Shown here: piece after piece, positions 1-25,841 of the stretch
Position numbering within the stretch: position 1 is the first letter of the stretch
Layout of the letters: every line of letters starts with the position of its first letter
Made by a program: the position numbers and the translations under genes
Notes under the pieces: generated by a model
What the model saw: only the letters and a program-made list of their open reading frames with translations
Told to the model about the DNA's origin: nothing
Databases searched by the model: none
Assembly (NCBI GenBank): GCA_905178155.1
Contig: CAJINV010000005.1
Location: 9,217,604 to 9,243,444 of the forward strand
Source: Amoebophrya sp. A120
Taxonomy: Eukaryota > Protista > Dinoflagellata
Length of the DNA: 25,841 bases
Direction of reading: 5' to 3'

Positions 1-689
1 GTGCGACACCTCGAGTGCGACTGCCTTCGGATTTTTTTTGGATTTTTGGCAGCAGATTACCAACTGGATAGTAAGCAACTGCCTCCGCCGATGGTATGGA
101 CCAGGTTTGGTCCGATCTCGCTACTATTGAATAGTAATGGAGGCACGACATCGATTTTCTGCTATTTTCTAGGAAGCTTTATTTTCCGGAAGTCGGAAAA
201 TCCGGACCGCAGCGATCTCCCGAGATCTTTCCGGAAGTCCAGATCTCTTCGGAAAATCGAATGTCCGGCAAGGTGCCGACGTTGTCCATAGGGTTGAGGG
301 GCTGCAGAATCGATTTTGTGGCCGGTAGGGCTCGTTGCCCGTACCTCATAGGGCGCGGGCTGGGACGGGGGTTGGTAAGGCATTGGCGTGGGAGACTGCA
401 TCCGCGAAGAAAGGGCGGACGCACAAAATAGATTTTGTGGGAGATCCGCTAAGGCGCATAGCGGGATGGAAGCTCTCCCCCCTAGTCCGTCGGCCCGGCG
501 GATTGCGTGGCGCACCGCCTCGATATTGAGCCACGCAGCCGCTCGATTCGGTCGGACCTGGGAAGCTGCGAAATCGATTTTGTGTGGTCGGGCGATTGTG
601 TGGCCTTCGACAGCGATTGCGCGACCCACAACGGCGAACCTGTGGCCAGCACAAAGCCGACCTTTTGGTCGGCGCTGCGTTCTGGGGGA

Positions 690-1378
690 ATGGAAAATCG
701 ATTTTGTGCAATCTGCGGGATTGCGCGTCTGGAGGAGGGGTTTTGTGCAATCCGCGCCTACGAGATTCGATTTTGTGCAATCTGCGTTCTGTGCGATGCA
801 AAATCGATTTTGTGGAATGCAAAGTCGATTTTGCGGGATTCGGTTTTGTGCAATGCAAAACCGTGATGTGGTTTTGTGCAATGCAAAATCGATTTTGTGC
901 AATGCAAAATCGATTTTGTGCAATGCAAAATCGATTTTGCGGGATTCGGTTTTGTGCATATGCAAAATCGATTTTGTGCAATCCGCGTCTGAGGGAATGC
1001 AAAATCTATTTTGTGCAATGCAAAATCGGGACTAGGTTTTGTGCAATGCAAAATCGATCTTGTCCAATGCAAAATCGATTTTGTGCAATGCAAGATCGAT
1101 TTTGCGGCATTCGGTTTTGTGCAATGCAAAATCGATTTTGTGCAATGCAAGATCGATTTTGCGGCATTCGGTTTTGTGCAATGCAAAATCGATTTTGTGC
1201 AATGCAAAATCGGGCTTCGGTTTTGTGCAACGCAAAATCGATTTTGTGCAATGCAAAATCGATTTTGTGCAATGCAAAATCGATTTTGCGGGATTCGGTT
1301 TCGTGCAATCATGCAAAATCGATTTTGTGCAATCCGCGTCTGCGGGAATGCAAAATCGATTTTGAGCAATGCAAAATT
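690..1378. repeat. 21-bp satellite TGCAAAATCGATTTTGTGCAA with a palindromic core, interspersed with variant units
   Basis: Tandem units are directly visible; the core CAAAATCGATTTTG is its own reverse complement. Isolated degenerate copies lie upstream near 305, 423 and 570. Confidence 0.95.
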
Positions 1379-1493
1379 CGGGAATCGGGAATCGCCCCCC
1401 TTAGGTTGGTTGGCTCTGGCCTCTACAGTTTCGCCGCGCCACCGGATTTTTTTTCGATTTTCTTGGCCGATAAAAAGTTGGTCCAAATCACTA

Positions 1494-1792
1494 CCAACAT
1501 ATCGAAACGAAGTCTGTGATGCTGTATTTGCGTACACAAATCAGATTTGTCCTGCTGAAGGGGACGGCAGGCCTGCATCAAGCCTGAGTAGGGAGGTTTT
1601 GGCCTAGGCGCGTAGCATGAGAAACGTCTGCGCTGCAGGGCAAACCGCATCACACCCCGCCTCCATAATGCGGCGGAGCCTGTGGAATTGGGGTCTTGCA
1701 AGACAGAGATGATTTGTGGTCGCAAATCAGCATTGCAAATTTTCTGCGACGTATCTTTTCCATATGTTGAGGGGGGACTTTTCTTTACGATA
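1494..1792. mobile_element. Left-truncated introner, family D, inverted relative to 10118-10445
   Basis: Right end CATATGTTGAGGGGGGACTTTTCTTTACGATA and the internal sequence match the reverse complement of 10118-10445. Only CAACATAT of the left TIR remains. Confidence 0.8.
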
Positions 1793-1793
1793 G

Positions 1794-4297
1794 TTGCTGG
1801 AAGAAGAGGAAAATCTTGACAGAGACGCTAGTTTGCCGCCCAATACAAGAGGTGCGCAACGAATAAATCACCTGAACAATAAATCCACCTCGAGTAGTTC
1901 CATCCACGCAGATTTAGAACCAACTTTGCTAGCGGAGACACTGCAACAGAAGCGGAGCCGAAGTGGTAGCAGTTCCAATCTCATCAACAAAAATGGGCAA
2001 AACAACAACAATTCATCCAGCAACAACTCTTCTTTCGGAGGACCGCCTGCGAGAAACAAGCTGAGCCTGACGAACACCAGCGAGCATTTTTCTTGCAATT
2101 CGAATTTTGAAAACAACTACAACTCGTCCAGCGAGGAAATATTTAAAGTGGAGGAAAAGAATATACTGGGAAATTCTTCGTCCAGCACTGCGCATGAACA
2201 AGACAGTTCTTCCTTCGCGTTGAATCCGTTTCCAACAGGAACGTCGGCGGACGGGTTGGGCTTGTGTTTTCAAAAGTACAACGGGACGAGCGGTTCATCG
2301 TCTTCATCCGTGGGGGTTCATTTTAACGCGGCCGGGAATCCTGTTGATTTCACCAACAAGACTCGTGGCGCCAGTACTGCTTCCTCCAGCTCTAGTTCTG
2401 CGACAGCCACGTCGAAATACCTGCTTGATCTACCGTTCACGTTGAAAGAGAGGCGGGTGGAGCAAGCGCCGGCACTATCCAAGAAAAAAACTGTGTTAGT
2501 GTGGGTCTTTTGGGAAAACAGCATCACAAGTTTGTCTGCCATGACAGGAAAAACTTGTCATGCGCAGATACGACGGGAAAACACGGAGGAAACGAGCCTA
2601 CCATGCATGTGGAGCATGATGACACGCGTAACTGTTTTGCTTTTTCTGCATCACAGACTTACACTTACACAGTGTTTTTCTTTGATAGGCACCGGTGGTG
2701 GGCGGAAGTAGGCGCAGCTCCTCGACCTCGCAGAGGGTGAGTTTCTATGGATTGCAAAAATGTCTGGGTCTGGAAGATTGCAACTTGTCATGCGAAATCC
2801 GAATCATGCAAAAGTCTGTGTTGCATGAGTGCCAAAAGCTGTCCACTTTCGACCAAGTTGGGAGGGAGTTTCTCATGCAGGATAGGCATGAAAGAGACCT
2901 CGCAGACTCTGTCGTGCTAGGTCCCGCATTCCAGACCTGAAGGGTCAGGGAAAACGTGCATGACAAGTTCACACTCTTCCAGACCCAGACATTTTTGCAT
3001 TTGATAGTTTGAGCGGCTCTGCAACTTCGAACGTGATGGCTTATTCGAAACAGCAGACTGTTCTCCCGCCGGCGGAATCTATACAACTAGGGACGACATC
3101 ATCTTCAAACAGGCCGACTACAACGCGTCCGGGAGTTATAATTCCCGGTGTGAACACAAGCGCGGCACACGTGAAAACTAGCACGGACTACGCGCAGCTG
3201 TCTCCGGACAAAAAACAGCGGGAGAGAAAGAACTCGTGGATATAACCTGCTCAGGTGTTACAATCTCAAACGCCACGAGAGAAATGGAAATTTGTGATGC
3301 AAAAAGTGCATGGTCTAGTCTGCTGTCACGGGATTGCGCATGACAAGTTACGGAGCTCCAAACCGCATGAGGGTCTGGCGAAATTTGTATTGCGAAAAGC
3401 GCAAAGCTCTGCAGGTTCCTTGTTATGCTCTCTATGCAATACAAATCCCACAGCCACGTGCTATTAGAGCATTTGAGACTGTAACATCTGAGCAAGCCAT
3501 AGTGGAGCGCGGTGAGTTCTAGCTCCTCGAGTTCCGCGACGAGTGCTACCTTCGTTGCACCAAGTGGAACCACCGCCGCCGGGGGGCGTGTTGCTGACCG
3601 TTCCCCGCCAAAACAGCGGGATTTTGGCGGAACAATTGGAGCTGCTTCCGCTGCTGGTACGAACGCCTCAGCGTCGTCACAGACACGAAAACCACTATAC
3701 AACGAAGCGCCGTATAAGCCGCCGCCGAGGACAACTATAACAGGAACGGCGCTCAATTGTATGGTCCCCTCAGCTGCTGGACAAGGACAAGGTCAAACTC
3801 CAACTACCAACCCCCTCCCCATCAGCCGCTCGTTGTTCGCCGGGAGCAAGCATACGATCCCGCTGACCACCGGGAAGCGGATTTTCATCACGCCGCCAAC
3901 AGGGCCCGGGGCTTTGTCCTCGTCGAGCAATAATATCAGTAGGAATCCACCACTGAATAGTGGTTCATCTCTTCTGAACAACCCGAGTTTGTTGAACACG
4001 AGTAGTGTTGCACCATCATCAAATCATGCGGCGAATCATTCCGCGAACAACTACACCCGATCTACATTCATCCACCTGTCGAGAACAGACTCGGAAGCCG
4101 CTGTGCCACAAGGGAAGATTATTTCCGCGAGCGAACGAGAAGAGTTGCAGCACTTGCAGCAATTGATCAAGGAGAGGGACGTGTTGGTCGCGGAATTGCG
4201 GAAAAAAGTGCTGGAACCGGAGGAAATTCGGAAGTTGAGTGTGTTGTTGGAGGAATTGCGCGGCTTGCGGGAAAGCAGCGCGAATGGGAGGAAGTGA
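1794..4297 (+). CDS. Gene 1, 5'-partial: Ser/Asn/Thr-rich low-complexity protein with a C-terminal coiled coil, function unknown; about 584 aa visible
   Basis: Exons ~1794-2475, 2693-2745, 3012-3240 and 3507-4297 join in frame (..APAPVVGG..RVS[F/L]SGSA..NSWSAVSS..) after removing three introners plus 5 nt each. It starts immediately after an introner end, so upstream exons are probably outside the window. The 3' end could extend via a GT-AG intron. Confidence 0.75.
2476..2687. mobile_element. Introner family B (212 bp)
   Basis: TIR TATCCAAGAAAAAAACTGTGT / ACACAGTGTTTTTCTTTGATA; DR GGCAC/GGCAC; frame restored. Confidence 0.92.
2746..3006. mobile_element. Introner family A1 (261 bp)
   Basis: 31-bp TIR with core TGCAAAAATGTCTGGGTCTGGAAG; DR GTTTC/GTTTG; close copy of 11237-11497. 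Confidence 0.92.
3241..3501. mobile_element. Introner family C (261 bp)
   Basis: TIR core TGCTCAGGTGTTACAATCTCAAA; DR GTGGA/GTGGA; related to 18780-19041. Confidence 0.92.
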
Positions 4298-6554
4298 GGA
4301 CTGGCGTTTTTACTTGTGGTCTGACGTTGAGAGTAAGAAGTTGCAAGAATTTGATGATGTGCTCTATCTTAATCTACTTTCCTGCAAGTCGAAGTTGTGT
4401 GTTGTACAGAAGTCGAAAAGAAGCAGTGAACGAGCACGCGGAGAAGATCTTACCAAAGTTATGTTAGTGCAGCAGCGCATGTTGAAGTCTTTTCTTATTT
4501 GTCTGGAGTTACGGTTGAGTAAGGAAAGAAGCTCTGAACAATATGATCCATGAAATGAAAGCAGATGGCTTGTGAATCCCGAAAGAGGAGGTCGGAAACT
4601 TTTTGCCGAGAATTGTAGGTGTTCGCTCCCCAGCAACAGCATGCTTTTTAGTTGCGGGCATCTGTTTGATCATAGCAACCAACAGCAACAGTGGGCGCCA
4701 CCATTCTAGCGCAAACGCTAGCCCATTGCGCAGGTCCCTGCGCCTGGGAGATACAGGGGCGGGGGCTTTCGTGTGTCATGCAGGAGCTCCGCCCAAGACA
4801 GAGGGAGCGCCGCCACCCTCGAACTTTGTGGCGTTTTGCGGGCCGGCTGGTCTCTCTGTGTTTTCTGGTTTGCCTGATATGGGCAGCGCGGCGCCAGCGG
4901 CTACGTTGTCCTATTGCGGACCGATCAGCGCGCGCCATTTCTGGCCCGCCGCCCCGCGTTACGGCGGGCAGCCGGCGCGCCCGCGCGAGCCAGCTGCCTA
5001 GCGGCCTTTATTTTTTCGTGGCCGTGCATTAGCAAAAACAAAAAAACAGCACGCCGCCACCCACCACAACCAACCACGGCAAACAAGGACGGCGCCGCCG
5101 CGCGCGCCATGCATTTTTTTGCGGCCGCGGATATGGTGGCGCGCCGGGAAGCCGCCCAGGCAGGGCGGTGGGCCCTCGACAGCCCTGCGCGCCCCGCGCA
5201 TGGCGCCGCTTGCCGCGCAGGTAGCAGGCCGCGCGCCATCCTCCGGGGGAGGCCGGGGCACGCATCTTCGCCGGGCGCTTGTCGGGCAGGGCATCGGAGA
5301 GAGCTTCGCGGGCTCGGGCTGCCTCGGCCGGGGCGGGCGCGTTGTTTGGTTGTGGCGCCGCCCGCGGCAGCCCTTCCGCTTCGCTGCCGTGCTTATGATG
5401 CTGCCCGGGCCCTGCTTAGTCAGTCTGCCGGGGCCGGGCGGGGCCGGCGCCGGTTCTGGCCCGGCAGCAAGCTGCGGCCCGGGCGGCCCCTTGGCCGCGT
5501 GGCTTTGGCGCCAGCCTGCCGTCGTCCCGGAACTACGTTCCCCGCGCGGGGCACTGTGCCCCGGGGGACCGACCACGTCCGCGCAGCAGGAGAGAAGTGG
5601 CGACCACGCCCAAGACCCGGACCGGGGCGCTATCAGTCTACCCCCGCGCAGACGGGGGGGGAGGCGGTGCGCCAGGCCGCGCCCCCTCGCTCGCTCGTCA
5701 GCCTGACGCCGTGGGCGCGGGCGCCCGCCCTTTTCTGTCGGGCCTACTGTCGCGCGCGGAATGAAAGGAAAGCAGGGCCGGGGGCGCGCGGGAACGAACC
5801 CACCGGGGAGGCGCCCCTTTTTAATTTTTGTCAGGCCGCTGCTTCGCGGGGGGGCCTAGCCTTTCGCCGGTGCTTGTGCGGCGCCAGCCTGGACGGGGGC
5901 CTCCGCGCATTGCCGTTGTTTTCGCCCAGTGCTAGGACCGGGCGCGCTTCTTGGCGCAGCTCCGTCGTGCACAGCGAAGGCCCCCGGCTGCCCTTGCTTT
6001 CTCACTCCAGGTCGCAGGGCAATGCCGGTCGTATCTTTCTTGTGCTAGCTCGGTTCGACGCGTGGCCGAGTCTCTATCGCCGCTAGCTTCAGAGTAACAA
6101 AACCACTCAGCTTTATCTTGCTTGTCCGCCAGTTCTTGTTCTTCACACACTTTGTATCCAAGATCCACTCCGCTCATGCCGACGGCGAAGCGGAAGAACA
6201 ACAGTTGAGGCAGTTCTTTGGATCTCAACCATAACCTTTTTCTGTTGTAGTCCTGCCCGGCCTGACAGATCATTGGCGCGTGCGTGTATTCGATGGCATG
6301 TAGTACAAGGAGCACAGTAGAATTCATGTTCATCTATTTTGAATTCAGAAAAGAACAGTAGGAATAGCTGCAAATCAACATAATCAAACTGCTTGACGTA
6401 CTATGGCAATTGATTTCTTCGACGCTATGGTATAGCTAAGGCACTTCACACACGTACTGGACGACAGCGTTTTCTTTACCTAAAAACTTACACCTGCTCC
6501 TTTTGCGAAACTTTCCTTCCACATTCCCCCTTCCCACATGTACCTGTTTTTAAG

Positions 6555-9500
6555 ATGCCACCTTCGAAGAAGCAAAACGTGAATTCTGGCGAGGCCAAGA
6601 AGCCCAACGCCAAGGCCAAACCGAAGGCAAAACCGAAGGCGAAGCCCAAAGCAAAACCGAAAGCAAAACCCAAGGCAAAGCCCAAAGCGGAACCAAAGGC
6701 GAAGCCGCAAGTGGAGTTGGGAGCCAAACCCGAGGCAAAACCGAAAGCAGAGCCGAAGGCAAGAGGGCGGCCGAAAGGCAAGGGCGCTGCGAAGCCGAAG
6801 GTAGCACCGGTGAAGAAGCAGGAGGGGGCAAAGAAACACCAGCAGGAAACGACTTCTCCTAAAATCGGTAAGGAAGTAGTTGTAGAGCAGGCGGCGGGAG
6901 GGCCAGCGGCTTCCTCTTCTTCTTCTTGTTCTGCTTCTGCGGCCGCATCCGCATCGGCAAAACCCGCGAAGGAAGAGAAATTTGTGCAAGGAACTAGCAC
7001 GACTCTCAGCACGACCAGCCCAATCGTTAACCTTGCTCCGGGGGCGAAACTAGCGGAGAAAAATAAAGTTCATTTCAATACAACCAGCTCCAGCTCCAGT
7101 CCGCCTGCTCACGTAGTTGTACCTCCTGTAGCAGGGAACAACAAAGAAGCTGAGGGCAGCACCAGTACGAAAGTTATTTCTAGCACTATAATTACTGACG
7201 CGCAGGGCAGACTGAAGAGACTTGAGATTTTTTTTGATCCAGTGGCAAAGAAGCAGAGGGTTGTGCAGCACTTTATTGAAGACACTCCTCCTGCAGAAGA
7301 AGTTGCTCCGGAGAAGGTGGCGTCGTCGAAGAAGGCAGGTGCTTTGGAGACTACCTCGAAAAGTGGTAGTGCCGCCGTTGCCTCTGTGCCAGTGCCAGAG
7401 GAGAAGAAATTTGACAACACGAAAACAAGTTCCGGTCCTGTACCTCCTGCACTTGCGCCACTGAGTACTTATTCTAGAAAGGAGATCACGAGGACTGCTG
7501 TTGACACTAGTACCTCCAGCACCGTCGCAGCTGGTATTGCTCCGTCGAAGAAAAAGAAGACAGGTGAAGAAGAGACTACTAGTACCTCAAACAGCGTTCC
7601 TCTTGTAGCTGTGCAAAATAAACTGAAAAAGCAGAAACTTGATACAACAGAGTTGTTGTCCACCTGTTCTACCACTGGTCATCTCGCAGGAGCAGTCGGA
7701 GGTGCAGCTTCTGCGCAAAAGGACAAGCAAATCGACACGTTGGTAGAAAAGAGTTGTTCCGGTGTTAATACCGCAGGTTCTACTTTGTCTGGAGCGAAGA
7801 ATAAACCTTCTGCGACTTCGATCTTATCTCAGAGTAAGAACGTGGACGTCAAGCAGGAGAAGATCGAGAGCAAAACTGGTGGCTCCACCGAACCTGTCCC
7901 TGCTGTTGCCTCACCAAAGGAGGAGCGCGTTGATATAAAAATTACCACGACTGCTGCTGAAGATGAAGACGTGCCAGCAGCTGCGGTGGTGAAAGTTGAC
8001 GTTGCCACTACAACTTCCAGCAAAGACGCGCCTGCTGCTCTGCCGGTGGAACAAAAGAAAGTTGCCGTTGCCAGCACTCCTTCCAGCGAAGACGCGTCTG
8101 CTGCTGCGCTGCCGAAGCCAGACGAGAAAGTTGCCGTTGCCAGCACTCCTTCCAGCGGAGACGCACGCGAAGGGCTGCCGAGGCCAGACGATAAAGTTGA
8201 CGTTGCCAGCACTCCTTCTAGCGGAGAGGCACGCGAAGGGCTGCCGAAGCAAGACGAGAGCGCCGAGATTGTCAGCACTCCTTCTGGTGAAGAAGCGCCA
8301 GCAACTGGGTCGGAGAAAAAAGACGAGAAAGTTGACATTTCCACTAATTCTGACGAAGACGCGCCTGCAGCTACTTCGCCGGTGGAAAAAGACGTGAAAG
8401 TTGACATTGGCACCACTTCTAGCGAAGACCCGCCTGCTGCGCTGCCGAATCAAGAGGAGAAGGAGGTTGACGGCGCCAATATTTCTTCTACAGGAGACGC
8501 GCCAGCAGCTACGTTGGTGTTGACACAAGACGAAAAAGTTGACATTGCCACTACTTCTAGCGAAGACGCACCAATAGCAGCTCTTTCGGTGAAACAAAGC
8601 GAGAAACAAGTTGAGGTCTTGCCCACTTCTAGCGAAGACGCGCCAGCAGCTCTTTCGGTGAAACACGAGGGGCAGAAAGTTGACGTTGCTACTACTTCTA
8701 GCGAAGACGTGCCAGCGGCAGCTCTTTCGGTGAAGCACGGCGATAAAGTTGACGCTCTTCCGACTTCGAGTGACCACGCATCAGCAGCTCCAGCGGAAAA
8801 AGAAGAGAAGCGTGAGGACGATTCCACTCCTTCTAGCGAAGAACACGCAGCACCTGCTGCAGCTCTGCTGGTGAAGCAAGAGAAAGTCGACTCCACCCCC
8901 TGCCCGACGGCTAGCGAAGACGCACCAGCAAGAGCTGCTGTAGTACCGGAGAACAAACACGACGAAAGAATTGACATTACCTCCGGGACCACTTCTGGGG
9001 AAGACGGATCTACTGCTGTTCTGCCGAATCAAGTAGACGGGAAAGTTGACATAATTACTAAAAATTATTCGAGCGGGGAACACGAAGAACACACGCCAGC
9101 TGCTTCAGCGGTCGTGGAGGAATATAAGGAAGTTGACATTACCACGACGGTGGATAGTGGAGACGCGCCAGTACTACCAGCTCCATCAGAAAATAAAGAG
9201 CTCGAAGATCTTCATAAAGCTGACAGCGCGAATATTCTTGCCAGCGAACAAGAGAACGGTCCATCTGCATTTGCTCCAGGTCTTCGGGAGAAACAAAACG
9301 ACGAGGGCACTGACGTCATTATCGCCACTTCATCTTCCAGTGGGGCTGGTGACGCAGTAGACGCAGTTGTTCCTTTGCCAAAAGAAGACGGCAAAGAAAT
9401 TGACAAACCTTCGACGACGTCGCCGCCCCTGACCCCAGTCTCTACAACTCCATCCACCAGTTCCCCCGCAGCAGTGGCGGGAACAAAAGAAAATAAAGAT

Positions 9501-12500
9501 AATCCAGAACAAGAAACACAAGCAGGCGTGAAAAACAGCTTTTCAGCTATACCGGACATCGACAAGAACAATCTTATCAGCGACAAGCAACTGACGGCGA
9601 TCCGGCTGAGACACAAAAAGATGGCGGAGGCCATGGAGAAGCTGTTGAAGTTGCAGGAAGACTACAATAAAAAGAACCGGCTCCGGGTTCTCATCCTCGG
9701 CGGCTCGACCTTCGTTGGCAGAACGTTGGTCCGGAACATCTTGAAAGAAGTCCATCATTATCAACTGCAACTATGTCTGGGTCCTCTGGAAACTTGTGCT
9801 GCGGGGAAGGGAATACTTAGTGAAAGCACTGTAATGCGCTGCCGAGCATGACAAGTTTTGCTGTGGTTCTGAGTTGCGTACTCTGCATGAGAAACTGCGC
9901 TTTTGTATGACAGGCAAGAGGAGCTCTTCGCGGCCACGCAATACAGAGTTCAGAGTCATGCCCGACTAGCATGACAAATCTCGCAATCTCCCAGACCCAG
10001 ACATGCTTGCAGTGCATAATCATTTGGACTTGGCGATTCTGAATCGCGGCCGGAAGTATTGGGATGGCGACTGGCAGGGCGCATTTCCGCCGACGAAGGA
10101 GAACATTCATGAAACAATATCGTAAGGAAAAATCCCCCCTCCCCATATCGAAAAGGCATCCTTTTGAAAATTTGTGATGCTGATTTGCGGCCACAAATCA
10201 GGTCTGTCTTGCAAGAGAGCAAAGCCCGAGCTTCCTCCGCTTTACGCCGGCGATTTGTAATGCTGCTGCGCTAACAGGGCAGCCGTCTGCCTCTGCCATG
10301 CTGAGCGCCCACTTCCAGCCAGCCCCTTCCAGGCTTTGCATCTGCCTGCAGTCCTCTAGGGCAATGCAGAGCTGATTTGCGTACACAAATTCCGCAACAC
10401 AGATTGCCATTTTGATATGGGGAGCGGGAATTCTTTCTTTTGATAAACAAACACGCTGAGGATCTTCCCCGGGGATCGGCGGAAGATGAAAGGGAAGCCT
10501 TTTCAGGACATCATCGCCAAACTTACGATCGAAGATAAAACCCGCTTTTATTACGATGAGGTGCTGGACTACATCGCAAAAACTCATGGGGCGGGAGATG
10601 AAAATGGAAATGACAATGGAAATCAAAATCCCTCGTCATCTATCAAATGCAAAAGTGTCTGGGTCTGGAAACTTGTGATGCTAAAAGTGAATGGTAGACG
10701 GACTGCAATACGCGGTATGCATGACAAATTTTCCGGCTCCCATGTCTTACGTATTCCGCATAGCAAACTGCGTTTTTGCATGACAGGTAAGAGGGCCTTT
10801 TCGTGCCTATGCAATACAGATTCTCAAGTCATGCCAGACAAGCATGACAAACTTGCATTCTTCCAGACCCAGACATTTTTACAGTTGATATCATCCAGTT
10901 GTGCGGATCATAATGGGAAAAAGACCACCAACATGATCTCGTCAACCAATCCATCTGATCCATCTGATCATGGGAAAATGACTAGTGCAGCTGCTTCTAG
11001 TTCATCATCATCATCATCAGCAGGTGCTCCTGCTCCTCCGCAGGACAGCATCAACAAGAAAAAGCCGTTTTGGGACGTGATTGTGGATTTCTGTTGTTTC
11101 CAAGAGTCAGAATTTCAAGACGTCATGAAGGGGTTGTACTTGGCCGGGAAATTGGTTTGTGACGAGAGGTGGAGCCTAGAAAAAGAGAAAAGGGAAAACC
11201 ACAGAGTTCACCCCCAGGTGGTGTGGGATCACGCGATATGGATTGCAAAAGTGTCTGGGTCTGGAAGATTGCAACTTGTCATGCTAAATCCGATTCGTGC
11301 AGAAATCTGTGTTGCATGAGTGCCAAAACCTTTCCACTTTCGACCAAGTTGGGAGGGAGTTTCTCATGCAGGATAGGCATGAAAGAGACCTCAGAGACTC
11401 TGTCATGCTAGGTCCCGCATTCCAGAGCTCAAAGGTCATGACAAACCTGCATGACAAGTTCACACTCTTCCAGACCTAGACATTTTTGCATTTCATACGC
11501 GAAACAAGCCAACGTCGTTTCCGACAACTTTCCCCCGGAAGCCTTCGTCAGTTATGCAAGAAAAAAACTATGTAAGTGTAAATCTGTGATGCAAAAAATG
11601 CAAAACAGTTACACTTGTCATGCTGAGTGTGCGTAATAGGCCACTTTCCTACGTATTTGCACGTACTAGCTGCGCATGACAGGTTTTTCCTGTAATGCAA
11701 AGCGAATTTGTGATGCTGCTCATTCTACAAGGTTACACTTACACAGTTTTTTTCCTGGATATCAGTCATTACATCTTCATTTCCACGGATTCCGTGTATG
11801 AGGTGTGCGGTCTCGAAAAGTGCGCAAAGGAAAGAATCGCGATCGAACGGCTCTTATGAACTGCAAAAGTATCGTAGTGCTAGTAGTAATGGCAATACAA
11901 ATTAGCTCAGCATGACAAATGGAATTTGTCATGCTGTTTTGATGCCTTGGGATAAAGATTTGTAAATGCATGACTGCGATTAGGATTACTACGAGTGCGA
12001 TGCTTTTGCAGGTCATAGCTTTTACCCAAGAAGGACGTGGAGAATTATTACAAGTGGAAATTTTCGGATGCGAAGCTACTGCATAGTATCCTGAGTAAAA
12101 ACGTACCCACACCAGAGTTGTAATGCAGATTTGCAAAGACAGGAAGACTTGTAATGCGCATCCCCATGAGAGCCATTCCCAGTCGTGTTTTGGAATTTGT
12201 GATGCTGTGAACAGGATGAGCAGATGAATCTGTGACGCGGCTGCACTTGCTAACCTGCACTACACTGCATAGCGCAACTTGTCATGCGTGACTCACAAAA
12301 CTCCTAGGTTTGTGTTGCAAAATCCTCATCCTGACTCTGGTGTGGGTACGTTTTTACTCAGGATAAGGACTACGACTACTTCAACATCTGGGGCGGGTAA
12401 GAGCGACAGCAAGCAGAGCCTTGGCGGAAAAGCAGAAGTGGAGCACGGTAGTTCAAGTTCAACAACATCAGTTATGGATTGTAAAAATGTCTGAATCTGG

Positions 12501-15500
12501 AAGGACGCGAACTTGTCATGCTAAGTCTGGATAGTGCATAAATTTGTGTTGCATGATTGCCAATAAAAAGTGTCCACTTTTGAACAAGTTTAGAGGCAGT
12601 TTGTCATGCAGGATAGACATGATAGAGACTTTGAAGAATCTTTCATGCTAGGTCCTGCATTGCAGACCTCATGGGGCATGGAGAATATGCATGACAAGTT
12701 TGCAATCTTGCAGAGCCAGACATTTTTACATTTGATATCAGTAGCGAAAATATTAGATCCAGACGCGAGAAAAACGGCGATTTATGATCTTCCAGAAATG
12801 GGTATCAAATGTAAAAATGTCTGGGTCTGGAAGAATTCATGTTTGTCATGCTTGTCTGGCATGACTCTTCAATCTGTCATGCACGTTACGCAAGAGCTCC
12901 GCTTTTCTGTGATGCAGAAGCGCAGTTTGTCATGCAGAATAGGCAACACCTAGGAGCTCAGAAAGTTGTCATGCTGAGCCAGCATTTGTAACCTCATCAC
13001 GAGACGCTACCCAGCATCACAAGTTCCCAGACCCAGACATTTTTACATTTGATAATGGGCTCTATCAAGGAAATGGACGGGCGGCGGCCCTCTATGCATT
13101 GCAGATGTGTCTGGGTCTGGAAAGAATGGGATTTGTGATGCTAGCTGTCGATCACACAGAAATCTGTATTGCATGAGAGGCAACAGCCCCTCAGATTGTT
13201 GCCACTCAAAGAGGGCATTTCTCATGCAGAATAGGCATGAGCAAACCTTTCCGAAAGCTGTGATGCTACAGAATGCATCACAGGCATCAGAGGCCATGTA
13301 CAATTTGCATGACAAACTCTTCCAGACCCAGACATATTTGCATTTGATACCCTCCACCATGTTCCAACAGTACACTGCGCAGCTGCGGCAGAATCGCATT
13401 TTGGGGGCGCACAAGCAGGAGCTGAAGGATGGCTGGCGGCAGAGCTGTAGGGCGATGAAAATTGCGGATAGGTTGGAGGACAAGGAGGGAAAATTCTTGA
13501 AAGAAGAATTAGAATTCGAAGCGAAGACCGCAAGACTGAATGAACGACAGCAGGACATTGGATACGCGATGCCGTTGATACAAGACCCGGAGGTGGCGAA
13601 AATATCAACTGCAAAAATGTCTGGGTCTGGAAGATTGCCAGGTTTGTCATGCATATTTTGAATGATCCATGATGTCTGTGATGCATGCGCTAGCGTCACA
13701 GATTTTTCGAGGGCTTTGTGATGCCTCTATCACATGAGAAACATCCTCTCCGCGTAGCACAAAGTGGAGTCCTCTTGCTGGTTATGCAACACAAATCTTT
13801 TTAGAATCCAGAGACAGCATCACAAGTTCAGAAACTTCCAGACCCAGACATATTTGCATTTCATAGAAAAGGTTGGAAAGCAAGTGGAACGACATGGACG
13901 ATATGCATAGTACAAATTACACGTCCGGGTCGTGGTCTCCCGGATTTCTGATGCAAGAGTTGGAGCACAACAAGTAGAGCTGTGATGCACGAATAGGAGT
14001 GCAGGTGCACAGCGTTTTTGTCGTGCCGCTGAGCAGTGGTATAGTTTGTAATGCTGCGCGCGAATGAGAATTTGCAAGAGAACAAAACGGCCTTGCAAAT
14101 AAACTTGTCATGCTGTTATGCCATGTACAGGTTGCTTCACTCGTCTGCAATGCAAGCATCAGCAACACAGACTTGCTCCAGAGGGCCCAGACATTCAATT
14201 TGCAGTGCATAACCAACTACGGACACAAGAAACTCCGAGTCGAGGAAGCGATGGTGAAGTTGACGCTTAAGGGAAACGCATGCTCTGCTTCCTCCCTATC
14301 CTGTGCAAAAGTATCGTACTAGTATGAATTGCATTACAAATTAGCCCAGCATTACAAATTGAATTTGTGATGCTGATTTACCTTGAGAAGGAGATTTGTA
14401 ATGCATACAGGCAATTACTACGAGTGCGATGCTTTTGCATTTGATACTTTCATCAGCCTCAGGACAAAAGCGTCAATTTTGACATGAAGCTGAACAAGAA
14501 CGACGAAACCTACTTCTGGACGGCGTTGCGCGTCCCGGATATACTAGGTCCGTACGACGACACCAACCGGCTGTTTAAGTACTGGCTGGCTTTTTTCGTG
14601 TATCGCTCGAAAAAAGTGTTTCACTGTAAGGAAGGATTGTGCATCAAGTTCTGCATCACAAGTTCGTTACACATGACAAAGAAAATTTTCCATGCGACCC
14701 TCCTAAGGGAAAACACGGCTGAAAATGAAAATCCATTGTCTTGTATGTGTAGCAAGACAAAAGCTTCTGTGTTTCATTTTCTGCATTACAAGTTTTGTTT
14801 ACAGTGAAGCAGTTTTTTCTTGCGATATCGCGGTGGAGGACATTCAGTTTAACAAGGCGGAGAAAGAGGATCCCGTGGCGGGTATGCATTGCAAAAGGGT
14901 CGCAGGCTAGTGGAAGTTGCATGACAAATTTTGACAAGGAGAGAATCGCAATTATTGTAATGCTGAATAAGGTGCACAGGACGAGGTTTGTAATGCTGTG
15001 CTGCAGTGGTTCCTTCAAGTGCGAAGATCCTTTTGCAGAGCATAGCCGTGGTGTTTTCCGAGGACATGGCGAAATTCATTCAGGATTTAGTCATCGATGT
15101 CCGCTTCCGCAACATGCCCCGCGATTTCGTGCCCGGGGGGACGGTCGTGAAGGTTGGCGCCTGCGGCTGGAAGCAGGAGTTGCAGCGCTTTTGGACGAAG
15201 GGCGACAGCAGAGTGGACAAACCTTGGACCGCTGGGTGCGGACTCGGTGCGTTAAATTTCGGGTGCGAGGAACAGGTTCCGTTGGAGCAACACGTGCGGC
15301 TGTTTCTATTACAATGAAAAATGCCCCCACCCCGGAATTCGTGCAAGTTTCTCATGCATAAGGTTTTCAAATGAAAATCTTTTTATCTATGCATGAAAGG
15401 ACTCCGAGTCTTTCTGGTGCAGAACCTAGACTACGCAAGCTATCTTTTGCATAACAGATCCGGCTGCTGTTGGGCTCCTGTGCAACACAAATTTGAACTA

Positions 15501-17451
15501 TTGAGCATTGGAAATTTGTGATGCTGACATATGCAAGACCGAGAATGGTTCCATTGGAAAGGCGGGTTGCAAGACAAATGCTGCCAAGTTCTGGGGTGGG
15601 GGCATTTTTCACTGTAATAGTTTCGGGAGATCGTTTTGAACGATGGTTGTGAAAGAAGTTTTGCCTGTTTCCAGGGACGAAGAGAAGCAGAGGCACCCGC
15701 CGAGCTCACGGGTGTTGACACAACAGACCAAGTGCACCAGTTGGAAAAACAAATTTTGCCTGCTGGTTCTTCTGAAAGCAGTCCGGGCTCTTCTCACTCC
15801 TCTGCTGCGGAACAAAATGTTGTGTTGCAGAAACGACAGAAAACCACCACAGATGTTGAGGCGAACAAGAACCAGGAGCGGAAAACTCACGACGAGAAAC
15901 CGGGAGGTAGTAGTGGTACAACTATTAGAGCTCCTCCTGAAGTTGTAGCAGAGAGCAGCAGCACGCATCATCCTCTCGACGAGAAGATGAAAGAAGGTGA
16001 AAATAAAGACGTCGCCGGGCCGCGGGGCGGGTTTACTCCGGATAACAGAGTTAGGTTCCAACCAGCGCATGATCCTTGCCTCGAGAAGATAGAGAAAATA
16101 AAAGCAGCAAGAAAGAAAGAAGCCGCGCAGCGAGAAATCGAGGAGAAGAGAGTCATATTGAACAAAAACTACCTCCTATGGAGAGAAAAAAGTTTGTCAC
16201 AGTCACTAACTTGCAGGTTTTGCATTACAAATTTTCTCAGCATCACAAACTTTCCTTGTATTGCAGAAACACTAGGGAAATGCCTAATGAAGTATGGCTG
16301 TGATGCATTTTTACGCATGACAAACAATTTTGTATTGCAAGAATGCGCATGAGTGATCGTGACGAATTTTTTTTCTTTGATGCCTCCCTTCTGTTTCCCG
16401 CCGGACGAAGCCGCTGGATTTCGAGAAACTTTCTCAGTACTTGCACGAAGTGTCCTTTTCCGGAAAAGTGCACCAGTTGCCGATCAGTTCCGACGTCGAC
16501 GAGAAGACTTCCAGCTTGGAACACGTTTACCGAAAATGCCACGAGTTCTATCCTGAGGAAAAACGTGGTGTCGCCCACAGGTGGGAAATCTGCTAGAAAA
16601 ATTAGCCAGCTTTGCTTGTTTCGCATGACAAACTTGGGCTCGCAATGTAGTCGCATGACAAAAAATTTGGGCTCGCAGCATCACAGATCTCGGGCGCAGT
16701 GCTGATCCCTTCGGGTATCGCAAATCTCAAATCACCACTAGAAAATGCTTCTCATGGGTCTTTGCATAAGCATGCAGATGTGCATTACAACTCTGGGGAG
16801 GTGGGGCTTTTTTCCTCCGGATAAGTTTTACAAGAAAGTGGTCGACCGGGCGATTGTCGAAGTTGAGGATTACAGAAATGGAAAAATATGCGTTGCAAAA
16901 GTACTATCATACTCGTAGTTTTTGATTGCAATCGTGCATGACAAACCTTCATCCTAAGCTAAATCAGCATGACAAAAAAATTCCGTTTTGTCATGCTGAG
17001 AATTAGTTTGTGATGCAATTTCTCCTACGTACGATAGTACTTTTGCAAAAATGTTGCATAAAAAAGACGCGACAGTAAGAACAGTGACTTCATCGGCGAT
17101 TTCTACGAAAGCTTCGTAGATGCGCGGAAAGGCCTGCCCTTCCGTGTGCGGGAGGAGTTCGAAAGGTTAGCGTTTGAGGATGGAGGAGGGACAAAGGATG
17201 ATAATGATGATCATCTTGCGAGAGAAAAACGACCGGGGGACGAGAAGGAAAAACCGGGGGACGAAAAGGAAAAACCGGCGGGGAAGAAGGATGTGGTGAT
17301 GGCAGATGCTCTTGCGGGTGGATGTGGAAAGGAGGATTTTGAGAAAACCAAAGCAAAGGTGTTGAAGCTGTATAAGATGATGGAAGAGCTTGAGAATGAG
17401 TCAAGCAGCGATTCTAACTCAAGTCACGACAGCGAATCATCTTCGGGATGA
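6555..17451 (+). CDS. Gene 2: ~2065-aa protein with a PKAK-repeat basic N-terminus, an acidic repeat region and a C-terminal extended/atypical SDR (NAD-dependent epimerase/dehydratase, CSP41-like) domain; 20 exons, 19 introners
   Basis: Span 10897 nt minus 4699 nt (19 elements plus 5 nt each) = 6198 nt, open to TGA at 17449-17451. SDR motifs appear in the correct order across exons: VLILGGSTFVG, ILNRG, GDR, WDVIVDF, HYIFISTDSVY, YGHKKLRVEE (YxxxK), LRVPDILGPYDDTNR, VFSEDMA, ALNFGCEE, YLPSV..PLD. Confidence 0.88.
6601..6810 (+). repeat. Coding 12-nt repeat encoding (KPKA)n, histone H1-tail-like
   Basis: Translation AKAKPKAKPKAKPKAKPKAKPKAKPKAEPKAKP, with third-position codon variation between units. 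Confidence 0.9.
7929..9200 (+). repeat. About 18 degenerate coding repeats of ~22-29 aa, consensus KVD[V/I]ATTSSEDAPAAAL
   Basis: Visible in the translation and in the DNA (AAAGTTGAC..ACTTCTAGCGAAGACGCGCC). Confidence 0.9.
9759..10018. mobile_element. Introner family A2 (260 bp)
   Basis: DR ATCAT/ATCAT; removal joins EVHH to LDLAILNRG; inverted relative to 21427-21689. Confidence 0.93.
10118..10445. mobile_element. Introner family D (328 bp)
   Basis: TIR TATCGTAAGGAAAAATCCCCCCTCCCCATATC, imperfect; DR AACAA/AACAA. Confidence 0.92.
10641..10890. mobile_element. Introner family A2 (250 bp)
   Basis: DR TCATC/TCATC; family A TIR; inverted relative to 12803-13054. Confidence 0.92.
11237..11497. 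mobile_element. Introner family A1 (261 bp)
   Basis: DR CGCGA/CGCGA; family A TIR. Confidence 0.93.
11553..11761. mobile_element. Introner family B (209 bp)
   Basis: DR TCAGT/TCAGT; removal joins AFVS to HYIFISTDSVY. Confidence 0.93.
11855..12017. mobile_element. Introner family E (163 bp)
   Basis: TIR TATGAACTGCAAAAGTATCG; DR GCTCT/GCTTT; related to 14297-14446. Confidence 0.9.
12087..12365. mobile_element. Introner family F (279 bp)
   Basis: Perfect 32-bp TIR TATCCTGAGTAAAAACGTACCCACACCAGAGT; flanks CATAG/AGGAC give no 5-nt DR; frame restored by removing element +5 (or +2) nt. Confidence 0.9.
12473..12737. mobile_element. Introner family A1 (265 bp)
   Basis: DR TCAGT/TCAGT; family A TIR. 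Confidence 0.92.
12803..13054. mobile_element. Introner family A2, inverted (252 bp)
   Basis: DR ATGGG/ATGGG; perfect TIR TATCAAATGTAAAAATGTCTGGGTCTGG. Confidence 0.93.
13093..13349. mobile_element. Introner family A1-like (257 bp)
   Basis: DR CCCTC/CCCTC; family A TIR. Confidence 0.92.
13603..13865. mobile_element. Introner family A1, inverted (263 bp)
   Basis: DR GAAAA/GAAAA; reverse complement aligns by eye to 12473-12737. Confidence 0.92.
13902..14211. mobile_element. Degenerate introner with A-like TIR (310 bp)
   Basis: TATGCA...TGCATA ends; DR decayed (GACGA/ACCAA); removal +5 nt brings the YGHKK motif into frame. Confidence 0.8.
14297..14446. mobile_element. Introner family E (150 bp)
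   Basis: TIR core TGCAAAAGTATCGTACT; DR CTCCC/CTTTC. Confidence 0.88.
14601..14827. mobile_element. Introner family B' (227 bp)
   Basis: TIR TATCGC..GAAAAAA.TG.TTCACTGTAA; DR TCGTG/TCGCG; inverted relative to 24156-24364. Confidence 0.9.
14883..15044. mobile_element. Introner with E-like TIR (162 bp)
   Basis: TATGCATTGCAAAAGG / CCTTTTGCAGAGCATA; DR GCGGG/GCCGT. Confidence 0.86.
15307..15619. mobile_element. Introner with F-like TIR (313 bp)
   Basis: TIR TATTACA[A/G]TGAAAAATGCCCCCACCCC; DR GTTTC/GTTTC. Confidence 0.92.
16177..16382. mobile_element. Introner (206 bp) ending in ATG
   Basis: TIR core AGAAAAAAGTTTGTCAC..TCACT; DR CCTCC/CCTCC; removal gives NYLPSVSRR. Confidence 0.9.
16549..16823. 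mobile_element. Introner family F (275 bp)
   Basis: TATCC.GAGGAAAAA ends; DR AGTTC/AGTTT; internally similar to 18428-18721; has a small internal tandem duplication. Confidence 0.9.
16887..17060. mobile_element. Introner family E, inverted (174 bp)
   Basis: TIR core TTGCAAAAGTACTATC; DR AAAAA/AAAAA. Confidence 0.9.
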
Positions 17452-18184
17452 TTATACATGAGATTTGCTGATGAAGAAAACTAGGTAGAGCAGGACTACG
17501 TAGTGCGTAACAGATTGCCCGACTCTGAAGAAGACTTTGCTTTTACATTCTCTTACTATCTTTGCAAGGAAAGGTGTGCTTTAGGTAGACGACCAAATGT
17601 CTTCATCCATGATGTGAACAACACAAAATCTTGTTTTGTGAGGTCTCTCTGAATGCAGAAGCGAAATAAAAAACCCATTACCCATAAAAAATCGCCGACC
17701 TGCCGGTCTACTTACTTACAGGCACAGTAGATGCAGCAGCACGACAAGAGCGAAAAAATTTGCTGTTGCATTGCATTTTTTCGCTAGTTCTCTTCATGTT
17801 CGTTAGCTCTACTTCTACGCTATGATCGTGTCGTGTCCATATAATTTCTGTCGAAAAAACGAGCGATTGCTATGCCAAAATGTGGTGGTCGAGAGGGGGA
17901 GAGCGTCTTCGTATTTAAGTATGTGGTTCGCGTCCGTGTCGCGCTCGTCGTGCTCGTTGAGAGTAGGCCTGAGTCTTAGAAGATAGAACTCCGGACGAGA
18001 AATCTGATTTCGGGCCTCGAGGACCTGGGGCTCAACTTTCATCGCCTCACGTTGGCACAACAAAATGCTTCTTCTAGCTGCGCAGGTGAACTAGTAGTAC
18101 AGCAAGGCTCGGCTGTACGTAGTTTTGAAGTAGATTCTGAAACAAATATATAAAACTGTGAATTGTCAAACTATCAACAGCAAA

Positions 18185-21100
18185 ATGCTCTATTTCCGCC
18201 GATCAGGAGCAACGACCATCTTCGCGGCCCTCGCCGCAACCTCAACGACCCTGGTCGTCCAGGCCCGGCGGAAGCCCGGACTCGGCGCGTCGCACCAGAA
18301 GAAGTTGCAGACCTTCGTTACCATCGACGGTAACGCGGATCAAGAATACCACGATGATGACGCGCACCTCTACCTTGCAGACGAACACGCGGACGAACAT
18401 CACGAGGAGCATGATGACCACACGTCTTATTCTGAGTAAAAACGTCCCCACGACCACAGACATAGTCCAGATGGGAACTTGGCAACACAAATCAAAACAA
18501 GGTTTGGCTGTTGCGCATGACAAGTTTGGGCTCGCAGTGTAATCCTTTACAGCTGGTGCAGCCCGAAGAGAAATCGACACTGTCTTCCTCATTCTCGCAT
18601 GACAAACTCGTCCCCGTCGATGAAATTAGAAAATGCCTGTCATGTGGCTGCGCATGAGAAACTTTTTAGGCATGCAGATTTGCATGACAACTCTGGGGCA
18701 AAGACGTTTTTGCACAGGATACGTCTTTCATCGAAGTGAAGCGGCCGAAGAAGTTTAAGCAGAAACTGGATTCCGAGCTTATGACCCGCACAGACGTGGT
18801 TACAATCTCAGCTGTTACAATAGAATCTGGAAATCTGTGATGCAAGAACTGCATGATCTAGCCTACTCCCATAGGATTGCGCATGACAAGTTTCGGAGTC
18901 CCAAATCCGCCTGAAATCCGGCAAAATTTGTATTACGAAAAGCTCAATTCGCTCTGCGTTCCTCATGCTCTTCATGCAATACAAATTCCAGAACCAGATT
19001 CTATTGTAACGTTTGAGATTGTAACTTTTGAGCAGGCCATAGAGCTGAACGACGAGGCGTCCGCCTTCCTCGACGTGAACAATCTGAAGGATGACGAGGG
19101 GACAAAAACTACGGGGAAGGGTGGCGCGGAGATCACCGGCATGGAACTGGATATCCAAGAAAAAAACTGTGTAAGTGTAAATTTGTGTTGCAGAACATGC
19201 AACAGAGCTACACCTGTCATGCCAGACAGCCATAAAGTCCTCTTTTCATTTGTGTTTTCCCTTACAAGCCACGCATGACAGGTTTTCTCTGCCATGTAGA
19301 GCAAATTTGTGATGCTGTTCCTCAAAGAAAGTTACACTTACACACTTTTTTTCTTGGATACTGGAGAGAAAGAAGAAGAAGGAAACCGTCAAAACGGAGA
19401 ATGTCCAGATCACATCGCAGAAAAACTATCCACTGCAAATATGTCTGGATTTGTGATGCGAGATGCGAAGGACAGCGAGATCTGTAATGCTTGAATACGA
19501 TTATGGTCTTTTTTTCGTCGTTCTCGACGGGAATGAATCGATCCGCAAGAAGTTGGGGAAACACAACTTCTCATGCTGTGATGCAAGTATCACCAACACA
19601 AGTTGTTTCCAGACACCCAGATGACATAGTTGCATTTGATAAAAACGTAAAAACGTCGACTGCCGCGCCCGTCACGAAAGCTGCTACGACCACCAAGAAA
19701 ACTACGACCACGACTACCACAACGGACATCAACAATGGACTGGTAAGATGATAGAGTTTTTTTGTCATGCGCAGAACGCATTGGACATGCATTTCTGTCA
19801 TGCATGAATTGCAACGACAATTAATGCGCGCTTCAATCAAAATTCAGGTCAACCCGCGGTTGCGCGAGAAGTACCACCCGGACCACATGACCGGGCACAA
19901 AGCCTCTTACGGGGTCTTCGCCATCATCGGGGGCGTCATCCTCGGTTTCGGGCTTTTTGTCACGGTTTTCTGCATATGCATTGCAAAAATGTCTGGGTCT
20001 GGAAGGATGGAAGTTGTGACGCGTGCGGTGGATCACACAAAAATCGCTCTTGCGTGATAGCCAAAAGTTGCCCTTTTCTGACCACCATGAGAGGGAGTTT
20101 CTCATGCAGGGCAGGCATGGTAGAGACCTCGCAGAATCTGTCATGCTAGGTCCTGCATTCCAGACGAGACCTCTTGGGCATAGAAACCCAGCATGGTAAC
20201 TTTGTATTCTTCCAGACCCAGACATTTTTGCAATGCATACTGCATCTACTACGGACCCAAGTCGAAATCGAAGGAGAGCGACATTTCACGGACGCTGAAC
20301 AAGGACTACGACAAGGCCGCGGGAAAGTCACCCGAGTCGAAGCGCGGCAAGAAGGGGGAGTCAAGTGTGGGTGGAGAGGGGACTTCGTACGGGAGCTATG
20401 AGAGTGCACAAGTAACCCCCCTCACCGCTCCCCTCAGTTGTATTGTGCAGAACACCAAATACGTGTTTAGCTGACGAATTCTGGCGACCCCCCGGGCGCC
20501 GTCATTAGGCTGCTTGGGGGGGTTTGGGGGGGCAAGATTCAGCGTAGCCGGCTAGGGTTCGGCTAGGGTTCGGCCAGGGTTCGGCCAGGGTTTTCGCCCA
20601 GGGTTTTCGCCCAGGGTTTTCGCCCAGGGTTTTCGCCCAGGGTGCGCCCAGGGTTCGCCCAGGGTTCGCCCGGGGTTCGCCCGGGGTTCGCCCAGGGTTC
20701 GCCCAGGGTTCGCCCAGGGTTCGCCCAGGGTTCGCCCAGGGTTCGCCCAGGGTTCGCCCAGGGTATTCTGTGTGTTGTTTTATGTTCGTTCCTGTAAAAT
20801 AAATGTTGGGGACAGAGGGGGGCGGTGCACTCTCATAGGAGCTCGGAGTACTACAGCAGTTCGCAGTACACCAGTGGATCCTCATATGCAAGAAAAAACC
20901 ACTCCCGCGTGTGAGTCTGTACCTGTAGTGAGTAAGTGTGTAGACGTATGCTGGCCAGGAGCCACGAAGCCCTCTTTTCATAAGGTGGCGTCTTAAGTGC
21001 TAGCAGTGCATGACAGCCTTGCTCTGTCATGCGAACAAGATTTGATGTCCTGCTTTGCTGTCACTACTTCAAGAAAGCTGAAGCTACTTCTCACAGCACT

Positions 21101-22352
21101 AAAGCAGCTTTTTTCCTGGATGCCTCTCGCGTGATGTCCGGCGGCAGTTCCATGCAATCCGGCGGCAGTTTATCCCATGAAGAAGTGTGTCTGTGTGAAC
21201 GGAGTTTATCATGCAATAACATGCAAAAAGGCTGGCAGCGGCAGCGCTGAAATTTGTATTGCGTAGCATGCTTTAGCTTTCACTTTCTAGGGAAAATCTG
21301 GAACAATGCCTGGGTGCAAGCCGTGAAATAAATCGTTTACGCATAAAACATTTTTGTGGTTCTTGATAAACTTCCTTCCCGCCGAGCAGCGCAACTGCTG
21401 CTTCTTCTGCAAGCCGTGCCACCAAGTATCAACTGCAAACATGTCTGGGTCTGGAAGATTGCAAGATTTGTCATGCTAGTCTGGCATGACTCTGCACTCT
21501 GTATTGCGTGGCCATGAACAGCCTCTCGAGCCTGTCATGCAAGAACAACGTAGTTTCTCATGCGGAATGCGCAGCACAGAAGCACGAAAAAAACTTATTA
21601 TGCCTAGCTGCGCGTTACAGTTCCCTTATTGTTATTGTTCACTGACTTGCATCACAAGTTTCCAGACCCGGACATATTTGCATTTGATACCAAGAAGTCC
21701 AACGCAATGACGAAGCCGAAGTCGGTTACTTCCTCCGGAGCGAAGCTATGCATGGCAAGAGTTTGATCGCACTTGTGTGAATTGCATCACAGATTTTTGA
21801 TTTTCCAGAATCAACAAAAAATTGGAGTTTGTGATGCTGCTCTAGAAATAAAATAAAAGATAGATCTGTCATGCGATTTGCCACGCGGGGTTGTGCGATA
21901 CTTTTCCATAGCATAACAATCGGGCTACTCGATGACGTCCTCCAAGTACGAGGAAGACGGCTACGGGGAAGAGGAAGAGGACGACTACGAAGACGAAACT
22001 GCGTATGGGAGTGTCAGGATCGAAATCGTCAAAGGTGAAATTGTTTGCCATGCATAAAATGCAACGCAGAAATTGCCTCTATTGCAGAGGACGCAAGGGA
22101 GGCAGATTGTAGTGCTGGTAGGGGTCGAGAAATGGGCTGCTGATTAGCAACACAGAGGGGAGTCCCTTTGCCCTGAACAGCATGACAAACTGGCTTCCTG
22201 TACGGACAAAATTTGTCATGCACCGACTAGAAGCTGTGGATCCAATTGGTATCGATTTTATGCATTGCAAGTTACTTTAACTCCGTCGATTTCAATCCTG
22301 GTACTCCGATACCGCGTTCCATTCCGGGGGTGGGAAAAAATCTAGAATGTAA
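18185..22352 (+). CDS. Gene 3: ~381-aa predicted type I membrane protein (signal peptide, His/Asp-rich patch, Thr-rich stalk, one TM helix, Ser/Tyr-rich and acidic cytoplasmic tail); 13 exons
   Basis: Span 4168 nt minus 11 introners (+5 nt each) and one 105-nt GT-AG intron (3022 nt in total) = 1146 nt, open to TAA at 22350-22352. N-terminus MLYFRRSGATTIFAALAATSTTLVVQA; TM YGVFAIIGGVILGFGLFVTVFCIYY. Confidence 0.82.
18428..18721. mobile_element. Introner family F (294 bp)
   Basis: DR CGTCT/CGTCT; TIR TAT.CTG.G.AAAAACGTC. Confidence 0.92.
18780..19041. mobile_element. Introner family C (262 bp)
   Basis: DR GAGCT/GAGCT; similar to 3241-3501. Confidence 0.92.
19152..19360. mobile_element. Introner family B (209 bp), inverted relative to 2476-2687
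   Basis: DR CTGGA/CTGGA; near-perfect 29-bp TIR. Confidence 0.93.
19427..19641. mobile_element. Introner with A-like TIR (215 bp)
   Basis: DR AAAAC/AAAAC; TATCCACTGCAAATATGTC / GACATAGTTGCATTTGATA. Confidence 0.9.
19743..19847 (+). other. Canonical GT-AG intron (105 nt) in gene 3
   Basis: CTG|GTAAGA...ATTCAG|GTC; removes an in-frame stop and joins DINNGL to VNPRLREK. Confidence 0.8.
19975..20239. mobile_element. Introner family A1 (265 bp)
   Basis: Perfect 31-bp TIR; DR CTGCA/CTGCA. Confidence 0.94.
20397..20837. mobile_element. Introner (441 bp) containing a minisatellite
   Basis: Perfect 13-bp TIR TATGAGAGTGCAC; DR GGAGC/GGAGC; removal joins TSYGS to SEYYSSSQY. Confidence 0.88.
20550..20764. 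repeat. 11/13-bp minisatellite GCCCAGGGTT(TT)C with a telomere-like AGGGTT core
   Basis: About 19 tandem units directly visible. Confidence 0.95.
20885..21122. mobile_element. Introner with B-like TIR (238 bp) ending in ATG
   Basis: TATGCAAGAAAAAA / TTTTTTCCTGGATG; DR CCTCA/CCTCT. Confidence 0.82.
21171..21368. mobile_element. Degenerate introner (198 bp)
   Basis: TATC...GATA ends with weak TIR; DR CAGTT/AACTT; frame restored (GGS to SFPPSS). Confidence 0.72.
21427..21689. mobile_element. Introner family A2, inverted (263 bp)
   Basis: DR CCAAG/CCAAG; family A TIR. Confidence 0.93.
21747..21915. mobile_element. Introner with E-like TIR (169 bp)
   Basis: TATGCATGGCAAGAGT..ATCGCAC / GTGCGATACTTTTCCATAGCATA; DR lost (GAAGC/ACAAT); frame restored with +5 nt. 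Confidence 0.78.
22004..22311. mobile_element. Introner, singleton family (308 bp)
   Basis: TIR TAT.GGAGT..CAGGAT.GAAATCG; DR CTGCG/CCGCG. Confidence 0.88.
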
Positions 22353-22399
22353 GACTCGTGACGTGGATTCAAATTTGGACGATGTTTCTCGCTAGGGTA

Positions 22400-23600
22400 C
22401 TAAGCAAAGAGTGCTTGAGTTCCTTTGCCGCGATGTATCATCATCCTGTCACTATCTATGAGTGTGAACAATTCGGAACTTCTTCCATAGTTTCAAGAGC
22501 GCGATTGTCAAGTCTACTAGCGTGTTGTTTGACAGTTTCAGAAGTAAAAAAACCCTGTTGACACTATACTGCTGCAAAAATTGATTGTGAAAAAAAATGT
22601 ACCGACCCTTTATCTGAGTTTTAATTGTCTTGACACTTTGACTAAGTACCAGTGCCTCGATTGCAGCTAAGATTTCAGTATCACAACTACGACTACCCAG
22701 TATTGACTCATTATTGTTTACGATCTTTACGACCTCTGCTGGGCCGCCAGATTTTATACCCGAAGAAACGTTAGCTTTCCTGTGCACCTCCACCTTTGAA
22801 ATTGAAACGATAGCAAAAAGCTTGAGAAATTATTGTAAAATTTGAGAACAAAAATGCGAAGATGAATCTTCAAACCTTTGTACAATACTTGAAACACTAC
22901 GAGAAATGAAAAAATACACACCACCAGCAGGAGCGTTGTCGTTCTTGAGACGGCTTCGCAGGAGGGCCACGTCACTGTAAGAGCCAAGAATTACCGGGAG
23001 CAGAAAGAACATGATTGGAAGTACGCAGGCAGTATTAGCTCAACAGATCTGTTTAGTACTTTGTAGCTGCTGGCTGCGAACAGAGACTTCGTAGTTCGTG
23101 GGGTGCGTCGTGGTATCGTGAATGATGAACAGGAACTCGTACATTCGATCCGGTTGCGTCGTGTCGCGAGGGGAGAGAGACCACGAGCAAGAGTAATTTT
23201 TACTAAGCAGACCGCTTTCTCGTCGCTTTCTTTAAGAAACAGAAGTGGTTATCGCATCGACCGTTCTCGTCGTACTGAAGATTCGCTACCCGTTTTCGCC
23301 CTCGTCATGATTGTTCGCATACTTCTTCGTGGAAGCTCTCTGGTGTTGCTTTCGCATTAAGACCGTACTGTCGCACAGAAGTAGTTGCACTGCTAAGTTT
23401 AGATTCACGATCTGAAGGTGCGGATGGACAGCCAAGAAGACGGCTGAACAAAAAAAGTTCCACGAACACTTATTGCAAATCCATACCAAGTGCAAGTAGT
23501 TTCCTAGTAGTTGCGACAGCTTCGAAATTAAGAGGCCTTTCGAAGGTATAAAGAAACGAACGACTGCTCTTCTACAACTGTACGGTATAATACGAAGTAG
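22400..23600 (-). pseudogene. Possible decayed Ty1/copia RT C-terminus and RNase H
   Basis: Broken minus-strand fragments SQLLGNYLHLVW, LGSYSDVALL..GGVYFF and SRSCDTEILAA resemble copia motifs in the right order; recognised by eye only. Confidence 0.4.
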
Positions 23601-23644
23601 CATCACCGCCAGAACTACTAGTACGTCTCTGTGAGGACGAGAAA

Positions 23645-24937
23645 ATGGAGCAACGCGAGCGAATCACCTCGAGCAGCTCTACTTCCCGGCTCTACGCCCG
23701 GAATCATCACAGCGCGAATTCCTACCAGCTGGAGCAGGAGCTGCAGGATGTCAACGAGATGGATTTTTTGCCGTCTGTGAACGCCTCCGACGGGACGACG
23801 AGTCACTTCAACTATCACACATATCCTTTGCAAAGTATGTAAGTTGCAGTTTGTTGCATGACAGATTAATTATCCTATTTCAAACTGCATGACAAACCCC
23901 ACTTTACCTTTTGAAAAAAGTTGTGTTGCAACTCATACTACTGTGATTACGCCTTTGCAATGCATAATCCCGCAACATCCCAGCCGACTCCCTCCACCTC
24001 TTCAACGTCCTCGAAAATAATCGAGAAGATGAACTCGTCAACATCGCCCAGCAGTAGAGCCGCGTCGAAAAAGAACTGCTGCTTCCTTCTCTTCCTCGCA
24101 GCAGCGGTGTTCTCGATTTTTTTCTTCATCCACGAATTGCACCTCCGATTCATCCTATCGCAAGAGAAAACTGTTTCACTGTGCACTTGTGATGCAGAAA
24201 AAGCATCACTGAAGTGTTTGTCTTGCTGCACATGCAAGACAGTGGACTTTTAGCTGTGTTTTCCCTTCAGAATCTCGCATGGCAAATTTTCTTTGTGATG
24301 TGGAACAAACTTGTGATGCAAAACTTGCAAAATCCTTACAGTAAAACACTTTTTTCGTACGATACATCCACAACTGGATCTTGCCGAACCTCCTGCACAA
24401 CAGTAACCTTTCATCTACATCGCACTATGAAACGATTGATGGAGAACAGCATGACAAACTGAGGAAAATCAGCGACGAACTTCTGATGCAGGGCGCGGGG
24501 CAACACTTCAACTTCTCCACCGGAATTATAAACGAGGTTTTTGACGAGGAAAACGCTTTTTCGCTGCTGTCGACGGATACCGTCATGAAAACCGGGTTCA
24601 TGCAGGGTACGCTACACAAATTTCAGGATTGTAGTCAGACCATGAGCGAATGTCGTGGAGGTTTGTCATGCGAAAAGTGCATGAGGTGAAAGATTTGTAA
24701 TGCGAAGAGTGCATCAGCAACACATGTTTGACAGACCGAAATCTGTGTTGCATAAACGTGAATGAAGTAGCGGAGGAGAAGGTGCACGTGCGGAGCGACG
24801 ATGACGAGACCGACGATGCCGACGGTGGAGATGAGGAGCATGACGGTGGTGAAGAAGGAGATGAACATGAAGATGCCGATGCCGATGTAGCCCCACCCGC
24901 ACCTGCTAACGACACGCCGGGAAGCAAACGTAGTTGA
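23645..24937 (+). CDS. Gene 4: predicted type II membrane protein (one N-proximal TM helix, acidic stretch); 3' structure uncertain
   Basis: Exons 23645-23821, 23972-24155 and 24370-24606 join in frame after removing two introners; TM CCFLLFLAAAVFSIFFFI. A probable GT-AG intron from 24607 leads to an Asp/Glu-rich exon. The gene may continue past 24937. Confidence 0.62.
23822..23966. mobile_element. Introner with E-like TIR (145 bp)
   Basis: TATCCTTTGCAAAG / CTTTGCAATGCATA; DR decayed (ACACA/ATCCC); removal of 150 nt is in frame. Confidence 0.8.
24156..24364. mobile_element. Introner family B' (209 bp), inverted relative to 14601-14827
   Basis: DR CATCC/CATCC; reverse complement aligns end to end with 14601-14827. 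Confidence 0.93.
24607..24770 (+). other. Probable GT-AG intron in gene 4 (acceptor at 24770 or 24734)
   Basis: CAGG|GTACGC donor; both AG options are in frame with the downstream acidic exon. Confidence 0.5.
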
Positions 24938-25440
24938 GTTTTTTTTTTTTCCCACGTCTTCTGCATTACATATCCTGACAATGGGAAAATCAAAAACAAA
25001 ATTGAAATTTCAATTTGCAGCCAGTACCTACCATGAGCAGAAGAGAAGTGCTTTATTACGGTAGTATTAATTTAACTGCGTCATCCGATGCAAAAAATCT
25101 ACAACTACAGCCGCCCCAAGCGCAGCAGTGAAACCAGCGGACGATGCGGCGCATACGAAAATGGAGATGATAAATCGATTAACTTTGTGATGCCCCGTAG
25201 TTGCAGCCCGTTTGCTGGGAAGTACGATTGGAAACGCGCTTTTAGAGGGTTGTTTTTCTTGAACTCATGCCTGAAGATGAAGATACAGGGGCAGGAAGTG
25301 CTGGAAAATTGGCTTTGACTAGCTCCAACGACCTCCGTACGGGGGAAGAAAAATTTCGCGTACGGGGTAAGAATGTAGTGCTGTTTCGCTTGCGTACGGG
25401 GGAAGTACGCAGGAGCGTCTTCACGCAAATTTTTTCCCAG

Positions 25441-25841
25441 CCTGTTTGGCTTCTGTCCGGGGGCCAGTTTTGTTTGCTTGCGTTTTTGTCGCGCCACAAT
25501 ACATTTTCATTTGTCATGCGGATTTGCTGGAATCCGCACGAGACTACCTTGCGACGAGACAGAATCTCGGCAGCTTTTTTGCCGAAAACGACCCCCGGAC
25601 AGGGAGACAGACGCCGCTTGTCCGGGGGTGGACTCCCGCCCTGTTTGGCTTCTGTCCGGGGGTTGTCCGGGGGCCAGTTTTGTTTGCTTGCGTTTTTGTC
25701 GTGCGAAAAGACATTTGTCTTGCGGATCAGCTGCAATCCGCACGGGACTGCGTTTCGACAAAACAGAATGTCGGCAGCTTTTTTGCCGAAAACGACCCCC
25801 GGACAGGGAGACGGACGTCGCTTGTCCGGGGGTGGACTCCC
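25441..25841. repeat. ~200-bp tandem repeat, two copies visible, running off the window
   Basis: Units begin CCTGTTTGGCTTCTGTCCGGGGG at 25441 and 25640 and end GGGGGTGGACTCCC. Confidence 0.9.

What the first reader, a model, noticed from the sequence alone, without database searches (positions are those of the whole stretch)
2476..24364. 35 TAT...ATA inverted-repeat elements act as precisely removed non-GT-AG introns
Seen: every complete element starts TAT, ends ATA/ATG, has TIRs, lies inside a reading frame, and removing it plus 5 nt restores the frame in 35 of 35 cases; in gene 2 this rebuilds ordered SDR motifs across 19 insertions. DRs such as AAAAA, AACAA, ATCAT, CCCTC, CCTCC, CATCC and AAAAC contain no G, so no register within the DR gives GT/GC-AG. 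Known (from memory): IR/DR introners and abundant non-canonical introns were reported in Amoebophrya genomes (Farhat et al. 2021), with the removal mechanism unresolved, so the class itself is not new. Inference: a dedicated excision system recognises the paired ends rather than standard splice sites. The strict TAT/ATA plus 5-nt rule seen here is a concrete recognition code.
Basis: partly seen in the sequence, partly recalled or inferred. Interest (0 to 1): 0.93.

Follow-up and report, generated by a model that had tools for sequence, protein, structure and literature searches.

The report
Transposon introns cut by end ruler
Dozens of small inverted-repeat transposons inside genes of a marine parasite (an already described oddity) are missing from its transcript assemblies to the base, and the cuts likely fall at fixed distances from the element ends, one base before and four after, which would give a testable rule for a still unknown way of splicing.

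Summary
The window is Amoebophrya sp. A120 (annotated protein identical to my spliced gene 2). In four probable-RNA contig sets (one sample), 14 of 14 tested elements are skipped by exactly length+5, while DNA-like contigs keep them. What I did not find in print: junctions with imperfect repeats share only one register, exon|N-TAT...ATA-NNNN|exon. Repeats matching at 1 or 2 of 5 bases still splice exactly, related elements splice in both orientations, nearby polypyrimidine-CAG acceptors are skipped, and a 9-mer recurs inside at about 31-nt spacing. So the 5 nt behaves as a 1+4 ruler from the ends, not as repeat recognition. The catalyst is untested; I favour a modified spliceosome (about 50%) over a dedicated nuclease-ligase (about 35%). 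Corrections: perfect repeats occur in only 22 of 36 elements, and frame logic alone cannot tell +5 from +2 or +8. The scan noted similar hairpin-bounded introns on other protist DNA before. Known class, sharper rule.

The parts
1500..1792 (+).
   Evidence: length+5 removal joins two open frames; 75-82% similar to elements in L loci; not tested on RNA
2476..2687 (+). Element 1 (gene 1), repeat 5/5
2746..3006 (+). Element 2 (gene 1), repeat 4/5
3241..3501 (+). Element 3 (gene 1), repeat 5/5
6555..17451 (+). Gene 2: 2065-aa ORF after removal of 19 elements; low-complexity N-terminal half, likely atypical SDR/epimerase C-terminal half
   Evidence: residues 1023-2065 identical to annotated A120 protein P0001; ESM Atlas 0.95
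9759..10018 (+). Element 4, repeat 5/5
10118..10445 (+). Element 5, repeat 5/5
   Evidence: as element 4
10641..10890 (+). Element 6, repeat 5/5
   Evidence: as element 4
11237..11497 (+). Element 7, repeat 5/5
   Evidence: arithmetic
11553..11761 (+). Element 8, repeat 5/5
   Evidence: arithmetic
11855..12017 (+). Element 9, repeat 4/5; junction register 4-7
   Evidence: joint 11853-12022, skip 168
12087..12365 (+). Element 10, repeat 1/5; register 3-4
   Evidence: joint 12084-12369, skip 284
12473..12737 (+). Element 11, repeat 5/5
   Evidence: skip 270
12803..13054 (+). Element 12, repeat 5/5
   Evidence: skip 257
13093..13349 (+). Element 13, repeat 5/5
   Evidence: skip 262
13603..13865 (+). 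Element 14, repeat 5/5; opposite orientation to relatives 11 and 13
   Evidence: skip 268; orientation
13902..14211 (+). Element 15, repeat 2/5; register 4-5
   Evidence: joint 13900-14216, skip 315
14297..14446 (+). Element 16, repeat 3/5; register 4-5
   Evidence: joint 14295-14451, skip 155
14601..14827 (+). Element 17, repeat 4/5; register 4-5
   Evidence: joint 14599-14832, skip 232
14883..15044 (+). Element 18, repeat 3/5; register 3-4; begins GT at register 4 yet skips a polypyrimidine-CAG 10 nt upstream of the used end
   Evidence: joint 14880-15048, skip 167
15307..15619 (+). Element 19, repeat 5/5
   Evidence: skip 318
16177..16382 (+). Element 20, ends ATG, repeat 5/5
   Evidence: skip 211
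16549..16823 (+). Element 21, repeat 4/5; register 0-4; opposite orientation to relative 10
   Evidence: joint 16543-16824, skip 280
16887..17060 (+). Element 22, repeat 5/5; opposite orientation to relatives 9 and 16
   Evidence: skip 179
18185..22352 (+). Gene 3: 381-aa ORF after removal of 11 elements and one GT-AG intron; mucin-like protein with a hydrophobic segment
   Evidence: first 369 aa identical to annotated A120 protein P0002; contig arithmetic
18428..18721 (+). Element 23, repeat 5/5
18780..19041 (+). Element 24, repeat 5/5
19152..19360 (+). Element 25, repeat 5/5
19427..19641 (+). Element 26, repeat 5/5
19743..19847 (+). Canonical GT-AG intron (105 nt) in the same gene; holds two copies of the elements' internal 9-mer
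19975..20239 (+). Element 27, repeat 5/5
20397..20837 (+). Element 28, repeat 5/5; contains an 11-bp tandem array
20885..21122 (+). Element 29, ends ATG, repeat 4/5
21171..21368 (+). Element 30, repeat 3/5, weak arms; register 3-5 from P0002
21427..21689 (+). Element 31, repeat 5/5
21747..21915 (+). Element 32, repeat 1/5; register 2-4 from P0002
22004..22311 (+). Element 33, repeat 4/5; retained in the deposited model P0002, removed according to contig arithmetic
23645..24937 (+). Gene 4: 250-aa ORF after removal of 3 elements
23822..23966 (+). Element 34, repeat 2/5
   Evidence: RNA joint not displayed
24156..24364 (+). Element 35, repeat 5/5
   Evidence: RNA joint not displayed
24584..24754 (+).
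   Evidence: RNA joint not displayed

Best explanation
These are the introner elements of Amoebophrya sp. A120, short TAT...ATA inverted-repeat inserts that are absent from probable-RNA contigs by exactly their length plus 5 bases and are likely cut from the pre-mRNA at fixed distances from their ends (1 base before TAT, 4 bases after ATA), most likely by a modified U2-type spliceosome. Steps: (1) inferred: a DDE transposase or integrase inserts non-autonomous copies in either orientation and makes a 5-bp target duplication; the internal 9-mer spaced about 31 nt apart (three helical turns) is likely its DNA binding site. (2) Shown: the transcript assemblies lack element+5 nt. (3) Inferred from 7 informative junctions: one common register, N|TAT in front and ATA-NNNN behind. 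Because 1+4 equals the duplication length, a fresh insertion leaves the protein unchanged, which would let such elements spread through exons. (4) Inferred: the fold-back of the arms brings the ends together and replaces U1/AG-based site choice; N-U-A-U is read as a donor without G+1, and the 3' site is measured from the AUA. (5) Untested: spliceosomal two-step chemistry with a branch at one of the two As, 5 or 7 nt before the 3' site. My odds: identity and exact removal 0.95, fixed 1+4 register 0.85, spliceosomal catalysis about 0.5.
For: Exact length+5 skips at 14 of 14 junctions in 4 of 4 contig sets. Only register 4 is common to all 14; four junctions exclude 3 or less, three exclude 5 or more. 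A hand calculation gives at most about 1.4% for any common register if cuts were spread evenly over positions 0-5. P0001 matches with 0 mismatches only at register 4; P0002 allows 3-5 and 2-4 at two further sites. DNA-like contigs span elements 18, 22, 34 and 36 unspliced. Both orientations are spliced. Terminal triplets deviate at 2 of 180 positions against 22 of 150 in the duplications, in the complete sets of genes 2 and 3 (p=1.4e-6). In L loci, an exact 5-nt duplication flanks 192 of 364 candidates against 0-7 for lengths 3, 4, 6, 7 and 8. For a spliceosome: U+2, A+3, U+4 resemble the Giardia spliceosomal donor [G|C]TATGT, which comes with a fused branch/3' site (PMC10711314). All 18 predominant non-canonical splice classes of A25 and A120 have T at +2 (PMC7789003 Table S4). 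A120 keeps 83 of 89 spliceosome proteins and U2, U4, U5, U6 but no detectable U1, whereas the canonical-intron strain Kv has U1 (PMC12005148). Fritillaria is a precedent (review PMC11282704).
Against: No single junction fixes the register by itself; each is ambiguous by at least 1 nt, so a common register is an inference. The four RNA sets are one sample, are only guessed to be RNA, are contigs rather than reads, and may be the data behind the annotation, so may not be independent. Against a spliceosome: G at +1 is not enriched (76 of 213, p=0.21), AG at the end is not enriched (20 of 213, like neighbouring positions), the 5' and 3' arm profiles are symmetric, and polypyrimidine-CAG sites 10 nt upstream are skipped at elements 9, 15 and 18. 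Against pairing as the signal: no G-U over A-C excess in 213 elements (149 vs 169; the window gave 48 vs 27); terminal pairing is predicted weak (<0.2) in 7 of 36 elements, including the spliced 14, 20 and 22. No transposase was found.
Confidence: 0.5

Rival explanations
1. Same elements and same 1+4 ruler, but the cutting and joining are done by a dedicated non-spliceosomal endonuclease and ligase (or a domesticated transposase-derived binder) that docks on the end of the TAT/ATA stem, as proposed for Euglena nonconventional introns.
For: Orientation-blind splicing; symmetric arm profiles and no G+1 or AG preference; skipped canonical acceptors; arms predicted to pair in most elements (mean probability 0.66-0.76 for the first three pairs). 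Euglena uses an analogous offset code, N3CDG / CH'GN5-6 (PMC12501133), and its introns come out as circles without lariats (review).
Against: No candidate enzyme was sought or found. The register yields a donor-like U+2/A+3/U+4, and T at +2 is shared by A25 and A120 despite different element families. In strand-called L elements the first T was intact in 213 of 213 5' ends while its partner A changed in 4 of 213 3' ends (not significant; one window element starts CAT). Selection for pairing was not shown.
Confidence: 0.35
2. The gaps are reverse-transcriptase template-switching artefacts across hairpins flanked by direct repeats; the real transcripts keep the elements.
For: Hairpin plus direct repeat is the known recipe for false introns (passage in PMC13149111). 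Only cDNA-derived contigs were available; low-depth contigs (depth 2-4.6) retain element sequence.
Against: Five junctions have only 1 nt of microhomology yet are exact. The kept bases come from the left repeat (positions 1-4), not the right one that a switching enzyme would copy first. One contig lacks all 14 elements at once in each of X3, X5 and X6. Retention truncates the ORF at 24 of the 25 sites in genes 1, 2 and 4.
Confidence: 0.04
3. The elements are excised from DNA in some life stage (like ciliate internal eliminated sequences), and the contigs without them come from rearranged DNA or its transcripts.
For: TA-containing ends with short repeats resemble ciliate IES (recalled, no call). 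The RNA status of X3-X6 is a guess, and the joined form in other runs was not given.
Against: DNA-like contigs at single-copy depth (22-30) keep the elements. The gene 3 contig length fits loss of the canonical GT-AG intron as well as all 11 elements. A 1+4 asymmetric cut follows transcript direction in both element orientations (elements 10 and 21 opposite, both 4 or less; 9 and 16 at 4 or more), which symmetric DNA excision does not predict.
Confidence: 0.04
4. Cut sites float within the direct repeat (registers 3 to 5 vary from element to element), as the published description of variable splice positions implies.
For: Farhat's Fig. 3 legend says positions relative to the hairpin are variable or unknown; Gozashti's table lists mixed gt/gc/ga/at/NC sites within single A120 families. 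No junction here is individually unambiguous.
Against: All 14 RNA junctions and 2 further protein-level junctions are compatible with one value; the published spread is what aligners give when sliding within a perfect repeat.
Confidence: 0.07

Closest known systems
Introner elements (IEs) / non-canonical introns of Amoebophrya sp. A120 (Farhat et al. 2021, PMC7789003)
   Same: Same organism and elements: inverted repeats starting TAT, seven variable bases, then an A run; 3-5-nt direct repeats (5 bp in Fig. S19 legend); about 240 nt mean length; RNA-seq-supported removal; the deposited proteins P0001 and P0002 already lack them.
   Different: The text I read leaves the cut position variable or unknown and does not report a fixed 1+4 register, dispensable direct repeats, both orientations, or the 31-nt-phased internal 9-mer. 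[quoted passage not shown]
A120 introner family 38, Ginger-like TIR transposon (Gozashti et al. 2025, PMC12130899, Dataset sd07)
   Same: Listed with '5-bp TSD, TA/TA Termini'; TIRs; ORFs with homology to Copia/Gypsy; a plausible source of the transposase.
   Different: About 810 bp with ORFs, whereas the window's elements are 145-441 bp without ORFs; sequence kinship to family 38 was not tested; that table assigns mixed splice sites and TSDs of 2-6 nt to most A120 families.
Nonconventional introns of Euglena (PMC12501133; review PMC11282704)
   Same: MITE-like origin, complementary end motifs set back from the cut sites by fixed offsets, no GT-AG, coexisting with canonical introns.
   Different: Different motif and offsets (N3-CDG, CH'G-N5-6, purine at exon start, against N1-TAT, ATA-N4); tested genetically and released as circles in Euglena, untested here; unrelated lineage.
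Non-canonical transposon-derived introns of Fritillaria borealis (via review PMC11282704)
   Same: TIR/TSD introns with non-GT-AG ends removed by an adapted U2 spliceosome.
   Different: Preferred AG-AC/AG-AT ends with a TAC target; here the terminal bases +1 and -4..-1 are free.

Membership tests
Amoebophrya A120 introner elements (Farhat 2021) | Located in the A120 genome | tested here: met
   P0001 and P0002, named Amoebophrya sp. A120, are identical to the spliced genes over 1043 and 369 aa
Amoebophrya A120 introner elements (Farhat 2021) | Terminal inverted repeat starting TAT, seven variable nt, then A run | tested here: met
   TAT in 35 of 36; A at element positions 11-13 in 31, 29 and 32 of 36; definition
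Amoebophrya A120 introner elements (Farhat 2021) | Direct repeat of 3-5 nt at the exon/intron boundary | tested here: met
   5/5 in 22 of 36, at least 3/5 in 32 of 36
Amoebophrya A120 introner elements (Farhat 2021) | Removed from RNA without GT-AG ends | tested here: met
   14 of 14 joints; 0 of 36 GT-AG at register 4; RNA status of the runs is a guess
Amoebophrya A120 introner elements (Farhat 2021) | Repeated families | tested here: met
   Full-length pairs at 65-92% identity within the window, up to 96% in L loci
MITE (non-autonomous TIR DNA transposon) | TIRs, constant-length TSD, short, no transposase ORF, many copies | tested here: met
   element depth in DNA-like run thousands of times single-copy
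MITE (non-autonomous TIR DNA transposon) | Cognate autonomous element; empty-site polymorphism | not testable with these tools
   No genome held; no convincing long element among L loci; none in viral contigs
Ginger / integrase-type TIR transposon | Integrase-like transposase and Ginger termini | not tested
Canonical U2 spliceosomal intron | GT/GC-AG ends | tested here: not met
   0 of 36 at register 4; 8 of 213 in L loci, with neither G at +1 nor AG enriched
Canonical U2 spliceosomal intron | Lariat intermediate, U2/U6 dependence | not testable with these tools
   No raw reads of this strain (X9 gave 11 reads)
Euglenid nonconventional intron | N3CDG / CH'GN5-6|R signature | tested here: not met
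   Ends are N-TAT / ATA-N4, and the first exon base shows no purine bias (15 of 36 are A or G)
Euglenid nonconventional intron | Release as full-length circular RNA | not testable with these tools
   Needs small or circular RNA libraries

The most novel reading that the evidence does not exclude
Amoebophrya A120 has a second, non-spliceosomal mRNA splicing machine that is blind to orientation and to the bases at the cut, docks on the TAT/ATA ends and cuts 1 nt outside on one side and 4 nt on the other. The stagger equals the transposase's 5-bp duplication, so any such element becomes a traceless intron the moment it inserts; Euglena would have reached the same design independently with other offsets.
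Probability: 0.35. Interest if true: 0.9.

Novelty: already known. Interest (0 to 1): 0.5.

Why it matters
More than 60% of A120 introns are non-canonical and their removal is an open question (PMC7789003). A fixed register turns a blur of 'variable' splice sites into one rule. It tells where to place lariat and circle primers, names candidate branch adenosines, and predicts a matching TA at -6/-5 in strain A25, whose introns start TT. It also allows re-annotation (the deposited gene 3 model appears to keep element 33) and explains why exon insertions are tolerated: 1+4 cancels the 5-bp duplication. If catalysis proves non-spliceosomal it would be a new mRNA splicing system; if spliceosomal, a spliceosome working without G+1 and without AG.

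Tried and rejected
No whole genome is held, so no genome-wide census. In one search the DNA-like run swamped the joint table, so junctions of elements 23-36 were not displayed; elements 0-3 lay outside both laid stretches. A search for longer homologs with residues 985-1068 of gene 2 found none. Pfam on 13 exons and on P0001 gave nothing useful; PDB best E=0.74. The four non-self HMMER hits (P0003-P0006) are repeat-summed noise. Rfam found nothing in the window. No element ends in viral contigs. Long candidates (>600 bp) in L loci looked like mis-paired or nested elements; no transposase was identified. L-locus candidates with repeat match 0-2 did not obey the frame rule (6 of 18 at +5 against 5-9 at other offsets) and are probably false pairings. 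The G-U vs A-C test of RNA pairing was contradictory. The 5'/3' asymmetry of terminal variants (0 vs 4) is not significant. A paper search for Ginger, subterminal motifs and dinoflagellates returned nothing. I considered the internal 9-mer as an RNA splicing signal: a slight sense excess exists (410 vs 344, p=0.018), but spliced elements 17 and 21 have no sense-strand copy under the strict pattern.


Full report
Observation. Counts below use 36 elements (all but the one at 1500). The ends are T35/A36/T36 and A36/T36/A34,G2. The flanking 5-mers match exactly in 22 of 36, while no length from 3 to 9 other than 5 matches more than once. The strict pattern occurs 21 times against 0.04 in 100 shuffles. 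Removing length+5 opens four + strand ORFs. The frame test fixes the length only modulo 3.

Identity. An exon of gene 2 retrieved one protein, named Amoebophrya sp. A120 (P0001); an exon of gene 3 retrieved P0002 with the same name. My spliced gene 2 equals P0001 at all 1043 residues across all 19 insertions. Spliced gene 3 equals P0002 for 369 residues across 10 elements and a GT-AG intron; P0002 then reads into element 33. The deposited annotation therefore already treats nearly all of these as introns. The C-terminal half of gene 2 is likely an atypical SDR/epimerase (ordered motifs; Atlas 0.95; no Pfam hit).

RNA evidence. The run search listed 11 runs, none on record as an RNA holder. I laid 6 of the 11. 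X3-X6 (contigs, guessed RNA, one sample) on 11762-17200 show 14 joints for 14 elements, each skipping length+5, in all four runs. Contig arithmetic extends this: gaps of 284, 1213 and 219 nt between aligned pieces equal the model for elements 4-6, 7-19 and 20-22, and a 1259-nt contig from 18084 would end at 22364, overlapping the next contig by 30 nt, only if all 11 elements and the canonical intron of gene 3 are gone (sums only). The DNA-like run X1 spans elements 18, 22, 34 and 36 unspliced at depth 22-30. Low-depth contigs with element sequence exist in X3-X6.

Register. Call p the number of left-repeat bases kept in the exon. The seven junctions with imperfect repeats allow 4-7, 3-4, 4-5, 4-5, 4-5, 3-4 and 0-4; the other seven slide freely; the only common value is 4. 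P0001 has 0 mismatches at p=4 and 2-5 at other values; P0002 adds 3-5 and 2-4. The intron is thus likely N-TAT...ATA-NNNN. No junction proves this alone; my hand estimate for a chance common value is at most about 1.4%. Elements 10 and 15 match at 1 and 2 of 5 repeat bases and still splice exactly, so the repeat is a relic of insertion, not a signal. At p=4 none of 36 is GT-AG, and the +1 base and last four bases are near random.

Symmetry. Interior alignments place family members in opposite orientations, including spliced pairs 11/14, 13/14, 9/22, 16/22 and 10/21. A scan of the metagenome collection returned 154 stretches (152 loci held, contigs JACKZZ01..., estimated about 510 in all; relation to A120 not determined) with the same families at up to 96% identity. 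Of 364 candidates 220 could be given a coding strand and 213 of those had repeats of 3/5 or better. In these, G at +1 (76) and terminal AG (20) are not enriched, 8 are GT-AG, and the two arms have matching profiles. In 245 elements with adequate flanks, +5 gave an open 120-codon frame in 154 against 89-96 for out-of-frame offsets, and +2 and +8 did as well as +5. Terminal triplets are far better conserved than the duplications (2 of 180 vs 22 of 150). Folding predicts terminal pairing in most but not all elements, and the G-U test for selection on pairing was contradictory.

Internal motif. A 9-mer, YTGTNWTGC, occurs 135 times in 8725 element bases and 10 times in the other 17116. Adjacent same-strand copies are 31-33 nt apart in 31 of 72 cases in the window and 159 of 387 in L loci. 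Three helical turns suggest a DNA-binding protein such as the transposase (inference).

Mechanism. Recognition from the ends with a 1+4 ruler is well supported; the catalyst is not tested. For a modified spliceosome: N-U-A-U mirrors the Giardia donor [G|C]TATGT; T at +2 is common to all 18 listed splice classes in both strains (aligner bias is possible); the spliceosome is nearly complete but U1 undetected. For a dedicated nuclease-ligase: full symmetry, no G or AG preference, skipped CAG acceptors, and the Euglena parallel. I put these at about 0.5 and 0.35. Template switching and DNA excision are unlikely for the reasons given under the rivals.

Literature seen. PMC7789003: abstract, passages, sections 11, 12 and 16, and supplement text searches; figures not visible. 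PMC12130899: passages and rows 1-40 of 58 A120 rows of Dataset sd07; supplementary files 13 and 14 not searched. PMC12501133: passages and Discussion. PMC11282704: passages and section 6. PMC13149111, PMC12005148, PMC12787238, PMC10711314: passages only. Roy 2023 and Henriet 2019 were not read. That the fixed register, orientation independence and phased 9-mer are not in print rests on five searches and a word search of Farhat's text; unseen figures or subscription papers may contain them.

Verdict. A real feature of a published class in the very organism where it was described, so already known. The resolved register is a modest addition that makes the open question of how these introns are removed directly testable. 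Interest 0.5.

Noticed in passing
window 1500-1792: A 37th TAT..ATA element with no direct repeat at all (0/5); the flanks instead extend the inverted repeat outward with a 1-nt offset. Removing length+5 joins an open frame from 530 to gene 1.
   Followed up: partly
window 790-1333: A 21-bp tandem satellite (about 24 copies) lies inside the open frame upstream of element 0; whether it is translated is unknown.
   Followed up: no
window 20554-20764: Element 28 carries 18.5 copies of an 11-bp unit in its interior and is still absent from the annotated protein.
   Followed up: no
window 19743-19847: The only canonical GT-AG intron holds two copies of the elements' internal 9-mer 33 nt apart, so it may be an element remnant.
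   Followed up: no
window 22004-22311: The deposited protein P0002 reads into element 33 and stops; contig arithmetic suggests it is spliced, giving a different C-terminus.
   Followed up: partly
window 6555-9620: The gene 2 frame is open for 1022 codons upstream of the annotated start of P0001, with 12-bp and 66-69-bp repeats; RNA-like contigs cover parts of it at lower depth.
   Followed up: partly
window 4700-6090: A stretch of up to 72% GC between genes 1 and 2, unlike the rest of the window; possibly another repeat or element.
   Followed up: no
window 25454-25841: A 204-bp tandem repeat (1.9 copies) at the window end contains the same internal 9-mer without evident TAT/ATA ends.
   Followed up: no
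L001:2454-2779, L048:287-566, L069:5037-5299, L029:4548-4793: Of four strand-called elements with a damaged 5' TAT, three have G at +1, so the intron would start GT; too few to test.
   Followed up: partly
L022:631-1465, L045:3314-3945: Long candidates with perfect 5-nt repeats and family ends, possibly nested insertions; not opened.
   Followed up: no

What the first reader, a model, noticed from the sequence alone, without database searches (positions are those of the whole stretch)
2476..24364. Shared internal motif TTGT[G/C/A]ATGC across unrelated element families
Seen: families with dissimilar TIRs and bodies nearly all carry several copies of TTGTSATGC / GCATSACAA (variants TGTAATGC, TGTATTGC, TGTGTTGC) on both strands, e.g. 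GCATCACAAG 2521, TTGTCATGC 2555, TTGTGATGC 3292, GCATGACAAA 10719, and the near-palindromic pair AGCATGACAAATGGAATTTGTCATGCT at 11909. It is rare in exons and intergenic DNA. Inference: a common binding site for one transposase, splicing helper or chromatin protein serving all families.
Basis: partly seen in the sequence, partly recalled or inferred. Interest (0 to 1): 0.8.

Follow-up and report, generated by a model that had tools for sequence, protein, structure and literature searches.

The report
Spaced motif inside parasite's jumping introns
The many transposon-like introns of a marine dinoflagellate parasite share one short, conserved DNA motif, mostly laid out in pairs about 32 bases apart, which is likely the docking site of a single still-unknown DNA-binding protein and offers a bait for catching the machinery that spreads or handles these introns.

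Summary
The motif is real: 64 exact TTGTSATGC against 0.7 expected, 60 of them in 37 elements. The elements are the known non-canonical introners of Amoebophrya A120 or a near relative. They have TAT…ATA ends and 5-bp duplications, and RNA-like contigs lack them exactly. I found no paper describing the motif or its layout. In 218 held-out elements from a near-A120 assembly, 215 carry it. It reads as half of a loose 23-bp palindrome, and 170 of 218 elements have two site centres 29-34 bp apart (60 expected), in direct and inverted arrangements. Core bases are 2.1-11.6 times better conserved than spacers in 11 of 11 families. It shows little strand bias, and a motif-free element is still spliced. 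A double-stranded DNA-binding site is therefore likely (about 0.8). Best mechanism: subterminal binding arrays for the mobilising machinery, probably an integrase-type transposase (0.5). Main rival: a host protein selected after insertion (0.3), since the motif pair also occurs in three GT-AG introns without inverted repeats. No transposase was found. The families are not unrelated: all share end and duplication type. The scan's notes held no earlier report of this motif; two describe position-set intron ends in other protists.

The parts
1500..1792 (.). Element of the 322-bp family, left end degraded, no target duplication found; 5 motif sites
   Evidence: aligns with 10118-10445
1794..4297 (+). 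Host gene 1 (unknown protein); frame opens when 3 elements are removed
   Evidence: exon 3502-4549 covered by RNA-like contigs
2476..2687 (.). Element, 209-bp family, TSD 5/5, 3 sites
2746..3006 (.). Element, 262-bp family, TSD 4/5, 4 sites, centres 52/83 (31 apart)
3241..3501 (.). Element, 259-bp family, TSD 5/5, 4 sites, convergent pairs (centres 30 and 35 apart)
6555..17451 (+). Host gene 2 (about 2,060 aa, no Pfam hit in the two stretches scanned), 19 elements as introns
   Evidence: RNA-like contig X5 record 12 matches the spliced model at 8 of 8 checkpoints
9759..10018 (.). Element, 252-bp family, TSD 5/5, 5 sites
10118..10445 (.). Element, 322-bp family with an inner second TAT…ATA pair (10146-10417), TSD 5/5, 4 sites
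10641..10890 (.). Element, 252-bp family, TSD 5/5, 5 sites
11237..11497 (.). Element, 262-bp family, TSD 5/5, 5 sites
11553..11761 (.). Element, 209-bp family, TSD 5/5, 5 sites
11855..12017 (.).
12087..12365 (.). Element, 279-bp family, six sites all in one direction (centre gaps 31, 48, 33, 49, 31); TSD only 1/5
12473..12737 (.). Element, 262-bp family, TSD 5/5, 6 sites
12803..13054 (.). Element, 252-bp family, TSD 5/5, 6 sites
13093..13349 (.). Element, 262-bp family, TSD 5/5, 7 sites
13603..13865 (.). Element, 262-bp family (opposite orientation), includes a full two-half site
   Evidence: RNA joint 13597>13866
13902..14211 (.). Element, singleton, TSD 2/5, 5 sites
   Evidence: RNA joint 13900>14216
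14297..14446 (.). Element, short group, TSD 3/5, 4 sites (gaps 18, 32, 31)
   Evidence: RNA joint 14295>14451
14601..14827 (.). Element, 209-bp family, TSD 4/5, 4 sites
   Evidence: RNA joint 14599>14832
14883..15044 (.). Element, short group, TSD 3/5, 2 sites
15307..15619 (.). Element, 305-313-bp family, TSD 5/5, 6 sites
16177..16382 (.). Element, variant right end (ATG), 6 sites
16549..16823 (.). Element, 279-bp family in antisense orientation, 4 sites
16887..17060 (.). Element, short group, 4 sites
18185..22330 (+). Host gene 3 (unknown protein), 11 elements and one GT-AG intron
18428..18721 (.). Element, 279-bp family, antisense orientation, 5 sites
   Evidence: RNA joint 18421>18721
18780..19041 (.). 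Element, 259-bp family, centres 68/98 and 161/193
   Evidence: RNA joint 18774>19042
19152..19360 (.). Element, 209-bp family, 4 sites
   Evidence: RNA joint 19145>19360
19427..19641 (.). Element, 5 sites
   Evidence: RNA joint 19420>19641
19743..19847 (+). Canonical GT-AG intron without inverted repeats, carrying a direct motif pair 33 bp apart (19763, 19796)
   Evidence: RNA joint 19741>19847
19975..20239 (.). Element, 262-bp family, 2 interior sites at the stricter threshold
   Evidence: RNA joint 19969>20240
20397..20837 (.). Element whose interior is largely an 11-bp tandem repeat; no motif, still spliced
   Evidence: RNA joint 20391>20838
20885..21122 (.). Element, variant right end (ATG), one divergent pair (centres 32 apart)
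   Evidence: RNA joint 20879>21123
21171..21368 (.). Element, singleton, TSD 3/5, 2 sites
   Evidence: RNA joint 21168>21372
21427..21689 (.). Element, 252-bp family, 5 sites
   Evidence: RNA joint 21420>21689
21747..21915 (.). Element, TSD 1/5; its unambiguous joint fixes the splice register (-1, +4)
   Evidence: RNA joint 21745>21920 with no ambiguity
22004..22311 (.). Element, 308-bp family, 5 sites
   Evidence: loose end at 22004 continues in the next exon
23645..24935 (+). Host gene 4 (predicted; frame opens when 3 elements are removed; no RNA joint seen)
23822..23966 (.). Element, short group, TSD 2/5, 3 sites
24156..24364 (.). Element, 209-bp family, TSD 5/5, 4 sites
24599..24754 (.).

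Best explanation
The motif is a conserved, regularly spaced sequence inside the TAT…ATA introners of Amoebophrya and is likely the subterminal binding site of the one protein complex predicted to mobilise all these families. Shown: the consensus is RRAYY-TGTSATGC-W. A weaker mirror half often follows 15-16 bp on, giving a loose 23-bp palindrome with its centre at +11. Centres come in pairs about 32 bp apart (three helical turns) in direct, convergent and divergent arrangements. The first centre usually lies 44-45 or 54-55 bp from an end, and most families have such a pair near each end. Splicing removes the element plus 5 nt, from 1 nt before TAT to 4 nt after ATA, in either orientation and also without the motif. 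Inferred: two dimers of a DNA-binding protein sit side by side on one face of the helix at each end and help pair the ends. The enzyme is probably an integrase-type DDE transposase that leaves 5-bp duplications. Specificity would lie in the motif rather than in the variable inverted repeats, which would let one enzyme serve many families.
For: Enrichment: (15.9 sites/kb in elements, 0.17 in exons, 0.37 intergenic). Held-out set: 215 of 218 have a site; 170 of 218 have centres 29-34 apart, against a null mean of 60 and a maximum of 79 in 500; direct 30-33 pairs occur in 10 of 14 hand-merged groups. Window: one representative per group gives 14 pairs against 2.7, look-elsewhere null maximum 11. 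Three estimates of the centre agree near +11: the mirror half at +15/16 in about 20% of sites against mostly 0-5% at other offsets, convergent pairs 45-48 and divergent pairs 17. Conservation: core mismatch 0.03-0.13 against spacer 0.28-0.41 in 11 of 11 families, with the free middle base much higher, 0.18-0.53. Not a tandem duplication: 0.31 against 0.27 control identity. Strand: 716 sense against 632 antisense; the one-direction family lies 19 against 22. End distances of 44-45 and 54-55, weak 10-11 bp periodicity (R 0.43-0.48, effective n about 25); 44-45 holds for inward and outward half-sites. PMC12130899 lists A120 family 38 as 'Ginger, 5-bp TSD, TA/TA termini' with integrase-like homology. 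Internal transposase sites at set spacings are known for P elements (PMC7776569 passages).
Against: No transposase was found: 0 of 100 ORFs scanned, only a small part of the genome, and PMC7789003 reports none in A120. The motif pair occurs in GT-AG introns with no inverted repeats: 1 RNA-confirmed in the window and 2 of 47 predicted; 13 sites against 1.0 in shuffles. These introns do not align to any element. The core stays constrained even between the closest copies (ratio 0.45, 95% 0.24-0.75, 14 pairs) while end positions 4-15 do not (1.36, 0.88-2.23), which fits selection after insertion as well. Spacers inside pairs are not clearly more length-constant than others within families (20 of 225 against 39 of 224 deviating; 2.8 against 3.5 per kb). 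The divergent-35 class fits the centre model only as a 50-bp spacing and would give 32 with another centre (+2). There is a small sense excess (144 against 110 elements, p 0.04).
Confidence: 0.5

Rival explanations
1. A host double-stranded DNA-binding protein (chromatin or transcription-coupled factor) binds the paired sites and helps the gene tolerate or splice the intron; selection acts after insertion, and introners spread because they carry the mark.
For: Motif pairs 33 bp apart in three GT-AG introns that share nothing else with the elements. Predicted canonical introns have 13 sites against 1.0 shuffled. Core constraint persists in the closest copy pairs. PMC7789003 found no U1 snRNA and no transposase in A120.
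Against: 39 of 47 predicted GT-AG introns have no site. Element 20397-20837 has none and is skipped in RNA contigs. Fixed distances to the element ends suit an end-processing enzyme. The 'closest' pairs still differ by about 10% in spacers and may span several rounds of transposition.
Confidence: 0.3
2. The motif works in RNA, as a site for a splicing factor or as pairing arms that fold the intron.
For: Motif bases are more often paired than spacer bases in predicted folds (0.74 against 0.58). Small sense excess in elements; 10 of 13 sites in predicted canonical introns are sense.
Against: The commonest arrangement is a direct pair, which cannot base-pair. In the 279-bp family 42 of 47 copies have all sites in one direction, and the family lies 19 with and 22 against transcription. 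Sense (12087) and antisense (16549, 18428) copies are both removed. A motif-free element is spliced.
Confidence: 0.12
3. The motif has no function; it is inherited from one ancestral element or survives through a low mutation rate.
For: All families share end type and duplication length. 26 of 37 window elements chain together at a loose threshold. CpG contexts change about 1.4 times faster and the core has none.
Against: Core conservation is 2.1- to 11.6-fold above spacers in 11 of 11 families and remains after trinucleotide correction (0.31-0.56). The same centre spacing arises from three different orientations in families whose masked interiors score at null level.
Confidence: 0.05

Closest known systems
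Non-canonical introner elements of Amoebophrya sp. A120 (Farhat et al. 2021, PMC7789003; sections 11 and 16, passages, supplement text searched; figures not seen)
   Same: Ends start TAT, about 7 variable bases, then A's; short direct repeats; about 240 nt; non-canonical splice ends; many families. The assembly with the same families has a protein 97% identical to A120's.
   Different: The text read describes only terminal and direct repeats and calls splice sites variable relative to the hairpin. Here an internal motif with fixed spacing is shown, and one splice register (-1, +4) fits all 14 element joints seen.
A120 introner families, family 38 (Gozashti et al. 2025, PMC12130899; passages, 12 of 14 supplementary files searched, 41 of 58 A120 rows read)
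   Same: Family lengths match ours (about 106, 149, 208, 214-227, 252-260, 278, 305, 319-322 bp). Family 38 has a 5-bp duplication, TA/TA ends and integrase-like homology.
   Different: No motif string in the files searched. Family 38 (808 bp) was not available to me, so whether it carries the motif is untested.
IS3EU/GingerRoot, Ginger and IS481EU integrase-type DNA transposons (PMC10045372, PMC6839031, PMC2836005; passages)
   Same: TA..TA ends (IS3EU/GingerRoot), TNT..AYA ends (IS481EU), 5-bp duplication (TDD-4/5 of Ginger2).
   Different: IS3EU/GingerRoot usually make 6-bp duplications, Ginger ends are TGTNR, IS481EU makes about 4, 15 or 25 bp. No transposase was found here.
Internal transposase-binding sites of P elements (PMC7776569, passages); subterminal repeats of hAT elements and Tn7 TnsB arrays (recalled, or search listing only)
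   Same: Short internal sites at defined distances from the ends, separate from the terminal repeat.
   Different: P has 8-bp duplications and one site per end. Here sites are loose palindromes in 32-bp pairs, shared by families with different terminal repeats, and also found in a few ordinary introns.
Euglenid nonconventional introns (PMC11282704, passages)
   Same: Transposon-like introns with terminal repeats that pair in RNA and non-canonical ends.
   Different: No shared internal DNA motif is described in the passages read; the pairing register differs.

Membership tests
Amoebophrya A120-type introner elements (Farhat 2021) | Terminal inverted repeat starting TAT, 7 variable bases, then at least three A | tested here: met
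   positions 1-3 TAT at 0.97-1.0 (largely imposed by the element caller), positions 11-14 A at 0.75-0.79 (not imposed), group-weighted; definition
Amoebophrya A120-type introner elements (Farhat 2021) | 3-5 nt direct repeat at the boundaries | tested here: met
   without a TSD filter 263 of 378 calls have 5/5 and 59 have 4/5
Amoebophrya A120-type introner elements (Farhat 2021) | Removed from mRNA with non-canonical ends | tested here: met
   14 of 15 listed joints skip element + 5 nt (19 further joints not shown); 19 elements of gene 2 fit contig lengths. RNA status of the runs is the tool's guess, one sample; the same contig also lacks the GT-AG intron.
Amoebophrya A120-type introner elements (Farhat 2021) | Host is A120 or a near relative | tested here: met
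   Indirect: 28 of 37 window elements have full-length matches at 70-96% in JACKZZ01, whose UBA2-like ORF is 541/560 identical to A120's CAD7964686.1. The window's own genes were not matched to A120.
IS3EU/GingerRoot | TA..TA termini | tested here: met
   definition
IS3EU/GingerRoot | 6-bp target duplication | tested here: not met
   duplication is 5 bp; spliced length is element + 5 in 14 of 14 joints
IS3EU/GingerRoot | Integrase-like DDE transposase in autonomous copies | tested here: inconclusive
   0 of 100 ORFs had a transposase family; whole genome not held
Ginger1/Ginger2 | TGTNR termini | tested here: not met
   termini are TAT; definition
Ginger1/Ginger2 | 4-bp duplication (5 bp in TDD-4/5) | tested here: inconclusive
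   5 bp here, matching only TDD-4/5
Subterminal transposase-binding arrays | Repeated short sites at fixed distance from the ends, conserved beyond neighbouring DNA | tested here: met
Subterminal transposase-binding arrays | Bound by the transposase and needed for transposition | not testable with these tools
   needs binding and mobility assays
RNA splicing signal | Strand-specific and required for splicing | tested here: not met
   716 sense against 632 antisense; motif-free 20397-20837 spliced

The most novel reading that the evidence does not exclude
A host DNA-binding protein reads paired sites 32 bp apart on the chromosome and marks introns for removal during transcription in an organism with no detected U1 snRNA. 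Introner families then spread by carrying this DNA-level intron mark: intron definition written in double-stranded DNA.
Probability: 0.15. Interest if true: 0.92.

Novelty: new variant of a known kind. Interest (0 to 1): 0.62.

Why it matters
How tens of thousands of A120 introners move and are spliced is an open question: the genome paper found no transposase and no U1 snRNA. A conserved site with a defined geometry gives a direct bait for pull-down or DAP-seq and a marker for finding the autonomous element. It also suggests how one enzyme could serve families whose terminal repeats differ. The fixed splice register (one base before TAT, four after ATA) should correct gene models in this genome and constrains the splicing chemistry.

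Tried and rejected
No whole genome is held for the window or for L002. Viral contigs: one hit to the layout pattern, AT-rich with only the two pattern sites, judged chance; none to the commonest end sequence. Rfam: 0 matches. Pfam: no transposase in 100 ORFs. The 2026 raw-read RNA run X9 laid only 11 reads and was uninformative; no listed holder is on record as RNA. BLAST clustering of masked elements over-split families and was replaced by Smith-Waterman; single linkage at score 36 chains 337 of 382, so family counts depend on the threshold. One 'control' was only the reverse complement and is no control; the shuffle control gave 0 calls. Idea that the terminal repeat holds a degenerate motif at positions 4-11: best score in that orientation, but the other orientation scores as well at position 3 and several groups are at background, so inconclusive. 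Tandem duplication as the source of the 31-bp spacing: rejected. Extra length constraint on pair spacers within families: not shown. Motif decay with duplication mismatch (1.7, 1.7, 1.3 and 1.0 sites per 100 nt at 5, 4, 3 and 2 matches) is too noisy to date selection. The gene HMM is crude: many false canonical calls on the window, so intron counts are approximate. Rows dropped: L001, L035, L057, L113 and L131 (not JACKZZ01); 128 of 351 elements that matched the search pattern (left out of spacing and most conservation counts; used, in defining site columns, and in the second mode); 6 elements over 460 nt. The 255-element set includes the 37 window elements used to train the matrix; one search gives the 218 held-out ones. 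Literature: searches gave no paper describing the motif; the string search returned 1,408 papers, and the 25 listed were unrelated. Resemblances to CRP, ApiAP2 or p53 sites are recalled and untested.
Full report
Observation. TTGTSATGC occurs 64 times on both strands against 0.70 in shuffles. I called 37 elements from terminal repeats and target duplications. They hold 60 of the 64 hits in 9,003 nt, against 1 in 10,024 nt of exon and 1 in 4,798 nt of intergenic DNA. The matrix consensus is RRAYY-TGTSATGC-W.

What the elements are. They begin TAT and end ATA (three have one variant end), are 145-441 bp long, and are mostly flanked by a 5-bp duplication. This is the A120 signature in Farhat et al. 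2021 (PMC7789003, sections 11 and 16 read). A pattern scan of metagenome contigs (16 of 64 parts scanned) gave 144 loci, 140 from assembly JACKZZ01. 28 of 37 window elements have full-length matches there at 70-96%. A JACKZZ01 ORF is 541/560 identical to an A120 protein. The window is therefore inferred to come from A120 or a near relative. DNA run X1 shows summed depths mostly in the thousands to over 100,000 in bins with the commoner elements, against about 20-70 in element-free bins.

Splicing. Contigs of four runs (one sample; RNA by the tool's guess) skip the elements. 14 of 15 listed joints remove element plus 5 nt, and the fifteenth is a GT-AG intron (19 more joints were not shown). Only one register fits all 14: from 1 nt before TAT to 4 nt after ATA. 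Removing 36 elements this way opens four + strand frames, and one contig matches the 19-intron model of gene 2 at 8 of 8 checkpoints. Families are removed in both orientations. Element 20397-20837 has no motif and is removed. The two ends pair in predicted RNA folds in 29 of 36 elements. So splicing likely depends on the ends, not on the motif.

Are the families unrelated? In the window, masked interiors form 18 groups at Z>=8, but 26 of 37 chain at Z>=5. Among 382 elements, 16 families of three or more have between-family median scores of 12-22, against a null median of 16 and a 99.9th percentile of 32, with one exception. Interiors are thus mostly non-alignable, but the shared ends and duplication length point to one kind of transposon.

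Layout. In the window, same-orientation copies lie 30-33 bp apart in 36 pairs against 6.2 expected. With one representative per group it is 14 against 2.7, above the look-elsewhere maximum of 11. In 218 held-out JACKZZ01 elements that do not match the search pattern, 215 have a site. Of pairs up to 70 bp apart, 169 of 363 direct pairs are at 30-33, 64 of 140 convergent pairs at 45-48, and 28 and 56 of 181 divergent pairs at 16-18 and 34-35. A mirror half-site follows at +15/16 in about 20% of sites. Taking the centre of that 23-bp palindrome (+11), direct 31-33, convergent 45-48 and divergent 17 all become centre spacings of 30-33; divergent 35 becomes 50, as do direct 48-51. 170 of 218 elements have centres 29-34 apart against a null mean of 60, maximum 79. 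All ten families F0-F9 have such a pair, most near both ends. The first centre is usually 44-45 or 54-55 bp from the end, with weak 10-11 bp periodicity. The pairs are not tandem duplications. Against the model: pair spacers are not clearly more length-constant within families, and divergent 35 would also give 32 with a centre at +2.

Conservation. With sites defined on one part of a family and divergence measured on the other, core bases differ at 0.03-0.13 and spacers at 0.28-0.41 in 11 of 11 families. The free middle base differs at 0.18-0.53. After trinucleotide correction the core/spacer ratio is 0.31-0.56 in all four divergence bins, and 0.45 (0.24-0.75) in the 14 closest pairs, where end positions 4-15 show 1.36 (0.88-2.23). 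Alignment anchoring on motifs may add to the effect; the middle base argues against that being all of it.

Strand and location. In 302 of 382 elements that could be oriented (the caller was right in 36 of 36 window cases), sites are 716 sense and 632 antisense. The family whose sites all point one way lies 19 with and 22 against transcription. A motif-blind gene model gives 15.9 sites/kb in elements, 0.17 in exons and 0.37 in intergenic DNA. It gives 13 sites in 47 predicted GT-AG introns (8 introns, 2 with a 33-bp direct pair) against 1.0 in shuffles. The window's confirmed GT-AG intron has the same 33-bp pair. These introns do not align to any element.

Mechanism. Shown: enrichment, conservation, a spacing largely independent of half-site orientation, near strand symmetry, and splicing without the motif. 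Inferred: a dimeric protein binding double-stranded DNA at three-turn intervals (about 0.8). Which protein is open. The end-linked layout favours the mobilising complex (0.5), likely an integrase-type transposase: TA..TA ends mark IS3EU/GingerRoot (PMC10045372 and PMC6839031 passages), and A120 family 38 is listed with 5-bp duplication, TA/TA ends and integrase-like homology (PMC12130899). Membership of those superfamilies is not claimed: the duplication length or the termini fail, and no transposase was found in 100 ORFs. The pairs in ordinary introns and the constraint among close copies favour a host protein selected after insertion (0.3). The two readings may both hold. An RNA signal (0.12) and neutral ancestry (0.05) fit poorly.

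Novelty. The elements are published. The motif string is absent from the Farhat main text and supplement text as searched ('TGCA' and 'CATG') and from 12 of 14 supplementary files of PMC12130899. It is not described in passages of PMC9860276, PMC11453091 or PMC11282704. Nine searches gave no paper on it. Figures, theses and subscription papers were not seen. The scan's notes had nothing near this window or like this sequence; a word search gave four notes on other genomes' introners. Verdict: a real, apparently undescribed binding-site layout in a known intron class; interest 0.62.

Noticed in passing
window, all element introns (e.g. 21746-21919): One splice register fits all 14 element joints: the intron starts 1 nt before TAT and ends 4 nt after ATA. 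When that first base is G the donor reads GTAT, in register with ordinary GT donors, which suggests a relaxed canonical 5' site and a 3' site set by distance from the end.
   Followed up: partly
window 12087-12365; L056 near 6328; L061 near 8375; L120 near 300 (merged-locus positions): Young-looking elements (89-95% to their nearest copy) with only 0-2 of 5 duplication bases matching; possible replacement of an older element by conversion, or insertion without duplication.
   Followed up: partly
window 10118-10445 and 1500-1792: The 322-bp family has a second TAT…ATA pair 28 bp inside its ends, as if a new terminal repeat was added outside an older one.
   Followed up: no
window 680-1400: Satellite with a 21-bp period (two helical turns) whose unit is nearly palindromic and resembles the TGCA-rich end of the short families; it has no exact motif.
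   Followed up: partly
window 20520-20765: 11-bp tandem repeat filling element 20397-20837; telomere-like in flavour (resemblance recalled).
   Followed up: no
window 25430-25841: A different repeat of about 200 bp with one strong motif site per unit (25512, 25716) and no inverted ends seen.
   Followed up: no
window 4950-6000: GC-rich (72%) island between genes 1 and 2, partly covered by RNA-like contigs (5665-6004).
   Followed up: no
window 24929-25020: Possible GT-AG intron at the end of gene 4 with one variant motif site (24963); no RNA joint seen.
   Followed up: no
window 24449-24490: Two strong motif-like sites 33 bp apart (divergent) inside what reads as coding sequence of gene 4.
   Followed up: no
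L103, L119, L121, L128, L036, L050: Minimal 108-115 bp elements made of two ends and a single 32-bp motif pair (mostly selected by the search pattern).
   Followed up: partly
JACKZZ01 element spacers: CpG-containing trinucleotides change about 1.4 times faster than average, hinting at CpG methylation of the elements.
   Followed up: no
window 9680-9760: Gene 2 has a Rossmann-like GGxxFVG stretch after a long low-complexity N-terminal region (recalled resemblance to NAD-dependent epimerases; the first-exon scan gave no Pfam hit).
   Followed up: no

Follow-up and report, generated by a model that had tools for sequence, protein, structure and literature searches.

Published introners and the elements of the window

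The closest described system is the set of introners of the marine parasite Amoebophrya sp. A120 itself. Farhat 2021 (PMC7789003) describes their inverted repeats as TAT followed by seven variable bases and at least three A, gives direct repeats of 3-5 nt at the exon-intron border (5 bp in the Fig. S19 legend) and states in the Fig. 3 legend that the position of the splice sites varies with respect to the hairpin. The same paper reports a Repbase-domain search that found no A120 transposase and argues against general transposase-mediated mobilisation. In Gozashti 2025 (PMC12130899), A120 families are treated as DNA introners with terminal inverted repeats (TIRs) and lengths like those seen here, and Dataset S2 lists fam38 as 'Ginger, 5-bp TSD, TA/TA Termini'; the ORFs of this family resemble Copia/Gypsy, and it has no homology to known Gingers. 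Outside Amoebophrya, the descriptions of IS3EU and GingerRoot (PMC10045372, PMC6839031, PMC12730594) give TA..TA ends, which read TAYGG in the fungal IS3EU elements, together with TIRs longer than 30 bp, no target preference and a 6-bp target-site duplication (TSD). MITE-derived introns of Fritillaria borealis and euglenids (PMC11282704) likewise carry a TIR and TSD at non-GT-AG junctions with paired ends, although they belong to other lineages and have other motifs, the Fritillaria junctions being mostly AG-AC/AG-AT.

The window analysed here, a stretch of 25,841 nt of the A120 genome, holds 35 elements of 145-441 nt between positions 2476 and 24364 (summed length 8,554 nt). The list consists of 31 of 34 TIR pairs and four elements from an end-similarity scan; the pairs 1500-1667, 6114-6382 and 7535-7803 were excluded as chance-level and without a repeat. 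Left ends read TATC in 16 elements, TATG in 16, TATT in two and TATA in one, and right ends, read inward, TATC in 19, TATG in 13, CATC in two and TATT in one, so that TAT stands at 68 of 70 ends. The flanking 5-mers agree at 5/5 positions in 22 elements, 4/5 in six, 3/5 in three, 2/5 in two and 1/5 in two, and ten block shuffles gave no perfect 5-nt repeat among 165 TAT..ATA pairs. The recount thus returns what the earlier note had read from the sequence: 22 perfect repeats, TATG or TATC at 32 of 35 left ends, frequent disagreement of position 4 between the two ends (12/35) and an A-tract after TAT (AAA within nt 9-17 at 56/70 ends).

Four families of 10, 5, 3 and 2 elements are present, and families A and B have copies in both orientations inside plus-strand genes. 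The motif TGT[C/G]ATGC occurs 83 times in the 8,554 nt of elements versus 9 times in the 17,287 nt outside them. A search of Rfam gave no matches.

To extend these counts, 142 loci (854 kb) of a second assembly were sampled, in which 359 elements were defined without reference to the repeat. Exact direct repeats are of 5 nt in 279 elements, 4 nt in three and 6 nt in none. Around these 279 sites base frequencies stay at or below 0.33 throughout, which bears out the earlier note's view that the repeat has no sequence preference. Ends placed from the internal core are TAT at 317, TAC at four and CAT at four of 335, and TGT[C/G]ATGC is found in 334 of the 359 elements. Relatives of 28 of the 35 window elements occur in these loci. 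For five elements, paralogous empty sites have space for a single 5-mer only; because these sites carry one copy, the 5-nt repeat is a genuine insertion duplication. Empty-site matches at L016, L061 and L069 were discarded because each overlapped itself.

The window elements are the published A120 introners. They share with those of Farhat 2021 the TAT + 7 nt + A-tract ends, direct repeats, hairpin, non-canonical junctions, length of about 240 nt and lack of an internal transposase, and no difference in kind from that description is seen. Fam38, in contrast, is about 808 nt long, and the window elements, which have no ORFs, may be likened to it by its annotation in Gozashti 2025.

Host genes and removal of the elements

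All 35 elements lie in predicted coding frames of four plus-strand genes:

1794-4297, plus strand: host gene 1, predicted 582-codon open frame after removal of 3 elements + 5 nt
6555-17460 (end approximate), plus strand: host gene 2, 2,065 aa after removal of 19 elements + 5 nt
18185-22355 (end approximate), plus strand: host gene 3, predicted 381 aa after removal of 11 elements + 5 nt and one GT-AG intron
19743-19847, plus strand: predicted GT-AG intron of host gene 3
23600-24800 (limits approximate), plus strand: host gene 4, predicted 241-codon open frame after removal of 2 elements + 5 nt

The introners are listed below without strand, with family where assigned, agreement of the direct repeat (DR) and basis of the call (TIR, TIR pair and reading frame; scan, end-similarity scan; gap, removal from the gap size of a transcript contig; joint, transcript joint).

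Gene 1
2476-2687: family B, DR GGCAC 5/5, TIR
2746-3006: family A, DR 4/5, TIR
3241-3501: family C, DR 5/5, TIR
Gene 2
9759-10018: family A, DR 5/5, gap
10118-10445: DR 5/5, gap
10641-10890: family A, DR 5/5, joint 10635 to 10891
11237-11497: family A, DR 5/5, 92% identity to 2746-3006, 398-nt gap
11553-11761: family B, DR 5/5, gap
11855-12017: family D, DR 4/5, gap
12087-12365: 30/30 TIR, diverged DR 1/5, long predicted hairpin (z -7.4)
12473-12737: family A, DR 5/5, gap
12803-13054: family A, DR 5/5, gap
13093-13349: family A, DR 5/5, gap
13603-13865: family A, DR 5/5, joint 13597 to 13866
13902-14211: DR 2/5, register-informative, joint 13900 to 14216
14297-14446: family D, DR 3/5, register-informative, joint 14295 to 14451
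14601-14827: family B, DR 4/5, register-informative, joint 14599 to 14832
14883-15044: DR 3/5, register-informative, joint 14880 to 15048
15307-15619: DR 5/5, TATT ends, joint 15301 to 15620
16177-16382: DR 5/5, right end CATC, joint 16171 to 16383
16549-16823: DR 4/5, register-informative, joint 16543 to 16824
16887-17060: family D, DR 5/5, joint 16881 to 17061
Gene 3
18428-18721: DR 5/5, TIR
18780-19041: family C, DR 5/5, TIR
19152-19360: family B, DR 5/5, TIR
19427-19641: DR 5/5, TIR
19975-20239: family A, DR 5/5, TIR
20397-20837: DR 5/5, swollen by 11-nt tandem array
20885-21122: DR 4/5, right end CATC, scan
21171-21368: DR 3/5, scan
21427-21689: family A, DR 5/5, TIR
21747-21915: DR 1/5, scan
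22004-22311: DR 4/5, TIR
Gene 4
23822-23966: DR 2/5, TIR
24156-24364: family B, DR 5/5, TIR

The window elements are introns, and they are excised where transcripts were checked, in gene 2; the 16 elements of genes 1, 3 and 4 are called introns from reading frame alone. Removing each element with 5 nt from gene 2 yields 2,065 aa, versus 1,073-1,116 aa with 4 or 6 nt, and none of 2,000 random frame assignments stays open. Removal with 2 or 8 nt likewise leaves an open frame but is contradicted by the joint lengths. Retention would introduce an in-frame stop for 18 of the 19 elements. The last 1,043 aa of the product are identical to the deposited Amoebophrya sp. A120 protein P0001, in which no Pfam or transposase family was found, and the exon 14451-14597 has 100% identity to an 'unnamed protein product [Amoebophrya sp. 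A120]'.

Run X1 (probable RNA) has a 2,030-nt contig whose nine joints all skip an element plus 5 nt. Positions 10635 and 10891 are joined in a contig of 1,865 nt, where the two further gaps, of 94 and 398 nt, equal the predicted exon sums. Removal is thereby accounted for in 19 of 19 gene 2 elements, ten by direct joints and nine by contig gap sizes; runs X1-X4, which are presumed to be RNA, come from a single sample and may overlap the data behind P0001. The raw RNA runs X9 and X10 gave only 10 and 4 reads, too few to be informative. The earlier note had given the elements no intron role, an account that must be revised, as they sit in coding exons and gene 2 transcripts drop them with 5 nt.

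Cut register

The joints of gene 2 fall within the direct repeat, and introns whose repeats have diverged can locate the cut inside it. A single register suits every informative junction: the cuts fall 1 nt ahead of the left TAT and 4 nt beyond the right ATA. This register (k=1) is the sole value permitted by all nine joints, and only at k=1 does the product match P0001 at 1,043 of 1,043 residues, other registers giving 2-5 differences. The basis is six informative junctions of one gene, each of which permits at least two values (0-1, 1-2 or 1-5), and a register that shifts by one base between introns is also compatible with them. At k=1 the donors of the 35 elements are CT in 12, AT in ten, TT in seven and GT in six, and none of the 35 is a GT-AG introner. 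Because a single register fits the informative junctions, the cut is likely set by distance from the hairpin and not by GT-AG.

The splice-site diversity seen in print can be reproduced by simulating an aligner that slides. Since simulated sliding also yields equal margins, the donor/acceptor tables of Farhat (Table S4) and of Dataset S2 for fam2 were not counted as support for the register.

Mobilising enzyme and rival explanations

The search for an enzyme covered the window and the second-assembly loci. As the earlier note had stated for the window, no transposase family was found there among the 67 frames scanned of the 107 stop-to-stop frames of at least 90 aa, and none was found among the 96 longest of the 298 ORFs of at least 200 aa in the second-assembly loci. 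Eight candidate long TIR pairs in these loci (481-10,053 nt), among them two in L060 and three shorter than 700 nt, showed no enzyme; the 4.2-kb pair of L074 and the 1-kb pair of L055 were rejected as chance pairings of separate short elements, and an 871-aa ORF in L074 has no Pfam match. Two scans of viral contigs gave no match to the TIR pattern. Its sole match in prokaryote genomes, in a Halobacillus contig, is taken as chance because a partner end is absent (best 17/30).

Several enzymes can be compared with the ends. Transib has a 5-bp TSD and CAC..GTG termini, unlike the TAT ends seen here. hAT elements end in YA..TR, and a hAT5-like transposase of the hAT superfamily, staggering its cuts by 5 nt, could have moved the same introners; the CAT found in place of TAT at two of 70 window ends and four of 335 ends in the second assembly would suit it, but with TAT at 317 of the 335 these CA ends look like decay. 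The 5-bp TSD of hAT5 families (PMC12730594) agrees with that seen here; no hAT protein was found among the frames and ORFs scanned. Although TA/TA termini are given for one hAT introner family of fungi and A120 fam135 matched hAT5/hAT6 terminus models, Dataset S2 assigns none of its 58 A120 families to hAT and classes fam135 as non-LTR, and a hAT enzyme is considered improbable. The TG..CA termini described for Ginger1 and Ginger2 (PMC6839031) also differ from TAT. The TA..TA (TAY..RTA) termini of IS3EU/GingerRoot, in contrast, agree with the 317 TAT and four TAC ends, whereas their 6-bp TSD does not agree with 279 exact 5-nt and no exact 6-nt repeats among 359 elements. Judged from the ends and the published fam38, an enzyme of the IS3EU/GingerRoot/Ginger integrase-like group would be the most likely one, at about an even chance.

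The earlier note favoured an enzyme of no described superfamily, to which a domesticated host protein may be added. In the literature surveyed, no described superfamily normally has both TAT ends and a 5-bp TSD, the superfamily is 'Unknown' for 56 of the 58 A120 families of Dataset S2, and the Repbase-domain search of Farhat 2021 (PMC7789003) found no A120 transposase. However, MITE-like elements ordinarily occur without an autonomous copy, and the source element may be lost, because nearest-neighbour identity among 347 elements is 87% at the median and below 99% throughout. IS3EU and GingerRoot are moreover known with TA..TA ends and a TSD one base longer, and TSD length differs within superfamilies (hAT5/6/7, IS481EU), so a novel enzyme is rather unlikely. 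What stands of the note's account is that these are non-autonomous TIR elements with a true target duplication, for which no enzyme was found here and none is assigned in the literature surveyed; the signature that it did not recognise is already in print, in Farhat 2021 and for fam38 in Gozashti 2025. Spread through RNA, by reverse splicing or retroposition with the repeat left by splicing or repair, would suit the placement of 35/35 elements in predicted coding frames with no transposase known, and Farhat 2021 (PMC7789003) leaves the origin undetermined. Copies of single families nevertheless lie in both orientations within plus-strand genes, the TIRs at the ends are symmetric and no tail follows them, the duplication is constant at 5 nt, and reverse splicing at the register seen would not duplicate random target bases, which stand once in the empty sites. 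Such spread is largely refuted by the orientations and the empty sites and is left as very improbable.

The explanation that the elements are A120 introners, inserted with a 5-nt duplication, excised from gene 2 with one copy of it and likely mobilised by a trans-acting integrase-type DDE transposase, is considered highly probable. The enzyme would bind the TAT-N7-A-tract ends and probably also the shared TGT[C/G]ATGC motif, which lies 30-45 nt in from either end, and would cut the target with a 5-nt stagger. Insertion is indifferent to site sequence, occurs in either orientation and leaves the 5-nt duplication. In the pre-mRNA the TIRs are predicted to pair as a hairpin, whose distance would position the cut in place of GT-AG; excision of the element with 5 nt, observed for 19 elements, restores the frame. 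A broader reading, possible but held with less than even confidence, is that tens of thousands of A120 introns go back to a single transposase lineage not yet described, with TAT ends, a 5-nt stagger at random sites and a shared subterminal TGT[C/G]ATGC, and that a sequence-blind -1/+4 ruler excises them.

The feature is already published and is no discovery. The addition made here is small, namely that diverged repeats fit one cut register, that paralogous empty sites are present and that simulated aligner sliding matches the published diversity. The published work raises two questions, namely which enzyme spread the introns and by what means their ends are located by a spliceosome that is reported to be without U1 snRNA, and because introns with diverged repeats pin the cut position, the second becomes a test on existing data. 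If the reading with one lineage and a ruler is true, the 'unprecedented variety' that is in print for the splice motifs would come from random target bases combined with sliding of the aligner, and a fixed-register mechanism would operate in an organism reported to be without U1 snRNA. If the register holds genome-wide, splicing in A120 would be set by RNA structure and not by splice-site sequence, and an element would be harmless at any exon site, a property that would account for how far the invasion has gone.

Introners of the window and their target duplication

The feature is real and is already known as the introners of Amoebophrya A120. Farhat et al. (2021, PMC7789003) describe them with inverted repeats that open with TAT, seven variable bases and three or more A, with direct repeats of 3-5 nt and with non-canonical junctions. 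A scan for complementary TAT...ATA end pairs, combined with an end-similarity scan, identifies 35 elements of 145-441 nt within 2476-24364; three weak pairs with no repeat were removed from the pair scan and four elements were added from the similarity scan. As counted in the earlier note, 22 of the 35 are flanked by a perfect 5-nt direct repeat, 32 have a TATG or TATC left end and 12 differ at position 4 between their ends, while the A-tract placed near nt 10-16 is recovered as AAA at nt 9-17 in 56/70 ends. A chance control of 10 block shuffles gave a perfect 5-nt repeat in 0/165 random pairs. One family has 10 elements, a second 5 and others 3 and 2, and families A and B are seen in both orientations. 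Further features of the window are as follows:

787-1333, degenerate palindromic tandem array of a 21-nt unit (TGTGCAATGCAAAATCGATTT) resembling a family-A end; no relative in the second-assembly loci
1500-1792, additional (36th) element from a common family, lying shortly before the 2476-24364 set; TAT ends, flanks CAACA and GTTGC (no repeat), many relatives in the second-assembly loci
20554-20764, 11-nt unit (AGGGTTCGCCC) x 18.5 with a telomere-like look, within introner 20397-20837
24430-24760, introner-type motifs clustered near 24450-24750, matching no catalogued element
25454-25841, 204-nt tandem repeat at the end of the window

The second assembly contributes 142 partly overlapping loci (854 kb), retrieved with the family-A end pattern, in which 359 distinct elements were defined by TIR alone. 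Their flanking repeats are exact over 5 nt in 279 cases, match at 4/5 positions in 50, are exact over 4 nt in three and over 6 nt in none, and base frequencies are flat over the 279 target sites. When ends are placed from the internal core (n = 335), 317 read TAT, four TAC and four CAT. Among 352 empty-site queries, five elements (four in locus L004, one in L040) have a paralogous copy whose junction accommodates a single 5-mer and no more, so the 5-nt repeat is an insertion duplication. The earlier note had proposed as much and named empty sites as a means of refutation; its proposal survives at these paralogous sites of the second assembly. Three further matches were self-overlaps and were discarded. 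At L062:11024-11995, a 689-nt insert splits a family-A element. It has an A-rich tail and a ~19-nt flanking duplication, resembles a retroposed sequence and occurs only once in the loci.

The mobilising enzyme

The earlier note reported no transposase gene in the window, and no transposase family match was obtained among 67 scanned of 107 window frames. None was detected in eight long TIR pairs or the 96 longest of 298 locus ORFs of the second assembly, a small share of the genome, and viral and prokaryote scans provided nothing useful toward the enzyme. That note's inference of an unidentified transposase repeats a question already open in print. The accessible part of Gozashti et al. (2025) lists 58 A120 families, one as Ginger, one as Mutator and 56 with the superfamily unknown (PMC12130899), and the titles and passages available in the non-subscription literature on Amoebophrya introners, TSDs, transposases or non-canonical introns include no publication assigning an enzyme.

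The motif TGT[C/G]ATGC has 83 copies inside the window elements versus 9 outside and is carried by 334/359 second-assembly elements, its first copy usually lying 30-45 nt from an end. Because it is common to otherwise unrelated families, it suggests a single mobilising protein; a role in splicing is also possible. Nearest-neighbour identity among elements has a median of 87% and none reaches 99%, which suggests that the insertions are old and their source perhaps lost.

An integrase-type enzyme like those of IS3EU, GingerRoot or Ginger has roughly an even chance of being responsible. The A120 elements work like IS3EU/GingerRoot MITEs, for which the accessible passages describe TA..TA ends (TAYGG in fungi) and 6-bp TSDs (PMC10045372, PMC6839031, PMC12730594), but are kept out of that group because exact 6-nt repeats occur at 0/359 second-assembly elements and exact 5-nt repeats at 279/359. 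The Ginger-listed A120 family (fam38) is annotated '5-bp TSD, TA/TA Termini', with Copia/Gypsy-like ORFs and no homology to known Gingers (PMC12130899, as far as accessible). That the enzyme belongs to none of the described groups is distinctly less probable. TSDs of 5 bp are also described for hAT5 in the available part of PMC12730594, and a hAT enzyme is improbable.

Removal of the elements as introns

The elements are introns, which the earlier note had missed. Deleting each of the 19 elements of gene 2 (6555 to about 17460, plus strand) with 5 nt leaves a 2,065-aa frame from 6555, versus only ~1,100 aa when 4 or 6 nt are deleted beyond each element; 0/2,000 random frame assignments stay open. 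In three neighbouring genes the same rule yields open frames of 582, 381 and 241 codons, which are predicted only, and the gene 3 frame additionally requires one GT-AG intron. The GT-AG intron at 19743-19847 in gene 3 has two copies of introner-internal motifs and no TIRs, and is possibly an eroded introner that has become canonical.

One gene 2 exon is 100% identical to an 'unnamed protein product [Amoebophrya sp. A120]'. In a 2,030-nt contig from sequencing run X1, tentatively taken to be RNA, each of nine joints omits the element and 5 nt. In a second contig 10635 is followed directly by 10891, and the lengths of its unlisted gaps, 94 and 398 nt, are those predicted from the summed exons. 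Contigs of run X5 read through elements. At joints whose left and right repeat copies are not identical, the X1 sequence combines bases of both, as expected from splicing but not from an insertion-free allele. The deposited protein matching the end of gene 2 (P0001, 1,043 aa) may be a truncated model, since 1,022 codons of the open frame precede its start; a Pfam search of P0001 gave no match. Other observations on and near gene 2 are:

4900-6000, intergenic island between genes 1 and 2, 72% G+C; no Pfam match and no relative in the second-assembly loci
9690-9757 and 14451-14599, in gene 2, Rossmann-like 'VLILGGSTFVG' start and motifs like those of extended short-chain dehydrogenases/epimerases, the motifs being dispersed over long insertions

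Register of the cut

Perfect repeats mask the cut and diverged repeats reveal it, as the number of left-repeat bases inside the intron (k). The joints permit k of 0-1 at the elements starting at 13902, 14297 and 14601, 1-2 at 14883 and 1-5 at 16549, and k = 1 is the sole value consistent with all of them. At k = 1 the predicted protein agrees with P0001 over 1,043/1,043 residues, and other values produce 2-5 differences, with element 12087 among the places affected. Since k = 1 alone fits both joints and protein, the data fit an intron composed of one target base, the element and four target bases, with a one-base wobble possible; the register is based on six junctions of one gene, each allowing two or more k values. 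At k = 1 all donors are NT (CT 12, AT 10, TT 7, GT 6), acceptors are arbitrary and no element is GT-AG. Decay has left a repeat match of 1/5 at element 12087, which is nevertheless removed with 5 extra bases, so removal does not require matching repeats. Folding predicts a long end-to-end hairpin for this element (z -7.4).

In a simulation, elements with TA ends were given random 5-nt targets and the aligner was allowed to slide to the most GT-AG-like placement; NT donors then make up 67-68% and AN acceptors 68-69%. The accessible published counts for the A120 family fam2 (9,716 introns) are 69% and 68% (PMC12130899). Given this closeness, the published motif diversity is compatible with one mechanism, and it is no evidence for the k = 1 register. 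The fixed register is a small, testable addition to the known A120 introners.

Follow-up and report, generated by a model that had tools for sequence, protein, structure and literature searches.

Introners of Amoebophrya sp. A120 are removed from transcripts in both orientations at a fixed, staggered register relative to their inverted ends

Introners of the dinoflagellate Amoebophrya sp. A120 are removed from transcripts in either orientation, and at every readable junction the cut falls in a single fixed register, N-TAT...ATA-NNNN. The symmetric ends of the elements explain this independence of orientation, although the reading of those ends is directional and goes by sequence. On balance, we lean towards a relaxed host U2-type spliceosome that reads the introner ends as directional sequence signals in a fixed staggered register. 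The elements themselves are already published, and orientation independence by itself is expected from inverted ends. In literature searches on orientation and on the A120 splicing mechanism or branch point, we came across neither the fixed register nor the one-sided end constraint, although figures in Farhat 2021 (Fig. 3, S19–S25) may show part of the register.

Genes and introners in the window

The window is the whole analysed stretch of 25,841 nucleotides (contig CAJINV010000005.1), and its A120 identity is borne out by the annotated proteins P0001, P0002 and P0003, all of which match spliced frames of the forward strand. An Rfam search of the window returned no matches at gathering score, either to group I or II introns or to tRNA-like elements. 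The genes and other introns are as follows.

1..1796, forward strand: predicted 3' part of a long intron, from the P0002 joint to 1794 and a reverse-complement match to 10118
1794..4297, forward strand: gene 1, 3' part (P0002, 1510 aa), from frame restoration and annotated protein match
9621..17451, forward strand: gene 2 (P0001, 1043 aa) as annotated, with 19 introners, from frame restoration and protein match
18185..22060, forward strand: gene 3 (P0003, 387 aa), from annotated protein match
19743..19847, forward strand: canonical GT-AG intron within gene 3, alongside introners, with the internal motif twice
23645..24937, forward strand: predicted gene with introners 23822-23966, 24156-24364 and 24608-24754, from frame restoration only

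The long intron exceeds 1.79 kb in total, with its 5' end beyond the window; satellite-like repeats lie within it, and it closes with the end of a 10118-family element (...GATA at 1792). Gene 1 is interrupted by elements 2476-2687, 2746-3006 and 3241-3501. Once each of the 19 elements of gene 2 is removed together with 5 nt, a stop-free frame of 2070 codons results, compared with at most 1080 codons if the elements alone are removed without the 5 extra nt; this frame stays open upstream to 6555. The annotation of gene 3 removes ten introners (18428, 18780, 19152, 19427, 19975, 20397, 20885, 21171, 21427 and 21747) and runs on into element 22004-22311. In the predicted gene, introner 24608-24754 has TAC as its first bases, and 24156 is taken as an intron from frame restoration only (263 codons vs 114–120 unspliced).

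The elements in the window are the published A120 introners of Farhat 2021 (PMC7789003), with TAT...ATA inverted ends and a 5-bp target-site duplication (TSD). That study described, in the same organism, inverted repeats of TAT, 7 nt and AAA, short direct repeats and no fixed dinucleotides; correspondingly, we find intron location in A120 genes, inverted repeats of TAT, 7 variable nt and at least AAA, a border repeat, and grouping into families. The elements also have the attributes of MITEs, or TIR DNA transposons: terminal inverted repeats, a fixed-length TSD, a short non-coding body and both orientations. A hunt for an autonomous element with the same ends in 441 kb found none, the one long pair spanning 972 nt with a longest frame of 86 aa, and the end pattern had no matches in viral contigs. 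The introners on which the following sections draw are listed below without strand, with F and R for orientation and k for the register shift at which the joint can be read (k = 4 being N-TAT...ATA-NNNN).

2476..2687: ~210-nt family, TSD GGCAC; orientation opposite to 11553 and 19152
9759..10018: ~260-nt family, F, TSD ATCAT; removal from contig arithmetic and P0001; reverse complement of 21427
10118..10445: ~322-nt family, TSD AACAA; contigs, pair alignment and P0001
10641..10890: F, TSD TCATC; joint 10635>10891 in contigs X1-X4; reverse complement of 12803
11237..11497: R, TSD CGCGA; joint in X1-X4
11553..11761: ~210-nt family, TSD TCAGT; joint in X1-X4
11855..12017: ~150-nt family, imperfect TSD GCTCT/GCTTT, k at least 4; X1-X4; reverse complement of 16887
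12087..12365: ~279-nt family, TSD CATAG/AGGAC (1/5), k 3-4; X1-X4; reverse complement of 16549 and 18428
12473..12737: R, TSD TCAGT; X1-X4; reverse complement of 13603
12803..13054: R, TSD ATGGG; X1-X4; reverse complement of 10641
13093..13349: R, TSD CCCTC; X1-X4
13603..13865: F, TSD GAAAA; X1-X4; reverse complement of 12473
13902..14211: decayed TSD GACGA/ACCAA (2/5), k 4-5; X1-X4
14297..14446: imperfect TSD CTCCC/CTTTC, k 4-5; X1-X4
14601..14827: imperfect TSD TCGTG/TCGCG, k 4-5; X1-X4; reverse complement of 24156
14883..15044: imperfect TSD GCGGG/GCCGT, k 3-4; X1-X4 and contig arithmetic
15307..17060: gene 2 introners 15307-15619, 16177-16382 (ends ATG), 16549-16823 and 16887-17060 (6-nt insertion in the 3' arm; reverse complement of 11855); contig piece boundaries, arithmetic (219 = 234 − 15) and P0001
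19152..19360: TSD CTGGA; P0003 joints; reverse complement of 2476
21427..21689: TSD CCAAG; P0003 joints; reverse complement of 9759
24156..24364: frame restoration; reverse complement of 14601

Introner families in both orientations

The preliminary description had named seven reverse-complement pairs, all with hosts on the forward strand. With 40 nt of inverted end trimmed per side and the interiors aligned globally, the match in all seven pairs is to the reverse complement and not to the forward sequence. Each line below gives the scores for reverse complement/forward/best of 100 shuffles, which served as control.

10641/12803: 114/−7/−1.5 (70% identity)
12473/13603: 136.5/20.5/−3.5
11855/16887: 70.5/17.5/9
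9759/21427: 170.5/−9.5/−7
14601/24156: 154/−7.5/3.5
2476/19152: 95/0.5/−3
"1494" (aligned as 1472-1792)/10118: 164.5/54.5/−8

Six of them stand as intron/intron pairs with hosts on the forward strand. The seventh needs amending, as 1494 is no element start: its right-hand end is preserved at 1792, but TAT is missing on the left and the P0002 annotation splices an exon from beyond the window onto 1794, so that "1494" is merely the 3' part of the intron longer than 1.79 kb. Elements 21427 and 19152, moreover, lie in the same gene, which corrects the earlier account.

Counted by family over 278 strand-called elements, every large family was found both ways (50:60, 27:20, 21:8, 15:14 and 12:3), two of them (21:8 and 12:3) with a skew. 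These counts cover the window and, out of 143 metagenome loci, the 76 whose flanks were wide, which collapse into 65 stretches totalling 441 kb; for the counts of terminal bases, non-redundant short loci were added (133 stretches, 510 kb). The loci belong to a relative or another strain (best element identities 75–96%), and because they were retrieved with the end pattern of one family, that family is over-represented in the metagenome counts. Strand calls by ORF length left 144 of 294 elements uncalled; a codon model was used instead, and it matched 133 of the 134 calls that both methods made. It gave 21427, placed on the forward strand by the annotation, the wrong strand score (d = −6.3) because two adjacent elements had not yet been called.

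Removal from transcripts and the cut register

All 13 elements between 10500 and 15250, F and R alike, are skipped in X1-X4, each with exactly 5 extra bases, in agreement with the earlier claim that both orientations are removed. X1-X4 are transcript-like contigs from one sample, their RNA label being the tool's guess; the raw RNA runs X9 and X10 placed 6 and 3 reads on the window. Contig depth in X1-X4 is flat and gives no measure of splicing efficiency; 12473 (R), 13603 (F) and 14601 have uncovered bins in their interiors, and unspliced contigs of 13902 are present at low depth in X1.

Relative to the symmetric ends the cut is staggered, one base before the element and four after it (+1/−4). 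Six imperfect TSDs share k = 4 only. P0001 shows no differences from the spliced frame at k = 4 and two to five at other k; P0003 shows none for k 3–4 only; and P0002 matches at 583 of 583 residues for k 0–4, with one difference at k = 5, which is thereby excluded. Consistent with this register, 9 of the 9 "predominant" A120 splice sites of Farhat 2021 (Table S4, PMC7789003) begin with N-T. In A25, which has TTA ends, every site in that table begins with TT.

The duplication is 5 bp long, being exact at 5 bp in 217 and at 6 bp in one of the 335 locus elements, and an exact 5-bp TSD flanks 22 of the 36 window elements. In a frame test on 294 elements, 8 extra nt score 168 and 5 extra nt 177, a similarity that arises because frame alone predicts it; the length of 5 is set by the TSDs and the joints. 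An intact duplication is not required for removal: 12087, with its TSD almost erased, and 13902 lose their 5 extra bases all the same, as do 16887, despite its arm insertion, and 16177, with a terminal pairing probability of 0.07. Among metagenome loci with a TSD of 0–2 of 5, the +5 frame is kept in only 3 of 9; several of the loci appear mis-paired.

One-sided constraint on the end bases

Spliceosomes normally need G at intron position +1 and AG at −2/−1. Among 278 introners, 85 have G at +1, 26 end in AG and 9 have GT-AG; both positions are at background level and unconstrained. The rule of U2-type introns (GT or GC first, AG last) thus does not hold here, U+2 alone being fixed, and neither orientation carries a conventional donor and acceptor of its own, one of the cases that the preliminary description had set as its refutation. 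A drift to G or AG in copies with decayed TSDs was considered and rejected, as no such shift is seen.

End variants were counted with the terminal trimer left unscored and a TSD of at least 4/5, with 237 of 334 calls stranded. Position 1 of the terminal repeat (intron U+2 at the 5' end) has 10 variants, all of them at the 3' end and none at the 5' end; of the variants at position 3 (A-7 at the 3' end), 7 lie at the 5' end and 1 at the 3' end. This asymmetry (Fisher p = 2.5e-4 for both positions; p = 0.07 for position 3 alone) is post hoc, comprising 19 one-sided variants with strands from the codon model; it persists at stricter strand margins, and A-tracts, used as a control, give no sign that mutation is biased by strand (A>G 29, T>C 28). 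Looser calls include two elements with GAT...ATC ends (TSD 3/5) and one with a 3' GTA.

An end-to-end stem is predicted in most elements, and in 27 of the 34 window elements the three outermost pairs reach a predicted probability of at least 0.75. Position-1 variants retain a U-G wobble in 7 of 10, while those at position 3 comprise six C-A mismatches and one U-G wobble, an excess that pairing does not predict. Within the arms, G-U is not enriched over A-C (119:115), covariation at position 4 of the terminal repeat is absent (p = 0.25), and the better fold belongs to the sense strand in no more than 19 of 34 elements.

The proposal that removal rests on symmetric features is upheld in that the signals lie in the TAT...ATA ends, which is why both orientations are removed, and the internal motif is present both ways. 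The further step to a structure-guided or non-spliceosomal mechanism does not follow: the inverted ends give the same directional signals either way, so orientation independence cannot separate mechanisms, and the staggered +1/−4 cut, the one-sided constraint and the lack of G-U excess and covariation speak against that step.

A relaxed spliceosome and its alternatives

In the mechanism that we propose, a DNA transposase would insert the element in either orientation, and whichever way the element lies, its inverted ends would offer N-U-A-U, which resembles a donor, at the start of the intron and, upstream of the 3' site, a U-tract together with A-U at a distance of five bases (seven for A-7). 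A GU-R donor would survive as U+2 and A+3, and A-7 would be a candidate branch adenosine; distance would then fix the 3' site, as it does where branch and acceptor are fused. The end-to-end stem may bring the two splice sites together, substituting for an undetected U1. The net outcome would be that insertion at any sequence, in any orientation, leaves the original mRNA restored.

Support for a spliceosome comes from the GT-AG intron 19743-19847, which shares a gene with introners, from the near-complete spliceosome reported for A120, in which U1 snRNA was undetected (Farhat 2021 section 10, PMC7789003), and from the inverted-repeat introns of Fritillaria, which, in the accessible parts of the sources, require the U2 spliceosome (10.1101/2025.08.15.670264, PMC11282704). 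Against it stand the background levels of G+1 and of AG at −2/−1, the undetected U1, the small and post hoc basis of the end asymmetry, the looser calls with other ends, the few TSD-poor loci that keep the +5 frame, and the surroundings of A-7, which fit the standard U2 branch helix poorly and are predicted to be stem-paired in most elements; the structurally similar Euglena introns, according to the portions available, are released as circles and thought non-spliceosomal (PMC12501133, PMC11282704). A relaxed spliceosome, possibly branching at A-7, seems to us the likelier reading, ahead of a dedicated nuclease and ligase, which we regard as possible though doubtful.

In that alternative, a nuclease with a ligase would act independently of the spliceosome, in the manner put forward for the nonconventional introns of euglenids and diplonemids; it would recognise the terminal stem together with the U-A motifs, cleave 1 nt ahead of the stem and 4 nt beyond it, and join the exons. 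The free terminal dinucleotides, the undetected U1, the predicted terminal pairs and the wobbles kept at position 1 all suit it, as does the resemblance of the fixed offset to the tested Euglena code N3CDG...CH'G N5-6, as far as the available text describes it. Weighing against it, G-U excess and covariation are both absent, position-3 variants are mainly C-A mismatches in the 5' arm while A-7 is fixed, and 16887 and 16177 are removed with 5 extra nt despite their impaired arms. U+2 and the branch A are spliceosomal positions, and the constrained bases coincide with them, although a sequence-specific nuclease could likewise yield the asymmetry.

We think it unlikely that an end-binding protein, transposase-derived or host, sits on the ends or on internal GCAWNACWR repeats, either of the DNA or of the emerging RNA, and guides the splicing machinery into place, stem and base identities being secondary. 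The motif is ~13-fold denser inside elements (14.6 vs 1.1 per kb), recurs at a spacing of 31 bp in 122 and of 31–33 bp in 202 of 529 gaps, or about three DNA turns, and occurs twice in the canonical intron 19743-19847. Transposase binding, however, fits this spacing equally well, and a candidate protein was not identified. The motif also lacks a preference for the transcribed strand (1.72 vs 1.88 per element) and lies 20–70 nt before the 3' site in only 149 of 278 elements, with its mirror after the 5' site in 152 of 278. As a branch point it was rejected, given its lack of strand bias and variable distance.

The reading of the joined contigs as DNA of an element-free strain, in which a pre-insertion allele would also lack the element and one TSD copy and which draws on the RNA label of X1-X4 being a guess, is very improbable and already largely refuted. 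At 99% likeness, X1-X4 show no listed other-letter differences between 10500 and 15250, although elements old enough to have decayed TSDs are absent from them. The six joints that are informative all take one and the same left-4/right-1 chimeric form, X1 lacks depth in several inter- or extragenic bins where DNA run X5 has 33–82, and the annotated protein P0001 shows the same joints.

Relation to known systems

Relative to Farhat 2021 (PMC7789003), the border given as "variable/unknown" (Fig. 3 legend) is here a fixed register, the direct repeats of 3–5 nt are a TSD of 5 bp, and where the accessible main text treats orientation only for genes, we find both introner orientations removed and the end constraint one-sided. 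Gozashti 2025 (PMC12130899) kept same-orientation similarity only, whereas both orientations were counted here.

Euglena nonconventional introns, as presented in the available portions of the reports (PMC12501133, PMC11282704), are alike in an inverted-motif splice code with fixed offsets at both ends and free terminal bases, and in frequent direct repeats, a probable MITE origin and GT-AG introns alongside. They differ, in the same portions, in their code, N3CDG...CH'G N5-6 with a purine opening the next exon compared with N1 TAT...ATA N4 in A120, and in leaving as circles. The A120 elements form clear recent families. Neither the euglenid signature nor a next-exon purine bias was found in A120, the purine occurring in 144 of 237 elements, near the flank frequency of 0.56.

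Henriet 2019 is said to be the source work on the transposon-derived non-canonical introns of Fritillaria borealis. According to the accessible parts of later sources (10.1101/2025.08.15.670264, PMC11282704), these too have splice sites where non-autonomous DNA transposons carry their inverted ends, and an adapted U2 spliceosome takes them out; their ends are predominantly AG-AC and AG-AT and U1 is present, whereas A120 ends are free except for U+2 and U1 is undetected. The symmetric sister (stw)introns of Hypoxylon (PMC8469720) likewise proliferate, with inverted ends of 45–55 nt, but are canonical, lack a TSD and function as introns on the coding strand only, the opposite of A120 introners. 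Giardia (PMC10711314) offers precedents for a branch A that lies close to the 3' site at a constant distance, in its fused branch/3' splice site CT[A/G]ACACACAG, and for a relaxed first base, in its donors GTATGT/CTATGT; it retains a full branch consensus and AG, whereas A-7 of A120 is a candidate branch only.

Implications for intron removal and invasion

About 30,000 A120 introns are of this type, and their removal was stated as open (Farhat 2021, PMC7789003). The fixed register puts a definite code, N-TAT...ATA-NNNN, in the place of "no splicing signature", corrects annotated intron borders, and yields a single-base prediction, with the branch at A-7 and U+2 essential. It also accounts for the invasion, since the element is silent whatever its target and orientation. 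It is conceivable, if doubtful, that A120 has a splicing route without splice-site dinucleotides or U1 that reads U-A at +2/+3 and A-U at −7/−6. If so, the 1/4 stagger would remove exactly one 5-bp target copy, and any insertion would be silent in either orientation; in its boldest form, this route would be a dedicated non-spliceosomal nuclease and ligase of independent origin from the euglenid one. Whether the agent is a spliceosome without G+1 and AG-1 or a second enzyme system, either would bear on how far splicing chemistry relaxes.

Introners and their host genes

In the window, 36 elements were identified, 145-441 nt long and named here by window start position. They begin with TAT (one with TAC), end with ATA (two with ATG) and have inverted ends of 15-50 nt; the 5-nt direct repeat (TSD) on their flanks is exact in 22 of the 36. 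They are the same as the A120 introners of Farhat et al. 2021 (PMC7789003), whose inverted repeat is described as starting with TAT, followed by seven variable bases and AAA. Taking out each element together with 5 nt opens + strand frames of 584 codons over gene 1, 2070 codons over gene 2 (19 elements) and 263 codons over the last gene; none of these three frames opened when the elements alone were taken out. Searches with single exons returned one protein each, all from Amoebophrya sp. A120. Other regions of the window were recorded as follows:

4740-6010, between genes 1 and 2: very GC-rich; nothing in Rfam matches it, and no element was called there
6555-9620, +: low-complexity, intron-free frame of ~1020 codons that shares the reading frame of gene 2 and lies 5' of its annotated start, covered by short low-depth contigs only and containing no introners
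20397-20837: introner enlarged by an internal 11-nt tandem repeat (GGTTCGCCCAG) and still absent from the annotated protein
25400-25841, window end: ~190-nt direct repeat with a TTGTCATGC-like motif

Families in both orientations

Seven pairs of elements had been described as reverse complements. With 40 nt cut off each end, all seven aligned in that sense at 68-74% identity, far above forward alignments and 100 shuffles. For 1494/10118 the alignment holds, but 1494 is only the 3' part of an intron of >1.79 kb whose upstream exon (P0002, the gene 1 protein) lies beyond the window, so that six pairs rather than seven are intron/intron. By annotation that intron occupies window positions 1-1792; a TTTTGTGCAATGCAAAATCGA-type satellite fills it and an introner end lies at its 3' limit, which suggests that far-apart introner ends still work.

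Scanning metagenome contigs with the end pattern gave 143 loci, from a relative or another strain; 76 of these yielded 335 elements in 441 kb; in shuffled sequence (107 kb), 3 elements were called. The 5-bp duplication is exact in 217 of the 335, and one has a 6-bp duplication. Locus elements with a TSD of at least 3/5 plus those of the window made a set of 328, of which a codon model assigned host strand to 278. In these, as the preliminary description had claimed, families occur both ways relative to the host strand (50:60, 27:20, 21:8, 15:14 and 12:3), with no inconsistent orientation edge within families; the two skewed families (21:8 and 12:3) reach nominal p values of 0.024 and 0.035.

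Removal in both orientations

Contigs X1-X4 come from four runs of one sample whose RNA nature is a guess. Between 10500 and 15250 they lack all 13 elements, every gap being exactly 5 nt longer than its element, and both orientations are removed: 10641 and 13603 lie one way, 11237, 12473, 12803 and 13093 the other, and single records in X2 and X3 bridge them. Piece arithmetic in X1 extends this to 9759 and 10118 (284 = 299 - 15, counted with 10641) and to 15307, 16177, 16549 and 16887 (219 = 234 - 15 for the last three). Run X5, which is DNA-like, reads across element borders. Annotated proteins only support removal of the 3 elements in gene 1 and the 10 in gene 3 (19152 and 21427 among them); for 23822, 24156 and 24608 the support is frame only.

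The element for which X1 lists low-depth unspliced contigs (depth 2-2.8 versus 27.3) is 13902-14211, with a decayed TSD and an arm indel. The annotated protein reads into 22004-22311, a clear element with a TSD of 4/5, whose absence from the transcript would give a different C-terminus; this may be retention or an annotation error.

Cut register

Because a perfect duplication hides the cut, its position was read from imperfect ones, as k, the number of left-copy bases staying in the exon. Joints limit k to 4-7 for 11855, 3-4 for 12087 and 14883, and 4-5 for each of 13902, 14297 and 14601; k=4 alone is compatible with all 13 joints. The annotated gene 2 protein, P0001, differs from the translation nowhere at k=4 and at 2-5 positions at other k, support that is not fully independent, as similar transcripts may underlie the annotation; P0002 rules out k=5, and P0003 (gene 3) permits k of 3-4. 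Joints and proteins together therefore define the intron as N-TAT...ATA-NNNN. This geometry persists in two introns whose duplications are nearly lost (1/5 and 2/5), so the signal read in them is not the direct repeat. Among metagenome loci with a TSD of 0-2/5, several seemingly mis-paired, the +5 frame was found in 3/9, versus 77/81 for perfect TSDs. The register was partly anticipated in print: in Farhat 2021 (PMC7789003) the border is given as variable and unknown in the legend of Fig. 3, yet the predominant A120 sites of Table S4 begin N-T in 9/9 cases and section 11 places four repeated bases 5' of the intron 5' end, both of which fit k=4.

Terminal bases and arm pairing

Across the 278 stranded elements, the first intron base and the last two are unconstrained: +1 is G in 85 (flank G 0.30), 26 end in AG, and decayed copies show no shift towards either. 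A second element call with the terminal trimer unscored gave 334 calls (237 stranded; 0 in 145 kb of shuffled sequence). One-sided variants, counted without 4 shifted multi-difference calls and given as 5' end versus 3' end, number 0 versus 10 for position 1 (ATG 7, ATC 2, ATT 1), 0 versus 1 for position 2, and 7 (TAC 6, TAA 1) versus 1 (GTA) for position 3 (Fisher p=2.5e-4, a post hoc test on small numbers). The pattern holds under stricter strand margins, the 17 variant elements are mutually at most 83% similar, the control A-tract is balanced (A>G 29, T>C 28), and, of the 22 positions compared, the ends differ at none of the others. An end that is symmetric as DNA is thus constrained according to transcript direction, at intron U+2 and A-7.

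Selection for RNA pairing would be expected to leave more G-U than A-C in the sense strand; no such excess was found over 20 positions in 150 elements (119:115; 27:19 in 30 window elements), nor arm-to-arm covariation at position 4 (G/C; p=0.25), and of 34 elements 19 fold better as the sense strand.

In the looser set, two calls have GAT...ATC ends and a TSD of 3/5 (L056+L057+L058 2004-2127, merged coordinates; L060 945-1211); they are mis-calls or else an end variant, which would break the U+2 rule.

Internal motif

The motif GCAWNACWR occurs at 14.6 per kb inside the elements versus 1.1 per kb outside, without strand bias and with a 31-bp spacing in 122/529 gaps. It looks like a DNA-binding array for the mobilising enzyme. 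Our search for such an enzyme in 441 kb found none; Gozashti 2025 (PMC12130899) describes a TIR family of A120 that shows integrase-like homology.

Removal mechanism

Orientation independence had been taken to point to a structure-guided or non-spliceosomal mechanism. It cannot tell mechanisms apart: with inverted repeats as ends, the same 5' and 3' signals are presented in either orientation, and inverted ends suffice. What a spliceosome keeps is U+2 together with a fixed A close to the intron 3' end. We lean, with modest confidence, towards spliceosomal removal of the introners, within which A-7 would be the branch, a step perhaps half as probable as that reading itself. Precedents come from Giardia, where the branch and the 3' site are fused and the first base is relaxed (PMC10711314), and from Fritillaria, where inverted-repeat introns can need the U2 spliceosome (10.1101/2025.08.15.670264; PMC11282704 section 6). 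According to Farhat 2021 (PMC7789003), A120 has nearly all spliceosomal proteins plus U2, U4, U5 and U6, with U1 undetected; gene 3 also holds a GT-AG intron, 19743-19847.

The main rival, a tentative possibility, is removal by nuclease and ligase, as argued for Euglena. It is best supported by the complete lack of constraint on +1 and -2/-1. The tested Euglena splice code, N3CDG...CH'G N5-6, follows the same logic, and Euglena introns are released as circles (PMC12501133; PMC12621601).

The introner internal motif occurs twice in the canonical GT-AG intron 19743-19847, which may be an introner that has decayed or may have a binding factor in common with introners.

Relation to published work

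The elements, their repeats and suspected unusual splicing are already published. The method of Gozashti 2022 (PMC9860276) permitted opposite-orientation matches, on which we found no report in its accessible sections, and Gozashti 2025 (PMC12130899) demanded same-orientation similarity. Searches of openly available literature turned up no account of removal both ways, of a fixed register or of one-sided constraint on the ends in Amoebophrya. The observation is real; the element was already known, and its splice code is newly defined here. The mechanism of introner removal is now testable at single bases.
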